Counted from the stretch's first letter, positions 1 to 64,000 are shown. The stretch: DNA of 64,000 nt from an uncultured bacterium (GCA_963825135.1 CAWGRW010000009.1:128001-192000), one strand, 5' to 3'. Program-made: numbers and translations. The notes: generated from the letters alone by a model not told the origin.

Positions 1-901
1 GACGTTGTCTATATTCTTTATGAATACGATATCGCAGCCGAGCTCGTTTAGGTTCTCGATCAGGGCGCCGTGTCCGGCCGGCCTGAATACGGGCTTCCCG
101 TCGTCGCCGACGAACGGCCTGTTCTCCATATCGACGGCTATGGTGTCGGTCGAAGGCTTCTGTACCGAGCAGCCGATTTCGAGACCCCCCGTCTCCCCGG
201 CGTAGAACCCCTTGACGCTCTCCAGGTGGGCCCTCACCGTCTCCACGATGCTCGGGCGACAGGGTGAAATGCACCCTCGCCGTCCCCGAGGCGTCCTTCG
301 TATAGTGGAGCGCCTCCGCGAGGTGCTCCTCGAAGGCCGTCCTGCTGTGCGCCGGGTGCTTGTGGAATTTGATAATGCCTTTCGGCAGGTTCGAATAGTT
401 AAGCCCCTTCGCGTCTAGCGTGTGCTCGAACACCTCCCGGTATTCGCCCGCCGAGAGGAGCTCTCTCATGTCGTACCCGTTTTTTTCGAGCGCCGATTCG
501 AGGTCGTCGTGAAAGGCGAACCTCGGGAGCTCCCCGATGAACCTGAGAGCGGACCGGGCGTCCCCGTCCCCCTCCCTCGCCGCCCTTTCCAGGCGCGCCC
601 GCTCGAGCGGGCCTCCGGCGGCGGCCGCCTGGAGGTCCCTGAACATCCTGCTCGCCGCCCCTGAAGCCGGGACGAATTTGATAATTTTTTTGCGAACGGA
701 CTCCGATTCGTAATACCGGGCGTAGCCCCCGGCTTCGTCCCTTATGGACACTATCCCGTCCCCGGGCGTGCAGGGTCTCACCAGACGGGACGCGGACATG
801 CCCCTCTCGAACATCCCTATCTGGGACAACACGGTCTCCACGTCCATACCCCTCGATTCGATTTCCCTGATCACATTGCTGCCGAGTATAAGCTCGCTCA
901 T
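1..901 (-). CDS. DUF4301 family protein, runs off the left edge, with a +1 frameshift near 247-250
   Basis: Hand translation from ATG at 901 gives KFVPASGAASRMF, GLNYSNLPKG and HFTLSPEH. The continuation VQKPSTDTIAVDMEN...FRPAGHGALIENL...IKNIDNV is in the adjacent frame. Not in the ORF track. Confidence 0.8.
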   Translation of the reverse strand, partial: MSELILGSNVIREIESRGMDVETVLSQIGMFERGMSASRLVRPCTPGDGIVSIRDEAGGYARYYESESVRKKIIKFVPASGAASRMFRDLQAAAAGGPLERARLERAAREGDGDARSALRFIGELPRFAFHDDLESALEKNGYDMRELLSAGEYREVFEHTLDAKGLNYSNLPKGIIKFHKHPAHSRTAFEEHLAEALHYTKDASGTARVHFTLSPEHRGDGEGPPGERQGVLRRGDGGSRNRLLGTEAFDRHHSRRYGEQAVRRRRREARIQAGRTRRPDREPKRARLRYRIHKEYRQR

Positions 902-1021
902 GCCCTGCTCCCTATACGCCCGTGCTGTACGTTTTAAGTCCGGCAATATTTTATACGGAAAAAATCGCGTCCCCAAGAAGGCGTCCCGCAAGGTGCGGAA
1001 GGGCCGCGTCGGATATAAGAC

Positions 1022-4000
1022 TCACGCCCCCAGGTCGACTCCCGGAGAGGCGCTCTCCGCCGCAGGCGTGTTCAGCCACTTCCTCACCATATCGAGAAGC
1101 GACTTTTTCGTAAGCGGCTTCGTGATGTAATCGTCCATACCGCTCTCCAGGCATTTTTCCCTGTACCCTGTGAGGGCGTGCGCAGTAACCGCGATGATCG
1201 GCGTCCTCCGCCCGGCGTTCCCCTTCTCCCATTCCCTGATCACCGTCGTCGATTCGAAGCCGTCCATAACGGGCATCTGTATGTCCATCAGTATCAGGTC
1301 GTACCAGCTTCCGCGCGCGGCGTCCGCGCCTTCCTGCCCCCCCGAAGCGACGTCGACGGCGTAGCCTCCGATCTCGAGTATCCTCTTCACGAGGTTCTGA
1401 TTGTCGGGCGTGTCGTCCACGACCAGTATGCGCGGCTTATCCCGTTCCCTGACCTTGGCTGATTCGAACGGTGAGCCCGTGTAGCCGGCGTCCGCGCCGC
1501 CCTTCGCATAATTGTCATCCTTGACGAGCCTCGACACGGCTTCGTAGAGCTTCGCGGTCTTTACGGGCTTGACTATGGTTTCGTCTATCCCCTTGTCCTT
1601 GATCTCGGAGAAGTTCATCCCGGCCCACGACGTGAGAAGGAGAATTTTGATGCCTCCGCCTATGGAATTCCTCACGTGCTCCGTGAACTCTATACCGTCC
1701 ATCCCGGGCATCTGCTTGTCCACGATAATCAGCGGGGGCCTGCGGTCCATGTTATGGAGCAGCGACAACGCCGCTCTGCCTCCGCTCGCTTCCAGGACCT
1801 CGAACCCCCAGAGCGAAAGCATCTTCCTCAGCACCGACCTGTTGGTCCCGTTGTCGTCGACCACGAGTACCGGCGTGCCGCGGAAATTGGGCTGGACCCT
1901 CGTGATCCCCCCCTCCTTCTCCCAGTCGAGCTTAAGCGGGAGGCTGAAATAGAACGTGGAGCCCTTCCCGGCCTCGCTCTCGAACCATATCTTTCCGTTC
2001 ATCAGCAGTACGAGCGACTTCGAGATGCTGAGCCCGAGCCCCGCCCCCCCGAACGTCCTCGTAGTCGAGCTGTCCACCTGCGAGAACTTCTCGAATATCT
2101 TCTCCCTGTGCTCCTCCTGTATTCCGATCCCCGTGTCGGCCACCTTGAACTGGAGCTCGACCTCTTCCCCGTCGAGGGGCCTCAGGTTCTCGAGGTTGAT
2201 CAGCACCTCGCCCGTGTCCGTGAACTTTATCGCGTTTATCACCAGGTTCACGAGTACCTGCCTTATCCTCGTCATGTCCCCGATCAGGCGGTCGGGCACG
2301 TTGTGGTTTATGTAGCACACGAGCTCGAGCCCCTTCTCGAAAGCCCTTACCGAGAGAGAATCCACCACCCCCTCGACGAGGTCCTTCAGGCTGAAGGGCT
2401 CCTCCTCGATCTCCATCTGCCCGACTTCGATCCTCGAGAAATCCAGTATTTCGTTAATTAGACTCAGGAGCGCCACCGAGGACGACTCTATTACCCTGAG
2501 CGTCTCCTGCTGCTCGCTCGAGAGCGAGGTGTCGAGCATCAGGTCCGTCATTCCGACGATCGCGTTTAAAGGTGTCCTTATCTCGTGGCTCACGTTCGCG
2601 AGGAACTCTGACTTGGCCTGGCTCGCGGCCTCCGCCGCTTCCTTCGCGTGCTTGAGCTCCTCCTCGGTCATCTTCATTTCGGATACGTCCATCAGGCTCC
2701 CGAGGATCGCCTGCCTGCCCCTGTACTGTATCGACGTGCTCGTCTCCATCACCCATTTGATCTCGCCCTTGCCCGTCACTACCCTGTATTCGTACGGGAG
2801 CTTCCTCTCCCCCTCCTGCATCTGCCTCGACTTCTCCCTCACGTCGTCGCGGTCGAGCGCGTGCACGAGCTTCCACGGGTTCGTGCCGACGAGCTCGTCC
2901 CTCGCGTAACCCATGAATTCCTCGAACTGCGGGTTTACGTATTCGAATCTAGAGTCCTGTATTATGAACACCCCTATGGGCGTTCCGGTCGAAAGGGTCT
3001 CGAACAGCTCCTCGGCCTGCTTCCTCTCGGAGACGTCCATCAGCGTGCCGAGCACCGCGTCTTTACCCATGTACTGAATAGACCTCACGACCTCCATCGA
3101 CCACATCATGCTGCCGTCCTTCCTTACCGCCCTGTATTCGTAGGGGGCATTGATCTCGCCCTTCAGCATCCGCACCGCGTTCTGCCTGACCGACTCCCTG
3201 TCCTCGCCGTAGATATACCATGCCGACTTACTGCCGAGGAGCTCCTCCTCGCTATACCCCGTATATTTCTGGAACTGCGGGTTGACGAATTTGAATTCAC
3301 CGTTCTGGACGATGTATATGCCTATAGGAGAGCTCGTGGAGAGCGTCCTCAGCATGACCTCCACCCTCCGGCGGTCGGTGACGTCGGCTACGCTGCCGAG
3401 CACCGCGCTCTTGTCCCCGAACCTTATCCCGGTGACTGTCTCCGTGAGCCACTTAACCTCGTTATCCTTGCTGAGTATCCTGTACTCGTAAGGCTCGGCG
3501 CCAGAGCTCTCGAGCATCCGCCTCGACTTCTCCTTCGCCGATTCCCGGTCGAGATAGTGGATAATCCTGTCGGCGGGCGTCCCCAGAAGCTCGTCTTCCG
3601 GGTATCCGGTGTAATCGCAGTACTGCCTGTTCACGTACCTTATCTCACCGTCCTGAACTATGTAGATACCTAACGGCGAGCTCGTGGAGAGCGTCCTCAG
3701 CATCTCCTCGGCGTGCTTTCCCGGAGTGACGTCGACGACGCTTCCGAGGAGCGCCTGCTTCCCGCCGTACGTAATTTTCGTGACCGTATCGGATACCCAG
3801 ACGGCCCGTTTTTTCCCGTTGATTATTCTGTACTCGCAGCGGACCGAAGCCGCCCCGTCGTCGATCCCCCGTATAAGCCTGATGCGCTCTTCCCTGTCGT
3901 CGGGTGAAACGAGCGCCTCCATTTTAGAGCCTATAAGCTCCTTTTCCTTATAGCCGGTAACCTTTTCGTACGCGGGGTTTACAAACATGAAACGCCCGTC

Positions 4001-4999
4001 CGAGATTATGTAAGTTCCGCAGGCCGAGCCCGCGGACACAGTTTCGAGAAAATCTTCCGAGGCTTTGAGCGCCCGTATTTTCTCATCGAGCCTGCCTACG
4101 GCCGAGCGGTTCTCCTCCTCAGCCCTTTCCAGCCTGACAGCGGCTTCCCTCGATTTTTTCTCCGCGTGCCTCTTCTCCCTGTAATTCCTCGAGTACTCGA
4201 GCGTGAGCCCGAGGAACGGGATGAAGCAGGCCAGCACCTTGAGGAAATCGGCGTACAGAAAATGCTCGCCCGGAAATAGAGACGAGACGAGGGTGGTGAA
4301 GATTTCCGATGCGAGGAGCGGTATCAGCGTTATCTCGAGGACGTAGGACATGAGCGTCCTCCTCGCGCTCGTATAATATTCGGCGGCGAGCGCGGCGGCG
4401 ATTACGGACGCCATCGGAGCGAGCGTCCATAAACGGGTCAGGAGCGTATGCGCGTCGGGGGAGCCCGACCTCAGGCCCGTTTCGGCGAGCGTGTAAATTA
4501 TCCCGAGCGAAACGCCGATTATCACGGAGCCGGTGATGAGATAGGGCCCGGTCCTCTTCTCGAATTCCCCCTCCGTCTTTTTCCTGAGCAGCAACAGCGC
4601 GCCCGCGAGTATGAGGACAGCCGGGAAGAGGTCAACCGCTCCCGAGGATACGGATATAAAGAATTCCCTGTAAACGCCTACCTTGAACAAATATGAGGCG
4701 AAGAGCTGGAAACCGCTTATGACGGCTGTGCCGATAAGGGAAACGCCGAATATGAAAGTTATCCTGCTCCTCTCGAGTGAGTAGTGCATCAGACAAAGCG
4801 TCCCCGAGAAGAGGGAGACGAGGATGGTCGCCGTGACGGTGATCCTGAAAGCCTCGGTCACCTCAAGGTACCTCATCCTGAAATCGGCGCCGAGGAGCGA
4901 CAGCACGAAGGGCATGACGGAGAGCGCGAGGACGGCAATGAAGAGCCCTTTCGGGAACCGCGAATTTCCTGATTTAGCAGTCAGCTTTTCCGAATTCAT
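1022..4999 (-). CDS. Membrane hybrid sensor histidine kinase: multi-TM N-terminus, 4 PAS, HisKA/HATPase, 2 receiver domains
   Basis: FLANVSHEIRTPLN H-box; NLVINAIKFT, DTGIGI and GGAGLGL boxes; two VLVVDD-type receivers; four GxYIxQ...FVNP-type PAS repeats. Confidence 0.92.
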   Translation of the reverse strand: MNSEKLTAKSGNSRFPKGLFIAVLALSVMPFVLSLLGADFRMRYLEVTEAFRITVTATILVSLFSGTLCLMHYSLERSRITFIFGVSLIGTAVISGFQLFASYLFKVGVYREFFISVSSGAVDLFPAVLILAGALLLLRKKTEGEFEKRTGPYLITGSVIIGVSLGIIYTLAETGLRSGSPDAHTLLTRLWTLAPMASVIAAALAAEYYTSARRTLMSYVLEITLIPLLASEIFTTLVSSLFPGEHFLYADFLKVLACFIPFLGLTLEYSRNYREKRHAEKKSREAAVRLERAEEENRSAVGRLDEKIRALKASEDFLETVSAGSACGTYIISDGRFMFVNPAYEKVTGYKEKELIGSKMEALVSPDDREERIRLIRGIDDGAASVRCEYRIINGKKRAVWVSDTVTKITYGGKQALLGSVVDVTPGKHAEEMLRTLSTSSPLGIYIVQDGEIRYVNRQYCDYTGYPEDELLGTPADRIIHYLDRESAKEKSRRMLESSGAEPYEYRILSKDNEVKWLTETVTGIRFGDKSAVLGSVADVTDRRRVEVMLRTLSTSSPIGIYIVQNGEFKFVNPQFQKYTGYSEEELLGSKSAWYIYGEDRESVRQNAVRMLKGEINAPYEYRAVRKDGSMMWSMEVVRSIQYMGKDAVLGTLMDVSERKQAEELFETLSTGTPIGVFIIQDSRFEYVNPQFEEFMGYARDELVGTNPWKLVHALDRDDVREKSRQMQEGERKLPYEYRVVTGKGEIKWVMETSTSIQYRGRQAILGSLMDVSEMKMTEEELKHAKEAAEAASQAKSEFLANVSHEIRTPLNAIVGMTDLMLDTSLSSEQQETLRVIESSSVALLSLINEILDFSRIEVGQMEIEEEPFSLKDLVEGVVDSLSVRAFEKGLELVCYINHNVPDRLIGDMTRIRQVLVNLVINAIKFTDTGEVLINLENLRPLDGEEVELQFKVADTGIGIQEEHREKIFEKFSQVDSSTTRTFGGAGLGLSISKSLVLLMNGKIWFESEAGKGSTFYFSLPLKLDWEKEGGITRVQPNFRGTPVLVVDDNGTNRSVLRKMLSLWGFEVLEASGGRAALSLLHNMDRRPPLIIVDKQMPGMDGIEFTEHVRNSIGGGIKILLLTSWAGMNFSEIKDKGIDETIVKPVKTAKLYEAVSRLVKDDNYAKGGADAGYTGSPFESAKVRERDKPRILVVDDTPDNQNLVKRILEIGGYAVDVASGGQEGADAARGSWYDLILMDIQMPVMDGFESTTVIREWEKGNAGRRTPIIAVTAHALTGYREKCLESGMDDYITKPLTKKSLLDMVRKWLNTPAAESASPGVDLGA

Positions 5000-5051
5000 G
5001 CCATGTCCGTAGGGGACAAATAAACATTAAAGTATCCCATTCCTGAATCAG

Positions 5052-5066
5052 GCAATTCCCATGCCA
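5052..5066 (-). promoter_or_regulatory. sigma54 (-24/-12) promoter for the hybrid kinase
   Basis: Minus strand TGGCATGGGAATTGC (GG-N10-GC), about 50 bp upstream of the ATG; palindromes at 5139-5153 (TGACAATAATTGTCA) and 5158-5174 sit at enhancer distance. Confidence 0.65.
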
Positions 5067-5326
5067 TGTTTATCGCATGATAACCAGCCGTATCCACTAG
5101 AAATCATGAAGATTTTTGGCGCCCTCAAACGGCACGTATGACAATAATTGTCAAAACTCCGCCAAAATTGCGGAAATTAGCGAATTTGTGAAATATGGAA
5201 TATCGACGTCCGTAAGCGCAGCCGCCTCCCCCGACTTGCGCAATCCCCCCCGGTCGAGTTACTATTAATCTCCGAATTGCTTAATGACGCCATTTCTCAA
5301 ACTAAACGTTAGGCAGGGGTCCGGTC

Positions 5327-5839
5327 ATGAAAAACACAGGGGACGCACTAATCAACCGTACTTCGGGTCTGATCGTGTTAATTTCCTCGATCGTAATGAT
5401 CGCGTTCATGGTAACGGGAGGGTGCGAAGGCGACGGCGACGGCACCCCGCCCTCGGCTACGGGGTTCCCACCGGAATGCAACGGCACTTTCGACGTCGAT
5501 CTCAGCTGTCCGGCCTCGAGCCTGGCCGGCTCCACATGCCTTCCTTATGTATGCGATATCGTAGACGACACCGGGAACCCGCCCGAGATCGTCGACACGA
5601 CGACTATAATTTTCGGCAAAAGCTGCACGCAAGCGGACTGCTTCACGCTCGAATGTCAGGACATATTTAACGGACCTGTGATCGATGCCGATGCGGCGAC
5701 TATCATCATAGAGAGCGTAAGCGGCACTCCCGTCGGAGGGGACGTCGGAGGCGAGGTGTTTCAGGGAACTCCCGACGGCAGAATTATTATCGATAACGAG
5801 GAATTCACCCTCGACTGCAACGCGATTGTTGTCCCGTGA
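5327..5839 (+). CDS. Cys-rich acidic putative lipoprotein, unknown function
   Basis: Hydrophobic N-terminus ending VTGGC (lipobox-like); several Cys in the mature part. Confidence 0.6.
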   Translation: MKNTGDALINRTSGLIVLISSIVMIAFMVTGGCEGDGDGTPPSATGFPPECNGTFDVDLSCPASSLAGSTCLPYVCDIVDDTGNPPEIVDTTTIIFGKSCTQADCFTLECQDIFNGPVIDADAATIIIESVSGTPVGGDVGGEVFQGTPDGRIIIDNEEFTLDCNAIVVP

Positions 5840-5979
5840 ATAAGCAGTGCGCGGAGAGACGAGGCCGTAGAGTTCTCAAATAAAAAAGTGTGACATATAG
5901 AGCCCGATCAGCTTCACGCCTGCGGCCCGGTATTTACAAGGCTATTGCCGGCTGTATTATTTCCAGAGGAGGGACCGAC

Positions 5980-6307
5980 ATGCGAAAGAACGTACTCACG
6001 ATTCCGGACGGCAATCATAATCGGCCTGCTCGTATCGGCGGCCGCCTGCGCCCAGCCCGCAGCCGAGCCGGGCAAGGTATACGACCCGGGCCAGGTCTCG
6101 GCGACGTGCGCCGAGAATCTCGGGCTCGACGGCGCGGTAATAATGTCTCTCGCTGCGGCTTTCAGGGACTCGGACGGCAAGATAACCGACTCGTTTAAGG
6201 AAAAGGCGAGCAAGGACATTGCGGAGTCGGAGAACGTACAGCCTTCCGAGAACGACGCCGTATTCCAGCAGTACATCTCGTGCCTCGAAAGCTCCGTGGC
6301 GCAGTGA
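5980..6307 (+). CDS. Small putative lipoprotein, paralog of 6366..6713; likely +1 frameshift near 6002
   Basis: GGAGG RBS and ATG at 5980 are one base out of frame with the signal/lipobox IIIGLLVSAAAC; aligns by eye to the next gene. Confidence 0.55.
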
Positions 6308-6365
6308 TAGACGGCCCGTGCCGCCGCGGCCTTTACAACCCCCGAGATTTCTGTAGAATTGGATT

Positions 6366-6713
6366 ATGAAAATCAAGCATCCGAAAAATCCCGCCCTATA
6401 TTATTCGCTAGTCCTGATTTGCGCGCTCGTAGCCGCGACGGGCTGTTTCTGGAAAGGAGACGAGGTCAAGTTTCCGAAGGCGTCCGACCCGGAGGCCGCG
6501 GCAACGTCTTGCGCTCAGAGCCAGGGGTTCGACGAACAGGTAACCAAACGTCTGACCTATCAGTTCAAAGAACACGACGGCGAGGTGAGCGACGATTTCA
6601 AGCTCGCGGCTTCGACCATAATTTCCGAATCCGGCAAAGTGCCCGCCCCGCAGCGCAATGCCGTGTTGAAGGAATATTTTTCCTGCCTCGCAGGTCCTGC
6701 CGAGAAGAAGTAG
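6366..6713 (+). CDS. Small putative lipoprotein, unknown function
   Basis: LVAATGC lipobox; shares a DP..C..G.D...F...DG...FK..AS..I.ES...AV...Y.SCL pattern with the upstream gene. Confidence 0.65.
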   Translation: MKIKHPKNPALYYSLVLICALVAATGCFWKGDEVKFPKASDPEAAATSCAQSQGFDEQVTKRLTYQFKEHDGEVSDDFKLAASTIISESGKVPAPQRNAVLKEYFSCLAGPAEKK

Positions 6714-6760
6714 CTCTCCCGCACCGGGAGAGGGTCAGGAGTCACGGGTGAGCCGTGTTT

Positions 6761-7561
6761 TCACTTCTTTTCGGGCGGCGAGACCTTTTCCATCACTATC
6801 GAGCCCGTCAGGCACACGTACTGGAACTGGAGCTGCCACGCCGGCGACAGCCAGGGCCCTTCGAGGACGGTCGGAATAGTCGTTATCTCCGTGAACACCT
6901 GTCTCATCACCTTCGCCCCCGGCCCTCCCGGACCGCTGTAGTCGCCCGCGAAGAGCTGGTCGAGCTTCTGAAGCGCCTGGCTCGCCGCGTTATACTCCGA
7001 GACCGCGATCCGCTTGCTCGCGAACTCTCCGCTCGTCATGGGCCCCTGCTTGTCTATGGTCCTTATTAGCGCCCTCGCGGAGTTCCGCGCTTCCGTGGCG
7101 AATTTCTTGTCTTCGGCCTCGTTCCCGCCCGCCGACTGCAATATGTTGAAGCTGATGCCGTACACCTTCTCCCCCGCCTGCCCGAGCGCCGACCTGTATA
7201 TGGAGCCCTTGCCCGCCCAGGTCGCGTCTATATTGGCGTTGTCGGTGAAAGCCTTGTACGTGCCCGCATAATATACACCGAACACCTCGGCCAGCTTTGC
7301 CGCGTCTCCCGTAAGGCCCGTTACCGGATACTTATAGAGGTTCTCGATCTTCGGGTCGGCCGCAACCTTGTCCCTCCACATGCCGTTCGCGGCGTTCGTC
7401 CCCTTGGGCAGGTTCATGTTCGAAAGCTCGTAGAGCCTGTAGAGCAGCACCTGGAACCTGAGATTAATGTCCTTTACGGCCTTTGCCTCGTCCTGGGCCT
7501 GAGCGCGTGCCGCCGCCCCCAGAAAAAGTACCATTATCAATGCGATATATGCCTTTCTCAT
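6761..7561 (-). CDS. Secreted hypothetical protein
   Basis: Signal peptide MRKAYIALIMVLFLGAAARA; 266 aa with genome-like codon usage. Confidence 0.7.
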   Translation of the reverse strand: MRKAYIALIMVLFLGAAARAQAQDEAKAVKDINLRFQVLLYRLYELSNMNLPKGTNAANGMWRDKVAADPKIENLYKYPVTGLTGDAAKLAEVFGVYYAGTYKAFTDNANIDATWAGKGSIYRSALGQAGEKVYGISFNILQSAGGNEAEDKKFATEARNSARALIRTIDKQGPMTSGEFASKRIAVSEYNAASQALQKLDQLFAGDYSGPGGPGAKVMRQVFTEITTIPTVLEGPWLSPAWQLQFQYVCLTGSIVMEKVSPPEKK

Positions 7562-7738
7562 TTCAATATCCCCCTGTCTGGGCGGGCTATAAACTACGCA
7601 CCCGCAACAGATTACATTAAAGCAAATTTATTCCCCCTAGTCCAGAGGATTTATCAGTTCGAGAGATTTATCGATATCACCCGGCGGACGCAAATAATCA
7701 GCGGCATGAATACCCTTACGGCCCTAAGTCTTAAAAAT

Positions 7739-7790
7739 CGGCACAGACGACTGGACTTGAACCCGCGGCCACCGGTTTGACAGGCCGGCA
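7739..7790 (-). repeat. Degenerate tRNA-Asp 3' fragment R1 (att-like)
   Basis: cggcacagacgactggacttgaacccgcggccaccggtttgacaggccggca aligns without gaps to 24029-24080, 41/52 by manual count, and includes the GTC anticodon. Confidence 0.85.
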
Positions 7791-7900
7791 GCCCTCCTTT
7801 CCCGGGCGGACGGAGTTTGTGTTTTACTCATCGTCACACTATAATAGATTTTATATATCAATATTCCTCATAATTCGCGACTTAAACAGGAGGCAATAAC

Positions 7901-8278
7901 ATGAGCGTGAAAATAATTAATGCTATTTTATTGCTTTTCGTATTATCCATACCCGCTTTGGCTGCGGATACCCCTAAGATGCCCGAGGCAGACACTCCGG
8001 ACATGCCGAAAGTGGACACTCCCGAGATGCCCAAAGCAGATACTCCGGACATGCCGAAAGTAGACACTCCCGAGATGCCGAAAGCGGATACTCCGGACAT
8101 GCCGAAAGTAGACACTCCCGAGATGCCCAAAGCGGATACTCCGGACATGCCGAAAGTGGATACTCCGGACATGCTGAAAGCGGATACTCCCGAGATGCCG
8201 AAAGTGGATACTCCGGACATGCCGAAAGTAGACACTCCGGACATGCCCAAGGCAGATAATCCGGCAGCACCCGAATAA
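7901..8278 (+). CDS. Secreted protein made of 13 tandem 8-aa repeats ([AV]DTP[DE]MPK)
   Basis: AGGAGG RBS, 21-aa signal peptide, then 13 x 8 aa. Confidence 0.8.
   Translation: MSVKIINAILLLFVLSIPALAADTPKMPEADTPDMPKVDTPEMPKADTPDMPKVDTPEMPKADTPDMPKVDTPEMPKADTPDMPKVDTPDMLKADTPEMPKVDTPDMPKVDTPDMPKADNPAAPE
7964..8275 (+). repeat. 24-bp tandem repeat, 13 units, partial 48-bp higher-order alternation
   Basis: gc/gt-N-gaY-act-ccS-gaS-atg-ccS-aaR units read directly. Confidence 0.9.
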
Positions 8279-8416
8279 AGATATGTGAAAGTACATCCAC
8301 TCTATCAAGTGTAATTAAGCTCAACCCTCACGCGAGCTGACGTGTCAGTCAATGTCTAATAGGGATTGGAAATACAGGCAGTGACGCGGGACATTTACCC
8401 CCCTCCCCCCCGATTT

Positions 8417-9540
8417 CTAGGAGTGATCGATCAGGTACACGATCTGATCCTGGCTATGCATAAACCTGTAGTAGATGGAATACCATATGAGGATATAGAG
8501 CAGAGGGAAGACGAACCTCGCCGCTACGTTCCCGTAATCCCATATCTTCAGCTTTCCGTGGTGCTTGAACAACTCGAAGCTTATGACCGAAACGATCGTA
8601 ACGCCGCACATCAGGTATCCGGACAATATTATCGCGTCCAGAATCGTCAAGTAAGACACGTTCGGGAAGAAGCTCGATACGACGAAATTAAACGCCACGG
8701 CGGTCAGCGCGAAAGCGGCCACGATGCTCACGCGCCTGTCGAGCGACTCCCTCTGCATCCAGAATACACAGGTCGAGAGCAGTATGAAAAAGCAGAACGG
8801 AAATAGTATCCTCCACAGATAATACGCGGTCCTCCTTTCCATAGGGACGTAAAAGCTGACGTACGACCAGTCATCGGTTTCCGATTCCCAGAGCCTCCTG
8901 ATACCCGCTGTAGACGACATCTCGTGGAGTATCCACTCGTCGTTCTGAAAGTTATGATTGACGCCCGTCCTCTCGCTCCAGACCTTATAGTCGAGCTCGT
9001 CCTTGGGATATGAAAAGGATTCGAATTCCATCCTGACCGTCTGAAGGTCAAACGGGAATTTCCGGAATTCGAGCGTCGTCGCGGTATCCGCCACGAACAC
9101 GGAGGAATATACGATGTCCCCGTCCGGGTGAATGAGGAGTCTCTTGTTTATCTCCGTTATTGCGCCCAGCTGATTGGTGATCTGCGGGTCGGGCCACCAC
9201 ATGTATTTTATGCGCTCCGCGACCTCGTCTCCCATAACTATGTCCGGTTTATGATCCGCGCTCTCGAACGCCTCCTGGGGTCTTTCCAGTGAAGGGACAG
9301 GGCGTACCGGGCGCTCAGCATCTGCTTCGGCTGATCGAGCTTGATAAAATCGAGCAAATAAAGTCCGACGTCCACGGTCGTAGGCCCCCCGGCGTTGGGC
9401 GGAGTATTGTACTCCTTATGCTGTTGGGAAGCGAGGCTCGCGGCCGGGAGCAGAAAGAGATATATAACCAGGAGCGCGCCCATAACATCGAGCGCTCTCA
9501 AAGCGGTTCTACGCCCGCCATCAAGCGGGGCCGAATTCAT
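8417..9540 (-). CDS. Prokaryotic pentameric ligand-gated ion channel (GLIC/ELIC-like), split by a 1-nt frameshift at about 9273
   Basis: PTTVDVGLY, WKDPR, WWP, FPFDLQ (Pro-loop) and four C-terminal TM helices, spread across ORFs 9238..9561 and 8417..9235. Confidence 0.8.
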
Positions 9541-9713
9541 ACTTATCACTGCGGGAAGCACCCCGCTCTCAAGGGTTGTGTAATCATTAGAACCTGACCG
9601 GCGCGCCGTAAAAAGCCGGACAGGTAAGTTTACAACCGAATATCGTCTAAAAGCAAAGCCCTTCCAGAGATAGGTAAATAATTTCCGAATGATAGGGAAT
9701 CTCCGGAAAGGAA

Positions 9714-9750
9714 AGGCCGGGACGACGGGGCTTGAACCCGCACCGTCCGG
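9714..9750 (-). repeat. Degenerate tRNA-Asp 3' fragment R2 (att-like)
   Basis: aggccgggacgacggggcttgaacccgcaccgtccgg vs tggcggggacgacgggacttgaacccgcgacctctgg. Confidence 0.8.
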
Positions 9751-9791
9751 TCCGGACCTCCAACAATCAGCTCAGGACCTAACTCCGGACC

Positions 9792-11048
9792 TCATAAGCG
9801 CTTGTCGGAAGATGTATTCCGGGCCATTAATTTACCTATCAATTCGAAATATGATTTCAGGTGGGATTCCGCGTTCCACTTCCTGATGTAGCATTCATAG
9901 CCCCTGGTCCCGAGCTCTTCCCTCAATGAAGGCTCGTCAATGAGCCTATCCATCGCGCTTACTATTTCATTCTCGGAGTTGTATACAAATCCGCCGCCGC
10001 TCTCAACTACAAGCTCGGGGAGCCCCCCGATGTTATTTACTATGACGGGCGTTTTCTCCCTGAAGGCTTCAAACACCACAAGAGTGGAGATCTCATAGTT
10101 TATAGAGGGCACGATGAGGGCAACAGCCTTTTTATATATATTCCTGAGCCCGGCAGGCGGCACATAGCCGGTCATATCGATGTTCAGGCTTCCAAGTGCA
10201 AGCCGGCGGATGTCACCCTCATACTCGCCTTTACCGGCAATCACGAGTCTAGCTTTTTTATATTTTCTGAATAAGGGTATCAGATTCTGTATGCCCTTTA
10301 ATTTCTCGATCCTTCCCACATATAAAAAGAAAGGCTCTTCAGGAACAGTTATGTCGTATTTGCCGCCCCGGCCCGTGGAATAGTTATCTTCAGGGATAAA
10401 ATTCGGGATGTGATGTATGGGTACCTTCAAGCCCTTTGTTTCATACAGCTTTTTGCTGAACATGCTCGGGCTAATTATTGCGTCAAGATGGTCTAAAGAC
10501 TTGTCGATGAGACCGGTATACCTCCAGAGCTGAGGCGGGCGGGCGTGGACGAGCTGGCACATCAGGCAGTGAGGCTTTTCGCACGGGGCACGGTCAAACC
10601 TCATCAGCACATGGGTCGGGCAGACGAGCCAGTATTCGTGCGTCGTGTAGAGCTTGACCCCCTCCCCGTATTCGATTACCTTCGGTCCCCCTACGAGCGA
10701 AATATTGTGGAAGTGTATGACGTCGAATCCCCGGTCCAGAATCTCCTTGATCCGCCCCGATTTGAAAAAGGGATATCCCGTTTGCTGTGTAGCGAGCGGA
10801 GAGAGAAAACCGTATTTGCTCTTTAGTCCGCAAACATCGACATTCGGGTGGTTTTCATATACGGCGTCCGGTTCTCCGCCGGCAAGCATTTCATAAGAAT
10901 CGATGCAGTGAATTACGGTTACATGATGGCCCCTCCGGGCGAGTTCGTTCGCGAGCTGCCAGACATAGATTGCATCACCCCCGAAGCTCCAGGGAGGGTA
11001 GAACGTCGTGATCATGCAGAACCTGAGATGCTTCGGCGGAGCGCTCAT
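9792..11048 (-). CDS. Glycosyltransferase family 4
   Basis: FYPPWSFGG, FLYVGRIEKLKG, VPSINYE...EA motifs; start placed at the ATGA overlap with the upstream stop. Confidence 0.88.
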   Translation of the reverse strand: MSAPPKHLRFCMITTFYPPWSFGGDAIYVWQLANELARRGHHVTVIHCIDSYEMLAGGEPDAVYENHPNVDVCGLKSKYGFLSPLATQQTGYPFFKSGRIKEILDRGFDVIHFHNISLVGGPKVIEYGEGVKLYTTHEYWLVCPTHVLMRFDRAPCEKPHCLMCQLVHARPPQLWRYTGLIDKSLDHLDAIISPSMFSKKLYETKGLKVPIHHIPNFIPEDNYSTGRGGKYDITVPEEPFFLYVGRIEKLKGIQNLIPLFRKYKKARLVIAGKGEYEGDIRRLALGSLNIDMTGYVPPAGLRNIYKKAVALIVPSINYEISTLVVFEAFREKTPVIVNNIGGLPELVVESGGGFVYNSENEIVSAMDRLIDEPSLREELGTRGYECYIRKWNAESHLKSYFELIGKLMARNTSSDKRL

Positions 11049-11800
11049 CTTCCACCCAGCCCGCGCCTGACAGTACGCGGGATATTGCGTAAAAAGATGT
11101 ACACGGGAAATGACTTCGTCGTAATGAGATTGAACAACCTTTCGCGCCTGAGATAATAGGCGTCCACGCGCTCGAGGGCGTAGATATCGCTTTCCCTCGT
11201 TAATAAACCGAGCTTGTCCGAACATGCGCATTCGAAGTTTCTTCCCGCGATTTCAAGACCTCTCCCGTCGTATCTCCCGTAGGGATAGGCAAACGATAAG
11301 ACGGGAGCGCCCAGATTGTTCTCGATTATTTCTTTAGACCCGGTTATCTCGCGTAGGACGCCGGACGTCTCAATCAGGGTGAGGTCAGGGTGTGTGATCG
11401 TATGGGCTCCGAAATCGATTCCCGCTTGCTTCATTTCCCTTATCTCCCCCCAGCTCAGCATCTCGACCCCGTTAAGCGGCGTCAAACGGTCGTCAGCGCC
11501 CGCCTTCTTCGAGTCGCCCCCGGCGAGGAATATAGTGGCGGTCATCCGATAGTTATCAAGTACGGGAAAAGCCTCCGCGTACACGCTCCCGTACCCGTCG
11601 TCGAAGGTAATGACAAATGATTTTTCGGGGAAGGGCCTCCGATCTCTGATCAGGGCCGCCGCGTCGCTCAGCCTGAGAGTCCTGTATCCGTTCCGGTAGA
11701 GTCTTTCCATCGAGCGTCCGAACATTTCCGGGCTGAAAGCTATAACCGTGCGGCTGTCGTCTATCCTGTGGAAAGTCAGGACCGGAATATAACCTGCGAT
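11045..11800 (-). CDS. Polysaccharide deacetylase (NodB/CE4)
   Basis: ITFDDGY, HTITHPDL, FAYPYG; the in-frame N-terminal IPVLTFHRID lies upstream of the first ATG (11725). Confidence 0.85.
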   Translation of the reverse strand: MAGYIPVLTFHRIDDSRTVIAFSPEMFGRSMERLYRNGYRTLRLSDAAALIRDRRPFPEKSFVITFDDGYGSVYAEAFPVLDNYRMTATIFLAGGDSKKAGADDRLTPLNGVEMLSWGEIREMKQAGIDFGAHTITHPDLTLIETSGVLREITGSKEIIENNLGAPVLSFAYPYGRYDGRGLEIAGRNFECACSDKLGLLTRESDIYALERVDAYYLRRERLFNLITTKSFPVYIFLRNIPRTVRRGLGGR

Positions 11801-11955
11801 GCGAATTTCTCCTCCCCTGGAGTGTTCGGCATTTCCCGATCATCCGCGCGAGTATCCGCGGCAGGCGCTTTCATTAAATTAACGTCTCAACGGAGCCGGG
11901 GCCGAAATGAATGTCTATAGCGGATGACGGATTACTTTAATCTGGCGCTCGGAGA

Positions 11956-12300
11956 TCAATCAACCGTATCGTCCAAAGGCACCACCGCGACAAGCGCTGC
12001 TTCGTTTCCAAGAACACGCGTCGTATGACCCTCTCCCTCAGTGTCCAATATGACCCGGACGTCCCCCGCGCCAAATGTATGCCGGCTCCCGTCCCCGAAG
12101 CTATTTTCCAAACGGCCTGACAGAATGATGACGATCTGTCTGCGCGGGGCGGGGTGCCAGTCGAGGAACGTGCCCGGCGGAAATTCCTTAAAAAACATTG
12201 TCGATGCGGTCCTCATCGATGTCCAGAACGGATCGTGCGGCGGAAGCTCTTCGATGCGGGATCTGCCGTCTTCGCCCTTATAAATTCTGTATATGCCCAT
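11956..12300 (-). CDS. Cupin-fold protein
   Basis: DWHPAPRRQ...SG...G.GH pattern; start at MGIYRIY. Confidence 0.75.
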   Translation of the reverse strand: MGIYRIYKGEDGRSRIEELPPHDPFWTSMRTASTMFFKEFPPGTFLDWHPAPRRQIVIILSGRLENSFGDGSRHTFGAGDVRVILDTEGEGHTTRVLGNEAALVAVVPLDDTVD

Positions 12301-12310
12301 GTGTAAAGTT

Positions 12311-13195
12311 CTATCCGGCCGCTCGTATGTCGGTGCCTCTATTTCTAAGAAGAAGCTCCTGTTCATCCATCCCTTCAACGATCTCGAATGTGTCGATCGC
12401 AGGACCGAGATTCATAGACGCGACGCGTCCGAACATTATTCTCATCGCCTCGCGTACGTCCTCCGGTATGCGGAGGAAATCCTCTATTCTGAACATCTCG
12501 ACGTGTTCTTTCGCGAGCCCCCTCCCGAATTTGCTCGCGAAGGAATACACTTCCCGGGAATTTTCGCACCCCCACAGGAGAGAGCGCTGACAGGCGGCGG
12601 CAATATCGCGCGTCAGCCCCTCGCCAAGCCCCTTCCGGACAAGGTTGAGTCCCACGGGCAGAGGGAGCCCCGTGTCCTCACACCATGCGACACCAAGATC
12701 GCGCACACAGACGAGCCCCCTTTCCCGGAAGTGGATTAGCTCTTCGTGTATCATAACGCCCGCATCCACTTTGTCCCCGGCGATAGCGTCGACTATGGCG
12801 TCAAAGGGCATTTCAACAAGATCGATATCCGGACAATACATCAACGCAAGCACGCTGCCCGTCGTCGGATGCCCCCCCACCGCAACTCGCTTTCCCCGCA
12901 GGTCTTCGACCGTCTTGTATCGTTTTGAAACGAGTGCAGGGCCGAAATTCCTCCCCACGCTGTTCCCTACGCAAAGAATAAGGTACTTGTCGGCGACCTT
13001 GGGGTAGAAAACGGAAGAGACGGCTACGACGTCGTATTGAGCCTCGAGTGCCGCACGATTGAGATCGATGATATGATTCCGATAAAATACGGGCTTGCAG
13101 CCGTCGACGCCCAACGTTACTCGACCTTGCTCCCAGGCGTAGTAGTTGAACAAATCATCGCTGTCCGGCGTGTAGGCGATAGAAAGATCCTTCAT
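12311..13195 (-). CDS. MqnD/MqnA-like periplasmic-binding-fold enzyme
   Basis: AYTPDSDD, GRNFGP, TTG, GVMIHE, DLG..W...TGLPLP motifs of the MqnD family; RBS before MKDLSIAY. Confidence 0.75.
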   Translation of the reverse strand: MKDLSIAYTPDSDDLFNYYAWEQGRVTLGVDGCKPVFYRNHIIDLNRAALEAQYDVVAVSSVFYPKVADKYLILCVGNSVGRNFGPALVSKRYKTVEDLRGKRVAVGGHPTTGSVLALMYCPDIDLVEMPFDAIVDAIAGDKVDAGVMIHEELIHFRERGLVCVRDLGVAWCEDTGLPLPVGLNLVRKGLGEGLTRDIAAACQRSLLWGCENSREVYSFASKFGRGLAKEHVEMFRIEDFLRIPEDVREAMRIMFGRVASMNLGPAIDTFEIVEGMDEQELLLRNRGTDIRAAG

Positions 13196-13400
13196 TAACA
13201 CTCCCCCTCGCAATCTAAGAGCATTATTAATAGTTATGAATGAGAAATCAAACGACGTTAGATCATTATCCAAGGGTCTAAATAAGCATATATTGGTAAC
13301 ACATTAGTAATATTAGATATTCTCGGATATATTATCCCGGTTCATACATAGCGTCAAAATACTCGTTTAACGCTTGTACACGATAGTCTCAGATACCGCT

Positions 13401-14978
13401 ATGCTCGATGATTTGAAAATTTTCAGCAGGTACGCATGGGGGCTCAATGATTTCTTCCGTCACACCCTGCCCCCGGAAGTCTGCAGAAATATGATTGCCG
13501 GTCAGCTGCAAAACAGGGAGAAGTCCTTTTTGCGCATACTGAAGCTGGGGATTTACGATAATCCGAGAAGCCCGTATTTCAAGCTCCTAAGGCACGCGGG
13601 GATCGAGTACGGGGATTTTGTAAAACTTGTAGAGAGCGAAGGCGTTGAGGGATCACTCTCGAAAATCTACGACTCAGGCGTTTACCTCACTCTGAATGAA
13701 TTCAAGGGCAGGCAGCCCGTCCGTCGCCCCGGGCTCGAGTTCCCGACCCAGCCCCATGATTTCGACAACCCGTTCCTGGTTAAGTTTTATGAAGCAAGGA
13801 GCGGCGGGTCGAGGAGCAGGGGGAACCGCATCATTATCGACCTCGATCTGCTCACCCATGAGGCCGCCTATTTTCAATCATTTCTCGAGTCATTCGGGTT
13901 GACCGCGAATCCCCGGGGAGCATGGCGGGAGATACCCCCCGTGGCTGTAGGAATGAAACTCGCCCTCCGTTATTCCAAGCTCGGGAGTCCGCTCGAACGG
14001 TGGTTTTCGCCCACCGCGCTTTCGCTCGATTTAAAAAACCTCAAATTCTATATCTTCACGAGATACAGCATCCTTGCGAGCAGGATGTTCTCGAATCCCA
14101 TGCCCGTGCCCGAGCACGTGCCTCTGAACGAGGCTCACAAGGTCGCCGCCTGGCTCGAGACGAAGAGAAGCCAAGGCAGACCGGCCGTTCTGGATACTAA
14201 TGTGAGCGCCGCGGTCAGGGTATGCCTCGCCGCCCGGGAAAAGGGGTTCGACATATCAGGCACCTTCTTCCCGGGAGGAGGCGAACCGCTCACACCGGCA
14301 AAAGCGAAGATAATAAGAGAAACCGGCAGCAGGGCACACTGCCACTATTCGATGACGGAATTGGGCACCATGGGGCTTGCTTGCGCGAACCCCATACACC
14401 TGGACGAAGTCCACCTCCTCACCGATAAGATAGCGGTGATACAGCGTACGAAGGAAGTAGGGGCCGGCGGAGGGAAGGTCGGAGCCCTCGTATATACGTC
14501 TGTCCTTCCGCTCTGCCCGAAGCTCATGCTGAACGTGGAGAGCGACGACTACGGAGATCTCGAGTCGAGGGACTGCGGCTGCCGAATAGGAGAGCTCGGA
14601 TACGGTACGCACCTTTCCAATATCAGAAGCTATGAAAAACTTACGAGCGAGGGAGTGAGCTTCCTCGGGACAGAGTTGATCAGGGTAATCGAGGAGGTCC
14701 TGCCCGGCAGGTTCGGGGGCGGCCCTACAGACTACCAGTTCGCAGAGGAAGAGGTGGACGGGCTTCCGAAGGTAAATATAGTCGTGAGCCCTCGAGTGGG
14801 AGAGGTTGACGATAAAGCAGTCATCGACGCGGTAGTCAACGCTCTTATCCCCTATCCGGGGGGCGAGGTGATGGTCAGTCAGTGGCGCCAGGGTAACACC
14901 CTCCGCGTTATAAGAAGAGAGCCTTACACCACGTCGTCCGCGAAAATCCTGCCCCTGCATATCACTAAATTATCGTAG
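13401..14978 (+). CDS. Adenylate-forming enzyme, PaaK/GH3-like
   Basis: RSGGSRS P-loop-like motif, GGEPLT, YSMTELG, C-terminal TSSAKILP. Confidence 0.6.
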   Translation: MLDDLKIFSRYAWGLNDFFRHTLPPEVCRNMIAGQLQNREKSFLRILKLGIYDNPRSPYFKLLRHAGIEYGDFVKLVESEGVEGSLSKIYDSGVYLTLNEFKGRQPVRRPGLEFPTQPHDFDNPFLVKFYEARSGGSRSRGNRIIIDLDLLTHEAAYFQSFLESFGLTANPRGAWREIPPVAVGMKLALRYSKLGSPLERWFSPTALSLDLKNLKFYIFTRYSILASRMFSNPMPVPEHVPLNEAHKVAAWLETKRSQGRPAVLDTNVSAAVRVCLAAREKGFDISGTFFPGGGEPLTPAKAKIIRETGSRAHCHYSMTELGTMGLACANPIHLDEVHLLTDKIAVIQRTKEVGAGGGKVGALVYTSVLPLCPKLMLNVESDDYGDLESRDCGCRIGELGYGTHLSNIRSYEKLTSEGVSFLGTELIRVIEEVLPGRFGGGPTDYQFAEEEVDGLPKVNIVVSPRVGEVDDKAVIDAVVNALIPYPGGEVMVSQWRQGNTLRVIRREPYTTSSAKILPLHITKLS

Positions 14979-15097
14979 TGTAGATTCGATATAATATATT
15001 CACGGGTCGTTTCATGCCTCTCGATATCGTCTCCCCGCGAACCGGGATACCCCGAGCCGTCACTTGTTAGTCGGCAGGACCGGCTCTCTCCCGTCCA

Positions 15098-16079
15098 TTA
15101 TCTATATTCCCTGTCCAAAATCATACGCCTTAGTCTCGAATCCTCCTTCCCGACCGGATATCTCATGTTCTTCACCACAAGGTCCCCGAAATCCGTCCTT
15201 ATCGTTGAGACATACGCAAACATCATCAGGTGACGGGGTTTCACCGCGTTACGGCTGCCGTAGTGAAAACACACATTGCTGTCAATGAACAACACCGTCC
15301 CCGCGGGATAACAGAGCCTTATCAATTCACTCTCGGGAACGACCGCATACATCTTCTCGTCAGTAACTCGGTGACCGCCTTTCTTTGTATGATAATCACC
15401 GAGACCTGTCTCCGGCTTTCGCCGACACGGACTTGGGCAGGAAGCAAAAAGGCCCCCTCTCCATCGTGACCTCCCTCAAAACGACAATGACGTAGACCAT
15501 CGGCTTATCGTGGTAGTCAAGATGAAAGAGCTGGCTCTCTCTGGGCTGAGCGTCGGGGTTATCATCGAATTTATTCCAGGACTCTACAAGCCTCACGCCG
15601 TAGGGTCTGGAATAAGAAAGCGTGGGTATGAAGCCGAGGTAGCTGCATACGGTCGACAGCACGTCCGAAGAAGTCGCGAAATTGAGTATCGATGGGCACC
15701 TCGGGAAGTAATCTTCGATAAATATATCCTGAAAAAAAGGCCTCCATTTAAGATGCTGCTTTTCGCCGCCCCGCTCATCTATTATCTCTGCCGATTCCCT
15801 GAGGAGCTCCTCGAGATAAGGAAGCCTCCCTGAGGTATCGATAACCCATCCGTCCTTCATTTCGTTCACGGGCGCGACAGGGTTTCCGTTCTCTTTGATA
15901 AGCTCCGGGAAATTATCCCGATACTGCCGCTTCCTGTACTCATGATACTTCCCGAACCTGAGACTGTTATAGGCCCTGGCAATCGCCGTAGTGCTATTCA
16001 CCCCCAGGGCGCTCATGTAATTCCTCTCGAGGATTTTGGCGGCAGGTTTGAATACCGCGTCCATGGCTTTACCGATCAT
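15098..16079 (-). CDS. Fe(II)/2-oxoglutarate dioxygenase (PhyH-like), copy 2, +1 frameshift at about 15413
   Basis: Near-identical to 16137..17114; an extra G (gccGgagaca vs gccgagaga) splits it into two ORFs. Confidence 0.7.
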
Positions 16080-16136
16080 CTCTCCTCCCGCGCCGCCGCT
16101 TGATTCCCAGACGGACCGGCGCTATTCCGCTCCTTA

Positions 16137-17114
16137 TCAATATTCCTTGTCCAGCACCATACGCCTCAGCTTTGAATCCTCCTTCCCGACCGGATATCTC
16201 ATGTTCCTGAGCACTATATCGCCGAAATCCGTCCTAATTGTTGAGACATACGCAAACATCATCAGGTGACGGGGTTTCACCGCGTTACGGCTGCCGTAGT
16301 GAAAACACGCGCTGCTGTCGATGAACAACACCGTCCCCGCCGGATAACAGAGCCTTATCAATTCGCTCTCGGGAACGACCGCATACATTTTCTCGTCAGT
16401 AACACGGTGACCGCCCTTCTTTGTATGGTAATCAACGAGACCTCTCTCGGCTTTCGCCGACACTGACTTGGGCAGGAAGCAGAAGGGCCCCCTCTCCATC
16501 GTGACATCCCTCAAAACGACAATTACATAAACCATCGGCTTATCATGATAGTCGAGATGAAAGAGCTGGCTCTCTCTCGGCTGAACATTAGGCGTATCAT
16601 CGAATTTATTCCAGGACTCGATGAGCCTCACGCCGTAAGGTTTGGAATAAGAAAGCGTGGGTATGAAGCCGAGGTAGCTGCATACCGCCGACAGCACGTC
16701 AGAAGAGGTTGCGAAATTGAGTATAGATGGGCACCTCTGGAAATAATCGTCGGTAAATAAATCCTGGAAAAATGGTCTCCTGTAAAATTGATGCTTTTCG
16801 CCGCCCCGCTCATCTATTATCTCTGCCGATTCCCTGAGAAGCTCCTCGAGATAAGGAAGCCTCCCCGAGGTATCGATAACCCATCCGTCCTTCATTTCGT
16901 TTACGGGCGCGACAGGATATCCGTTCTCGGCAATCAGCTCGGAAAAGTTTTCCCTATACCGCCTCTTCCTCTGCTCGTGGCTGCTTCCGTGCCTGAGACT
17001 GTTGTAGGCCCTGGCAATCGCCGTAGTATTATTCACCCCCAGGGCGCTCATGTAATTCCTCTCAAGTGCCCTGGCAGCCGGTTTGAATACCGCGTCCATG
17101 GTTTTACCGATCAT
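16137..17114 (-). CDS. Fe(II)/2-oxoglutarate dioxygenase (PhyH-like), copy 1
   Basis: HLD...GP...FHYGSR...R matches an HxD...H facial triad plus 2OG-binding Arg. Confidence 0.7.
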   Translation of the reverse strand: MIGKTMDAVFKPAARALERNYMSALGVNNTTAIARAYNSLRHGSSHEQRKRRYRENFSELIAENGYPVAPVNEMKDGWVIDTSGRLPYLEELLRESAEIIDERGGEKHQFYRRPFFQDLFTDDYFQRCPSILNFATSSDVLSAVCSYLGFIPTLSYSKPYGVRLIESWNKFDDTPNVQPRESQLFHLDYHDKPMVYVIVVLRDVTMERGPFCFLPKSVSAKAERGLVDYHTKKGGHRVTDEKMYAVVPESELIRLCYPAGTVLFIDSSACFHYGSRNAVKPRHLMMFAYVSTIRTDFGDIVLRNMRYPVGKEDSKLRRMVLDKEY

Positions 17115-17275
17115 TTCTCCCCTCCTCCTGCGTGAGCAGACCGCCGTGATCCTCTACGCACGCGCGTTATGGAATGTTGAAAAATAATACAAGATTATGA
17201 ATAAATTGAGAAGTAAGGGTAAAAGTTTGCTATGGGATAACAATCTGTGCCGGCGGCTGTAACGGCAATAAAAAC

Positions 17276-17314
17276 CGGCGGCGACGGGGCTTGAACCCGC
17301 GACCTCCGGTGTGA
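17276..17314 (-). repeat. Degenerate tRNA-Asp 3' fragment R3 (att-like)
   Basis: cggcgg---cgacggggcttgaacccgcgacctccggtgtga, with a 3-nt deletion relative to tRNA-Asp. Confidence 0.85.
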
Positions 17315-17384
17315 GGGTCTATTGCACCGGGAAAACCAAACAGCGTCTCAACCCGGCCAAAAGGGGGCATATCCGCGCCGAGGC

Positions 17385-18341
17385 CTACTCCAGCTTCGTC
17401 CATGTTTTATCAGGATTGAATTCTTTTACGCCTAGCGCGATTTTTTCGGTGTCCTCTCCCAGGTCTTTTTGATAGATCGCCCCGTTCTGGTTGACTAGAA
17501 ACGTCATTACGCCGCTCGAACCGTACTTCGCGGGATAGGCCAGGAGAGCGAATCCCCCAACCATGTAGCCGTTGATCAGGTAGCTGTATTTCCCCCCGGG
17601 CGCGTTGGGCCCCTGGGAGGTCAGGATGCGGTAGTAGTAGCCGTGATAAGGTACGGGTTCGGGGTGGGCCTTGGCAATATTGTAGCCCTCCGCCGTTGCG
17701 CCGGCCATCAAAGGGCCTATCGGACTCTCTTCTTCGCCCTTCGCCGCATCCCAATAGAGCCCATCGTGCTTGCCGGGCGTGCTAAGGAACTTTCTGGCGT
17801 ACTCGAGCACTCCATTGCCGTTCCTGTCCTCACTCGCGTAATCCCGCTCGGCGCTGACGAAGTTGGCGCAAACTGATATGGTATTGAGCTCATTTTTCCC
17901 GATCCTTCTGTCAAGCATCTCTTCCATCCCCGACGCCGTATCGAAGTGCCATTTATCACCGTCCTTTACTAAGGGGACGGGGAACGGCCAGTCGTCGTTT
18001 CCGATGCTGAGGATTGCTTTCCCGTCCTTCGTATAATCGATGCGGTTCATCTCATCGGTTCTTTTGACAAAGTTTTGCATCGCGATTTCGTCGGCCTTTT
18101 GATCTCCCGAAGAGACCAGATCCTCGCTGCCGGGGCCGAAGATCTCTAAAAGCTGTTCCGTGCTCTCCGATTTCGCTGCGGCGATAAGAGCCTTCACCGC
18201 GTCCTCGGGCGAGGAAAAGACCTGCTGCTGAACCGTGTCGGCATGAGAATCAATCGAAAGAATCCATAGTAAGGCAAGCGTGAATGTCAAAAATAATGAT
18301 GGAAGGTATCTTGATAAGCTTCTTTTGGTCTTATTAGCCAT
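17385..18341 (-). CDS. DUF2950 family protein
   Basis: FSSPEDAV, WPFPVPL, RRIGKNEL, GLYW, PYHGYYYRIL, YGSSGVMTF. Confidence 0.88.
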   Translation of the reverse strand: MANKTKRSLSRYLPSLFLTFTLALLWILSIDSHADTVQQQVFSSPEDAVKALIAAAKSESTEQLLEIFGPGSEDLVSSGDQKADEIAMQNFVKRTDEMNRIDYTKDGKAILSIGNDDWPFPVPLVKDGDKWHFDTASGMEEMLDRRIGKNELNTISVCANFVSAERDYASEDRNGNGVLEYARKFLSTPGKHDGLYWDAAKGEEESPIGPLMAGATAEGYNIAKAHPEPVPYHGYYYRILTSQGPNAPGGKYSYLINGYMVGGFALLAYPAKYGSSGVMTFLVNQNGAIYQKDLGEDTEKIALGVKEFNPDKTWTKLE

Positions 18342-18385
18342 TATGATTTCCCCCTGTATTGTATGCTGATAAATGATGGAACCCC

Positions 18386-19693
18386 TTATCTCCTTTTACC
18401 TCTGTTGCTGCCCTTGCTGCCTCTCTGGCTGCCGCTTCTGCTTGTGCTGCGCTGATAGCTCTCACGGCTCGATCTCCCGCGATTACTATCGGCCCGGGTC
18501 TCGCTGCGGCTCCCGTAGCCGCTGAACGCATCGGAGCGGTCTCTCGACCCGGTGCTTCTGTTCTCCCCGGTCCTCGCGCGATCCCTTGTGCTTGATGCGG
18601 ATGAGCCCGTATTCTTTCTATCCTCAATCCCTGACTTGCTCGAACCCGTTTGACGGCTCTCACGCCCGACCTTGCTCTCCTGTTTCGTCGCCTGACCGCG
18701 GTCATAACCGCTGAAGGCCCCGTTATCTCCCCTGTCTTGCAGCCCTTTCTCGACTGAGGCTGTCGTCGGTCTTTTTTCACCATACCCTTTATACTCGCGG
18801 TTGGACACGCCCTGATTTCCTTTCTGGTACCGCTCGGCAACTGTATTATTCTTGTATTCGACCCCTCTCCTGTGCTCGGGGTTGTGCTGCCAACGGCGTT
18901 CCCCCGCATTGTTTCCGTTGATGTTGACCTTATTCCCGATATTAACATCCCCTCTGTTGATATTTACATTTGTATTCCCGTGCCCGTATCCCCCTCCCCA
19001 GTAGCAGCAATTGTTATGACCCCAGTCGAAACTGGCGAAGGTGGCGCCTACCGCTACTCCGAGACCGAACGAAAAGACGCTCGACGCGACGTATCCGGGA
19101 GGATATATGGCATAGGGAGGATATGCGGGATAGTACCAGGTGCCGTATACGACCGCCGGGTTATACGCGGGGACATAGACGACCTGCGGGTCGGCGGGTT
19201 GTATGATTATAGTTTCCTTTTCCTTAACAACGACCTGCTCCTTGGTCGATTTCAGATTTCCCGAGGAGTCCGCTCTTTCCCTGAGCACCTGCACCGCGTC
19301 CATCACTTCCTGCTGCTGCGCGAGGAACGCATCGCCGAGGCTCGTAGTCCAGTCGAGATTCTCATTCATCATTGAAACCACGTCCGGAAATTCGACGAGG
19401 GATTTTACGCTATCGTCCCAGTCCTGTTTCTGGGCTTCCGCGAACAATTGCTCTCCCTTGAGATTCTTATTCTTATCCAGCCAGCGCGCGGCCTGCACGA
19501 CCTCCAGGGGATACGTTGACGCCATCAGGACCTGGGCCAGGAGCGTATCGGGATAAAGCGCAATCGGAGCCAGCAATTGCTCGAGTTCCGCGGAGCTCAG
19601 TCGTCCGGACGGGTCTTCCTGGGCGAATGAACACCTTGAGCCTAGGGTGCTAAATAAGAGAATGATAACAACGCCATACTTGATTACCCGCAT
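18386..19693 (-). CDS. DUF3300 family protein with a Gly/Arg/Ser-rich tail
   Basis: LEQLLAPIALYPDTLLAQVLMASTYP, WDDSVKSL, VVYVPAYNP, WQHNPEHRRGV; usually paired with DUF2950. Confidence 0.88.
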   Translation of the reverse strand: MRVIKYGVVIILLFSTLGSRCSFAQEDPSGRLSSAELEQLLAPIALYPDTLLAQVLMASTYPLEVVQAARWLDKNKNLKGEQLFAEAQKQDWDDSVKSLVEFPDVVSMMNENLDWTTSLGDAFLAQQQEVMDAVQVLRERADSSGNLKSTKEQVVVKEKETIIIQPADPQVVYVPAYNPAVVYGTWYYPAYPPYAIYPPGYVASSVFSFGLGVAVGATFASFDWGHNNCCYWGGGYGHGNTNVNINRGDVNIGNKVNINGNNAGERRWQHNPEHRRGVEYKNNTVAERYQKGNQGVSNREYKGYGEKRPTTASVEKGLQDRGDNGAFSGYDRGQATKQESKVGRESRQTGSSKSGIEDRKNTGSSASSTRDRARTGENRSTGSRDRSDAFSGYGSRSETRADSNRGRSSRESYQRSTSRSGSQRGSKGSNRGKRR

Positions 19694-20050
19694 TATCCCA
19701 CCTCGTGGAAAATGATTTATAAAGACATCAAGTGTGAAATCCCCTCGATGTCGACTTGATATAAACATCCTTGATACACTGATTATCGCTTTCGGGCTGA
19801 GCCGGGCCCGGGCATAAGCCCCGCGGCTCGAGCATCATTTATAAAACAGTCTGTTTCGCATCTTTTATCAGAATTGACATAAATTATATGATAATTATCA
19901 TAAATTGCACGGAAAGCAATGAAAGAATGTTACCATAAACCATGGCAATTCATAACATTAGATACAACCCTTTTTCCGCTTTAATCCGGGTAAAATCGAG
20001 GCCCGGCCCTCGACCGGCCGGATCATTGCACGAAAGCCCCGGCACATTTG

Positions 20051-20276
20051 CTATGCTTTCTTCAAAAGGCGCATCAAGGGAGAACGGTTATATAGACGTG
20101 TTCCGACAGTTCTTGATCCTCTATTCCACAAATGCTGAACAGAAGTTACGATCCAACTCGGGACATTGTCATTGGGCATCAACCATTTGGCAAGTGATTG
20201 AGATATCGTTAGGGCACGATAGGCCAGTTCGATGGGATACAGGGTAGAATTTCTCAACTTTTAAATCGAGTCTCAC
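20051..20276 (-). pseudogene. Decayed SRPBCC/Aha1-domain gene
   Basis: GTG overlapping the ArsR stop gives MRLDLKVEKFYP; after a frameshift comes YPIELAYRALT...LAKWLMPND, then similarity is lost. Confidence 0.6.
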
Positions 20277-20617
20277 AGCTCACTTCCTTTTTCATCAAAT
20301 AAGTGCTGAAGCCTGTCAAGGCTGCTTTCCCAAAATCGCCTGTAATGTGTGAGCCATTCATAAACCTCTCGTAAAGTATCGGGCCTCGCCTGATAAATAC
20401 GAAAGCGCCCTTGTTTGCGCCGAGATACCAACCCGGCTTCGGCAAGAATCTGCAAGTGTTGAGAGACGGCCTGAAAAGAAATATCAAAGTGACTTGCCAG
20501 GTTGTGAACGGGCATTTCTTCTTGCTGCAACAGATCAAGTATTTTTCGGCGATTGGTATCAGCAATCGCATGAAATACATCAGATTTTTGAGTTGTAACG
20601 ATTTCTGAATTCCGCAT
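20273..20617 (-). CDS. ArsR/SmtB family transcriptional regulator
   Basis: DVFHAIADTNRRKILDLL, AVSQHLQILAEAGLV, W...LD.L. Confidence 0.88.
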   Translation of the reverse strand: MRNSEIVTTQKSDVFHAIADTNRRKILDLLQQEEMPVHNLASHFDISFQAVSQHLQILAEAGLVSRRKQGRFRIYQARPDTLREVYEWLTHYRRFWESSLDRLQHLFDEKGSEL

Positions 20618-20628
20618 GAAATGATTAT

Positions 20629-20691
20629 ATTCAAGAAGATGCTTGAATGTCAAATAAGGGCGTGCTACGATATTCAATCAATCACTTAAAT
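20629..20691. promoter_or_regulatory. Two putative ArsR operators in a divergent promoter
   Basis: ATTCAAG-N6-CTTGAAT (20629-20648) and ATTCAAT-N6-CTTAAAT (20672-20691). Confidence 0.6.
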
Positions 20692-20708
20692 GAGGAGGTC
20701 TGATCTTC

Positions 20709-21434
20709 ATGAAAAAAGAATCCGGCGGCGGCATCAATAACCACATTGTGGTTAACCATGAGGAGTGGCTTACTGCGCGTATGTCGCTCCTCGCAAAGGA
20801 GAAAGAATTTACCCGGTTGCGTGACCAGCTCAGCCAAGAGCGGAGAAACCTGCCGTGGGAAGAAGTCGAGAAGGAGTATATTTTTGAGGGTTCGAACGGT
20901 AAGCAAAACTTGGGAGAGCTCTTTGATGGTAGAAGCCAATTGATCGTCTATCACTTCATGTTTGGCCCGAGCTGGGTGGCAGGATGCCCCCACTGCTCCC
21001 GTTGGGCTGACAGTTTCAATGGAATAATTATTCACTTGAACCAGCGCGATGTAACCATGATCGCCGTGTCACGGGCGCCTTACACCAGGTTAGCGGCATA
21101 CCAGAAGCGAATGGGCTGGAATTTTAAGTGGGTCTCATCACTTGAGACGGATTTCAATTTTGATTGCCATGTGTCGTTTACACCGGAAGAGCTGGCCGGG
21201 AAAAAAACATTCTATAACTTCACAATGGAAGATCAAGATAGTTCTGAGCGGGAAGGGGTCAGCGTATTTTACAAGGACTCGGCGGGTAAAGTGTTTCACA
21301 CCTACTCGACTTATGCGCGCGGCATCGACTTATTGAACGTGGATTATAATTACCTTGACCTTGTGCCCAAGGGCCGGGATGAGGGAGATCGTGGACCCTT
21401 TTGGGTGCGCCGCCACGATGAATACGGTCTATAA
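20709..21434 (+). CDS. DUF899 thioredoxin-like protein
   Basis: EWLTAR..LL.KEK, LFDGRSQLIVYHFMF, CPHCS, HTYSTYARG, WVRRHDEY. Confidence 0.9.
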   Translation: MKKESGGGINNHIVVNHEEWLTARMSLLAKEKEFTRLRDQLSQERRNLPWEEVEKEYIFEGSNGKQNLGELFDGRSQLIVYHFMFGPSWVAGCPHCSRWADSFNGIIIHLNQRDVTMIAVSRAPYTRLAAYQKRMGWNFKWVSSLETDFNFDCHVSFTPEELAGKKTFYNFTMEDQDSSEREGVSVFYKDSAGKVFHTYSTYARGIDLLNVDYNYLDLVPKGRDEGDRGPFWVRRHDEYGL

Positions 21435-21603
21435 CCGGTAATCGGGCAGCATCGACAGGGGGACCGAGAAATGATCGTAAAAAGCTATAGACGCCAGATC
21501 CGAGATCGCGGCAGGTGCTCTCAATTCCAGGCATTACTACTCGTCAAACCGGCAAATGGAAACGAATAATCTACCCGGTCAATTGTTATTAAGGAATAAG
21601 TAC

Positions 21604-21643
21604 CGGCGGGGACGACGAGGCTTGACCCCGCGACCTCTGGCTT
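21604..21643 (-). repeat. Degenerate tRNA-Asp 3' fragment R4 (att-like, closest to the tRNA)
   Basis: cggcggggacgacgaggcttgaccccgcgacctctggctt, 36/40 identical to 24029-24068 by manual count. Confidence 0.9.
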
Positions 21644-21799
21644 CGGAGGGCTTTAGTATAGTTGTATGAATTATTACCCTTTTGTATAGAGCGTACCGCT
21701 CCCCATTAGTCAAGCTCGGATTAACGCGGAGTGATGAACCGTAAAAATGTTAAAAATTTAAATGCCATTATTATCCGGTCTTATGCCCTGCTCCGGCAC

Positions 21800-22174
21800 T
21801 CAGTCCGTTCCCCAAGGGTTGTCGATCACGATGCGCCAGGATCCGTCTTCCTGACGACGCAGAACATCCGCGGATTTTCCCGCCAGCTTCTCCGGTTCGC
21901 CGTCCGGCCCGGTTCCGGTGAATGACCAAACCGAGATTACGAGGGCCAGACCGCTCGCCTCAAGAACCCTTGTCACTTTGAGATCGAGTGTGCCCTTCAT
22001 CGCGATGAAACCGGCCAGCGCTTCACGGATACCCGGTATGCCGCGGGCGAGGTTCCCGGGCTGAGCCGCAAGAGCGGCGTCAGGCTCATAAAGAGTCATG
22101 AGAGTGTCGAGATCGCCGGCGTTAATTCCGTCAACTACAGATTTGAGGACTTGCTCGGGTGTTCCTCTGGACAT
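21800..22174 (-). CDS. NTF2-like/SnoaL (DUF4440) protein
   Basis: INAGDLD...LYEPDA, VLRRQEDGSWRIVIDNPW. Confidence 0.8.
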   Translation of the reverse strand: MSRGTPEQVLKSVVDGINAGDLDTLMTLYEPDAALAAQPGNLARGIPGIREALAGFIAMKGTLDLKVTRVLEASGLALVISVWSFTGTGPDGEPEKLAGKSADVLRRQEDGSWRIVIDNPWGTD

Positions 22175-22411
22175 ACCATCCTCCCGCTATGTTAAGTTTT
22201 TAATCGTCGTGTAGAGGCCTGACTACCAATTAGACTGCCTAGATTGCTAATCCCGTTTTACGCATGAAGCTTTTCTATTGCTATTCTCTCACAAGTAAGA
22301 AGTTCTTGTCAAGCAAAGGTATAGGTCCACTACATATGAGAGATGGAGTAAGATAATAAAAAGAAGCTGACCGGAAGACTTACTGTGCGGGGTTTTTGCA
22401 GTTCGGGAAAA

Positions 22412-23590
22412 TTAATACTTTTTAACTACAACAGCATCTCCATCGAAACCTATGAATCTGTCGACACAACTGCCGCATACCGGACAATAAACTTCTATAT
22501 TTCCCTGGTGACCGGGTATAACGCGTTCTTCGATCACCAGATTCTTAAGACACCAATAGCATACATATTCACGTTTAATAACATTCATATCTTCGGTCTC
22601 GTGTGGCGGAATTGTTCCGATCTGAAACGCTTGAATGTCCGGAGAAGACGGCTTAGAAATCGTAACTAACTCAACGCCGTCCGAGAACACGCTTACCGGG
22701 CCGTCTTCCGATACCGTAAGTACGACTGATTTAGCTTCTTCATAAGAGTATCTTAGAGCTGAGGTATGACGAGTTCCTCTATACTCGGGGATCATCTCCT
22801 TAGTCGATTCCTTGCTGTCTAATTTAATTTTCGTACATCCAAGTATCCCGTCCTGGTTGAAAAATGTAGCGCCGTCAACTTGCGACAATAAATTTGAAAT
22901 CAGTATTTTATGTTCATCACTCAAAATAGATAGAGTAATCGGAGCAAGGTCCTCAAGGGGTTCAACTTTTGGAATTTTAGACCCCGTCTCGTCGTCAATG
23001 AAATATATAATGGTCGCTCCAATATTTCTTGGACTCAAATAATAGTATGCAAATTCGAGAAGAGCCGATAGTATTTCATCTTGCATTTGCGGTACATGTA
23101 ATTTAATTTTTGTTATGAGAGGATATATGCATTGTATTTTTAACCAATTTCTATTGTGATGTATGTATAGATTGTTATTATGGAACAACTTTGTTTTTAA
23201 GGCATTATCTCTTTGCAGTATCAAAGCGTTTAAATCTTGATGCAATCTTAATAATTCGTATTCTGAACCATAAATTTCGTTCAAAAATATAAGCCCAATC
23301 AGGTTATCTCGTTCATATAACAAATATGATTTATATCCATCTGATAATATTCTTAATGTGGAAGAGTCCAATGTCTTGTTGAATATTATTTTATAGGACT
23401 TTAAGTTCTCGATATTTTCTACAAAAATCACACCGAAGGTTGGTATTAGATTTTCATGCAGCGTAGGATATACACAATAACTTAGCTCTTCCCAAAATAA
23501 TTCCATATCTTTCCATTTGTTGTCTATATCTATTTGATTTAACTCTAACTCATGCTTCAAAATAGAAATTTTTGTATTATTGTCCATCAT
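22412..23590 (-). CDS. Diadenylate cyclase (DisA_N/DAC) domain protein with uncharacterised N-terminus and C-terminal Zn ribbon; AT-rich
   Basis: IGAT, VDGA, GTRHTSA, VSEDG.V motifs; CxxC...CPxC at the C-terminus. Confidence 0.8.
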   Translation of the reverse strand: MMDNNTKISILKHELELNQIDIDNKWKDMELFWEELSYCVYPTLHENLIPTFGVIFVENIENLKSYKIIFNKTLDSSTLRILSDGYKSYLLYERDNLIGLIFLNEIYGSEYELLRLHQDLNALILQRDNALKTKLFHNNNLYIHHNRNWLKIQCIYPLITKIKLHVPQMQDEILSALLEFAYYYLSPRNIGATIIYFIDDETGSKIPKVEPLEDLAPITLSILSDEHKILISNLLSQVDGATFFNQDGILGCTKIKLDSKESTKEMIPEYRGTRHTSALRYSYEEAKSVVLTVSEDGPVSVFSDGVELVTISKPSSPDIQAFQIGTIPPHETEDMNVIKREYVCYWCLKNLVIEERVIPGHQGNIEVYCPVCGSCVDRFIGFDGDAVVVKKY

Positions 23591-24028
23591 GGATCGATAT
23601 CAATCTTTGTTCTTGTGGATGAATTATTACAAATCCCGTCAATTTGAATAAAGCTGTTATTATTTTAACCCTCTCGGATTATTATTAGAATAGGCCAAAA
23701 TCCTTTTACTGCATATATACCCGTACCTTCTAACTTATTTGTTGTTAAAGACTAATTCATATATATAATTCTTTTTCTCAGCATGTCTTTCAGCCGCATA
23801 TACGGCCACCCCGGCTATTCAATGCAAGTATACCTCAAACCATTGCCGGAACCTTTCTTTGTTCTCGTCCTGCGGCCGCCGGAGTTTTTCGGTACACCGG
23901 AGAGTATTCGTGTCTTCTTCGGTATTCGGACAGTGTGGAGCCTGTCCGTAGTTAGAATAGCGCCAACAAAAGTGCTAACACTTTTACCCTGGTTTCCATT
24001 TGTCCAGCCGGGAATGTTCATTAGTGAC

Positions 24029-24106
24029 TGGCGGGGACGACGGGACTTGAACCCGCGACCTCTGGCTTGACAGGCCAGCGTTCTAACCGGACTGAACTAC
24101 GTCCCC
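24029..24106 (-). tRNA. tRNA-Asp(GTC)
   Basis: GGGGACG...CTGGC-CTGTCAA-GCCAG...GGTTCAAG...CGTCCCC G CCA. Confidence 0.97.
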
Positions 24107-24123
24107 GCAAGTAATTTATGGAG

Positions 24124-24200
24124 TGGTGGGCGGTACAGGATTTGAACCTATGACATCCTGCTTGTAAGGCAGGCGCTCTCCCATGCTGAGCTAACCGCCC
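24124..24200 (-). tRNA. tRNA-Val(TAC)
   Basis: GGGCGGT...CCTGC-CTTACAA-GCAGG...GGTTCAAAT...ACCGCCC A CCA. Confidence 0.97.
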
Positions 24201-24250
24201 ACTCCGAATTTGAGTAGTTCCGCACCTAAATCCGAACCGTAAGGGAGAAA

Positions 24251-24279
24251 TATATAACTGAATTTTAAGCTTTTGTCCA
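24251..24279 (-). promoter_or_regulatory. sigma70-like promoter of the tRNA-Val/Asp operon
   Basis: TGGACA-N17-TATATA upstream of tRNA-Val. Confidence 0.45.
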
Positions 24280-24504
24280 CACACATAGTGTGATTCTATG
24301 ATCCCTCCCATCCGCTCAGTTCCGCCGACATTTCGCACATTTGCGACTACCCGCCGTCATTTCTGTCCTTATGCGCAGAACCTGCGCTCGTATACGATTC
24401 CTCCCCGGCTCATCCGCCCAGCCGGCATATGCGGCAATTTCAAATGTCGGCAGCGACTCGCCGTCCCGTACATTACCACAGAAACACCCTGAGTCGTCCG
24501 GGCC

Positions 24505-24533
24505 AAAAAAAAAGGCGGTTATCTCTAACCGCC
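24505..24533 (-). terminator. Rho-independent terminator after lon
   Basis: GGCGGTTA-gaga-TAACCGCC followed by T9 on the minus strand. Confidence 0.85.
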
Positions 24534-24564
24534 CCCTCTTCAAAATCATCTTTTAGTTTATAGT

Positions 24565-26991
24565 CTAGTTTACGTTCGTCCCCAGCTCTTCGCCTATCGG
24601 CAGCGCCGGAGGGATTACCACGTTCTTGAGCACGGGCTCGTCGGTTTCGATCGCGGCTTCAAGCACCTCGTCCATGTGGTCGACGAGCTTGATCTTGATG
24701 TCCTTGAGAATGTTCTCGCGGATGTCCTTAATGTCCTTCTCGTTCTCCTGCGGGATAATTACGGTCTTCACCTTACCCCTGTGAGCAGCGAGGATCTTCT
24801 CCTTGAGTCCGCCTATCGGGAGCACCCGTCCTCTGAGGGTTATCTCACCGGTCATAGCGACGTCGTGCCTGACCGGCTTCTTGATGAGCGCGGACACGAT
24901 AGCGGTAGCGATCGCTATGCCCGCCGACGGTCCGTCCTTGGGCGTCGCTCCCTCGGGGACGTGTATGTGCACGTCCACCTTCTGATGGAAGTTGCGCTCG
25001 AGCCCGAGCCTCTCGGCCCTGGATCTGACGTAGCTCATCGCAGCCTGCGTCGATTCCTGCATGACCTCTCCGAGCTTGCCGGTAACGGTGAAATTCCCCT
25101 TTCCGGGCACCACCGACACTTCGATAGTGAGGAGCTCTCCGCCGACTTCCGTCCAGGCGAGTCCAGTGGACATACCCACCTGCGGCATCTCCTCGATCTC
25201 CCCGTACTTGAACTTCGGAATGCCCAGGTACTTCTGGCTCGTTATCAGGTTCGGGGTAACCTTCACCACATGCTCGGTCCCCTTCTTTACGATGTCCCTC
25301 GCAGCTTTCCTGCAGAGAGAAGCTATCTCCCTTTCGAGCGTCCTCACCCCCGCTTCCCTCGTGAAGCGCCTTATTATGGTCAGTATGGCATTGTCCGATA
25401 TCTTCAGGTTCTCTTCCTTCAACCCGTGCGCTTCGAGCTGCTTGGGGACGAGGAACTTCTTCGCTATCTCGAGCTTCTCGTCTTCCGTGTAGCCCGAGAT
25501 GCGGATTATTTCCATCCTGTCCTGGAGCGCCCACGGTATCGTGTGCAGGATGTTCGCGGTCGTGATGAACATTACGTTCGAGAGGTCGTAATCGACTTCG
25601 ATGTAATGGTCGTTGAACGCGTTGTTCTGCTCCGGGTCGAGCGCCTCAAGGAGGGCGGACGCCGGGTCTCCCCTGAAGTCCATTCCCAGCTTGTCTATTT
25701 CATCGAGCAGGAACACCGGGTTCGTGGTCCCCGCCTTTCTCACTCCCTGTATTATCTTTCCGGGCAGCGCTCCGATGTAGGTGCGCCTGTGCCCCCTGAT
25801 CTCGGCCTCGTCCCTGACGCCGCCGAGCGAGACCCTCACGAACTTCCTTCCCATAGAGCGTGCGATAGACTTCGCGAGCGAGGTCTTTCCCACTCCGGGC
25901 GGCCCTACGAAGCATAGTATCGGGCCCTTTATCTTTTTCGTCAGTGCCTGTACGGCGAGGTATTCCAGGATCCTCTCTTTCGGCTTTTCCAGGCCGAAAT
26001 GGTCTTCTTCGAGTATCTTCTGGGCCTCGTCTATGTCTATCCTGTCGTCCGTCTTCTCTTCGCCCCACGGTATCGAAAGGAGCCAGTCTATGTAGTTCCT
26101 TACGACGGTGGCTTCGGCCGACATGGGCGACATCTGTTTTAGTTTCTTTATCTCTTTTTTGACCTTCTGCTCGGCCTCTTCAGGCATGGTCTTCTTTTTG
26201 AGCCTGTCCTCGAATTCCTGTATCTCGGATTTGAGGTCGTCCTTCTCGCCGAGCTCCTTCTGAATGGCCCTCATCTGCTCCGTGAGGTAGTACTCCTTCT
26301 GGGCCTTCTCCATCTGCTTCTTGACTCTCGACCTTATCTTCTTCTCTATCTGGAGTATCTCCACCTCGGACTGTATCTTCTCGTAGAGCTTCTCCAGCCT
26401 CTCCGCCGGGTCGAGGGTTTCCAGTATCTCCTGCTTGTCCTCGAGCTTGAAGCCCAGGTGAGAGGAGATGGTGTCCGAAAGCCTGCCCGCGTCCTCGATC
26501 GAGGACACCGTGACGAGCACCTCGGACGGTATCTTTTTATTCAGCTTCACGTAGTTTTCAAACGCGGTGACGAGGGTCCTTATGAGGGCCTCCGTCTCCA
26601 CTCCTACTTCCTGCGGTTCGGGGATGACCTCCGCCTCGACGAGGAAATAGCCCTTGTTCGGGAGGTAATTCAGGACCTTCGCCCTCTTCTTCCCCTCGAC
26701 GAGCACCTTTACGGTCCCGTCCGGGAGCCTCAGCATCTGAACTATCGTCCCGATAGTCCCTATGTCGTAAATGTCCGTCTCCTGGGGATCGTTCGTCTTC
26801 GCATCCCTCTGCGCGACGAGGAAAATCTCTTTTGATTTCTTCATCGCCTCTTCGAGCGCGCGTATCGACTTCTCGCGCCCCACGAACAGCGGCGCGACCA
26901 TGTACGGGAATATGACTACATCTCTAAGCGGTAATAACGGTATTGTTTCCATTTGCCCCTTTCCCTCTTCGTTTTTGAAAAACATCGGCAT
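24565..26991 (-). CDS. lon: ATP-dependent protease La
   Basis: [31 protein letters not shown]. Confidence 0.98.
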
Positions 26992-27023
26992 GGCATGTCT
27001 CCTTAACTATCCGGATTCACATC

Positions 27024-28301
27024 CTACGTTCCCAGACGCGCTTCCTCCTCGTAAATAAAGAGGGGGTCGCCCTTCCCGTTAATTACGTCCTCCGTGATAA
27101 CACAACGCCTTAGCCCTTTAAGCGACGGAACCTCGTAAGATATATCGAGCATCACGGTCTCGATAATCGCTCTCAGTCCCCTCGCGCCCGTTTTTCTCGA
27201 TATAGCCTCGCGGGCGATTGCTGCGAGAGCGCCTTCCGTGACCTCGAGCTCGACACCTTCGAGCTCCATCAGCTTTTGAAACTGCTTTATAATCGCATTC
27301 TTCGGTTTGGTAAGAATCTCCACGAAGGACTCTTCGCTGAGCTCTTCGAGAGTGGCCACGACCGGTATCCTGCCGACGAATTCCGGAATCAGTCCGAACT
27401 GTATCTGGTCCTCGGGCTGCACCTCTTTTAAGAGCGCGCCCAGGTCCTTTTCCTTCGTCCTTCCGAGATTCGCCTCGAATCCGATCGACTTCTCCCCGAT
27501 CCTCTGTTTCACTATATCCTCAAGCCCGCAAAAGGCCCCGCCGCAGATAAACAGAATGTTCGTCGTATCCACCTGCAGGAACTCCTGCTGGGGGTGTTTC
27601 CTTCCGCCCTTCGGCGGAACGTTCGCCTTGGTCCCTTCCATGATCTTGAGAAGGGCCTGCTGAACACCCTCCCCGGAAACGTCCCTCGTTATAGACGGGC
27701 TGTCCCCGGTCTTTCTCGCGAGCTTGTCTATCTCGTCTATATATATAATACCCTTTGATGCCCTTTCAAGGTCATAATCCGCGGCCTGGAGAAGACTCAC
27801 TATCATATTCTCCACGTCCTCTCCGACGTAGCCCGCCTCGGTGTAGCACGTGGCGTCCACGATCGTGAACGGCACGTCGAGGAGCCTCGCGAGCGTCTGG
27901 GCCAGCAGCGTCTTGCCGCTCCCCGTGGGTCCTATCATCAGAATATTGCTCTTCTGCACCTCGACGTCTGAATTCCTCTTCCCGCCGTTGTGCGCGTTTA
28001 ATTCGACTCTCTTGTAGTGGTTATATACCGCTACCGACAGTATCTTCTTCGCCCGTATCTGTCCGATAACGTATTCGTCTAGAAACTTCTTTATCTGCGA
28101 GGGCGTCGGTAAGGCGGTATATCTTTTCTTGAGCACGCCTTCCTTGGCGTCTTCGTCGGCGATTATCTCGTTACAGAGCTCTATGCACTCGTTGCATATA
28201 TATACGGTAGGGCCCGCAATGAGTTTCCTTACTTCTTTCTGGCTCTTTCCGCAGAAAGAGCAGTATAGTTTCCCTTCTTTCGCGTCGCGTCTGGAAGTCA
28301 C
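27024..28301 (-). CDS. clpX: ClpX ATPase
   Basis: CSFCGK zinc finger, [11 protein letters not shown] loop, [10 protein letters not shown]. Confidence 0.98.
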
Positions 28302-28897
28302 TTGCCCGCCTCCTCTCTCTTAGAAATTATAGCATCAACGAGACCGTATTCTAAGGCGTCATTTGGACGGAGGAAAAAATCCCTCTCCGTGTCCTTCGCT
28401 ATCCTGTCGATAGGCTGATTTGTATGCTTGGCCAGAATACGGTTCAGCTCCTCGCGCATCCTCAGTATTTCCTTTGCGTGTATCTCTATGTCGGTAGCCT
28501 GCCCTTCGACGCCCCCCAATACCTGATGGAGCATCACGCGGGCGTGCGGCAGCGCGTACCTCTTCCCCTTCGTCCCCGCGGCGAGGAGCACGGCGGCCAT
28601 GCTGGCTGCCTGCCCCAAACACATTGTCGCAACGTCGCACTTTATGTACTGCATCGTGTCGTAGATCGCGAGCCCCGAGGTCACGTTTCCCCCGGGAGAA
28701 TTGACGTAAACGAAGATGTCCTTCTCCGGGTTCTCCGACTCTAAAAACAACAGCTGCGCTATTACCGTGTCGGCGACCGGATCGTTGATCACTGACCCGA
28801 GAAACACTATTCTGTCTTTGAGTAATCGGGAAAAAATGTCATATGCCCTCTCGCCCCTGCTTGTCTGTTCAATTACAATCGGCACATAGCTGGACAT
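28298..28897 (-). CDS. clpP: ClpP protease
   Basis: [20 protein letters not shown]. Confidence 0.98.
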
Positions 28898-30225
28898 TAT
28901 TCTTGAGTATACTGATTCTCCCCTTTATTGTCAACGAGAATCGGCTCCCCCTGAACCTCCTCAATCGTCGCGTTTTCTATAATGAAATCAATGACTTTTT
29001 GCTCCGCGAGACTCGCGTCGAGTCCCTCCAGGAGGTCGTTCTTGCCGTATATCTCGCGCACCTGTTCGGTGGGCATATTATAGGTGGCGGCGATGCCCGA
29101 AAGGCTCTCGTCGATGTCCTCGTCCGTGACCTTGATGTCCTCTTTCTTCCTTATTTCCGAGAGTATGATCGACGTCTTCACGTTCCTCTGCGCGCTCTCG
29201 GCTATCACGGCTTTTGCGCTGTCGTCGAGCGTTTGAATGTTGAGCCCCCTCTGACGGAGACTCTGCGCCATATTCCGCGCGAGCCTGCCCACCTCTTCGT
29301 TGACGAGGCTCTGGGGGGCGTCGACGGTATTCCTTTCGATGAGCGCGTCCACCACCTGCTGCCTCATCTTGCTCTCCGACTGGTGCTCCGACTGCTTTTT
29401 CAAATCCTCTCTCACATGTTCCCTGAGCGCGGCCACGTCCTCCATTCCCACCTCTTTCGCGAGCTCGTCGTTTAACTCGGGCAGCGTCCTCTTAAGGACG
29501 TCCGTCACGGAAAACTTGTAACGCACCGCCTTGCCCGCCGCTTCCTTTACCTGAAAATCCTCTCCGTAGCTGACGTCGAACTCCTTCGTCTCCCCCTTTT
29601 TCATGCCGATGACGTTCTCCTCGAACTCCGGTATGAGCCTGTCGTGCCCCACGAGGAACTGGAGACCCGTCCTCTTCAAATCCTTCACCTGCTCGCCGTC
29701 TATCGAGCCCTCGAAATCCACTACCGCGACGTCCCCGTTCTCGACCGCCTTCTCCCCTTCGTAGGACTTTATCTCGGCCCTGTGCTCGATAAGATGCTCG
29801 ATAGTATGATCGACGTCCTCGTCCCTGACCCCGTGTATCTCCTTTTTGAGCGGGATGCCCTTGTATTCGGCGAGCTCGAATTGGGGAAGCACCTCGAAGA
29901 CGGCCGAGTAGTGGAAGTCTTTATCGGTCTCGAATACGTCGGGCGGGTTGATCCGGGGCCTGCTTATCGGGTGCGCCGATACCTCTTTGAGCGCCTCTTC
30001 GAGCGAGTCCGTGACGAGCCTCGTCGCGGTCTCTCCCAGTATCTCCTTCCTGTACACGGATTCGATAACGTTAACGGGCGCCTTCCCGGGGCGGAACCCC
30101 TTTATTTTGGCGTTCTTCTTGATCTCGGAGAAGACTATATCCCTCTTCTCCCTCACCACCTCGACGGGGATTACGACGTCCACCTTCCTCTCCGTACCGC
30201 TCAAATTCTCTATGTTCACCTTCAT
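28897..30225 (-). CDS. tig: Trigger factor
   Basis: GFRPGKAP signature, FKBP domain, position before clpP. Confidence 0.96.
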
Positions 30226-30440
30226 GTCTCTCTACCTCTCGGAATGTCCGATAATTTATGCAGTATTTTTAAGCCCTTATCCCCTGCGTAAAAAGCTTGT
30301 AATTATACATGACAATATTTATTGTGAACAATTTTTCAAGTCGGAATAGATATGATGCGGGAATGCGGCAAATAGATTCGGGCGGGGGGGGTGATCGGGT
30401 CATCTCTTTCCTCTCACGGAGGGGAAGCCCGGATACAGGT

Positions 30441-30507
30441 CAATCCCGTTCAGCCTGAGCAGGAGCCTGCCCCGAGCAGTGAGCCCGTCGAGCTATCGAA
30501 GGGCGGC
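30441..30507 (+). repeat. REP-like element (CAATCCCGT...TGAGC...TCGAAGG family), variant copy
   Basis: Shares its ends with the copies at 59716 and 60895. Confidence 0.55.
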
Positions 30508-30594
30508 TATCCCCGCTTCATCCTCTTCGCAGGAGCGGCTTCCAGCCGCGATACTTCGCTTCTCACACACTCTCCACAAAATCCGGAGAGCCCC

Positions 30595-31704
30595 CTACCC
30601 CGCCTGGCCCAGGAACCTGAGCCATCTGTAATGGGAGATGAGCCCGGAGAAGAAGCCTTTGTAGGCATAATAGGTAACGCTGTATTCCCTGCACGTCTCC
30701 TCGACAATGCGGGAGAGCGCGGGATAGTTTACGTGGCATATCTTGGGGAACAGGTGGTGCTCCACCTGGTAGTTGAGCCCGCCCAGGTACCACGTCAGGA
30801 AATGGTTGTCCTTGCCGAAGTCCGTGGTGGTGCTCAGCTGATGCACCATCCAGCTCGTGTCCATCTGCTGCGTTTCCCCCGAGTGCATGGGGAACCCCGC
30901 GTCCTCGTTGCAGTGGGCCAGCTGGAACACGACCGACATTATGAGCCCCTGCAGGAACGCGACCAGCATGTAGAACACGATTACGTAGAGGACCGGATAG
31001 AAGAAGAGCGGTATCACGAAAGCCATGGTGAGGAAGAATATCTTCCCCGAGAAAAAAATTACCGCGTCCCACCCCGCGGGTCGGTCTATCTCGTGCCCGT
31101 TGATCTTGTTCGTAAAAAAGGTGTAGAAGTCGTCGAACAGGTGCCACTTGATCGCGAGGAACCCGTACAGGGGCCATATATACAAGTGCTGGTAGCGGTG
31201 AAAGAAATACCTTTTATGATGGGGGCTCAGGCGCGCGAAGATACCCGCCTCTATGTCGTCGTCGTGCCCCGCTATGTTGGGATAGGAATGGTGGAAGTAG
31301 TTGTGCTTCCTGTACCAGAAATACGAGCTCCCCCCGATGAGGTCGAGGAAGTGTCCCATCAGCTTGTTCACCCACGGGCGCTCGGAATATGCCCCGTGGA
31401 GCGCGTCGTGCATCACATTGAAGGAGAGCGCGTTTAACGCGACGCCCAGGGATACGGCGGCGAGTATCAGGCCCCAGACCGGGAGTCCCGCGAATACCAG
31501 GAGTGAATACGAAGCCGCCACCCACAGAACAGCGATAAGCGTCTTGAGATACATCCGGGCGTTGTCCTTCTTCGATACGGCGTTCTCCTCGAAGTAAACC
31601 GAAACCCGTTTCTTGAGCTCCTTCTCGAACTCCGTGTTCGGGGTAAAGCGTATCTTCGTGTTCGCGATGGAGTTATTGTCCGCTGAAGTGTTGAGCTGAG
31701 CCAT
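30595..31704 (-). CDS. Membrane fatty acid (acyl-CoA) desaturase
   Basis: His boxes HDALH, HNYFHH, QVEHHLFP. Confidence 0.9.
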   Translation of the reverse strand: MAQLNTSADNNSIANTKIRFTPNTEFEKELKKRVSVYFEENAVSKKDNARMYLKTLIAVLWVAASYSLLVFAGLPVWGLILAAVSLGVALNALSFNVMHDALHGAYSERPWVNKLMGHFLDLIGGSSYFWYRKHNYFHHSYPNIAGHDDDIEAGIFARLSPHHKRYFFHRYQHLYIWPLYGFLAIKWHLFDDFYTFFTNKINGHEIDRPAGWDAVIFFSGKIFFLTMAFVIPLFFYPVLYVIVFYMLVAFLQGLIMSVVFQLAHCNEDAGFPMHSGETQQMDTSWMVHQLSTTTDFGKDNHFLTWYLGGLNYQVEHHLFPKICHVNYPALSRIVEETCREYSVTYYAYKGFFSGLISHYRWLRFLGQAG

Positions 31705-32139
31705 AGTATGATTAGACAGGCAGTGATCCGCGTTCGGCAGTATCGAATACGACTCCGCAACCGATAATAACTGAAGCCTCAAGTGTCCGAGCCGGCACTA
31801 CGTTAAATCCCGACATTCGGCGCATTCGGTAATTCAAATACGGCAATCAACCGGACCTGTCAAATTCCCCTTTTCTAACCCTGCAATTTTTCACTCTCGA
31901 GCCTGTATATCAACGATTAGATCCGGATGAGTGGTTGAAGGGCAAATTTATTAGGCGGATAGTATAACATTTTCACCGCCGAGTACAACGGGTGCACACA
32001 CGTTGTGTGATCTTGCGATCTCTCCGAACTTTAATAATTCGTCCGTGTCCGCGTGCCTCCGCTCAGGCGGCGCCGGTTCTCCCATGGAAAGAAGCAGCTC
32101 CCGGAGTACGCATAAGGAAATCAATGACTTAGGAAGAAT

Positions 32140-32224
32140 TGGTGCGAGAGGGGGGAGTCGAACCCCCACACGGTTAGGTACAGGAGCCTAAGTCCTGCGC
32201 GTCTGCCAGTTCCGCCACTCTCGC
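32140..32224 (-). tRNA. tRNA-Leu(TAG)
   Basis: GCGAGAG...CAGGA-CTTAGGC-TCCTG, long variable arm, CCA. Confidence 0.96.
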
Positions 32225-32227
32225 ATA

Positions 32228-32304
32228 TGGTGGGCTGTGAGGGAATCGAACCCACGGCCCGATGATTAAGAGTCATCTGCTCTGCCAGACTGAGCTAACA
32301 GCCC
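32228..32304 (-). tRNA. tRNA-Lys(CTT)
   Basis: GGGCTGT...GATGA-CTCTTAA-TCATC...ACAGCCC A CCA. Confidence 0.96.
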
Positions 32305-32402
32305 ACACCACAATCAAGAGTACTTAGAATACCTTAAATCAAGATAAATTTGGAGTACGCCGGCAGAGGGCCGGCCTACTTAAATATATACAGAGAGAGT
32401 CT

Positions 32403-32430
32403 ATTATAACGACCTTATTCTCAAAATCAA
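32403..32430 (-). promoter_or_regulatory. sigma70-like promoter of the tRNA-Lys/Leu operon
   Basis: TTGATT-N16-TATAAT. Confidence 0.5.
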
Positions 32431-32524
32431 CGTTTTATATTCTGTAATTATGACTTTGCGGTAAATACAAGTCTTCATTGAGCAGGATATCCGTTATTTT
32501 GTTCGGATTCCGTAATTACCATCA

Positions 32525-34204
32525 TCATACAGGGGTCAGATGAGCCTCTATTATTCGTCTCACCTCTTCAGGGCTCTCGGACAAAAGCACGTCCTTCTGC
32601 CACTGAGTGTCCCGGCACATCCGGGCGAGCATCCCCAGGACTTCGACATGGCTCGTCGGCTGCTCGGCGGGCGACAGCATCAGAAACATTATCTTCGCGA
32701 CCCTTCCGGTATCCTTGTCCCTTATTCCGGACTTGCCGACTCCGAGCGCGATCACCGGACTGGTTATTCCATCTATACGGGCGTGCGGCATCAGAATCTC
32801 CTCTCCCGCGAACGTGCCCCCTTGCCTCTCCCGCTCCATGAGAGCAGCCCAGGCCGAATCCTTTATCTTGGGGAAATCGCCGCAGCAGGCGCCTAAAAGC
32901 TCTTTCATCGCATCCTCCTTATCGATGGGCTTCTTCCATACGGCGACTTTAATGTCGGAAAGCGGAGACTCGGGAATAACCGGGATAACCTCCTTATCCC
33001 AATCCGTCTCCAGGGGTTCGGGGATGGGTTGCCTGTACGTACCGTCGTCGCGGATCGCCCCCGTGTCGATCACGACTATATTTATCCCCTCGCTCTCCGT
33101 TATCAGCCGCTCGACGATGCTTACCTGACCGAGGAGCCTCCTCCAGAGGGGGTATTTCCCCCTTGTAGAGCCCACGACGATGTGCCCGACTCTGTATTCC
33201 TTGGCGAACTGGAGTATGGTCTTCACGACGTCGTCACCCTTGTATGTGAACACAGTGGCGCCCAGCTGCTGCGCGAGCGCGAGGGTGTTCGACAGGATAC
33301 GCTGCGTCTCCGCGTCTATCATCGTCGGCCTCTCGCCCGATGTCTGCACATAGAGCGCGTACCAGTTCCTGTTGAGCCTTCCCGCGAGGCGGGACGTGTA
33401 GCGCAGGAGCGCCTCGCTGTTCGGTCCCCTCGAGCTCATACAAACCATCACCTGGTCCGGGCTCGACGGGGTCTCCCCTTCAGTGGATTCCCTTCTGCGG
33501 GAATCGATCTGCGCGGCGAGCTCTCTCAGCGTGAGCTCGCGGAGCTGCTCGAGGTTCGTCTGCGTGAAGAAATGCTCGAGCGCGGTATCTATCCTCTCCT
33601 TCGTGTATACCTTCCCTTCGGCGAGCCGCTGGCGGAGGTCCTCCGTTGTGACGTCCACATTCACGAGCTGGTCCGCTTCGGCGACGACGCGGTCAGGGAT
33701 ACGCTCTCTCACTCTCACGCCCGTCGCGCGCTCTATGGTCTCGTAAAGGCTTTCGAGGTGCTGCACGTTGAGTGTGGAGATTACGTGAATCCCGGCAGAT
33801 AGTATATCCTCCACGTCCTGATAACGCTTGGCGTTCCTGCTCCCGGGGACGTTAGTGTGCGCAAGCTCGTCCACGAGCACGACTTCGGGGCGGCGGTCGA
33901 GAATTGCGTTCAGGTCCATCTCTCCGATCTCTATCCCCCTGTAGCTGGTCTTTCTCCGCGGAATAAGTTCGAGGCCTCCGAGAAGAGCCTCCGTCTCCTT
34001 CCTGCCGTGCGTCTCGACGAGCCCGACCACTACGTCTATGCCGCCCTCTTTCAGGCGGCGGCCTTCGAGAAGCATCTCGTACGTCTTGCCGACGCCGGCC
34101 GAGTATCCGAGGTAGATTTTTAGCTTGCCGCGCTGAGACCTGCGTATCATTCGGAGGAAGCTGTCCGCGCGGTTACCGCTCACTCGATCGATCGATTCTC
34201 CCAT
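32525..34204 (-). CDS. kdpD: Soluble KdpD N-terminal domain + Usp domain fused to a PTS EIIA-like domain; no TM or kinase domain
   Basis: GKLKIYLGYSAGVGKTY, VDELAHTN, NVQHLESL; Usp; C-terminal ERE.QGGT...MPHAR. Confidence 0.88.
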   Translation of the reverse strand: MGESIDRVSGNRADSFLRMIRRSQRGKLKIYLGYSAGVGKTYEMLLEGRRLKEGGIDVVVGLVETHGRKETEALLGGLELIPRRKTSYRGIEIGEMDLNAILDRRPEVVLVDELAHTNVPGSRNAKRYQDVEDILSAGIHVISTLNVQHLESLYETIERATGVRVRERIPDRVVAEADQLVNVDVTTEDLRQRLAEGKVYTKERIDTALEHFFTQTNLEQLRELTLRELAAQIDSRRRESTEGETPSSPDQVMVCMSSRGPNSEALLRYTSRLAGRLNRNWYALYVQTSGERPTMIDAETQRILSNTLALAQQLGATVFTYKGDDVVKTILQFAKEYRVGHIVVGSTRGKYPLWRRLLGQVSIVERLITESEGINIVVIDTGAIRDDGTYRQPIPEPLETDWDKEVIPVIPESPLSDIKVAVWKKPIDKEDAMKELLGACCGDFPKIKDSAWAALMERERQGGTFAGEEILMPHARIDGITSPVIALGVGKSGIRDKDTGRVAKIMFLMLSPAEQPTSHVEVLGMLARMCRDTQWQKDVLLSESPEEVRRIIEAHLTPV

Positions 34205-34225
34205 AATTTTCTCTTTGCCGCACCG

Positions 34226-34813
34226 TCAATGAACTGTCTTATCGAGCTCGATATTCAAGAGCAGCACGTTCACGAGCGGCTCGGGCGTGAGCACCCCGCC
34301 GGTCTTCAAGGCATGGTTTTCGATGATGCCCATTACTTCCTCTTCCGAGAGGCCGCGCGCCTTTGCCACCCGTTTCGCCTGATACCTCGCAGCTTCGAGA
34401 GTTATATGCGGGTCGAGCCCGCCGCCGGACGCCGTCACAAGGTCAGCCGGTATAGGGTTGTCCGCCGTAGTCCCCTCGAGACCGATTATCTCCAGAGCCC
34501 TCTCGCGGACCTTGGGATTGGTCGGTGAGAGGTTGCTTCCGCCTGCCCCCGCGGCGTTGTAATCTACCGCGGAAGGTCTCGGCCAGAAATACTCCGGTCG
34601 TGTAAACTTCTGAGCGATAAGCTCGCTCCCGATTACTTTACCCTGTGCGTCCGTTACGAGCGAGCCTTCAGCCGTATGCGGCGTAAGGGCCTGGCCGATT
34701 GCGAATATCAGAAGCGTGTACAGAGCACAGCAGACGGCCATCGTGAAAATCACGACCCTTATTGAGGTAACAAGCTGCCGGGCCACTCCGAGATTTTCTT
34801 TATCTTCTTTCAT
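34226..34813 (-). CDS. kdpC: K+-transporting ATPase subunit C
   Basis: GSELIAQ.F, YFWPRPSA, TASGGGLDPHI, VNVLLLN. Confidence 0.96.
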   Translation of the reverse strand: MKEDKENLGVARQLVTSIRVVIFTMAVCCALYTLLIFAIGQALTPHTAEGSLVTDAQGKVIGSELIAQKFTRPEYFWPRPSAVDYNAAGAGGSNLSPTNPKVRERALEIIGLEGTTADNPIPADLVTASGGGLDPHITLEAARYQAKRVAKARGLSEEEVMGIIENHALKTGGVLTPEPLVNVLLLNIELDKTVH

Positions 34814-34824
34814 AGTTGCGCCTC

Positions 34825-36900
34825 CTAAAAGAGCCCCGTGATGCTGAGAGCCATGTCGATTAATTTTATCCCGATAAAAGGCACGATGACCCCTCCGATG
34901 CCGTATACGAGGAGGTTCTTTCTCAGGAGAGTCTCCGCTCCGACAGGCCTGTATTTAACCCCCCTTATAGCGAGCGGTATCAGGATCGGTATAACGATCG
35001 CGTTAAAGATCAGCGCAGACAGAATTGCGCTCTCGGGAGTACGCAGGCCCATGATGTTGAGCGCTGTGAGCCCCGGTATCGCCAGTATAAAGATAGCGGG
35101 GATGATCGCGAAATATTTTGCCACGTCGTTGGCGATGGAGAAGGTCGTTATCGCCCCCCTCGTTATCAGTAGCTGCTTTCCGATCTCTATCACCTCGATG
35201 AGCTTCGTTGGGTCGCTGTCGAGGTCGACCATGTTGCCCGCTTCCTTCGCGGCCTGGGTGCCGGAGTTCATGGCGACGCCTATGTCCGCCTGTGCCAGCG
35301 CGGGCGCGTCGTTCGTCCCGTCCCCCATCATGGCGACGAGCCTCCCGGAACGCTGCTCCCGGCGTATGTATTCGAGCTTATCCTCGGGCTTGGCTTCGGC
35401 GATGAAATCAGATACCCCCGCCTCATGCGCAATCGCCGCTGCCGTAAGCGGGTTATCGCCCGTCACCATGACGACCCGAAGCCCCATTGCACAGAGCCTG
35501 AAGATACGGTCCCTTATACCCGGCTTGAGCACGTCGGAAAGCGATATGACCCCGAGAATTTCCTTCCCCTCGGCGACAGCTATCGGCGTGCTCCCCCCCT
35601 TCGCTACCCCGTCCACTATACCCTGATAGGATTCGGGGACCGAGCCCCCGGCATCTATCACAAAAGTCCTGATGGCGTCGGGGGCCCCCTTCCTGAAACG
35701 CCGCCCGTCCCCGGCATCGAGCCCGCTGAGACGGGTCTGCGCGGTGAAGGGGATGATCTCGCCCAAAGTCTCTCCGGGAGCCATGCTCCCCAGCGTTTCC
35801 GCGCCGAGTCTCACTATAGACTTTCCTTCGGGAGTGAGGTCACCGAAGGACGCGTACATCGCGGCTGCGGCAATGCTCTCGCGCGTAACGTTCGGGATGG
35901 GGAAATACTCGGTCGCCTGGCGGTCGCCGATAGTTATCGTGCCCGTCTTGTCGAGAAGAAGCGTGTCGATGTCCCCCGCGAGCTCTACCGCCTTTCCGCT
36001 CTTGGCCAGCACGTTGGCCGAGAGCGCCCTGTCCATTCCCGCAAGCCCGATCGCGGCCAACAGAGCGCCGATCGTCGTCGGTATCAGGCATACGAGCAGC
36101 GCGACGAGAGTGGGGATCGGAATCACGACGCCGAAATATTTACCAATCGGATAGAGCGCTCCCGTCACCATAAGGAAGGCAAGAGTCAGCCCGGCAAGAG
36201 TCACCGTAAGCGCAAGCTCGTTCGGAGTCTTCTGGCGCACAGCGCCCTCCACGAGCGCTATCATGCGGTCGAGGAACGATTCGCCAGCGCCCGCGGTGAT
36301 GCGCACCTTTATGAAGTCCGACAGGACGCGAGTGCCGCCTGTAACTCCCGAGCGGTCGCCGCCGGCTTCCCTCACTACGGGAGCGGATTCTCCCGTGATG
36401 GCGGATTCGTCCACGCTGGCGACGCCCTCTATCACCTCGCCGTCGTTCGGTATGACTTCCCCGACCGACACGTACACGATGTCCCCTTGCCTGAGCTCAT
36501 CCGAGCTCACCTCTTCCGTACGCCCGTTCACGATCCTCCGCGCAAGCGTCTTCCGCCTCGTCTTCTTCAGCGTATCAGCCTGCGCCTTCCCCCTCGCCTC
36601 TGCGAGAGCCTCTGCGAAGTTCGCGAAGAGAACGGTCAGCCAGAGTATCAATGTCACCCATAGGGTGTAGAAAACGGCTTTGCTGCCGCTGGAGATATTC
36701 ATAACCAGCACGAGAGTGGTCACAGCCGCCCCTATCTCGGTCACGAACATTACAGGGTTACGAGCCATCGTGACGGGATTCAGCATTAAAAAGGACTTTT
36801 TCACCGCAGCCGCCACAAGCTCACTTTCGAATAGGGAGGCCTTGCGGACCTTCCTTCTCTCGAGCTTTGCTAGTTCATTTACGTGTTGTGTATCAGTCAT
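34825..36900 (-). CDS. kdpB: K+-transporting ATPase subunit B
   Basis: [25 protein letters not shown]. Confidence 0.98.
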
Positions 36901-36941
36901 AGTTTCAGTTCCTCTCTTATTACTGTAAGGTGTCTCACGAT

Positions 36942-38624
36942 TTACTTATACATAGCCGCCGACGTGACTTGCTCGTTAATAGGCCCGAGCACCGCGACCG
37001 GCATGAACAAAAGCGCCCCGATCAGGATAACGGTCCCGAGGATCACGAATCCGAATAAAAGAGTATCAGTTCGCAGCGTACCCGTAGTCTCGGGTGACGG
37101 TTTCTTCACGGCAAGAGACCCCGCTATAGCGAGCGGCAGTACTATCGGTATGAACCGCGCGAAGAGCATGACGAGGCCCGTCGCGACGTTCCAGGGTATA
37201 GTACCGTCTCCCAGTCCCTCGAACCCGGAGCCGTTGTTCGCGGCGGCAGAGCTGAACTCATACAAAATCTCCGAGAAGCCGTGAGCGCCGGGATTGAGAA
37301 CCGTCGCAGCACCCCACGCGGTCGCGGAGAAAAGAGCCGCGCCGAGGAGGATAAAGAAAGGATGTGCGAGCAGAGCGAGAAGCGCGAGCTTCATCTCCCT
37401 CGTCTCCACCTTCTTCGTGAGGTATTCGGGCGTCCTCCCCACCATCATACCGCATATGAATACGCCTACAATGATATAGATGAACATGTTGATGAACCCG
37501 ACGCCTACGCCTCCGAAGGTCACGTTCAGCCACATGCCCGTGAGCGGGACAAGCCCGGTGAGGGGGTTAAGGCTGTCGTGCATCGCGTCGACGGAGCCGT
37601 TGCTCGTAGCCGTCGTCATCGTAGCCCAGAGGGGCCCCGCAGTGGTGCCGAAACGGAGCTCCTTACCCTCGAGGTTCATCGAATGCTCGACCGGGAGTCC
37701 CGTAAAGGCCGCAGTCGGGGCGCTCTCGAAATAGACAGCCAGACTGACGGTGCCGATGAGGATCGCCGCCATTGCCGCAAAAATCACGGCCGCGTGACGG
37801 ATCCTCCTGGTTATCCTGCCGAACATCCAGACAGAGGACATCGCTATAAGCACTATGCTGACGCATTCGACTATGTTGGTGAAAAATGTCGGGTTCTCGA
37901 AAGGATGAGCCGAGTTCGGACCGAACCAGCCTCCGCCGTTCGTCCCAATCTGCTTGATGGCGGCGAACGCCGCCACCGGGCCCCGAGCGATCGTCTGCGC
38001 AACGCCTTCGAGCGTTTCCGCAGCCGCAGCGCCGTGGAAGGTCATCGGTGTGCCGCCCAATACCAGGAGCGCCGCTACGACTACCGCAATCGGCAGAAGA
38101 ACGAGCAACGTGGCGTTAAGTAAGTCTTTGTAGAAGTTCCCGAGCTTCGGTTTTCCCGAAAGCCCCCTCGAAAGCGCCGCGAGCGCCGCGATGCCTGTCG
38201 CGGCGGAGACGAACTGGAGCCACATGAGTGCGAAGAGCTGCGAGAGATAGCTCATCGAGACCTCGCCCGAATAATGCTGGAGGTTCGTGTTCGTCGTGAA
38301 AGAAGCCGCGGTATTGAATATGGTGCTAGGCTCGAGCGCTCCCTTTGCGTCCGGGTTTAAGGGCAGGTACTGCTGAGCCGCCATGATCGCAAATACGACC
38401 ACGAACATCACAGCATTGAACAGCAACAAAGAAAGCGAGTACCGCTTCCAGTCCTGCTCCTTATCGATAAAGCCCCCGCAGACATTCCGGAATAGCTTTG
38501 TGAAGCGCCCCCTCCACCCTTTTTCAGGGTCGCGCGGGTCCATAGACCACGTCATGGCCTTTCCCAAAGGCCATGAAAGAAGGGCGGGAATCGCCAGAAC
38601 AATAATTATAAACAGCAGTGACAT
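36942..38624 (-). CDS. kdpA: K+-transporting ATPase subunit A
   Basis: [30 protein letters not shown]. Confidence 0.98.
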
Positions 38625-38636
38625 ATCGTATCTCCT

Positions 38637-38717
38637 CTAAAAGCGCTCAGGATCAATAATCGCGTAAACCAGGTAAAAAAAACAGAAAATCAGAACAATC
38701 GACGCTATCCACAGCAT
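38637..38717 (-). CDS. kdpF: KdpF peptide, 26 aa
   Basis: Hand translation MLWIASIVLIFCFFYLVYAIIDPERF; AGGAGG RBS; YL.YA...PERF signature; directly before kdpA. Confidence 0.92.
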   Translation of the reverse strand: MLWIASIVLIFCFFYLVYAIIDPERF

Positions 38718-38726
38718 TTGAGCCTC

Positions 38727-38810
38727 CTATATTTTTTCCAAAAAGACCGTCATTATTCCCAGCAGGATAAAAACTATCAAGCCAAGAGCCAGCATTATAA
38801 ACATCAGCAT
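38727..38810 (-). CDS. Second small single-TM peptide of the kdp operon, 27 aa
   Basis: GAGGAG RBS, MLMFIMLALGLIVFILLGIMTVFLEKI; fills the gap between the kinase and kdpF. Confidence 0.7.
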   Translation of the reverse strand: MLMFIMLALGLIVFILLGIMTVFLEKI

Positions 38811-38824
38811 TTTCTTATGCCTCC

Positions 38825-40678
38825 TCAAGCGTGGTGAATTCGTAATTCAGTTAAATGCCGTTCCATCGGCAGCGTGAACTCGAACGAGGAACCTTTCCCC
38901 CGTTCACTTTTCACGCCGACGACCCCCCCGTGCGCCTCTACTATCTCCTTCACTATCGCCAGACCGAGGCCCACTCCCGACTTCTCGTCCTGCCCGGGAA
39001 CACGGTAGAACTGCTCGAACAGTCTCGTGATGTGTTCGGGCGGAATACCTTCCCCGGTATCTTCAACCGAGAAGCGTATAAAGTCGTCTTCGTGCTCCGC
39101 CCGCACTATCACTACACCGCCGGGCTTGGTGAACCTCAGCGAGTTGGAAATAAGATTGGCGAACACGTGGCGTATTCTGAAAAGATCAGCCGGAATCTCA
39201 GGAAAGTCCTCCGGGACTCCGTTTATGATTGTCACACCTTTATCTTTCGCCTCCGTGAGGAACGGCTCTATGCCCTCCCTCGCGAGCGTATGCGGCGAAT
39301 AATTCCCGACATCGAGGTTCGTCTTTCCCGACTCCATTCTGTTTAAATCGAGCAGGTCGCTGAGTATGTTCACGAGTCTCTCGCTGTCCTCCCTCGCCGC
39401 GATCAAGAGGTCCGTCTGTTCCTTGTTGAGTGAACCCACTTTCTCTTCGAGCAGCAGGTAAACGGACATGCGGAGCGACGTCAGCGGGGTTTTCAGCTGA
39501 TGGGACACGGTTGAGACGACACCCCTCTTGAGCTCCTCCTGCTCATGCACCTGAGTAACATCACTCAGGATTATCGCGGACCCCGTATGTTCGCCCGACT
39601 TGGGCTTGATCGGGATAGGCACCGCAATGGGCCTGAAGAAATACTCGCGGCCATCGGCGAAACGCTGTACATCACCGTTTCCGGATTCCATCTTCACAAC
39701 CCTGTCCTCAGCGAGCGCTCTGCCTATCAGACCGGTCATCCATTCGTATCCGATGTCTTTAACAATAACACCCGGCATCAGCCCGAACATACGCTGAGCG
39801 GTGTCCGTCGACACCTCCACCCGCCCTTCCGCATCGAGAACGGCGATCGCGTCAGGCAGGGCCTTCACGACCTCTTCCATGGCCCTCCGCATCCGTATGA
39901 GGTTGAGCCTGTCGCTCTTCCTCACCTGCCTGAGTGCCGAAGTCATTTCGTTGAACGACTGCGAGAGCTTTCCTATCTCGTCGCGGGAGCTCGACTCTAT
40001 GACCAGGTCGAGGTTGCCGCGGCGTATTTCATCGGTCGATTCGATGAGCCTGTTTATCGGCCTCAATATCCAAGCGTGAGTCAGGTAGCTGAAGAGGACG
40101 GCAATAACGGCGGATGCTATGATTGCCGAAAGCATCTGTCTGTATGTGGAGGAGGCGAGCGCCCTCGCTTCGTCGTTCGCGTCGCTCATGCTCTTCTGAT
40201 TCATTAATAGAATTTCGTGCGCGAGTGTTTTAATCTTCTGGAAGAGAGGCAGGAGTTTCGAAAAGTAAGCCTCGTTCCGCGACTGAAAAGGCCGGGAGGC
40301 ATCCGTGACTAGCTGAATGCTATTTGTATATTCCCCGAAAAGCTTTTCAATCTCGCGGGTCTTTTCCCCCTCTCCGGGAAGCGTAATATTTCCGAACTCG
40401 GCCTTGAGAGCGGCCCTGAATTTTATCTTGTTATCGTTTATCAGGGTAATCCCCTCTTTATTGTTCCCCGCAAGAGTGAACAGGACGCCGCTGTCGATCC
40501 GCTCGAGCGTCTCTTTCATGTCCTGACAGGCGACAACGCTCAGATAGTTCTCCTTGAGTATTACGTCCACCGCATAACCGAGTTCCTTTATGCGCGACAT
40601 TGTGAGCAGCCCGATCACCACGACTATAGCTAGCAGTCCCCCGAACCCGAGGGCGAGTTTCTGGCGTATGCCTATCAT
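38825..40678 (-). CDS. Sensor histidine kinase (2 TM, HAMP, PAS-like, HisKA/HATPase)
   Basis: SRDEIGKL HAMP, VSHQLKTPLT, DTGEGI, GLGLAI; start uncertain (40678-40729). Confidence 0.92.
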   Translation of the reverse strand: MIGIRQKLALGFGGLLAIVVVIGLLTMSRIKELGYAVDVILKENYLSVVACQDMKETLERIDSGVLFTLAGNNKEGITLINDNKIKFRAALKAEFGNITLPGEGEKTREIEKLFGEYTNSIQLVTDASRPFQSRNEAYFSKLLPLFQKIKTLAHEILLMNQKSMSDANDEARALASSTYRQMLSAIIASAVIAVLFSYLTHAWILRPINRLIESTDEIRRGNLDLVIESSSRDEIGKLSQSFNEMTSALRQVRKSDRLNLIRMRRAMEEVVKALPDAIAVLDAEGRVEVSTDTAQRMFGLMPGVIVKDIGYEWMTGLIGRALAEDRVVKMESGNGDVQRFADGREYFFRPIAVPIPIKPKSGEHTGSAIILSDVTQVHEQEELKRGVVSTVSHQLKTPLTSLRMSVYLLLEEKVGSLNKEQTDLLIAAREDSERLVNILSDLLDLNRMESGKTNLDVGNYSPHTLAREGIEPFLTEAKDKGVTIINGVPEDFPEIPADLFRIRHVFANLISNSLRFTKPGGVVIVRAEHEDDFIRFSVEDTGEGIPPEHITRLFEQFYRVPGQDEKSGVGLGLAIVKEIVEAHGGVVGVKSERGKGSSFEFTLPMERHLTELRIHHA

Positions 40679-40699
40679 AGATTTAATTGAGATCATATT

Positions 40700-40812
40700 G
40701 CAAGAGTCGTACCCGGTCTTTGTGATCAAATTCTACAATTATATAAGGTAGTTATATTCGGCCAGCCTTGCAATACCCAACACGGAGGGCGATTAATAAT
40801 TGCATTATGCAA
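40700..40812 (-). promoter_or_regulatory. sigma54 promoter plus paired enhancer sites for the kinase-kdp operon
   Basis: GGTACGACTCTTGC (GG-N10-GC, 40700-40713); TTGCAATACCCAA at 40768-40780 and TTGCATTATGCAA at 40800-40812. Confidence 0.65.
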
Positions 40813-40838
40813 GGCAGATGGGCGAAAATCGGGCCCGG

Positions 40839-42197
40839 TCATACGCCGTACTGCTTGCGCTTCCGCCATAGAGTCGCCTGGTCGATTCCGAGAATTTCAG
40901 AAGCCTCCTGCAGTGTCTTCGTACCGGCGATGACGCGCCTTATATGGTTTTCCTCAATCACGCTTAACGGCAGGAGGTCTCCGAGTCCGGGCGCGGTCTC
41001 GCGCGGAGAGATGGAAGCCGGCAGATGCGCCATGCTTACCATATCGCCCTGGCAGATTATAGCGGCCCGCTCGATTACGTTCCGGAGCTCTCTGATGTTG
41101 CCAGGCCAGGAATAATTCCTGAGGGCCTGCATCGCCTCCGGAGTAAACCCCATCAGGAGCTTGTGGTTCTGCGCGCCGAAAAAAGAAAGCATGCCCAACG
41201 CAAGCTTCTCCACGTCGTCGGGACGCTCTGATAGCCGGGGCAGGGTGATTTCTATAACGTTCAGCCTGTAGTAGAGGTCTTCCCGGAACCTTCCCTCTCT
41301 CACCGCTTCTTCCAGGTCGGTATTCGTCGCGGATATTATCCGCACGTCGGCTTTTCTCGTCTTCTGGTCGCCGACGCTCTCGTATTCCCTGTCGTTCAGA
41401 AAACGGAGCAGCTTCGGCTGGAGGTTTAGGGGCAGGTCCCCTATCTCGTCCAGAAACAGAGTACCCCCTTCACACGCAGCTATCCTTCCGGGGTTATAGG
41501 ATACGGCCCCCGTGAACGCCCCTCTCGCATGTCCGAAGAGCTCGCTTTCGAGGAGCTCGGGGCCGAGCATAGGACATGAAATTACGCCGAACGGCTTGTC
41601 CGCCCTCTTGCTCCAGCCGTGAATGGCTCGCGCAAGGACGGTTTTTCCCGTCCCGCTCGGTCCTTTAATCATTACGGCTGCTTCGCTCGGCGCGGCCATG
41701 CGGGCGAGCTCAAGCGCGCGCTGCATACCGGGATGTCCGGACTCGAAAGAGATACCGGGGCTGAGCTTATTGATATCCTCCTCGAGCGCTTTTATCCGCC
41801 GCTCCATGCTCCTCACTGAAGCCGTGCGTTCGGTCACAATATCGACCTGCTCCGGGGTAAACGGTTTGGGTATGTAATCGGCGGCCCCTCTCTTCATCGC
41901 CTCCACCGCGGTCTCTATAGATGCGTAAGCCGTAACAACCACAATTTTGATCCAGGGGCATGCCGCAAGGAGCACGGGGATGAGGTCGAGGCCGTCCTCC
42001 GTTCCGAGCCTGAGATCGACGAACGCGAGGTCGAACACGCGCCTGCCGGCCTCGGATACTGCGTCCCCGGCGTTGCTGACGGCCGTGACCGTATGGCCCC
42101 GCGATTCGAGACACACTGTGAGTGTCTTTCTTATATTCGCCTCGTCGTCAACGACAAGAACGTTAAGCCGAGGCGCTCCGCCTCTGTCTTCCTTCAT
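40839..42197 (-). CDS. sigma54-dependent response regulator (NtrC family)
   Basis: Receiver VLVVDDE, GPSGTGKT, ESELFGH..GAFTGA, WPGNIREL, Fis HTH; start at MKEDRGG. Confidence 0.94.
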   Translation of the reverse strand: MKEDRGGAPRLNVLVVDDEANIRKTLTVCLESRGHTVTAVSNAGDAVSEAGRRVFDLAFVDLRLGTEDGLDLIPVLLAACPWIKIVVVTAYASIETAVEAMKRGAADYIPKPFTPEQVDIVTERTASVRSMERRIKALEEDINKLSPGISFESGHPGMQRALELARMAAPSEAAVMIKGPSGTGKTVLARAIHGWSKRADKPFGVISCPMLGPELLESELFGHARGAFTGAVSYNPGRIAACEGGTLFLDEIGDLPLNLQPKLLRFLNDREYESVGDQKTRKADVRIISATNTDLEEAVREGRFREDLYYRLNVIEITLPRLSERPDDVEKLALGMLSFFGAQNHKLLMGFTPEAMQALRNYSWPGNIRELRNVIERAAIICQGDMVSMAHLPASISPRETAPGLGDLLPLSVIEENHIRRVIAGTKTLQEASEILGIDQATLWRKRKQYGV

Positions 42198-42292
42198 AGT
42201 ATCTCCCGCCACCGAAAATAATATACTGTCCCCCGTGCGGAAGGGAACCCCTCCGCAGCCGATCCCCCCCCGGGGCCCGGTCTCGTTTACAT

Positions 42293-42406
42293 TTGCAATC
42301 CGCAACGGCTCTTCGGCGCATGTATTGTAATTTACAAGACCGCGCGAATCTAATTATCCGACATGCTTATATTATATATTGAAGCATATCAGGCACGCCC
42401 CTTGCA
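42293..42406 (+). promoter_or_regulatory. Paired enhancer sites plus sigma54 promoter for the hemerythrin-domain gene
   Basis: TTGCAATCCGCAA at 42293-42305, TTGTAATTTACAA at 42325-42337, AGGCACGCCCCTTGCA at 42391-42406. Confidence 0.7.
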
Positions 42407-42435
42407 ACTAAATATGACATACAAAGGAGGTCGTC

Positions 42436-43173
42436 ATGAGTCTTAGAGATATGAAGAGAGATAACCCCGGCGATCGCCGCCGGTTTTTACAAATTCTCAC
42501 ATCCGGAGCTGCTGTCATAGCCGCGTGCGGACTGCCCGACAAAACGGCTGAGGCGATAGTCCCCGCGACGGAGCCGGATAGTCAGAGGTTATTCATTTCC
42601 CCGGGCGAAGTCCTCATGCGCGAGCATGGCGTGCTCGAGCGAGTGCTTCTGATTTACGGAGAGTACATCCGGAGGCTCGACGCCGGCGCGGACCTGCCCC
42701 GCGGAGCGCTGACCGACGCGGCTACTATAATCAGGTCATTCATCGAGGACCATCACGAGAGGCTCGAGGAAGATTTCCTCTTCCCCAGGTTCCGTAAAGC
42801 CGATAAGCTGGTGGAGCTGGTCGACGTGCTCAGCGATCAGCACAAGGCGGGGCGCAGGCTGACCGACGCCACATTACTGCTTGCTCAGGCCGGGCGCCTT
42901 AATGACGCGCAGGACAGGCAAAAGCTGGCCGAAACGCTGGGCCTGTTCATCAGCATGCACGGCCCTCACCAGGCGCGCGAGGACACGGTCCTCTACCCGG
43001 CTTTTCGGACAATCGTATCACCCGATGAATACGACGCCCTCGGAGAGGATTTCGAGAGAAGGGAGCAAGAGCTATTAGGCGAAGGCGGTTTCGAGGTAAT
43101 GGTCGACCGCGTGGCCGCAATCGAGAAGACTCTCGGAATCTACAGCCTTTCTCAATTCACTCCGCATACTTGA
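42436..43173 (+). CDS. Hemerythrin/HHE-domain protein with a Tat-like leader
   Basis: DRRRFL leader; LMREHG, HHERLEEDFLFP, QH, H.AREDTVLYPAF. Confidence 0.8.
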   Translation: MSLRDMKRDNPGDRRRFLQILTSGAAVIAACGLPDKTAEAIVPATEPDSQRLFISPGEVLMREHGVLERVLLIYGEYIRRLDAGADLPRGALTDAATIIRSFIEDHHERLEEDFLFPRFRKADKLVELVDVLSDQHKAGRRLTDATLLLAQAGRLNDAQDRQKLAETLGLFISMHGPHQAREDTVLYPAFRTIVSPDEYDALGEDFERREQELLGEGGFEVMVDRVAAIEKTLGIYSLSQFTPHT

Positions 43174-43278
43174 TGACGCAGGGCAGCGTATCGGGAATTA
43201 TTCGGGGCGAGTTATAGGCCGCTCGTGTTTACGGACGACTTTTCATGCAGTGACATAAACTGTCCGGGCGGCTTGCGC

Positions 43279-44218
43279 CTATCCCTTCCCCTCCGCCTCG
43301 AGCTTCTCGGCGAGCTTTATCTCCCTCCACGAGAGGAAGAGGAATATCGCGAGCAGTATTATCGTGTTCAGAGGCACGAGCCAGAAGGGGAACTCCTCGC
43401 CGAAGCTCTCCAAAATCATGATAGTGCCCAGCATGCCTATCGAATACATCGCCCCGTTCTTTAGGTACGCGTACCTCGATATCCAGTTTATGCCGCGCAC
43501 AGTCACTTCCCTCACGACGAACGCGCCTATGCCGTTTCCGATCAGGATCAGGGGCACGGACATGGTGAACGCGAACGCTCCTATGACGCCGTCTATCGAG
43601 AAAGAGGCGTCGAGCACTTCCAGATACAGTATCTTGCTCCACGCGCTCATCGCGGGGTTGAGCAGATCCTTTTCCTTCTCCTCGGCGTTCTTCTTGAACC
43701 CGTCCGTGATGAAAAACGCCGTAGTCCCTATAGACGCGGCGAACGCCAAAGAACGGGTCGAACCTGAGCGATATATACACTATGACCGTGAAGAATACGG
43801 AAGTGATGGCGTAGAACCAGACCGAGTGCCTGTGAATAAAGTACTCGACGAGGAATGTGTACTTCTTCTCCTCGAGAAAGAGCCACGAGAGAAACACTAA
43901 AAAGAGATACATCCCGCCGCCCAGGAGCAGATATGCCTTCGAGTGATGAAAGGAGCTCTCGATCTCCTTGCTGTTCCCGGAAAAAACGAGAGTGAACATG
44001 TCGGTGAACGAAAGGCCCGGGTTCGCTATCCATATGATGAGAAACGGCAGGATTCCCCTGAGCACGAAGACCGCGATCAGCATCCCCCAGAGGAGAAAGA
44101 ACTTCCTGAAACGCTCGGGCAGCGTGCTCAGCACGTGCGCGTTCACGACGGCGTTGTCTATGCTCGATATTATCTCGAACAGGCTTAGCCCGATTATGAC
44201 TACTATTATTTCAAACAT
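43279..44218 (-). CDS. DUF475 (TerC-like) membrane protein, +1 frameshift at about 43750
   Basis: EIISSIDNAVVNA at the N-terminus; LYLEVLDASFSIDGVIGAFA and YLKNGAMYSIG in the other frame; extra T in ttcTttggcg. Confidence 0.8.
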
Positions 44219-44385
44219 AGCTTGAGGAGTTCAATATATTCTTCACAATACTGCTTTAATTTCAAGGGAAACTTAAGGCTTGTAAGTATATAGGCTTATT
44301 AACCGGAGGTATATATTAACAAATCCTGAGGGGATGACAACAGAAGAAGCGAATTAAAACCCGAACCGGCGTGCCTATCCAAAAA

Positions 44386-45027
44386 TCAAAAAACGCCCGA
44401 CTCCGATATTGTGATTTGCTCAATATCTTTACTCCAATCGGGATTACCACTACTTTGTTTTTCATCCAATGGCAAACTGTATTGTATTCCGGCTTTTCTC
44501 TTCGCTATAAATTCCGGCAACTTATGCAAGTAAATGCTGTATTTACCTGTATCGTAATGAAAGTGATATAAAGAATCTATCTGCTCGAATGTCATCTCAG
44601 AAAGACTTTGACCATTTATCTTTACGTCTAGGGTCTTCTCAAATTCAATCCTCTTATTTTCCTCGCTTCCCGGATACCTGTTGTAAACTATTTTCTTTAG
44701 CGGAACAATTATTGAATCTACTAGGATTTCATTTCGCGAAGATTTCCCCACCTCACCTTCATCGCACGAAAAATTCGTCACGGCTATGCCATAGTCTGAC
44801 CAGCCAAAATACAAACCTTTTCCGCACGGACATTCATATGAAAAGTCGATATTAGGCTCACCAAGTGCATCTATCCATAGCCCCAGTGGAGTACTTATTT
44901 TAAGATTTCTGTTACCTAGAGCTTCCCCAACCGCTTTTTCGATAGGATCAACGCGCTGCCGCTCCACCATTCCTATAGCAAATAAAGTCAATACAATTAA
45001 TAAAACTACCGCGAAACCTATCTTCAT
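44386..45027 (-). CDS. AT-rich membrane-anchored hypothetical protein, candidate Rhs immunity
   Basis: Directly downstream of the Rhs tip, same strand, N-terminal TM, low GC. Confidence 0.55.
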   Translation of the reverse strand: MKIGFAVVLLIVLTLFAIGMVERQRVDPIEKAVGEALGNRNLKISTPLGLWIDALGEPNIDFSYECPCGKGLYFGWSDYGIAVTNFSCDEGEVGKSSRNEILVDSIIVPLKKIVYNRYPGSEENKRIEFEKTLDVKINGQSLSEMTFEQIDSLYHFHYDTGKYSIYLHKLPEFIAKRKAGIQYSLPLDEKQSSGNPDWSKDIEQITISESGVF

Positions 45028-45071
45028 TATTCCGACTCTAGAATCGCGATCTCACAAAGTACTGATTAAAA

Positions 45072-45593
45072 TCATTGTAAATTGTATCTCTCACAAGTCT
45101 TTTCACAACACTCTCCTTTATTCGTTCTTCCTTGTCTATTAGCCTGATCATCCGAACCCAACGAATCACAACTATCTTTATTATAATGGCAATCAAAATC
45201 TTCTTTGAAATCACTAACGCCAGCCGCCGCACCCATACCAAGGCTGCCGCAGCGTTTTACAGATTTACAGTTTGCCATGCAATGATACCATTTGTCTGTA
45301 TTTTGAACATTTCCAGTAACCAGTTTAAAAAACTCAAATGCGAAAATGGGCAACACACAATGCAACGCGTCTCTTTCCGGGCTTGGTTCCAGTTGTAATC
45401 CGAAAGGGTCGGTAAAATTAATGGGATTATTTTTTACATAAGCATAAAGATTCAAATCTCCGCCATCAAACCCGATCGGGTCCTCACTCAAAAACCTCCC
45501 AATCGTCGGGTCGTAATACCTCGCCCGGTAATAATACAGCCCGCTCTCCGCATCATACTCCCGCCCGGTGTAGGTGAATGGATTATTGGCCAC
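45072..45593 (-). CDS. Orphan Rhs core fragment plus C-terminal tip domain
   Basis: YTGREYDAESGLYYYRARYYDP..GRFLSEDP and NNP...DPFGL cleavage motif. Confidence 0.9.
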   Translation of the reverse strand: MANNPFTYTGREYDAESGLYYYRARYYDPTIGRFLSEDPIGFDGGDLNLYAYVKNNPINFTDPFGLQLEPSPERDALHCVLPIFAFEFFKLVTGNVQNTDKWYHCMANCKSVKRCGSLGMGAAAGVSDFKEDFDCHYNKDSCDSLGSDDQANRQGRTNKGECCEKTCERYNLQ

Positions 45594-45600
45594 CCATCCC

Positions 45601-46653
45601 CTACGGCTGGATCGCGACCTTTATAACGCCGTCGCCCTGGGACGAGAAGAGCTTGTACGCCTCCTCTATATCGTCGAGCGAGAACCTGTGCGTGATGAGC
45701 TGGCGTAGGTTAACGCGCTCGTTCTTGACGAGGTCCATGAGCCGCCTCATCCTCTCCTTGCCGCCCGGGCAGAGTGTGGACACGATGTTCTTGTCCGCGA
45801 TACCGAACCCGAACGCCTGATTCGGGACGCCGATATTCGGCATGTCCGCCGGGTAAACACCGAGGCTAGATATGGTCCCGCCTACGCGAGTGGCCTTGAC
45901 GCAGTTCTCGAGAGTCGCCTGGGTGCCGAGCGCCTCAATCGCGACGTCCACCCCCCTCCCCTTCGTCATGTCGAGTATCTCTTTCACCGGGTCTTTTTTC
46001 TTGAAGTCGATTACGACGTCGGCCCCCATTTTCTTAGCCATTTTCATACGCGAAGGGATGGTATCGACGCCAATGATCAAGGAGGCCCCCTTCAGCTTCG
46101 CGCCCGCCGTCGCGCCCAGGCCTATAGGACCCTGCCCGAATATAGCGACCATGTCCCCCACCTGAATGTCGGCGCTCTCGGCCCCCGAGAGGCCGGTCGA
46201 GAATATATCCGTCGTCAGGAGCACGTCCTCGTCCGAAAGCTCCTCCGGTATCCTCGCGAGGTTGGCCATCGCGCTCGGAACCTTCACGTAATCCGCCTGG
46301 CAGCCGTCTATGGTGTTCCCCATTTTCCAGCCGCCCAGGAACCCGCCGCACTGCGCCCAGTTCGCGGAGAGGCAGTATTCGCACATCCCGCACGGGGTTA
46401 TAGCGTTTATAGCGACCCTCTCGCCGAGCTTGTAGTCCGTCACCCCGTCCCCGAGCTCGTGAATAACGCCCACGGGCTCGTGCCCTATGGTCTGCCCGAC
46501 CCTGACGGGGTACTCGCCCCTCATGATATGCACGTCGGTCCCGCATATCGTCGTAAGCGTTACCCTTACCACCGCCTCGCCCGGCCCCGCCTTGGGTACG
46601 GCCTTTTCCTCGAGACCTACTTTGTTTACGTCCTTAAATACGTTCGCTCTCAT
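45601..46653 (-). CDS. Zn-dependent alcohol dehydrogenase (MDR family)
   Basis: ICGTDVH, GHEPVG, CxxCxxC, GQGPIG. Confidence 0.92.
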   Translation of the reverse strand: MRANVFKDVNKVGLEEKAVPKAGPGEAVVRVTLTTICGTDVHIMRGEYPVRVGQTIGHEPVGVIHELGDGVTDYKLGERVAINAITPCGMCEYCLSANWAQCGGFLGGWKMGNTIDGCQADYVKVPSAMANLARIPEELSDEDVLLTTDIFSTGLSGAESADIQVGDMVAIFGQGPIGLGATAGAKLKGASLIIGVDTIPSRMKMAKKMGADVVIDFKKKDPVKEILDMTKGRGVDVAIEALGTQATLENCVKATRVGGTISSLGVYPADMPNIGVPNQAFGFGIADKNIVSTLCPGGKERMRRLMDLVKNERVNLRQLITHRFSLDDIEEAYKLFSSQGDGVIKVAIQP

Positions 46654-46950
46654 AATCTTAGCCTCCTGCTTCTGTATTTAATATTATAGCGGGCAAGTCC
46701 CGTGCCATCGCGAGAGATGCCCCTTTCCACTCTATATATATTAGATACTTTTTATTAAGGATGTGTGAAATACTTCCGGGCCCTGTCCGATAACATTACA
46801 ATATGCACGAAAGGACAGAGCGGGGATGGAGAACCGGAGCGCGGCCCAAAGCCGTATGTGCAAGCATGCTTCGTGAAAACTTCTATAAGAAAATCTGCTG
46901 ATGAGGATGAAAAATGATTACAGCCGAAAAAAGTCTGCTATACTATAAGT

Positions 46951-47060
46951 GAAATAGTCGAGTTTGGGTCCGGGGGGGGAGTTATTCTCCATACCTCTAT
47001 CATCAAATCCTCCTTTAACGAGACATCAGGATTCTGGATTTGTCCCCCCGGGCTCTTTAA
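46951..47060 (+). ncRNA. Candidate structured small RNA
   Basis: Extended -10 TGCTATACT upstream; 12-bp closing stem 46966-46977/47044-47055; inner stem CAAATCC/GGATTTG; strand uncertain. Confidence 0.35.
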
Positions 47061-47238
47061 GTCCCCATTATACACTAGTCCTGATTAAAATATCAAGGAA
47101 ACCGATCCCGGAGCGGGTTCGGAATTCTCACTGCGGAAAGTGACCGGAGAGGGATCCCCTCCGGCGGTAGCGGTATTGTATCCCGGGGCCCGAGCCGCAT
47201 ACGGCGGTATTTCAGGGCCCGCAATCAGGCGCTCGCGC

Positions 47239-50115
47239 TCAGCCCTGCGTCGCCCCGCTATCGGGCTTTACGATTATGAGCGTGTACTTGTTAAGGTCGA
47301 TGTATTTCCTGGCCGCGTTCTGCACGTCCTCTTTCGTCACCGCGTAAATCTCTTCGGGATACCTCTTGTACTCGTCCCAGCCTATCCCGTAGAGCTCGTC
47401 GAACGTTATCTTCGCCGCCTGTGAGGAGTTCTGCTGGAGACCTATCTCGAAGCTCCCGACCAGGTAATTCTGGGCGCGCTTTATCTCGTCTTCGGTCACG
47501 CCGTCTTTCAGCACGAGCTCGAGCTGCTCCTTGATCGCGTCCACGGCCTCTTTCTCCTTCTGCGGAGCGGTGCCTATGTACACGCCGAAGTAACCGGGCT
47601 CGAGCCCCGGCGTATAGAACGATGTCACCGTGTAGGCGAGACTCTTCTTGTCCCTGAGCTCTATGAAGAGCCTCCCGCCCTGCCCCGAGAGGATCGTGTT
47701 CAGCACCTCGAACGCGTACTCGTCCTCCGAGTTTAACGGAGGGGCGAGGAAACCCATGATTATATGCGTCTGGGCCTTGTCGGGCTTGGTCTCAGTCTTC
47801 TCGGTTACGGCCGCGGGCGGCGTTACCGCCTTTACGGCGGGCAGCGGAGAGCCGCCCTTCTTCATGCTTCCGAATTTTTCCTTAATCGCATTCAGGGCCT
47901 CTTTTTCGTCCACGTCGCCCACAATGGTGATGACCATGTTCTCGGGCCTGACGTATTTCCCGTAGAAAGCCCTCAGGTCCGTGCCGTCAAACGCGGTCAC
48001 GGTTTCGACCGTGCCGAGCGGGTTATATTTGTAAGGGTGCTCGGCGTAGAGCGTGGCCAGGAACAGGTTGACGGTGGTCTTCAGGAGGTTGTCGCCTTCC
48101 CTGTTTATATCGGACAGTATCTCGCGCCTCGCGCGCTCTATCTCCTGCGAATCGAACGACGGGTGGAGTATCACGTCCGCGAAGATGTCGATAGCCTCGC
48201 CGAAATTCTGGCTTAGCGCCTCGACCGTGACGCCGAAGCTGTTCCTGCCCGAGAACCCCTGAACCTCCCCGGCTATGGATTCGATCTCCTCGGCTATCTG
48301 CGCCGCGCTCCTCGTCTCCGTGCCCCTGGTGAGCATGCGCGAGACGAAATCGGACATCCCCTGCGTCTTGTCGTCCTCGTATCTCACCCCGCCGAGAAAA
48401 GCCGCCCTCGCCGAGAATAGCGGTATGCCCTTGTTCACCTTGATCAGCACGTTGATGCCGTTATCGAGGACGAATTTCTTCACCTCGCCCGACGACGTCT
48501 TCTCGGGCTCGGTGCCCGGCTGATTGCCGGTCCCGCCGCCGGGTTTCACGCCGTCAGAGGGTGCGATTATCTCCTCCGTGAGCTCTTCGCCGGTAACCGC
48601 GGCGCCCGAGCCGTTGCCCTTATTCCGGGCCCAGTCCCTGGCCGCCTCATCGGACGCCTCCTTCGCGATTTCCCTGACCTCCTTCTCCGTCAGCGTGATC
48701 TGCCCCGACGGGAGCAGGAATCCGGCGGTGAGGTTATCCACCGTGAGGTACTTGTTAGCCGCCCGCATTATGTCCTCGGGCGTAACGGCGCTCACCTTCG
48801 CGAGGTACTCGTCCTCGTACCTGAAATCGCCCGTCTCTATCTCGTAGAAGCCCAGTTTCTGCGCCTGCCCCTGCATCGTTTCCTTCGTGTATATCGCGTC
48901 GCTCTCTATGTTGAGCTTCACCTTCGAGAGCTCGACGTCGCCGACGGGCTCGTATTTGAGCCTCATCACTTCTTTCATTATTTCCTTGAGCGCTTCCTTC
49001 GATTCAGACGGGCTGAGACTGCCGCCTACCGCCAGGAGGCCCTCCCTCATCGGTGTGTAGGCGTAGGCGTACACGTTGCTCGTGAGCCCCTTATCCTCTT
49101 TTATGTTCCTGTAGAGCCTCGAGCTCTCCCCTCCGCCCAGCACGTTCGAAAGCACGTCCATTACCGGGGTGTCCTGACCCCTGGCGTTGGGAATATGAAA
49201 CGCGAGCGAGAAATACCCTTCCTGAAGCGGCTTGTCGATGACGAACGCCTTCATGCCCTTCTGCTCGGGCTCGGCCGGGATATTGCACGCCGGGAGGTCC
49301 CTCTTGTGGAGCTTGCCGAAGGTATCTTCTATTTTGGGCTCTATCTTCGCCGTATCGAAATCCCCTACGACGACGAGCGTCATGTTGTTAGCCGCGTACC
49401 ATTTATGATAAAAATCCGTGACCCTCTTTCTGTCAAAGGCCTTTACCCCCGCTTCGGTCCCGATTATGGGCCTCCCGTACGGGTGCTGCGTAAAGGCAGT
49501 CGAGAAGAGCTTCTCGCTCAGGTTCCTGCCCGGGTTGTCCTCCCCCCGCCTTATCTCCTCGACCACGACCTCGAGCTCCTTCTTGAGCTCTTCGGGGTCG
49601 AAGGTGGAGTTCTCCATGGTATCCGACAGCACGTCGAGGGCCGTATCCATGAACCTGCTCGCTATTACTACGTAGTAGACCGTTTCGTCGTATGATGTAA
49701 ACGCGTTGATGTCCCCGCCGCTCCCCTCTATCACCCTGGCTATCTCCCCGACAGCCCTCTTCTCGGTACCCTTGAACACCATGTGCTCGTGTACGTGGGC
49801 GAGCCCGTATTCCCCTTCCTGCTCGCACGCGCTCCCGGTCTTGACCCAGACGTTCACGGCGACTACCGGGGCCGAATGGTTCTCTTCGAGAATAATGGTC
49901 ATGCCGTTATCGAGCTCGTATCGCGTTATGCCGTTCAAAGTCTCTTTATGCTTCAGCCCTTCATTGTCCATCTTGTTCTCCTCTCTGTGGCAAGAAACTA
50001 CCATAACACCCAGAATGACGGCAAGGAATACGGATATGACCGAAAACCGCGCTCGTCTTCCCTCAAACCTGTAAATTCCTCTAAATCCAAGTCTCTTTTT
50101 AAACCCTGATGTCAT
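47239..50115 (-). CDS. M16 family zinc peptidase (two-module, PqqL-like)
   Basis: LAHVHEHM (HxxEH), INAFTS.D.T.Y, SRL motif; second half lacks the metal motif. Confidence 0.92.
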   Translation of the reverse strand: MTSGFKKRLGFRGIYRFEGRRARFSVISVFLAVILGVMVVSCHREENKMDNEGLKHKETLNGITRYELDNGMTIILEENHSAPVVAVNVWVKTGSACEQEGEYGLAHVHEHMVFKGTEKRAVGEIARVIEGSGGDINAFTSYDETVYYVVIASRFMDTALDVLSDTMENSTFDPEELKKELEVVVEEIRRGEDNPGRNLSEKLFSTAFTQHPYGRPIIGTEAGVKAFDRKRVTDFYHKWYAANNMTLVVVGDFDTAKIEPKIEDTFGKLHKRDLPACNIPAEPEQKGMKAFVIDKPLQEGYFSLAFHIPNARGQDTPVMDVLSNVLGGGESSRLYRNIKEDKGLTSNVYAYAYTPMREGLLAVGGSLSPSESKEALKEIMKEVMRLKYEPVGDVELSKVKLNIESDAIYTKETMQGQAQKLGFYEIETGDFRYEDEYLAKVSAVTPEDIMRAANKYLTVDNLTAGFLLPSGQITLTEKEVREIAKEASDEAARDWARNKGNGSGAAVTGEELTEEIIAPSDGVKPGGGTGNQPGTEPEKTSSGEVKKFVLDNGINVLIKVNKGIPLFSARAAFLGGVRYEDDKTQGMSDFVSRMLTRGTETRSAAQIAEEIESIAGEVQGFSGRNSFGVTVEALSQNFGEAIDIFADVILHPSFDSQEIERARREILSDINREGDNLLKTTVNLFLATLYAEHPYKYNPLGTVETVTAFDGTDLRAFYGKYVRPENMVITIVGDVDEKEALNAIKEKFGSMKKGGSPLPAVKAVTPPAAVTEKTETKPDKAQTHIIMGFLAPPLNSEDEYAFEVLNTILSGQGGRLFIELRDKKSLAYTVTSFYTPGLEPGYFGVYIGTAPQKEKEAVDAIKEQLELVLKDGVTEDEIKRAQNYLVGSFEIGLQQNSSQAAKITFDELYGIGWDEYKRYPEEIYAVTKEDVQNAARKYIDLNKYTLIIVKPDSGATQG

Positions 50116-50261
50116 TGGCGACCCCGCTCTGCGTTTGTATTTGGATGCCGGAATATGGGATTTTGTAACCGTAATAAGATAACGGGTATTGTGCCCCTAT
50201 CAAGGACGGAAAACACTCGAAATATGTTATGTCGTGTGATTACAGGTGGTTACGTCTTTTA

Positions 50262-51092
50262 TTAATCGGCGGGCTTGCCCGGAGCAGGCTCTTCCTTAAC
50301 CGCGGGCTTGCCCATAACGTAGCCGAGCGCGTGGAACACGAGCCCCGACACCGCGTAGAGGTAAACGAGGAAGATAAACATTATCTCGGGGTTGGTTATT
50401 ACAGCCGCGATAATGATCGCGGCTACCACGAGGGCGTTGAAAGGACCTCCCAGTCTGAGCGTGGGCTGCTTCGAGTACCTTACGTTGCTTACCATGAGAA
50501 GCCCTATGACCGGGACGGCCACGAGGTAAAACCACAGCACCCTGGCGTCGGGATCCATCTTGAGGGACGAGAGCAGCATCAGGGGGGACACCATGAGGCC
50601 CGCGGCCATGGGGCTCGGGAGCCCCGTGAAATTGAACCTCTCCACCGTAGCCGACTGCACGTTGAACCTGGCGAGCCTGAGGGCCGCGCAGACCACGTAG
50701 ACGATGACCGCCATGAGGCCGAGCTTGCCCTTGTCCATGAGCGTCCACACGTATATCAGCACGGCGGGGGCCACGCCGAACGATACGACGTCCGAGATGG
50801 AATCGTACGAGAGGCCGAAACTGCTCTCGTGCTTAATGAACCTGGCGAGCCTGCCGTCGAGCGTGTCGAAGAAGAACGAGATGACTATGAACGCCCCGGC
50901 CCACCAGAATTTCCTGAACGCCCAGGCGTCGGAAACGTTACCCGCCCCCATGACCGATACTATCTCTATCGACGTCAGTATCGATAGGAGCCCGAAGGCC
51001 AGGTTCCCCGTCGTGAATATATTGGGAAGAACGGGCATCACCTGCTGCCTCTTCGTTTTCTTCCTTCTCAAGCCCTGTTCCCGTCTAGCCAC
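50262..51092 (-). CDS. pssA: CDP-diacylglycerol--serine O-phosphatidyltransferase
   Basis: LPNIFT, DTLDGRLAR...G...DSISD..SFGVAP, RLARFN; follows psd. Confidence 0.93.
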   Translation of the reverse strand: MARREQGLRRKKTKRQQVMPVLPNIFTTGNLAFGLLSILTSIEIVSVMGAGNVSDAWAFRKFWWAGAFIVISFFFDTLDGRLARFIKHESSFGLSYDSISDVVSFGVAPAVLIYVWTLMDKGKLGLMAVIVYVVCAALRLARFNVQSATVERFNFTGLPSPMAAGLMVSPLMLLSSLKMDPDARVLWFYLVAVPVIGLLMVSNVRYSKQPTLRLGGPFNALVVAAIIIAAVITNPEIMFIFLVYLYAVSGLVFHALGYVMGKPAVKEEPAPGKPAD

Positions 51093-51750
51093 GCTATTAT
51101 GCTCTCCCCGGCTCTTACCGTGTTACCCGCGCTTACCTCTATTATACACCCCTCGGGCAGATACACGTCCACCCTGGAGCCGAACTTGATCATACCGTAT
51201 CTTTCGCCCTTTTGAAATTTCATGTCCACGTCCGCGTAAGAGACGATCCTCCGGGCGAGGAACCCCGCTATCTGGGAGACCACGACCCTCTCCCCGTCCT
51301 GAGTCTCGACGAGCGTGGAAAGCCTCTCGTTGTCGTCCGATTTCCGCTTCATTCCGTCCGAGAACAGCCAGTCCGGCATGTGCGCGATATTGAAGCTGCC
51401 GGGCGAATACTTGGTCCCTATCACCTTGCCCCGGACGGGCATCCTGTTTATGTGGCAGTCGTAGAGGGCGAGCGATATGCTTATCCTCGTCGTGGGGGCG
51501 CCCAGGAAGTCCCTTTCGTAGATATCCTCCACCATTATTACCCGCCCGTCGGCGGGCGAAACTATGGAATCGGGGTCGTCCGGGACCTCCCTCTCGGGGT
51601 CCCGGAAGAAAAACAGCGTGATTACCGCGAGGATTGCGAAAATAATGGATACTACGGTGAAATTGAATATGGCGGCCGCCCAGGCGAGTATCGCGAGAAC
51701 GCCGAGGTACGTAAAACCCTCGGTAGCTATGGGAGACCGCTTTCTTTCCA

Positions 51751-51751
<1 letters not shown>
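51068..51751 (-). CDS. psd: Phosphatidylserine decarboxylase
   Basis: FFRDPER, SPADG, H.NRMP, KFGSRVD. Confidence 0.93.
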
Positions 51752-53270
<1,519 letters not shown>

Positions 53271-53384
53271 TGGTAATAAACCTCCGGTTATAATCGACTG
53301 AAAATTTACTTTCGATAGGGGAAAAAGACAAACGAGAACCCTACGTTACCGAGAAAGCTCCCTCATTATACCCTATCCTTCCCA

Positions 53385-55121
53385 TTAAGCCATATCGGCC
53401 GCTTCCGCGACCATATCGCTCATTGAGCCCCCGGGTCCGAGTATCATTTCGTTCATCGCGCCTCCGGGTGCGATCATCGGGTAAACGAGCTCGTTTTCGT
53501 CAACGAATATCTCCATCAGCACCACGCCTTCGGTGGAGAGCCCCTCTTTCAGAGTGGCTTCCAGGTCCTCAGGCCTCTTCGCCTTGAGCCCTTTTGCGCC
53601 GAAAGACTCGGCCAGCTTCACGAAGTCGGGAAGAACGCCGAACTTGGAAGCGGAGTAGTTCCCGTTATAGAACATGGTCTGCCACTGCCTCACCATGCCG
53701 TGATGGCCGTTATTGAGGAGTATTATCTTTATATCCATGTCGTTCTCAACGGCGGTAGCGAGTTCCTGCATGTTCATCTGGAAGCTCCCGTCGCCGCAGA
53801 CGCTTACGACCATCTTGTCGGGCCGCGCGAACTTCGCCCCCATGGCCGCCGGGAACCCGAAACCCATAGTCCCCAGGCCGCCCGAGGTGATCCATGTCCT
53901 CGGATATTTGAAACGATACCACTGGGCGACCCACATCTGGTGCTGTCCCACGTCGGAGACGACTATCGCCTCTCCGTCCGTAATCTTGCTGAGGGTGTCT
54001 ATGACGTACGTCGTCAGTATCTTGTCGCCTTCCTGCTTGTAAGCGAGCGGGTGTTTCTTCTCCCATGACCTAATCAGCCCCATCCACTCCTTACGGTCCG
54101 TTTTCACCTTCGCCGGAATCATTTCGAGCATCTGTTTTAAGACTTCCTTCGCGTCCCCGACTATGGGGCAGTGCACCACTATGTTCTTGTCTATCGTGGA
54201 CGGGTCTATGTCTATGTGAATTATCTTGGCGTCCGGAGCGAACTTCGCAAAATTACCGCCCGTGGCCCTGTCGTCGAACCTCGCGCCTATGGATATAACG
54301 AGGTCGCAGTCGTGCACCGCCATGTTCGCGGCATAGGAGCCGTGCATCCCGAGCATGCTGATGAAGAGCGGGTCGTCCGCCGGAAAAGCGCCCAAGCCCA
54401 TGAGCGTGAGGGTAACCGGTATCTGGAGCCTGTGGACGAGCTCCTTAAGCTCCTCCGAAGCCCCCGACCACAGGAGTCCTCCCCCTCCGAATATGAGCGG
54501 TCTCTTCGCGGCGAGTATCATATCGACCGCGCGCTTTATCTGTCCGGGATGCCCCTTCTTGGGGGGCTTGTATCCCCTGAGGCTTATATCATCCGGTATC
54601 ACGAACTCGTCCTCGCCGATCAGGACGTCCTTGGGCATGTCTACGAGCACGGGGCCCGGCCTGCCAGTCCCGGCGATGTAGAACGCCTCTTTTATGGCGA
54701 GCGGGAGGTCTTTGGTCTTTCTGACCAGGTAGTTGTGCTTCGTGCAGGGGCGCGTTATACCGATATGGTCCGCCTCCTGAAAGGCGTCGCTGCCGAGATA
54801 CGGCAGCGGGACCTGTCCCGTGAACACCACTACGGGGGAGGAATCCATCTGCGCCGTGGCTATGCCGGTAACGGTGTTAGTCGCGGCCGGGCCCGACGTG
54901 CAGAGCACGACACCCGGCTTGCCCGACGCCCGCGCGTAACCGTCGGCCATGTGCGTCGCCGCCTGCTCGTGCCTGGCGAGAACGTGCCTGATACGGTCCG
55001 AGTACTTGGGCATTACGTCATACACCTTGAGCACGTATCCCCCCGGAAGCCCGAACACCACGTCTATGCCCTCGTGTATCAGGGTCTCGAAAAACATATC
55101 GGCACCGATCATTCTCACCAT
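53385..55121 (-). CDS. ilvB: Acetolactate synthase large subunit
   Basis: [25 protein letters not shown]. Confidence 0.96.
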
Positions 55122-55183
55122 TTTACAATTACCCCCGTATTTTACGCGCGGCGCATTACGTCACGGACCGCCCCGCAGTTATT

Positions 55184-55402
55184 TTATTTATGCTTCGTTT
55201 CGGCGATTTTCGCTTCCATCCTGTCCTTTAACGAAAGCTTTATCTTCTTCAGTCTCCTTACTTCTATTTCATCATCCCTGGTAAGCGTCCCCTTACTCTC
55301 GAGGCTCCTCACAACTTCGTCGAGCTCCCTGTGCTCGAAGTAGATGCGCTTGAATTCCTCGTCCCCTTCGAGCAGCTTTTCGATTATGTCCGATTCCGTC
55401 AT
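55184..55402 (-). CDS. DUF465/YdcH family small protein
   Basis: EH..LD, LKK.KL.LKD. Confidence 0.8.
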   Translation of the reverse strand: MTESDIIEKLLEGDEEFKRIYFEHRELDEVVRSLESKGTLTRDDEIEVRRLKKIKLSLKDRMEAKIAETKHK

Positions 55403-56115
55403 GGTATCTCCCCTTTGCTTTTAATTCCGCGTGCGGTTTCCGTAAATATGTCCGGCTTTCTCAAATACATCGGCGCGAGTCCCAGGACCTCGTCCGCACG
55501 CCCCTCCCCAATCCTCTCGTAACCGTAAATTGCGAGGGATGATGCCCTCGGGTAGTTCAAATAGGGGGGGCTGAATAAATAGTCTCCTCCCCCCAACCCA
55601 TTATCTTCCAGAAAATCCCTGTAAAGTAAAGCGCCTTCGCCTATAAATATAGTTTTTTCCTTTATTATTTCCATAAGCCCCCGGGGCGTAATTATCACGT
55701 CTTCGGCAAGCCTCGCGACCCTTCCCCCGGCCGTCCTGAAGAGGGCCGCGAAGAGCTCCCCCTTCCTCGCGTCGGCCGTCGCGCACACCTGCCAGGGCGA
55801 AAAAGGCGCGTTCATGGCCAGGACTTCCAGGGAAGACGCCCCGATTACCGGAATATCCAGCGAATACGCCAGACCCTTGGCCGTCGAGATGCCCACCCTG
55901 AGCGCGGTAAACGACCCCGGCCCGAGCGAAACGGCCGCTCCCCCGAGCGCTTTCCGGTCTATGCCCAGCTCCCCGAGCAGGCGCTCTATCGCCGGTATGA
56001 GCCTCTCCGAATGGGAAGGGCCCATATTCAGATAATATTCCCCGAGTATACGGCTGCCCTCAGAGACAGCTATGCTGCCCGAATACGTGGATGTTTCAAT
56101 CGCCAGAACTTTCAT
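55399..56115 (-). CDS. tsaB: tRNA threonylcarbamoyladenosine biosynthesis protein TsaB
   Basis: LAIETST, HSE.L.P, GPGSFTALRVG, DARKGE. Confidence 0.95.
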   Translation of the reverse strand: MKVLAIETSTYSGSIAVSEGSRILGEYYLNMGPSHSERLIPAIERLLGELGIDRKALGGAAVSLGPGSFTALRVGISTAKGLAYSLDIPVIGASSLEVLAMNAPFSPWQVCATADARKGELFAALFRTAGGRVARLAEDVIITPRGLMEIIKEKTIFIGEGALLYRDFLEDNGLGGGDYLFSPPYLNYPRASSLAIYGYERIGEGRADEVLGLAPMYLRKPDIFTETARGIKSKGEIP

Positions 56116-56225
56116 CGTCGATATTATTAATCTCTATCAGATTATAACGGATTGCCCGATGAACGGAAAGGAGAGGGCTCTCGCGCCTGCACATACGCGC
56201 ATACGTTGGAGCGGAAAGATGAGAA

Positions 56226-57359
56226 CTATTTCGAGGTCTGGCGCCCGAAGGTCTCTTCCCTTATGAGAGATCCCGAGCCCGACGTGATGCCCTCTATCCG
56301 CATGGCGAGGTCGTTACTGTTGGTGGCCTGCCTCATTGCCTCGTCGTACGTAATCATGCTGCTCTTGTAGAGTGTGTACAGGCACTGGTCGAAGGTCTGC
56401 ATCCCGTAATGGATGCTCCCCTCGTGTATCGCCTGCCTTATCTCCCAGGTCTTCTGCGGGTCGGAGATCAGGTCTTTCACCCTTTCGGTCGCGATAAGTA
56501 TCTCGGCCGCGGGCACGCGGGCCTTGCCGTCGGCCGTCGGGACGAGTCTCTGCGACACTATCGCCTTCAGCACCTGCGCGAGCTGATACCTGACCTGGTT
56601 GTGCTGGTGGGGAGGAAAGATAGTAAGCATGCGGTTTATCGATTCCTGCGCGTCGAGGGTATGGAGCGTGGTGAGCACGAGGTGACCCGTCTCAGCCGCC
56701 GAAAGGCATATCTCCATCGTTTCGAGGTCCCTCATCTCTCCTACGAGTATCACGTCCGGGTCTTCCCTGAGCGCTGCCCTCATGGCGTTCGCGAAGGACA
56801 TCGTGTCTATGCTTATCTCCCTCTGGTTTATATAGCTCGTATGGTCCTCGTGCATATATTCGAGAGGGTCTTCGACCGTGATTATGTGGCGCGCCTTGTT
56901 CCTGTTTATGTAATCGACCATCGCGGCGAGCGTCGTGGACTTGCCGCTTCCGGTAGTCCCGGTGACGATTACGAGCCCCCTCTCCTCGCTCGCTATCTTC
57001 TCCATCACGGGCGGGAGGTTGAGCGAGCTGAAGCTCAGTATGTTAAACGGTATCGCCCTGATGGCTATGGACAGGGTGCCTCTCTGGTGAAACACGTTCA
57101 CCCTGAACCGGGAAAGCCCGCTTATGCTGTAGGCGAGGTCCATCTCGTAGAGAGACTCGAACCTCTCCTGCTGGGCGGGGTTCATCATCTGAAGCGCCAT
57201 GTCGCGGACGTCCTCGGACGTGAGCTTGGGCGCGTTCTTCACCGGGGAGAGCTTACCCTCGACGCGCAGTATAGGGTGCCTCTCCGTACCGATGTGTACG
57301 TCGGACGCCCCTACCCTGACTGCGGCGCGCAGGATATCGTCTATATTTACCGAGCCCAT
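56226..57359 (-). CDS. pilT: Type IV pilus retraction ATPase PilT/PilU
   Basis: ASDVH, GTTGSGKSTTLA, EDPLE, REDPDVILVGEMRD, GMQTFDQ. Confidence 0.9.
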   Translation of the reverse strand: MGSVNIDDILRAAVRVGASDVHIGTERHPILRVEGKLSPVKNAPKLTSEDVRDMALQMMNPAQQERFESLYEMDLAYSISGLSRFRVNVFHQRGTLSIAIRAIPFNILSFSSLNLPPVMEKIASEERGLVIVTGTTGSGKSTTLAAMVDYINRNKARHIITVEDPLEYMHEDHTSYINQREISIDTMSFANAMRAALREDPDVILVGEMRDLETMEICLSAAETGHLVLTTLHTLDAQESINRMLTIFPPHQHNQVRYQLAQVLKAIVSQRLVPTADGKARVPAAEILIATERVKDLISDPQKTWEIRQAIHEGSIHYGMQTFDQCLYTLYKSSMITYDEAMRQATNSNDLAMRIEGITSGSGSLIREETFGRQTSK

Positions 57360-58403
57360 CTACTTCTCCTGGGGCTTCTCCGTCTTGATGACCCCTGTCT
57401 TGGTAAGTATATCGCTCTTTATTTTTTCGGCTATATCCGGATTGTCCTTGAGAAAGGCCCTTGAGTTCTCCCTCCCCTGCCCTAGCCTCTCCCCGCCGTA
57501 CGAAAACCAGGTCCCGCTCTTCTCGACTATGTTCATCTTGGAGCCCATGTCGACGAGCTCCCCCGTCTGGGAGATGCCGCTTCCGAACATTATGTCGAAC
57601 TCGGCGTCCCTGAAGGGAGGGGATACCTTGTTTTTTACGACCTTGGCCCTGACCCTGTTCCCGGACACCTCTTCCCCTTCCTTGACCGAGCCTATGCGCC
57701 TCACGTCTATCCTTACGGAGGAATAGAACCTGAGCGCCATTCCGCCGCTCGTCGTCTCGGGGTTCATGTAGGGGAGCGTGCCTATCTTCATCCTCGTCTG
57801 GTTGACGAATATCACGAGCGTGTTCGACCTGCCTACGGTGGCCGTGATCTTCCTGAGCGCCTGGGACATGAGCCTCGCCTGAAGCCCCACGTGCGCGTCT
57901 CCCATCTCGCCCTCTATCTCGGCCCTCGGCACGAGGGCCGCGACCGAGTCGAGCACTATGACGTCCAAGGCGCCGCTCCTTACGAGCGTGTCCACTATCT
58001 CGAGCGCCTGCTCTCCGAAGTCGGGCTGCGATATGAGGAGGTCGTCTATCTTAACGCCCAGGTTCTGGGCGTAGTTCGGGTCGAGCGCGTGCTCCGCGTC
58101 GACGAACGCCGCTATACCGCCCTTCTTGTGGGCCTCCGCTATTACGTGGAGCGCGAGCGTGGTCTTGCCCGAGGACTCGGGGCCGAATATCTCGATTATC
58201 CTGCCCCTCGGGTATCCCCCCACGCCGAGCGCTATGTCGAGCCCGAGCGAGCCTGAGGACACTACGGACAGCTGTGGTAACGGCGCCCCCGAGCCCAACC
58301 TCATGATAGCCCCCTTGCCGAACTGCTTCTCTATGGAAGAGATCGCGAGGTCTATCGTCTTTTCTTTTTCCGATGAATCGGGTGAAAATGTTTGTTTTGC
58401 CAT
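57360..58403 (-). CDS. recA: Recombinase A
   Basis: [25 protein letters not shown]. Confidence 0.99.
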
Positions 58404-58415
58404 AATAGCTCCACA

Positions 58416-59663
58416 TTATACGTTATTTAAAAAATTTTGCATAACCATCCAAAGCGCGCGGGACGACGTGACGAGCTTTATCTCCTCCCTCGACCCGTGA
58501 AACAGGAATTTCTCCGAGCGCACGCCCCCTTTATCCGAATCCATGCCTATAAAAACCGTGCCGACCGGCTTGTCGGGAGTCCCTCCGCTCGGCCCCGCTA
58601 TCCCGGATACGGCTAGGCCAATATCCGAGCCCGCGAGCTTCCTCACCCCCATCGCCATCGCCTCCACCACGGGCCCGCTCACCGCGCCGTGGGCGGCCAG
58701 CAGCTCACGCGGCACGCCGAGTATGTTCTCCTTCGCCTCGTTACTGTAAGAGACCACCCCTTCGAGGAAGTAATCGGAGCTTCCCGGCACGTTCGTAATC
58801 CTGTGGGCGATGAGCCCGCCCGTGCACGACTCCGCAGTAGCGAGCGTCATGTCGTGCTCGCGCATGAGTTTCCCCGCGGCCTCTTCCATGGTCTCCCCTC
58901 CGGTCGAGAATACGCTGCCGCCCAATCTCGATTGAACGTCCCTGACGAATACCGCCATCAGCTCCTCCGCGTCCCTGTTCGAGTCCCCGGATGCCGTGAC
59001 GCGCAGGTGCACCTCGGGGAAATGGGCCCTGTACCCGAGCCTTATTCCGTCCCTTTCAACCCCTTGTAATTTGATTGCGACCTCGGATTCCGGAAGGCCG
59101 AACGTCTTTATGAGCTTCGCCCGAAAAGGCTTCCTGCCTTTGTCCCGGCTTTCGAGCTCGGGGATCACGTACTCGTCCATAAGCGCGCGGAACTCCCCCG
59201 GCACTCCGGGGAGGAAATAAAATACAGCCCCGCCTTTTTCGATGCTGAAGCCGGGCGCGGTCCCCCAGTTGTTTATCAACACGCGCGATCCCCGCGGTAA
59301 AAAAGCCTGTTTCCTGTTCATGTCCGTGAGCACCCTGCCCCTCTTGCTCAACGTTTCTTCGATAGACCTCACCGCCCGCATGTTGAGCTCGAGCGGCACT
59401 CCCAGGAAGGCGGCGGCCACTTCCGAGGTGAGGTCGTCGGGAGTGGGCCCGAGGCCGCCCGACACTATGACGGCGTCCGCCCTTTGCGACGCAGTGACGA
59501 GGGCGGTAGAGATATCGCCCCTGTCGTCCCCGACGGTGGTATGGAATTCCACCGAGAACCCCCTCGACGTAAGAGCGTCCCCCGACCAGGAGAAATTGCT
59601 GTCCTGAGTGAGACCGCTCATAAGTTCATCGCCCGTCGTTATGATCTCTATTTTCACACACAT
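58416..59663 (-). CDS. cinA: Competence/damage-inducible protein CinA
   Basis: GDEL..G...D.N, GGLGPTPDD, AESCTGG, GIAGP. Confidence 0.95.
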   Translation of the reverse strand: MCVKIEIITTGDELMSGLTQDSNFSWSGDALTSRGFSVEFHTTVGDDRGDISTALVTASQRADAVIVSGGLGPTPDDLTSEVAAAFLGVPLELNMRAVRSIEETLSKRGRVLTDMNRKQAFLPRGSRVLINNWGTAPGFSIEKGGAVFYFLPGVPGEFRALMDEYVIPELESRDKGRKPFRAKLIKTFGLPESEVAIKLQGVERDGIRLGYRAHFPEVHLRVTASGDSNRDAEELMAVFVRDVQSRLGGSVFSTGGETMEEAAGKLMREHDMTLATAESCTGGLIAHRITNVPGSSDYFLEGVVSYSNEAKENILGVPRELLAAHGAVSGPVVEAMAMGVRKLAGSDIGLAVSGIAGPSGGTPDKPVGTVFIGMDSDKGGVRSEKFLFHGSREEIKLVTSSRALWMVMQNFLNNV

Positions 59664-59715
59664 AGTGTGTTCCTACGATTCCTTCCAACTCCGTCACTTA
59701 ATCCGGCAGCTTAAA

Positions 59716-59746
59716 CAATCCCGTCGTGCTGAGCTTGTCGAAGGAT
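59716..59746 (+). repeat. REP-like element (CAATCCCGT...TGAGCTTGTCGAAGGA family)
   Basis: Near-identical to 60895-60934. Confidence 0.7.
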
Positions 59747-59840
59747 GTTATTCCCGAATGTTCTGATCGGAACAGCGGCAACGACACCTAGATAATAAAC
59801 CAGCGGCGAAATCGAATTCAACTGCCGGAAAAAAAATCAA

Positions 59841-60293
59841 CTACAACAGCACCCTCGCAATTATCTGAAGGAGGATGTTCGCATACACCCCGGCAATCAC
59901 GTCGTCCATCACGACCCCGAGCCCGCCATTCAGACGCTCCGACTGTCTCGACGGCGGGGGCTTTACTATGTCGAAAAATCTGAACAGGAAAAACCCGATC
60001 ACCAGATTAGTGAGTGTGAAGGGTACGAGCGCCATCGTAACCAGATACCCGCACACCTCGTCGGCCACGATGAGCCCCGGGTCCTTCTCCCCGAATATAC
60101 CCTCTGCTATCCCCGACGCCCACACCGACAGGATAATGAACAGCGCCGTAAACGGGATATAGAAATAATACGGCAGCCCGGAGAGTATATAATACAGAGG
60201 CACCGCGGCGAGCGTGCCCATCGTTCCGGGCGCGTACGGGAAGTACCCGACGTAAAAAAACGTGGCTATGAGCCTGGCGATACGCTCTTTCAC
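59841..60293 (-). CDS. pgpA: Phosphatidylglycerophosphatase A
   Basis: APGT.GT, DP..IV.DE, FRFFDIVKP, GVVMDD..AG. Confidence 0.95.
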   Translation of the reverse strand: MKERIARLIATFFYVGYFPYAPGTMGTLAAVPLYYILSGLPYYFYIPFTALFIILSVWASGIAEGIFGEKDPGLIVADEVCGYLVTMALVPFTLTNLVIGFFLFRFFDIVKPPPSRQSERLNGGLGVVMDDVIAGVYANILLQIIARVLL

Positions 60294-60785
60294 CTAAGAA
60301 AGCGTCCCTTCCACCCTGAGGAGGTCCTTTTTAATCTCTATTCCGCATGAATATCCGCCGAGCCCGTTTGACGCGAGCACCCTGTGGCAGGGGATGACTA
60401 TCGGTATCGGATTGGCCCCGACCGCGTTCCCGACGGCCCTGGCCGCCCCGGGCCTGCCGACGCCCTCCGCGACCTCCCCGTATGTGGCCGTCTCTCCGTA
60501 TGGAATATCGAGGAGTTTTTTCCAGACCGATTTCTGAAACGGGGTGCCTCCGGACAGGTCTATCGGGGTCTTGAATTCGGAGAGCCCGCCGTCGAAGTAG
60601 AGCTCAAGCTCCCGGGCCATATCGGCCGCGGCCCCGCCTGTCGTAACCGGCGCCCCCGCGCGCGCTTCCAGGTATTTCCTGAACTCCCTCTCGCCGAATA
60701 CTATTCTCGTAACGCCCCTCTCGCTCGAAAGCACGAATACCTGTCCTACGCGCGTAACTATTGATGAATAGTTGATCTGACTCAT
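60294..60785 (-). CDS. ogt: Methylated-DNA--protein-cysteine methyltransferase
   Basis: GTPFQ..VW, IPYGET.TY, IPCHRV. Confidence 0.93.
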   Translation of the reverse strand: MSQINYSSIVTRVGQVFVLSSERGVTRIVFGEREFRKYLEARAGAPVTTGGAAADMARELELYFDGGLSEFKTPIDLSGGTPFQKSVWKKLLDIPYGETATYGEVAEGVGRPGAARAVGNAVGANPIPIVIPCHRVLASNGLGGYSCGIEIKKDLLRVEGTLS

Positions 60786-60894
60786 GCCTGTCCCCCCCGA
60801 TTCAGTTTCCACGCACGCACCGCGTTGTCAAGACACACGCGCGCGTGTTCATACGATTCCTTCCATATTTCTTCTCCCGGCCAACTACCGAAGT

Positions 60895-60934
60895 CAATCC
60901 CGTTCGTCCTGAGCTTGTCGAAGGATTGAACGGG
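60895..60934 (+). repeat. REP-like element with CCCGTTC...GAACGGG inverted ends
   Basis: caatcccgttcgtcctgagcttgtcgaaggattgaacggg. Confidence 0.7.
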
Positions 60935-61049
60935 TCAGACTCCCGTATGTCCGCTGCCACCCCGCCGCCTTGAAATTCCCCCTAAAGTACGTAATATCTC
61001 TACTGCAAATTTAAAGGATCAAATAACCGACAAGGGGGATTTACCGGGT

Positions 61050-61853
61050 ATGGAATACGGGTTAGAGAACAGCTGGGCACTAATTCTCGGGGCATCGAGC
61101 GGGTTCGGCGAGGCGGCGGCGCTGGAATTGGCGGCGCACGGAATGAACATCTTCGGCGTCCACCTCGACAGGAAATCCACCATGCCCAAGGTCGAGGAGA
61201 TAAAAGAGAGGATTAAGGAGAAGGGGAGAGAGACGGCCTTCTTCAACATAAACGCGGCCGACCCGGAGCAGCGCTCGGAGACGCTCGGGGAGATCGAGCA
61301 GATTCTGGACGAGCACGGGAACTCCTCGGGCATAAAGGTTCTCATACACTCGCTCGCCTTCGGCACGCTCAAGCCGTACATAGCGGCGTACGAAAAAGAC
61401 AGGGTATCGAACAAGAACATGGACATGACACTCGACGTCATGGCGCACTCGCTCGTTTACTGGGCGCAGGAGGTCGTGAGCAGGAAGATGATGGTCGAGG
61501 GAGGCAGGATATTCGCCATGACGAGCGCCGGGAGCCACAGGGTATGGCCCACGTACGGCCCCGTGTCGGCGTCGAAAGCGGCTTTAGAGTCCCACATCCG
61601 TCAATTGTCCGTCGAGCTCGCCAAACACAAGATAACGGCGAACGCGATTCAGGCCGGCGTTACCGAGACCCCGGCCCTGAGCAAGATACCGGGCAGCGAG
61701 GAGATAATTAAACACGCGCTCGCGGCTAACCCCGCGGGCAGGCTCACGACCACGTCGGACGTTGCGCAGGCGATTGTGGCGCTTTCCGGCGTGGGCACGC
61801 ATTGGCTCACGGGGAACGTGATCAAGGTGGACGGAGGGGAGGACCTGATTTGA
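61050..61853 (+). CDS. SDR oxidoreductase, FabL-like enoyl-ACP reductase
   Basis: GASSGFG, Y..VSASKAALE, TG.VI.VDGG. Confidence 0.8.
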   Translation: MEYGLENSWALILGASSGFGEAAALELAAHGMNIFGVHLDRKSTMPKVEEIKERIKEKGRETAFFNINAADPEQRSETLGEIEQILDEHGNSSGIKVLIHSLAFGTLKPYIAAYEKDRVSNKNMDMTLDVMAHSLVYWAQEVVSRKMMVEGGRIFAMTSAGSHRVWPTYGPVSASKAALESHIRQLSVELAKHKITANAIQAGVTETPALSKIPGSEEIIKHALAANPAGRLTTTSDVAQAIVALSGVGTHWLTGNVIKVDGGEDLI

Positions 61854-61883
61854 AATTGGAGGAGAATAAATCGATTTCTTATC

Positions 61884-62124
61884 TGTCATTCCCGAGGTGC
61901 AGAATCTGCACTCATATTCGATCGTAACTATGATGCTTAGACCAAAATAATTCCCTCTCCCCAGCGTGGGAGAGGGTTAGGGTGAGGGGGTACGTTATAA
62001 TTCTGTCATTCCCGAACGATTTAATCGGGAATCTAATCTGTCTAAACTGTCATTGCGAGCGGCGAGAAGCAAGCTCATGAATAAAGCGAGATCGCCACGA
62101 CCATAAGACGGTCTCGCGATGACA
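61884..62124. repeat. Cluster of palindromic REP-like elements
   Basis: TGTCATTCCCGA at 61884 and 62004 (the latter closed by GGGAATC); TGTCATTGCGAG...CTCGCGATGACA at 62048-62124; CCCTCTCCC...GGGAGAGGG at 61953-61990. Confidence 0.7.
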
Positions 62125-62159
62125 GAGAAATAGCCCAACCGGATATAAGGCAAAACATA

Positions 62160-63596
62160 ATGGAAATGAAAGTAACCCTCTACAACACGCTCACGCAAAA
62201 AAAAGAAGAGCTCGTCCCGCACGAGAAAAACAAGATAAAGATGTACGTCTGCGGCCCGACGGTGTACGACTCCGCCCACCTGGGACACGCGAGGGCGGCC
62301 GTCACTTTCGACGTCATAGAGAGGTTCCTCTCACACGTGGGCTTTGAAGTCACGTACGTCAGGAACTTCACCGACATAGACGACAAGATAATAAACAGGG
62401 CTAACGAAACGGGCATCCCCGCAAGCGAGATTTCGGAGAAATACATCGAGGAATACAGGAACGACATGGCATCCATAGGCGTGAGGAGGCCCACCGTCGA
62501 GCCCAAGGTCACCGAGCACGTCCCGGAAATAATCGACTTGATAGAAAGGATAATCTCAAACGGCTACGCCTATCAGTCGGGCGACGACGTGTTCTTCGCC
62601 GTAAAGAAGTTCAAGGGCTACGGCAAGCTCTCCAAAAGGGACCCCGACGACATGCTCGCCGGGACCAGGATAGACATCAACGAGAAAAAAGAAGACCCGC
62701 TCGACTTCGCTCTATGGAAAGGGGCGAAGCCGGGAGAGCCCTTCTGGGAAAGCCCCTGGGGCAATGGCCGCCCCGGATGGCACATAGAGTGCTCGACCAT
62801 GAGCATGAAGTACCTGGGGCCGAGCTTCGACATACACGGGGGCGGGAAGGACCTCATATTCCCCCACCACGAGAACGAAATCGCCCAGTCCGAAGCGGCC
62901 ACGGGAAAAGAGTTCGCCCGGTACTGGGTCCATAACGGACTCATCCAGATAAACCGCGAGAAGATGTCCAAATCCGTAGGCAACATACTTAACGTCAGGG
63001 ACGCCGTCACGATGTGGAACAGGGAGGCGATAAGGCTATTTTTCCTCTCGCACCAGTACTTAAACCCGGCAGACTTCTCGGACATCACCATGGGCGAGTC
63101 CGAAGCCGCTCTCGAAAGGCTCTACATCACTCTCAAGCGTGCGAAGGACCAGGGAAAGAACGGGAGCGAGGACGACACGGAGCTCGCGGGCGCCGCGGCC
63201 TCCTTCGGCCGGAAATGGGTCGAGACCATGTGCGACGACTTCAACACAGCCGACGCCATAGGGAACCTCTTCGAGCTCACCCGCGCCGTGAACAGGTCGA
63301 TAGACTCCAGGGGCTGGACCCCTGCCCTCGAAGGGGCGTTAAAAGAGATCGGCCTATTCGGGAAGGCCCTCGGGATACTCGAATACGAGCCCGCGGAATA
63401 CCTGCAAAGCATAAAGCTCCAGAAAAAATCGGCCGGCATCACCGAAGGCGAGATCGAGGAGCTTATTAAGGAGAGGAACTCCGCCAGGGCGGATAAGAAC
63501 TGGAAGCGAGCGGACGAGATAAGGGAAGAGCTCAGCTCCAGGGGCATACTCCTCGAAGACAAGTCCGAAGGCACGATCTGGCGCGTGAAGGGATAA
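62160..63596 (+). CDS. cysS: Cysteine--tRNA ligase
   Basis: YVCGPTVY..HLGH, GRPGWHIECS, KMSKS. Confidence 0.98.
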   Translation: MEMKVTLYNTLTQKKEELVPHEKNKIKMYVCGPTVYDSAHLGHARAAVTFDVIERFLSHVGFEVTYVRNFTDIDDKIINRANETGIPASEISEKYIEEYRNDMASIGVRRPTVEPKVTEHVPEIIDLIERIISNGYAYQSGDDVFFAVKKFKGYGKLSKRDPDDMLAGTRIDINEKKEDPLDFALWKGAKPGEPFWESPWGNGRPGWHIECSTMSMKYLGPSFDIHGGGKDLIFPHHENEIAQSEAATGKEFARYWVHNGLIQINREKMSKSVGNILNVRDAVTMWNREAIRLFFLSHQYLNPADFSDITMGESEAALERLYITLKRAKDQGKNGSEDDTELAGAAASFGRKWVETMCDDFNTADAIGNLFELTRAVNRSIDSRGWTPALEGALKEIGLFGKALGILEYEPAEYLQSIKLQKKSAGITEGEIEELIKERNSARADKNWKRADEIREELSSRGILLEDKSEGTIWRVKG

Positions 63597-63780
63597 ATTG
63601 GAAGAAGTACAGGGTTTGGGACAATGGGGCACATCGTCCCGGTATATACCCCGCCCGTCTGTCCCATTGTCCCATAACGGGTTATTCGAGAATATCATCT
63701 CAGTGATATGAACATGAGAATGACGGTATGAGTGGATCCGGCAAATCCTACATTGCTCGTCAACTACATCCTCCTCTACC

Positions 63781-63875
63781 TTGTCATTTCGAGTGTATAC
63801 GAGAAATCTATTGTTACTCTTTTTTATTTCAAACGAATACAAATAACAGATTTCTCCCTTTGGTCGAAATGACAA
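63781..63875. repeat. Palindromic REP-like element
   Basis: TTGTCATTTCGA...TCGAAATGACAA perfect 12-bp inverted repeat; inner GAGAAATCT/AGATTTCTC. Confidence 0.75.
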
Positions 63876-63930
63876 TGGTGGTAAGTCCGGTGTAAAAAAT
63901 GAAGTCATTTTGTTATATATTCTCCCTTAT

Positions 63931-64000
63931 ATGCCTAAATACAACTACTACGTCTATATTACTACCAACTTTAACAAAACCACTCTATACGTCGGCATCA
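63931..64000 (+). CDS. GIY-YIG nuclease, N-terminus only (runs off the right edge)
   Basis: MPKYNYYVYITTNFNKTTLYVGI matches the YVY...LYVG motif. Confidence 0.75.
   Translation, partial: MPKYNYYVYITTNFNKTTLYVGI

Follow-up and report, generated by a model that had tools for sequence, protein, structure and literature searches.

Positions 7740-24028 of the window, by which we mean the whole 64-kb stretch of DNA analysed here, most probably form a hypervariable island stack behind tRNA-Asp(GTC), in which integrase-delivered islands accreted in tandem, lost their integrases and persist as CIME-like remnants. Such a stack behind a tRNA is a known kind of bacterial genome growth and no new gene-capture system. 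The source is an uncultured Thermodesulfobacteriota bacterium, most closely related to MAGs that carry the label Thermodesulfobacteriota or Dadabacteria. The first-pass annotation had favored an integron-style platform and named an old stack of islands without integrases as the alternative; the alternative is the best fit of the two, and no integron-defining feature was found.

The intact tRNA-Asp stands in the order lon, tRNA-Val, tRNA-Asp, which is retained in 48 of 80 related loci, and it differs from the tRNA-Asp of the related loci L005 and L003 by one and two mismatches, respectively, in the T arm only. Comparison of the 78-nt gene with the window (blastn-short) yielded four extra matches, all on the same strand and all downstream of the gene (R1 to R4, Table 1), confirming at E-values from 2e-10 to 1e-5 the four intergenic, same-orientation 3' copies noticed initially; nothing further longer than 10 nt was found in the 64-kb window, the next best matches being 10-mers (E 3.3). 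Scanned without gaps, a 27-nt core comprising the T-arm and acceptor of tRNA-Asp gave one match of at least 18 beyond R1 to R4 (18/27 at 61859), and 50 shuffled windows gave a mean of 1.66 such matches. On the ORF map all four copies are intergenic, and each has the acceptor 3' strand plus the CC of the CCA end, in line with the annotated start at CCA. R1 ends at the anticodon loop, and R4 extends through it; for R2 and R3, firm similarity is confined to the T arm and acceptor strand, and further 5' it is weak. Over a 52-position comparison with tRNA-Asp, R1, R2, R3, and R4 retain 41, 38, 40, and 42 positions (73-81%). The anticodon-stem strand reads CCAG in R1, as in tRNA-Asp, and CCGG in R2, R3, and R4, with a compensatory C..G pair in the R4 stem. 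A fifth, decayed copy (R4') scores only as high as the best chance match (among random 200-nt windows the maximum was 17 and the 95th percentile 16) and is recognisable only via its L005 orthologue at 21167 (20/27), with which it aligns. Within the window, the four significant copies and the decayed one are confined to 16.3 kb behind the gene.

Table 1. Features of the tRNA-Asp locus, listed from the tRNA genes outward (window coordinates).
Feature	Position	Strand	Description	Evidence
tRNA-Val(TAC)	24124..24200	-	last conserved gene ahead of target	ARAGORN; Rfam tRNA 69.3 bits
tRNA-Asp(GTC)	24029..24106	-	intact; integration target, attL side	ARAGORN; Rfam tRNA 75.5 bits
M1	21644..24028	.	2.4 kb; window-specific; starts at last base of tRNA-Asp	
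DACNK-DAC diadenylate cyclase (M1)	22412-23590	-		Pfam
SnoaL-like protein (M1)	21800-22174	-		Pfam
R1	21605..21643	-	displaced tRNA-Asp 3' part, anticodon-loop end to acceptor end	36/39, E 2e-10; core 24/27
M2	17307..21604	.	4.3 kb; window-specific	
DUF899 (M2)	20709-21434	+		Pfam/NCBIfam
ArsR/SmtB regulator (M2)	20273-20677	-		Pfam/NCBIfam
orf (M2)	19942-20247	+		
DUF3300 (M2)	18386-19768	-		Pfam/NCBIfam
DUF2950 (M2)	17385-18341	-		Pfam/NCBIfam
R2	17274..17306 (BLAST 17282-17306)	-	displaced tRNA-Asp 3' end	24/25, E 9e-7; core 22/27
M3	9742..17273	.	7.5 kb mosaic	
PhyH-like gene (M3)	16137-17114	-		Pfam
frameshifted tandem copy of PhyH-like gene (M3)	15098-16079	-		Pfam
534-aa orf (M3)	13374-14978	+		
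MqnA-like gene (M3)	12311-13273	-		Pfam
cupin (M3)	11956-12378	-		Pfam
polysaccharide deacetylase (M3)	11045-11725	-	window-only piece	Pfam
GT4 glycosyltransferase (M3)	9792-11231	-	window-only piece	Pfam
R3	9715..9741 (BLAST 9719-9741)	-	T arm and acceptor strand	22/23, E 1e-5; core 25/27
M4	8404..9714	-	1.3 kb; pentameric ligand-gated ion-channel homologue, frameshifted	
R4'	8377..8403	-	fifth remnant, heavily decayed; just past ion-channel stop codon (8417-8419)	core 17/27
M5	7787..8376	+	0.6 kb; single gene 7901-8278 (+), 125-aa protein	
R4	7740..7786 (BLAST 7746-7786)	-	outermost displaced 3' part	36/41, E 9e-7; core 23/27
distal flank	5327..7561	.	266-aa orf (6761-7561, -) and three small orfs (5327-6751)	no Pfam matches

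M1 is the most recent insertion. Its GC content (33-36% over 22501-24000) is clearly atypical against 54.7% for the window, a point in favour of an island origin; M2 has 47-55%, and M3 to M5 have near-background values. The cyclase has only three close protein clusters (94, 73, and 71%; the rest at most 33%), and tblastn against the 80 loci returned just one distant match for it (74 aa, 39%, in L054) and none for the SnoaL-like protein or the M2 genes. Against plasmid records, M2 gave gene-level matches only (65-69%, covering at most 7% of the query), and no match was found against phages. The core of M3 is common to L003 and L005 but rearranged, and its internal breakpoints carry no tRNA remnant (27-nt core at most 16/27). 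In M4, the Neur_chan_LBD domain (Pfam) is divided between two frames, and the gene has 1-nt deletions at ~9275 and ~8557 relative to the L005 orthologue, which is intact (381 aa). The translated M5 protein has a hydrophobic N-terminus followed by about ten 8-residue DTPxMPKx repeats, and its gene contains a 24-nt tandem repeat of 10.6 copies. The module sizes given at first (2.4, 4.3, 7.5, and 1.9 kb) are correct, but the 7.5-kb module is not a single unit in view of its internal rearrangements, and R4' splits the 1.9-kb module into 1.3 and 0.6 kb. Nor are all gene sets whole, as had been stated, since frameshifts affect both the ion-channel gene and the duplicate of the PhyH-like gene. These frameshifts could stem from assembly errors, and one sits at a CCCC run; otherwise they are signs of decay in the cargo.

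Comparison with relatives ties the copies to insertion events. In L003, whose Lon is 95% identical to that of the window, the intact tRNA-Asp directly adjoins the orthologue of window 17309-16131, and R2 aligns with the 3' part of this tRNA from the variable loop via the acceptor end, collinear into the spacer and the next gene. M1+M2 (6.7 kb) are therefore an insertion into tRNA-Asp, and among the relatives compared they are found in the window only. The core tree is (window,(L003,L005)), with 181 informative sites versus 33 and 38. M4 occurs in both the window and L005, with homology starting just past R3 (~9709), and is missing from L003 precisely between two remnants. The single remnant of L003 is a hybrid, its left half aligning to the left and its right half to the right remnant of L005, and both alignments overlap at the acceptor-stem core. 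M5 is missing from both L005 and L003: the alignment gap relative to L005 spans R4' to R4, and the L005 orthologue of R4' adjoins the same flank that R4 directly adjoins in the window. This flank is conserved in both relatives, the 266-aa orf having 87% amino acid identity to L003 19514-20314 and L005 21374-22174, and the three small orfs being 49-73% identical to L003; the L005 locus stops at about window position 6510. As M4 and M5 vary between genomes though they are outermost, recombination at displaced remnants is needed, and not only at the tRNA.

The orthology of R2 with a genuine tRNA 3' end, and the module differences at fragment boundaries, bear out the original proposal that the fragments are tRNA-Asp 3' ends displaced by insertions. 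Characteristics of tRNA-associated islands are evident: foreign DNA lies directly 3' of the intact tRNA (M1, where L003 has the M3 orthologue instead), and the tRNA 3' part recurs distally as R1 to R4, plus the decayed R4'. Synteny breaks in relatives coincide with the fragments for M1+M2, M4, and M5, but not for the internal breaks of M3 or for a GT4 insert in L005, at whose breaks no tRNA remnant was found.

A site-specific recombinase inside the island, a further characteristic, was not found in the window. Pfam searches of 29 ORFs detected no integrase, transposase or phage gene, and 114 of 124 stop-to-stop frames of at least 65 aa overlapping 5000-24100 matched no recombinase, transposase or phage family at E<=0.1; the ten frames outside this set are nine long genes covered in the 29-ORF scan and one 75-aa frame (4785-5009). 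PHROGs searches of 23 ORFs gave no integrase, and only a glycosyltransferase, HTH regulators, one family of unknown function and a radical-SAM-labelled family. The latter is a second match on the glycosyltransferase ORF. The integrase of a relative had no tblastn match in the window at E<=10. The absence noted from the array initially was thus upheld by all three methods, and no recombinase was found anywhere in the 64 kb. In contrast, three of the seven closest loci with any sequence beyond tRNA-Asp (L002, L006, and L008) have a tyrosine integrase gene shortly past it. In L008 the gene lies 840 nt past tRNA-Asp, and its 365-aa product matches Phage_integrase (E 1.4e-30); in L006 and L002, homologous integrase C-termini (65% identical) occur 100-150 nt past tRNA-Asp, at contig ends. 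Integrases of this type probably made the insertions in the window, and their loss, rather than action in trans, would account for the absence of an integrase.

In the history that we propose, a mobile element would integrate site-specifically into the tRNA-Asp 3' part and restore the gene with the copy that it carries, and the earlier 3' end would be displaced outward with all DNA behind it. Repeated integration would produce the order tRNA, M1, R1, M2, R2, M3, R3, M4, R4', M5, R4, conserved flank, with the youngest module beside the tRNA. Later deletions would have removed the integrase genes along with most of every element; alternatively, some modules may always have been without integrase, brought in by a neighbour. 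Residual att copies and some cargo genes would now be decaying, and occasional recombination between remnants could remove or add a whole module. R2 has ~5 changes in 32 nt relative to its L003 orthologue, next to a spacer 90.5% identical over 105 nt, and has diverged about as fast as that spacer or faster. Several observations do not fit easily. Neither the Pfam frames nor tblastn revealed an integrase remnant, even fragmentary, in any module, so that repeated clean loss must be assumed, and modules of 0.6-7.5 kb are small for former islands. Moreover, preservation does not fall steadily with distance (41, 38, 40, and 42 of 52 from R1 to R4), and the outermost R4 is much better preserved than R4' (23 versus 17 of 27). 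The variation of the outermost M4 and M5 between genomes, and an integrase-less island in L056 described below, likewise count against this history.

The missing integrase is also what would be expected if the locus were a gene-capture array, in which integrase-less CIME-like units are inserted and excised at tRNA-Asp and its remnants by a tyrosine integrase acting from another genomic locus or from a transient element. The module-precise differences at remnants distant from the tRNA (M4 in L003, M5 in L005 and L003) agree with this, and the 30 nt downstream of R1 resemble the flank past the L005 tRNA-Asp (z 5.4; reached in 0 of 200 shuffles), suggesting related element ends in two lineages. 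Furthermore, young inserts without an integrase do exist at tRNA-Asp, as shown by L056, in which a 5.3 kb island of this kind lies between tRNA-Asp and a repeat ~97% identical over 204 nt. Nevertheless, we consider action in trans quite improbable, and this integron-like reading less likely than a decayed island stack: R2 decays at about the rate of neutral spacer, R4' is barely recognisable, there is no sign of current mobility, and the three relatives named above carry integrases in cis. Deletion between short direct repeats accounts for module-precise loss without any integrase, and no remnant accompanies the rearrangements of M3 or the GT4 insert of L005. Chromosomal integrons do resemble the locus in having unrelated cargo between recurring recombination-site sequences, and cassettes without a recombinase. 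An integron was rejected: intI, attI and a Pc promoter are lacking, the array being flanked by lon, a 77-aa orf and tRNA-Val without a recombinase in the 64 kb; the modules are separated by tRNA-Asp 3' parts in direct orientation rather than by attC imperfect inverted repeats; and M2 and M3 have five or more genes on both strands and an ArsR regulator, as opposed to mostly single promoterless co-oriented ORFs.

A different question is how many integrations the stack records. M1 and M2, or more, may have been joined in a donor and have entered in one event, R1 then being an imported internal att site and not evidence of a separate local integration. Whole accreted tandems are reported to transfer (PMC5704250), and M1 and M2 are both window-specific and inseparable with the relatives compared. 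We regard this composite arrival as unlikely, as the GC contents of M1 (over the cyclase gene) and M2, and CCAG in R1 versus CCGG in the other three, fit separate events. It is highly improbable that the fragments are something other than att sites, whether copies of a MITE- or REP-like repeat derived from a tRNA and dispersed, or T-arm look-alikes arising by chance. T-arm features are common to all tRNAs, and other tRNAs score 18/27; yet all copies share a strand and cluster within 16 kb directly behind the tRNA that they match, the remaining 47.7 kb containing none. The positional orthologue of R2 is a genuine tRNA end, and synteny breaks coincide with the copies.

That integrated elements can have a tRNA gene fragment as their attR was reportedly described by Williams (2002). 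In the textbook situation a single element is accompanied by a single tRNA fragment, in contrast to the five fragments without a recombinase seen here. As in the attR sites described in PMC9897764, the fragments are partial 3' copies (~40-48 nt) from at or near the anticodon loop, located at the far end of inserted DNA. CIMEs, defined on ICESt1-related elements of Streptococcus thermophilus (Pavlovic et al., 2004, as cited in PMC5704250), have lost integration and transfer genes and retain att-site flanks, and accretion is described in the same source. No integration or transfer genes were found here by Pfam, tblastn or PHROGs, and candidate attL/attR sites are seen in degenerate form (38-42 of 52). 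Since CIMEs are defined by working att sites, and the sites at this locus show visible decay without a mobilising neighbour, the modules are at best former CIMEs. The decayed island stack is closest to the ssrA arrays of Dehalococcoides, as described in PMC3146451: islands stand in tandem downstream of a single small-RNA gene and are delimited by direct repeats of its 3' end, many in number, with strain-variable content and 15 islands without an integration module. Those arrays involve a serine recombinase, whereas tRNA-Asp is the target at this locus and its relatives encode a tyrosine recombinase; in addition, the repeats have degenerated (73-81% over 52 nt), none of the five modules has an integrase, and the host belongs to an uncultured Thermodesulfobacteriota lineage.

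We consider it probable that the locus consists of decayed tandem islands, stacked behind tRNA-Asp. Site-specific integration into the 3' part of tRNA-Asp, again and again, would have produced the stack, with each new insertion pushing the earlier 3' end outward; afterwards the recombination genes would have been lost and the islands would have decayed, with recombination between remnants now and then. Such a pathway of accretion and decay is described for tandem elements and CIMEs in PMC5704250, and the same pathway probably applies here. The pattern of the locus resembles that of the Dehalococcoides ssrA island arrays, in which, according to PMC3146451, direct repeats number more than 12 and an integration module is absent from 15 islands. 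tRNA fragments serving as attR sites are commonplace, according to PMC9897764.

The tRNA pair of the window lies downstream of tig, clpP, clpX and lon (Pfam). With tRNA-Asp as the query against the whole window, blastn-short returned four extra matches (E 2e-10 to 1e-5), all on the strand of the tRNA and all downstream of it, which we refer to as remnants R1 to R4, with R4 outermost; they delimit the modules, M1 being nearest to the tRNA. The first-pass annotation had reported these four 3' copies and the sizes of the modules, correctly in both cases. Beyond R1-R4, the best blastn-short matches in the window are mere 10-mers. In an ungapped scan with a 27-nt T-arm and acceptor core, R1, R2, R3 and R4 score 24, 22, 25 and 23 of 27, and one further window position scores 18 (shuffled windows: 1.66 hits of 18 or more). 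Each of the four is intergenic and extends to the CC of the CCA end. R1 stops at the anticodon loop, R4 passes through this loop and has a compensatory C..G pair in its anticodon stem, and in R2 and R3 only the T arm and acceptor strand match solidly; counted across the 52-nt 3' part, the identical positions number 41, 38, 40 and 42 in R1, R2, R3 and R4. Rfam (positions 1-34000, E<=1) identified four tRNAs and no other RNA genes.

Features of the tRNA-Asp locus and of integrase genes at the contig ends of two related loci (L002, L006)
Feature	Coordinates	Strand	Match or content
tRNA-Val(TAC)	24124-24200	minus	Rfam
tRNA-Asp(GTC)	24029-24106	minus	Rfam
M1	21644-24028		DACNK-DAC diadenylate cyclase, SnoaL-like protein
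R1	21605-21643	minus	36/39 identity, E 2e-10
M2	17307-21604		DUF899, ArsR/SmtB regulator, small orf, DUF3300, DUF2950
R2	17282-17306	minus	24/25 identity, E 9e-7
M3	9742-17273		PhyH-like gene and frameshifted tandem copy, 534-aa orf, MqnA-like, cupin, polysaccharide deacetylase, GT4 glycosyltransferase
R3	9719-9741	minus	22/23 identity, E 1e-5
Interval between R3 and R4			Two-frame-split pentameric ligand-gated ion-channel homologue, small repeat protein
R4	7746-7786	minus	36/41 identity, E 9e-7
Contig end inside integrase gene	L002:5826-5918		
Contig end inside integrase gene	L006:6550-6786		

A Lon scan of genome contigs with 10 kb flanks yielded 80 loci, from MAGs throughout, and the order lon, tRNA-Val, tRNA-Asp is retained in the closest loci and in 48 of the 80 overall. 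Lon identity is 95% for L003, 94% for L005, 89% for L001, 88% for L002, 82% for L006, 81% for L007 and 77% for L008; L004 (90%) is cut inside lon. Nucleotide identity over the 5.66 kb from tig to lon is 88.7% for window/L003, 89.1% for window/L005 and 95.2% for L003/L005, with L001 at ~75% to each of the three. With L001 as the outgroup, 181 informative sites join L003 and L005, versus 33 and 38 for the alternatives, which gives the tree (window,(L003,L005)). The sequences of L003 and L005 reach window positions ~4966 and ~6510, respectively.

In L003, tRNA-Asp (13966-14043) directly adjoins the orthologue of window 17309-16131. Base by base, R2 aligns onto the 3' end of this tRNA, beginning at the variable loop and including the acceptor end; past that, the alignment takes in the spacer (90.5% over 105 nt) and reaches the PhyH-like gene (87% aa). 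This alignment therefore places an insertion of M1+M2 (6.7 kb) into tRNA-Asp in the window lineage; judged by the same alignment, R2 is a displaced tRNA-Asp end. It differs from the orthologous tRNA end at ~5 of 32 positions, at least the rate of the neighbouring spacer, and is therefore without conservation. M1 and M2 are marked as recent foreign DNA. In tblastn searches across the 80 loci, no match was obtained with the genes of M2 or with the SnoaL gene of M1, and the M1 cyclase had one distant match (74 aa, 39%, in L054); GC over the cyclase gene is 33-36%, versus 54.7% for the window. A search for a donor of M1 found three close metagenome clusters for the cyclase, followed by identities of at most 33%, and no donor, and M1+M2 gave only gene-level DUF3300/DUF2950 matches against plasmids and none against phages. 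The 30 nt past R1 resemble the 30 nt past tRNA-Asp of L005 (z 5.4; 0 of 200 shuffles as high), a likeness that suggests related element ends in the two lineages.

At the distal end, L003 and L005 both retain a 266-aa orf (6761-7561; 87% aa), L003 also retains the small orfs that lie further out, and an acceptor-end remnant is found at the flank junction in the window, L003 and L005 alike; behind tRNA-Asp, the outgroup L001 has unrelated DNA. Homology between the window and L005 begins right past R3. The ion-channel gene, which constitutes M4, is intact in L005 (20018-21163, 381 aa) and absent from L003, where the only remnant (from 19324) has a hybrid make-up, aligning on its left to the L005 remnant upstream of the channel gene (19842) and on its right to the one downstream (21182), with an overlap of the two alignments on the acceptor-stem core. 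Given the tree, the simplest account would be that M4 was lost in L003 through recombination between two remnants. When window 8520-7690 was aligned with L005, a fifth remnant, R4', was found at 8377-8403, directly past the channel stop codon. R4' is orthologous to the downstream remnant of L005 and scores 17/27 in the window, by itself the upper edge of chance, and 20/27 in L005.

The L005 remnant adjoins the same flank sequence as R4 does in the window, and the 0.6 kb between R4' and R4 (M5) is absent from L005 and L003. Because the outgroup L001 has unrelated DNA there, either a gain in the window lineage or a loss in the ancestor of L003 and L005 may account for M5. The M5 product (7901-8278, 125 aa) has a hydrophobic N-terminus and ~ten tandem 8-residue DTPxMPKx repeats (24-nt period, 10.6 copies), with a GGAGG motif ahead of the ORF; its family matches are limited to the low-complexity Cornifin (Pfam) and a borderline PHROGs family of unknown function (E 9e-4).

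M3, as judged by comparison with L003 and L005, is not one unit. The window has a PhyH-like tandem duplicate, its 534-aa orf is inverted, moved and 61% identical, the second PhyH-like paralogue of L003/L005 is missing, and the deacetylase/GT4 piece is present in the window only. No remnants were detected at the M3 breakpoints or inside M3 (best ungapped score 16/27, within chance). Similarly, where L003 has a 138-nt spacer between tRNA-Asp and M3, L005 has a 1.5 kb GT4 insert in its place, and this insert is without a distal remnant. The earlier expectation that breaks between relatives fall at the fragment boundaries thus holds for M1+M2, M4 and M5, but not for the internal breaks of M3 or the L005 insert. 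Two genes are frameshifted: the gene of the prokaryotic channel homologue (window 8417-9561), in which 1-nt deletions against L005 fall at ~9275 and ~8557, and the PhyH-like duplicate copy, in which a 1-nt insertion falls at ~15413; assembly error is possible, because one of these sits at a CCCC run. A cluster of unknown function, made up of two PhyH-like proteins, an MqnA-like VitK2_biosynth protein, a cupin and a ~530-aa protein without a Pfam match, is conserved (window 11956-17114; L003:14205-19300; L005:14700-19748). Between L003 and L005 this cluster has 83-84% DNA identity, versus 95% for the core, which suggests allele exchange or fast evolution.

The first reading of the array had seen no integrase, transposase or phage gene, and our searches agree. 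Recombinase, transposase and phage families were absent from 29 ORFs (Pfam), from 23 ORFs (PHROGs) and from 114 of 124 six-frame stop-to-stop frames of at least 65 aa (Pfam), and of the other ten, nine are long genes covered by the 29-ORF scan and one lies beyond the array. The 27 ORFs in the remainder of the window are housekeeping genes without a recombinase (Pfam), and the integrase of L008, used as a tblastn query, had no match in the window at E<=10. A reading as a defence island was rejected, as the only PADLOC matches obtained with 19 proteins came from the HTH domain of the ArsR regulator; the M1 cyclase has a single sub-threshold 'anti-phage' match (19.6 bits, NCBIfam).

Among the closest loci with any post-tRNA sequence, three of seven carry an integrase at tRNA-Asp. 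In L008, the gene of a tyrosine recombinase of 365 aa (Phage_integrase, E 1.4e-30) lies 840 nt past tRNA-Asp, on the opposite strand, and L006 and L002 have homologous integrase C-terminal sequence (65% identity) 100-150 nt past tRNA-Asp, where the contigs end, as expected if a mobile element breaks the assembly. In more distant loci, no integrase was found among the 40 ORFs scanned of 81 candidates (180-600 aa, starting <=4 kb past tRNA-Asp, 36 loci). An extra tRNA-Asp copy at E<=0.01 was found in one of the 48 loci with tRNA-Asp, L056 (a distant Thermodesulfobacteriota MAG, Lon 59%), the remaining extra matches being other tRNAs. There (L056:12562-18154), a 5.3 kb segment behind tRNA-Asp carries an Xre/RES toxin-antitoxin pair and no ORF above 184 aa, with no integrase among the 12 ORFs scanned of 19. 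It is closed by a 204-nt repeat of ~97% identity, which starts at the anticodon stem and continues for 153 nt beyond the gene; for an att repeat this length is unusual.

Alternatively, tRNA-Asp and its displaced 3' halves could form a reusable docking array, an active platform at which integrase-less modules are inserted and removed singly by a tyrosine integrase in trans, as a tRNA-att analogue of the integron. We regard this as improbable, and the likeness to integrons that the first-pass annotation proposed did not hold: in contrast to integrons, the locus has none of the features that define them. The cargo of such an array would be very small (0.6-5 kb: M5, M4, M1 and the L056 toxin-antitoxin island), and the L056 segment, without an integrase among the ORFs scanned and with its near-identical repeat, speaks for it, whereas M3 is not a unit and has internal breakpoints without a remnant (<=16/27). 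Recombination at old remnants is needed, as M4 and M5, the two outermost modules, differ among genomes, and these module-precise differences far from the tRNA would be footprints of docking; the L005 GT4 insert, however, lacks a distal remnant. The element end common to the R1 and L005 tRNA flanks would be another footprint, but R2 diverges at least like its neighbouring spacer. That none of the modules retains a piece of an integrase gene also speaks for the docking array; against an active platform stand the disrupted ion-channel gene and PhyH-like copy, if these are not assembly errors.

Read as a stack of decayed islands, the locus is no sign of a new recombination system. It puts on record an integration hot spot, whose five nested att remnants form an unusually complete trail in a little-studied uncultured Thermodesulfobacteriota lineage. 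With three genomes, the turnover of such a locus is shown as insertion at the tRNA and module-precise gain or loss at old remnants, the direction being inferred for M4 only. This is useful for annotating MAGs of the lineage, whose contigs tend to break at the tRNA-Asp locus (L002, L006).

Several minor observations concern the surrounding genes. Window 24316-24549, between lon and tRNA-Val, holds a 77-aa ORF that has no Pfam or PHROGs match and is partly conserved in L005 (83% over 48 aa); the distance from lon to tRNA-Val is ~1.2 kb in L003 (12490-13697) versus ~350 nt in L005. Only L003 has a HicB-like antitoxin gene (L003:20407-20631) inserted in its distal flank (390-nt indel versus L005). 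In L054, a Desulfocapsa MAG, the first gene past lon, tRNA-Val and tRNA-Asp encodes a DACND-DACNH-DAC sensor-domain diadenylate cyclase (5339-6859); M1 also opens with a cyclase gene, of the DACNK-DAC type, and the kinship between the two is distant (39% over 74 aa).
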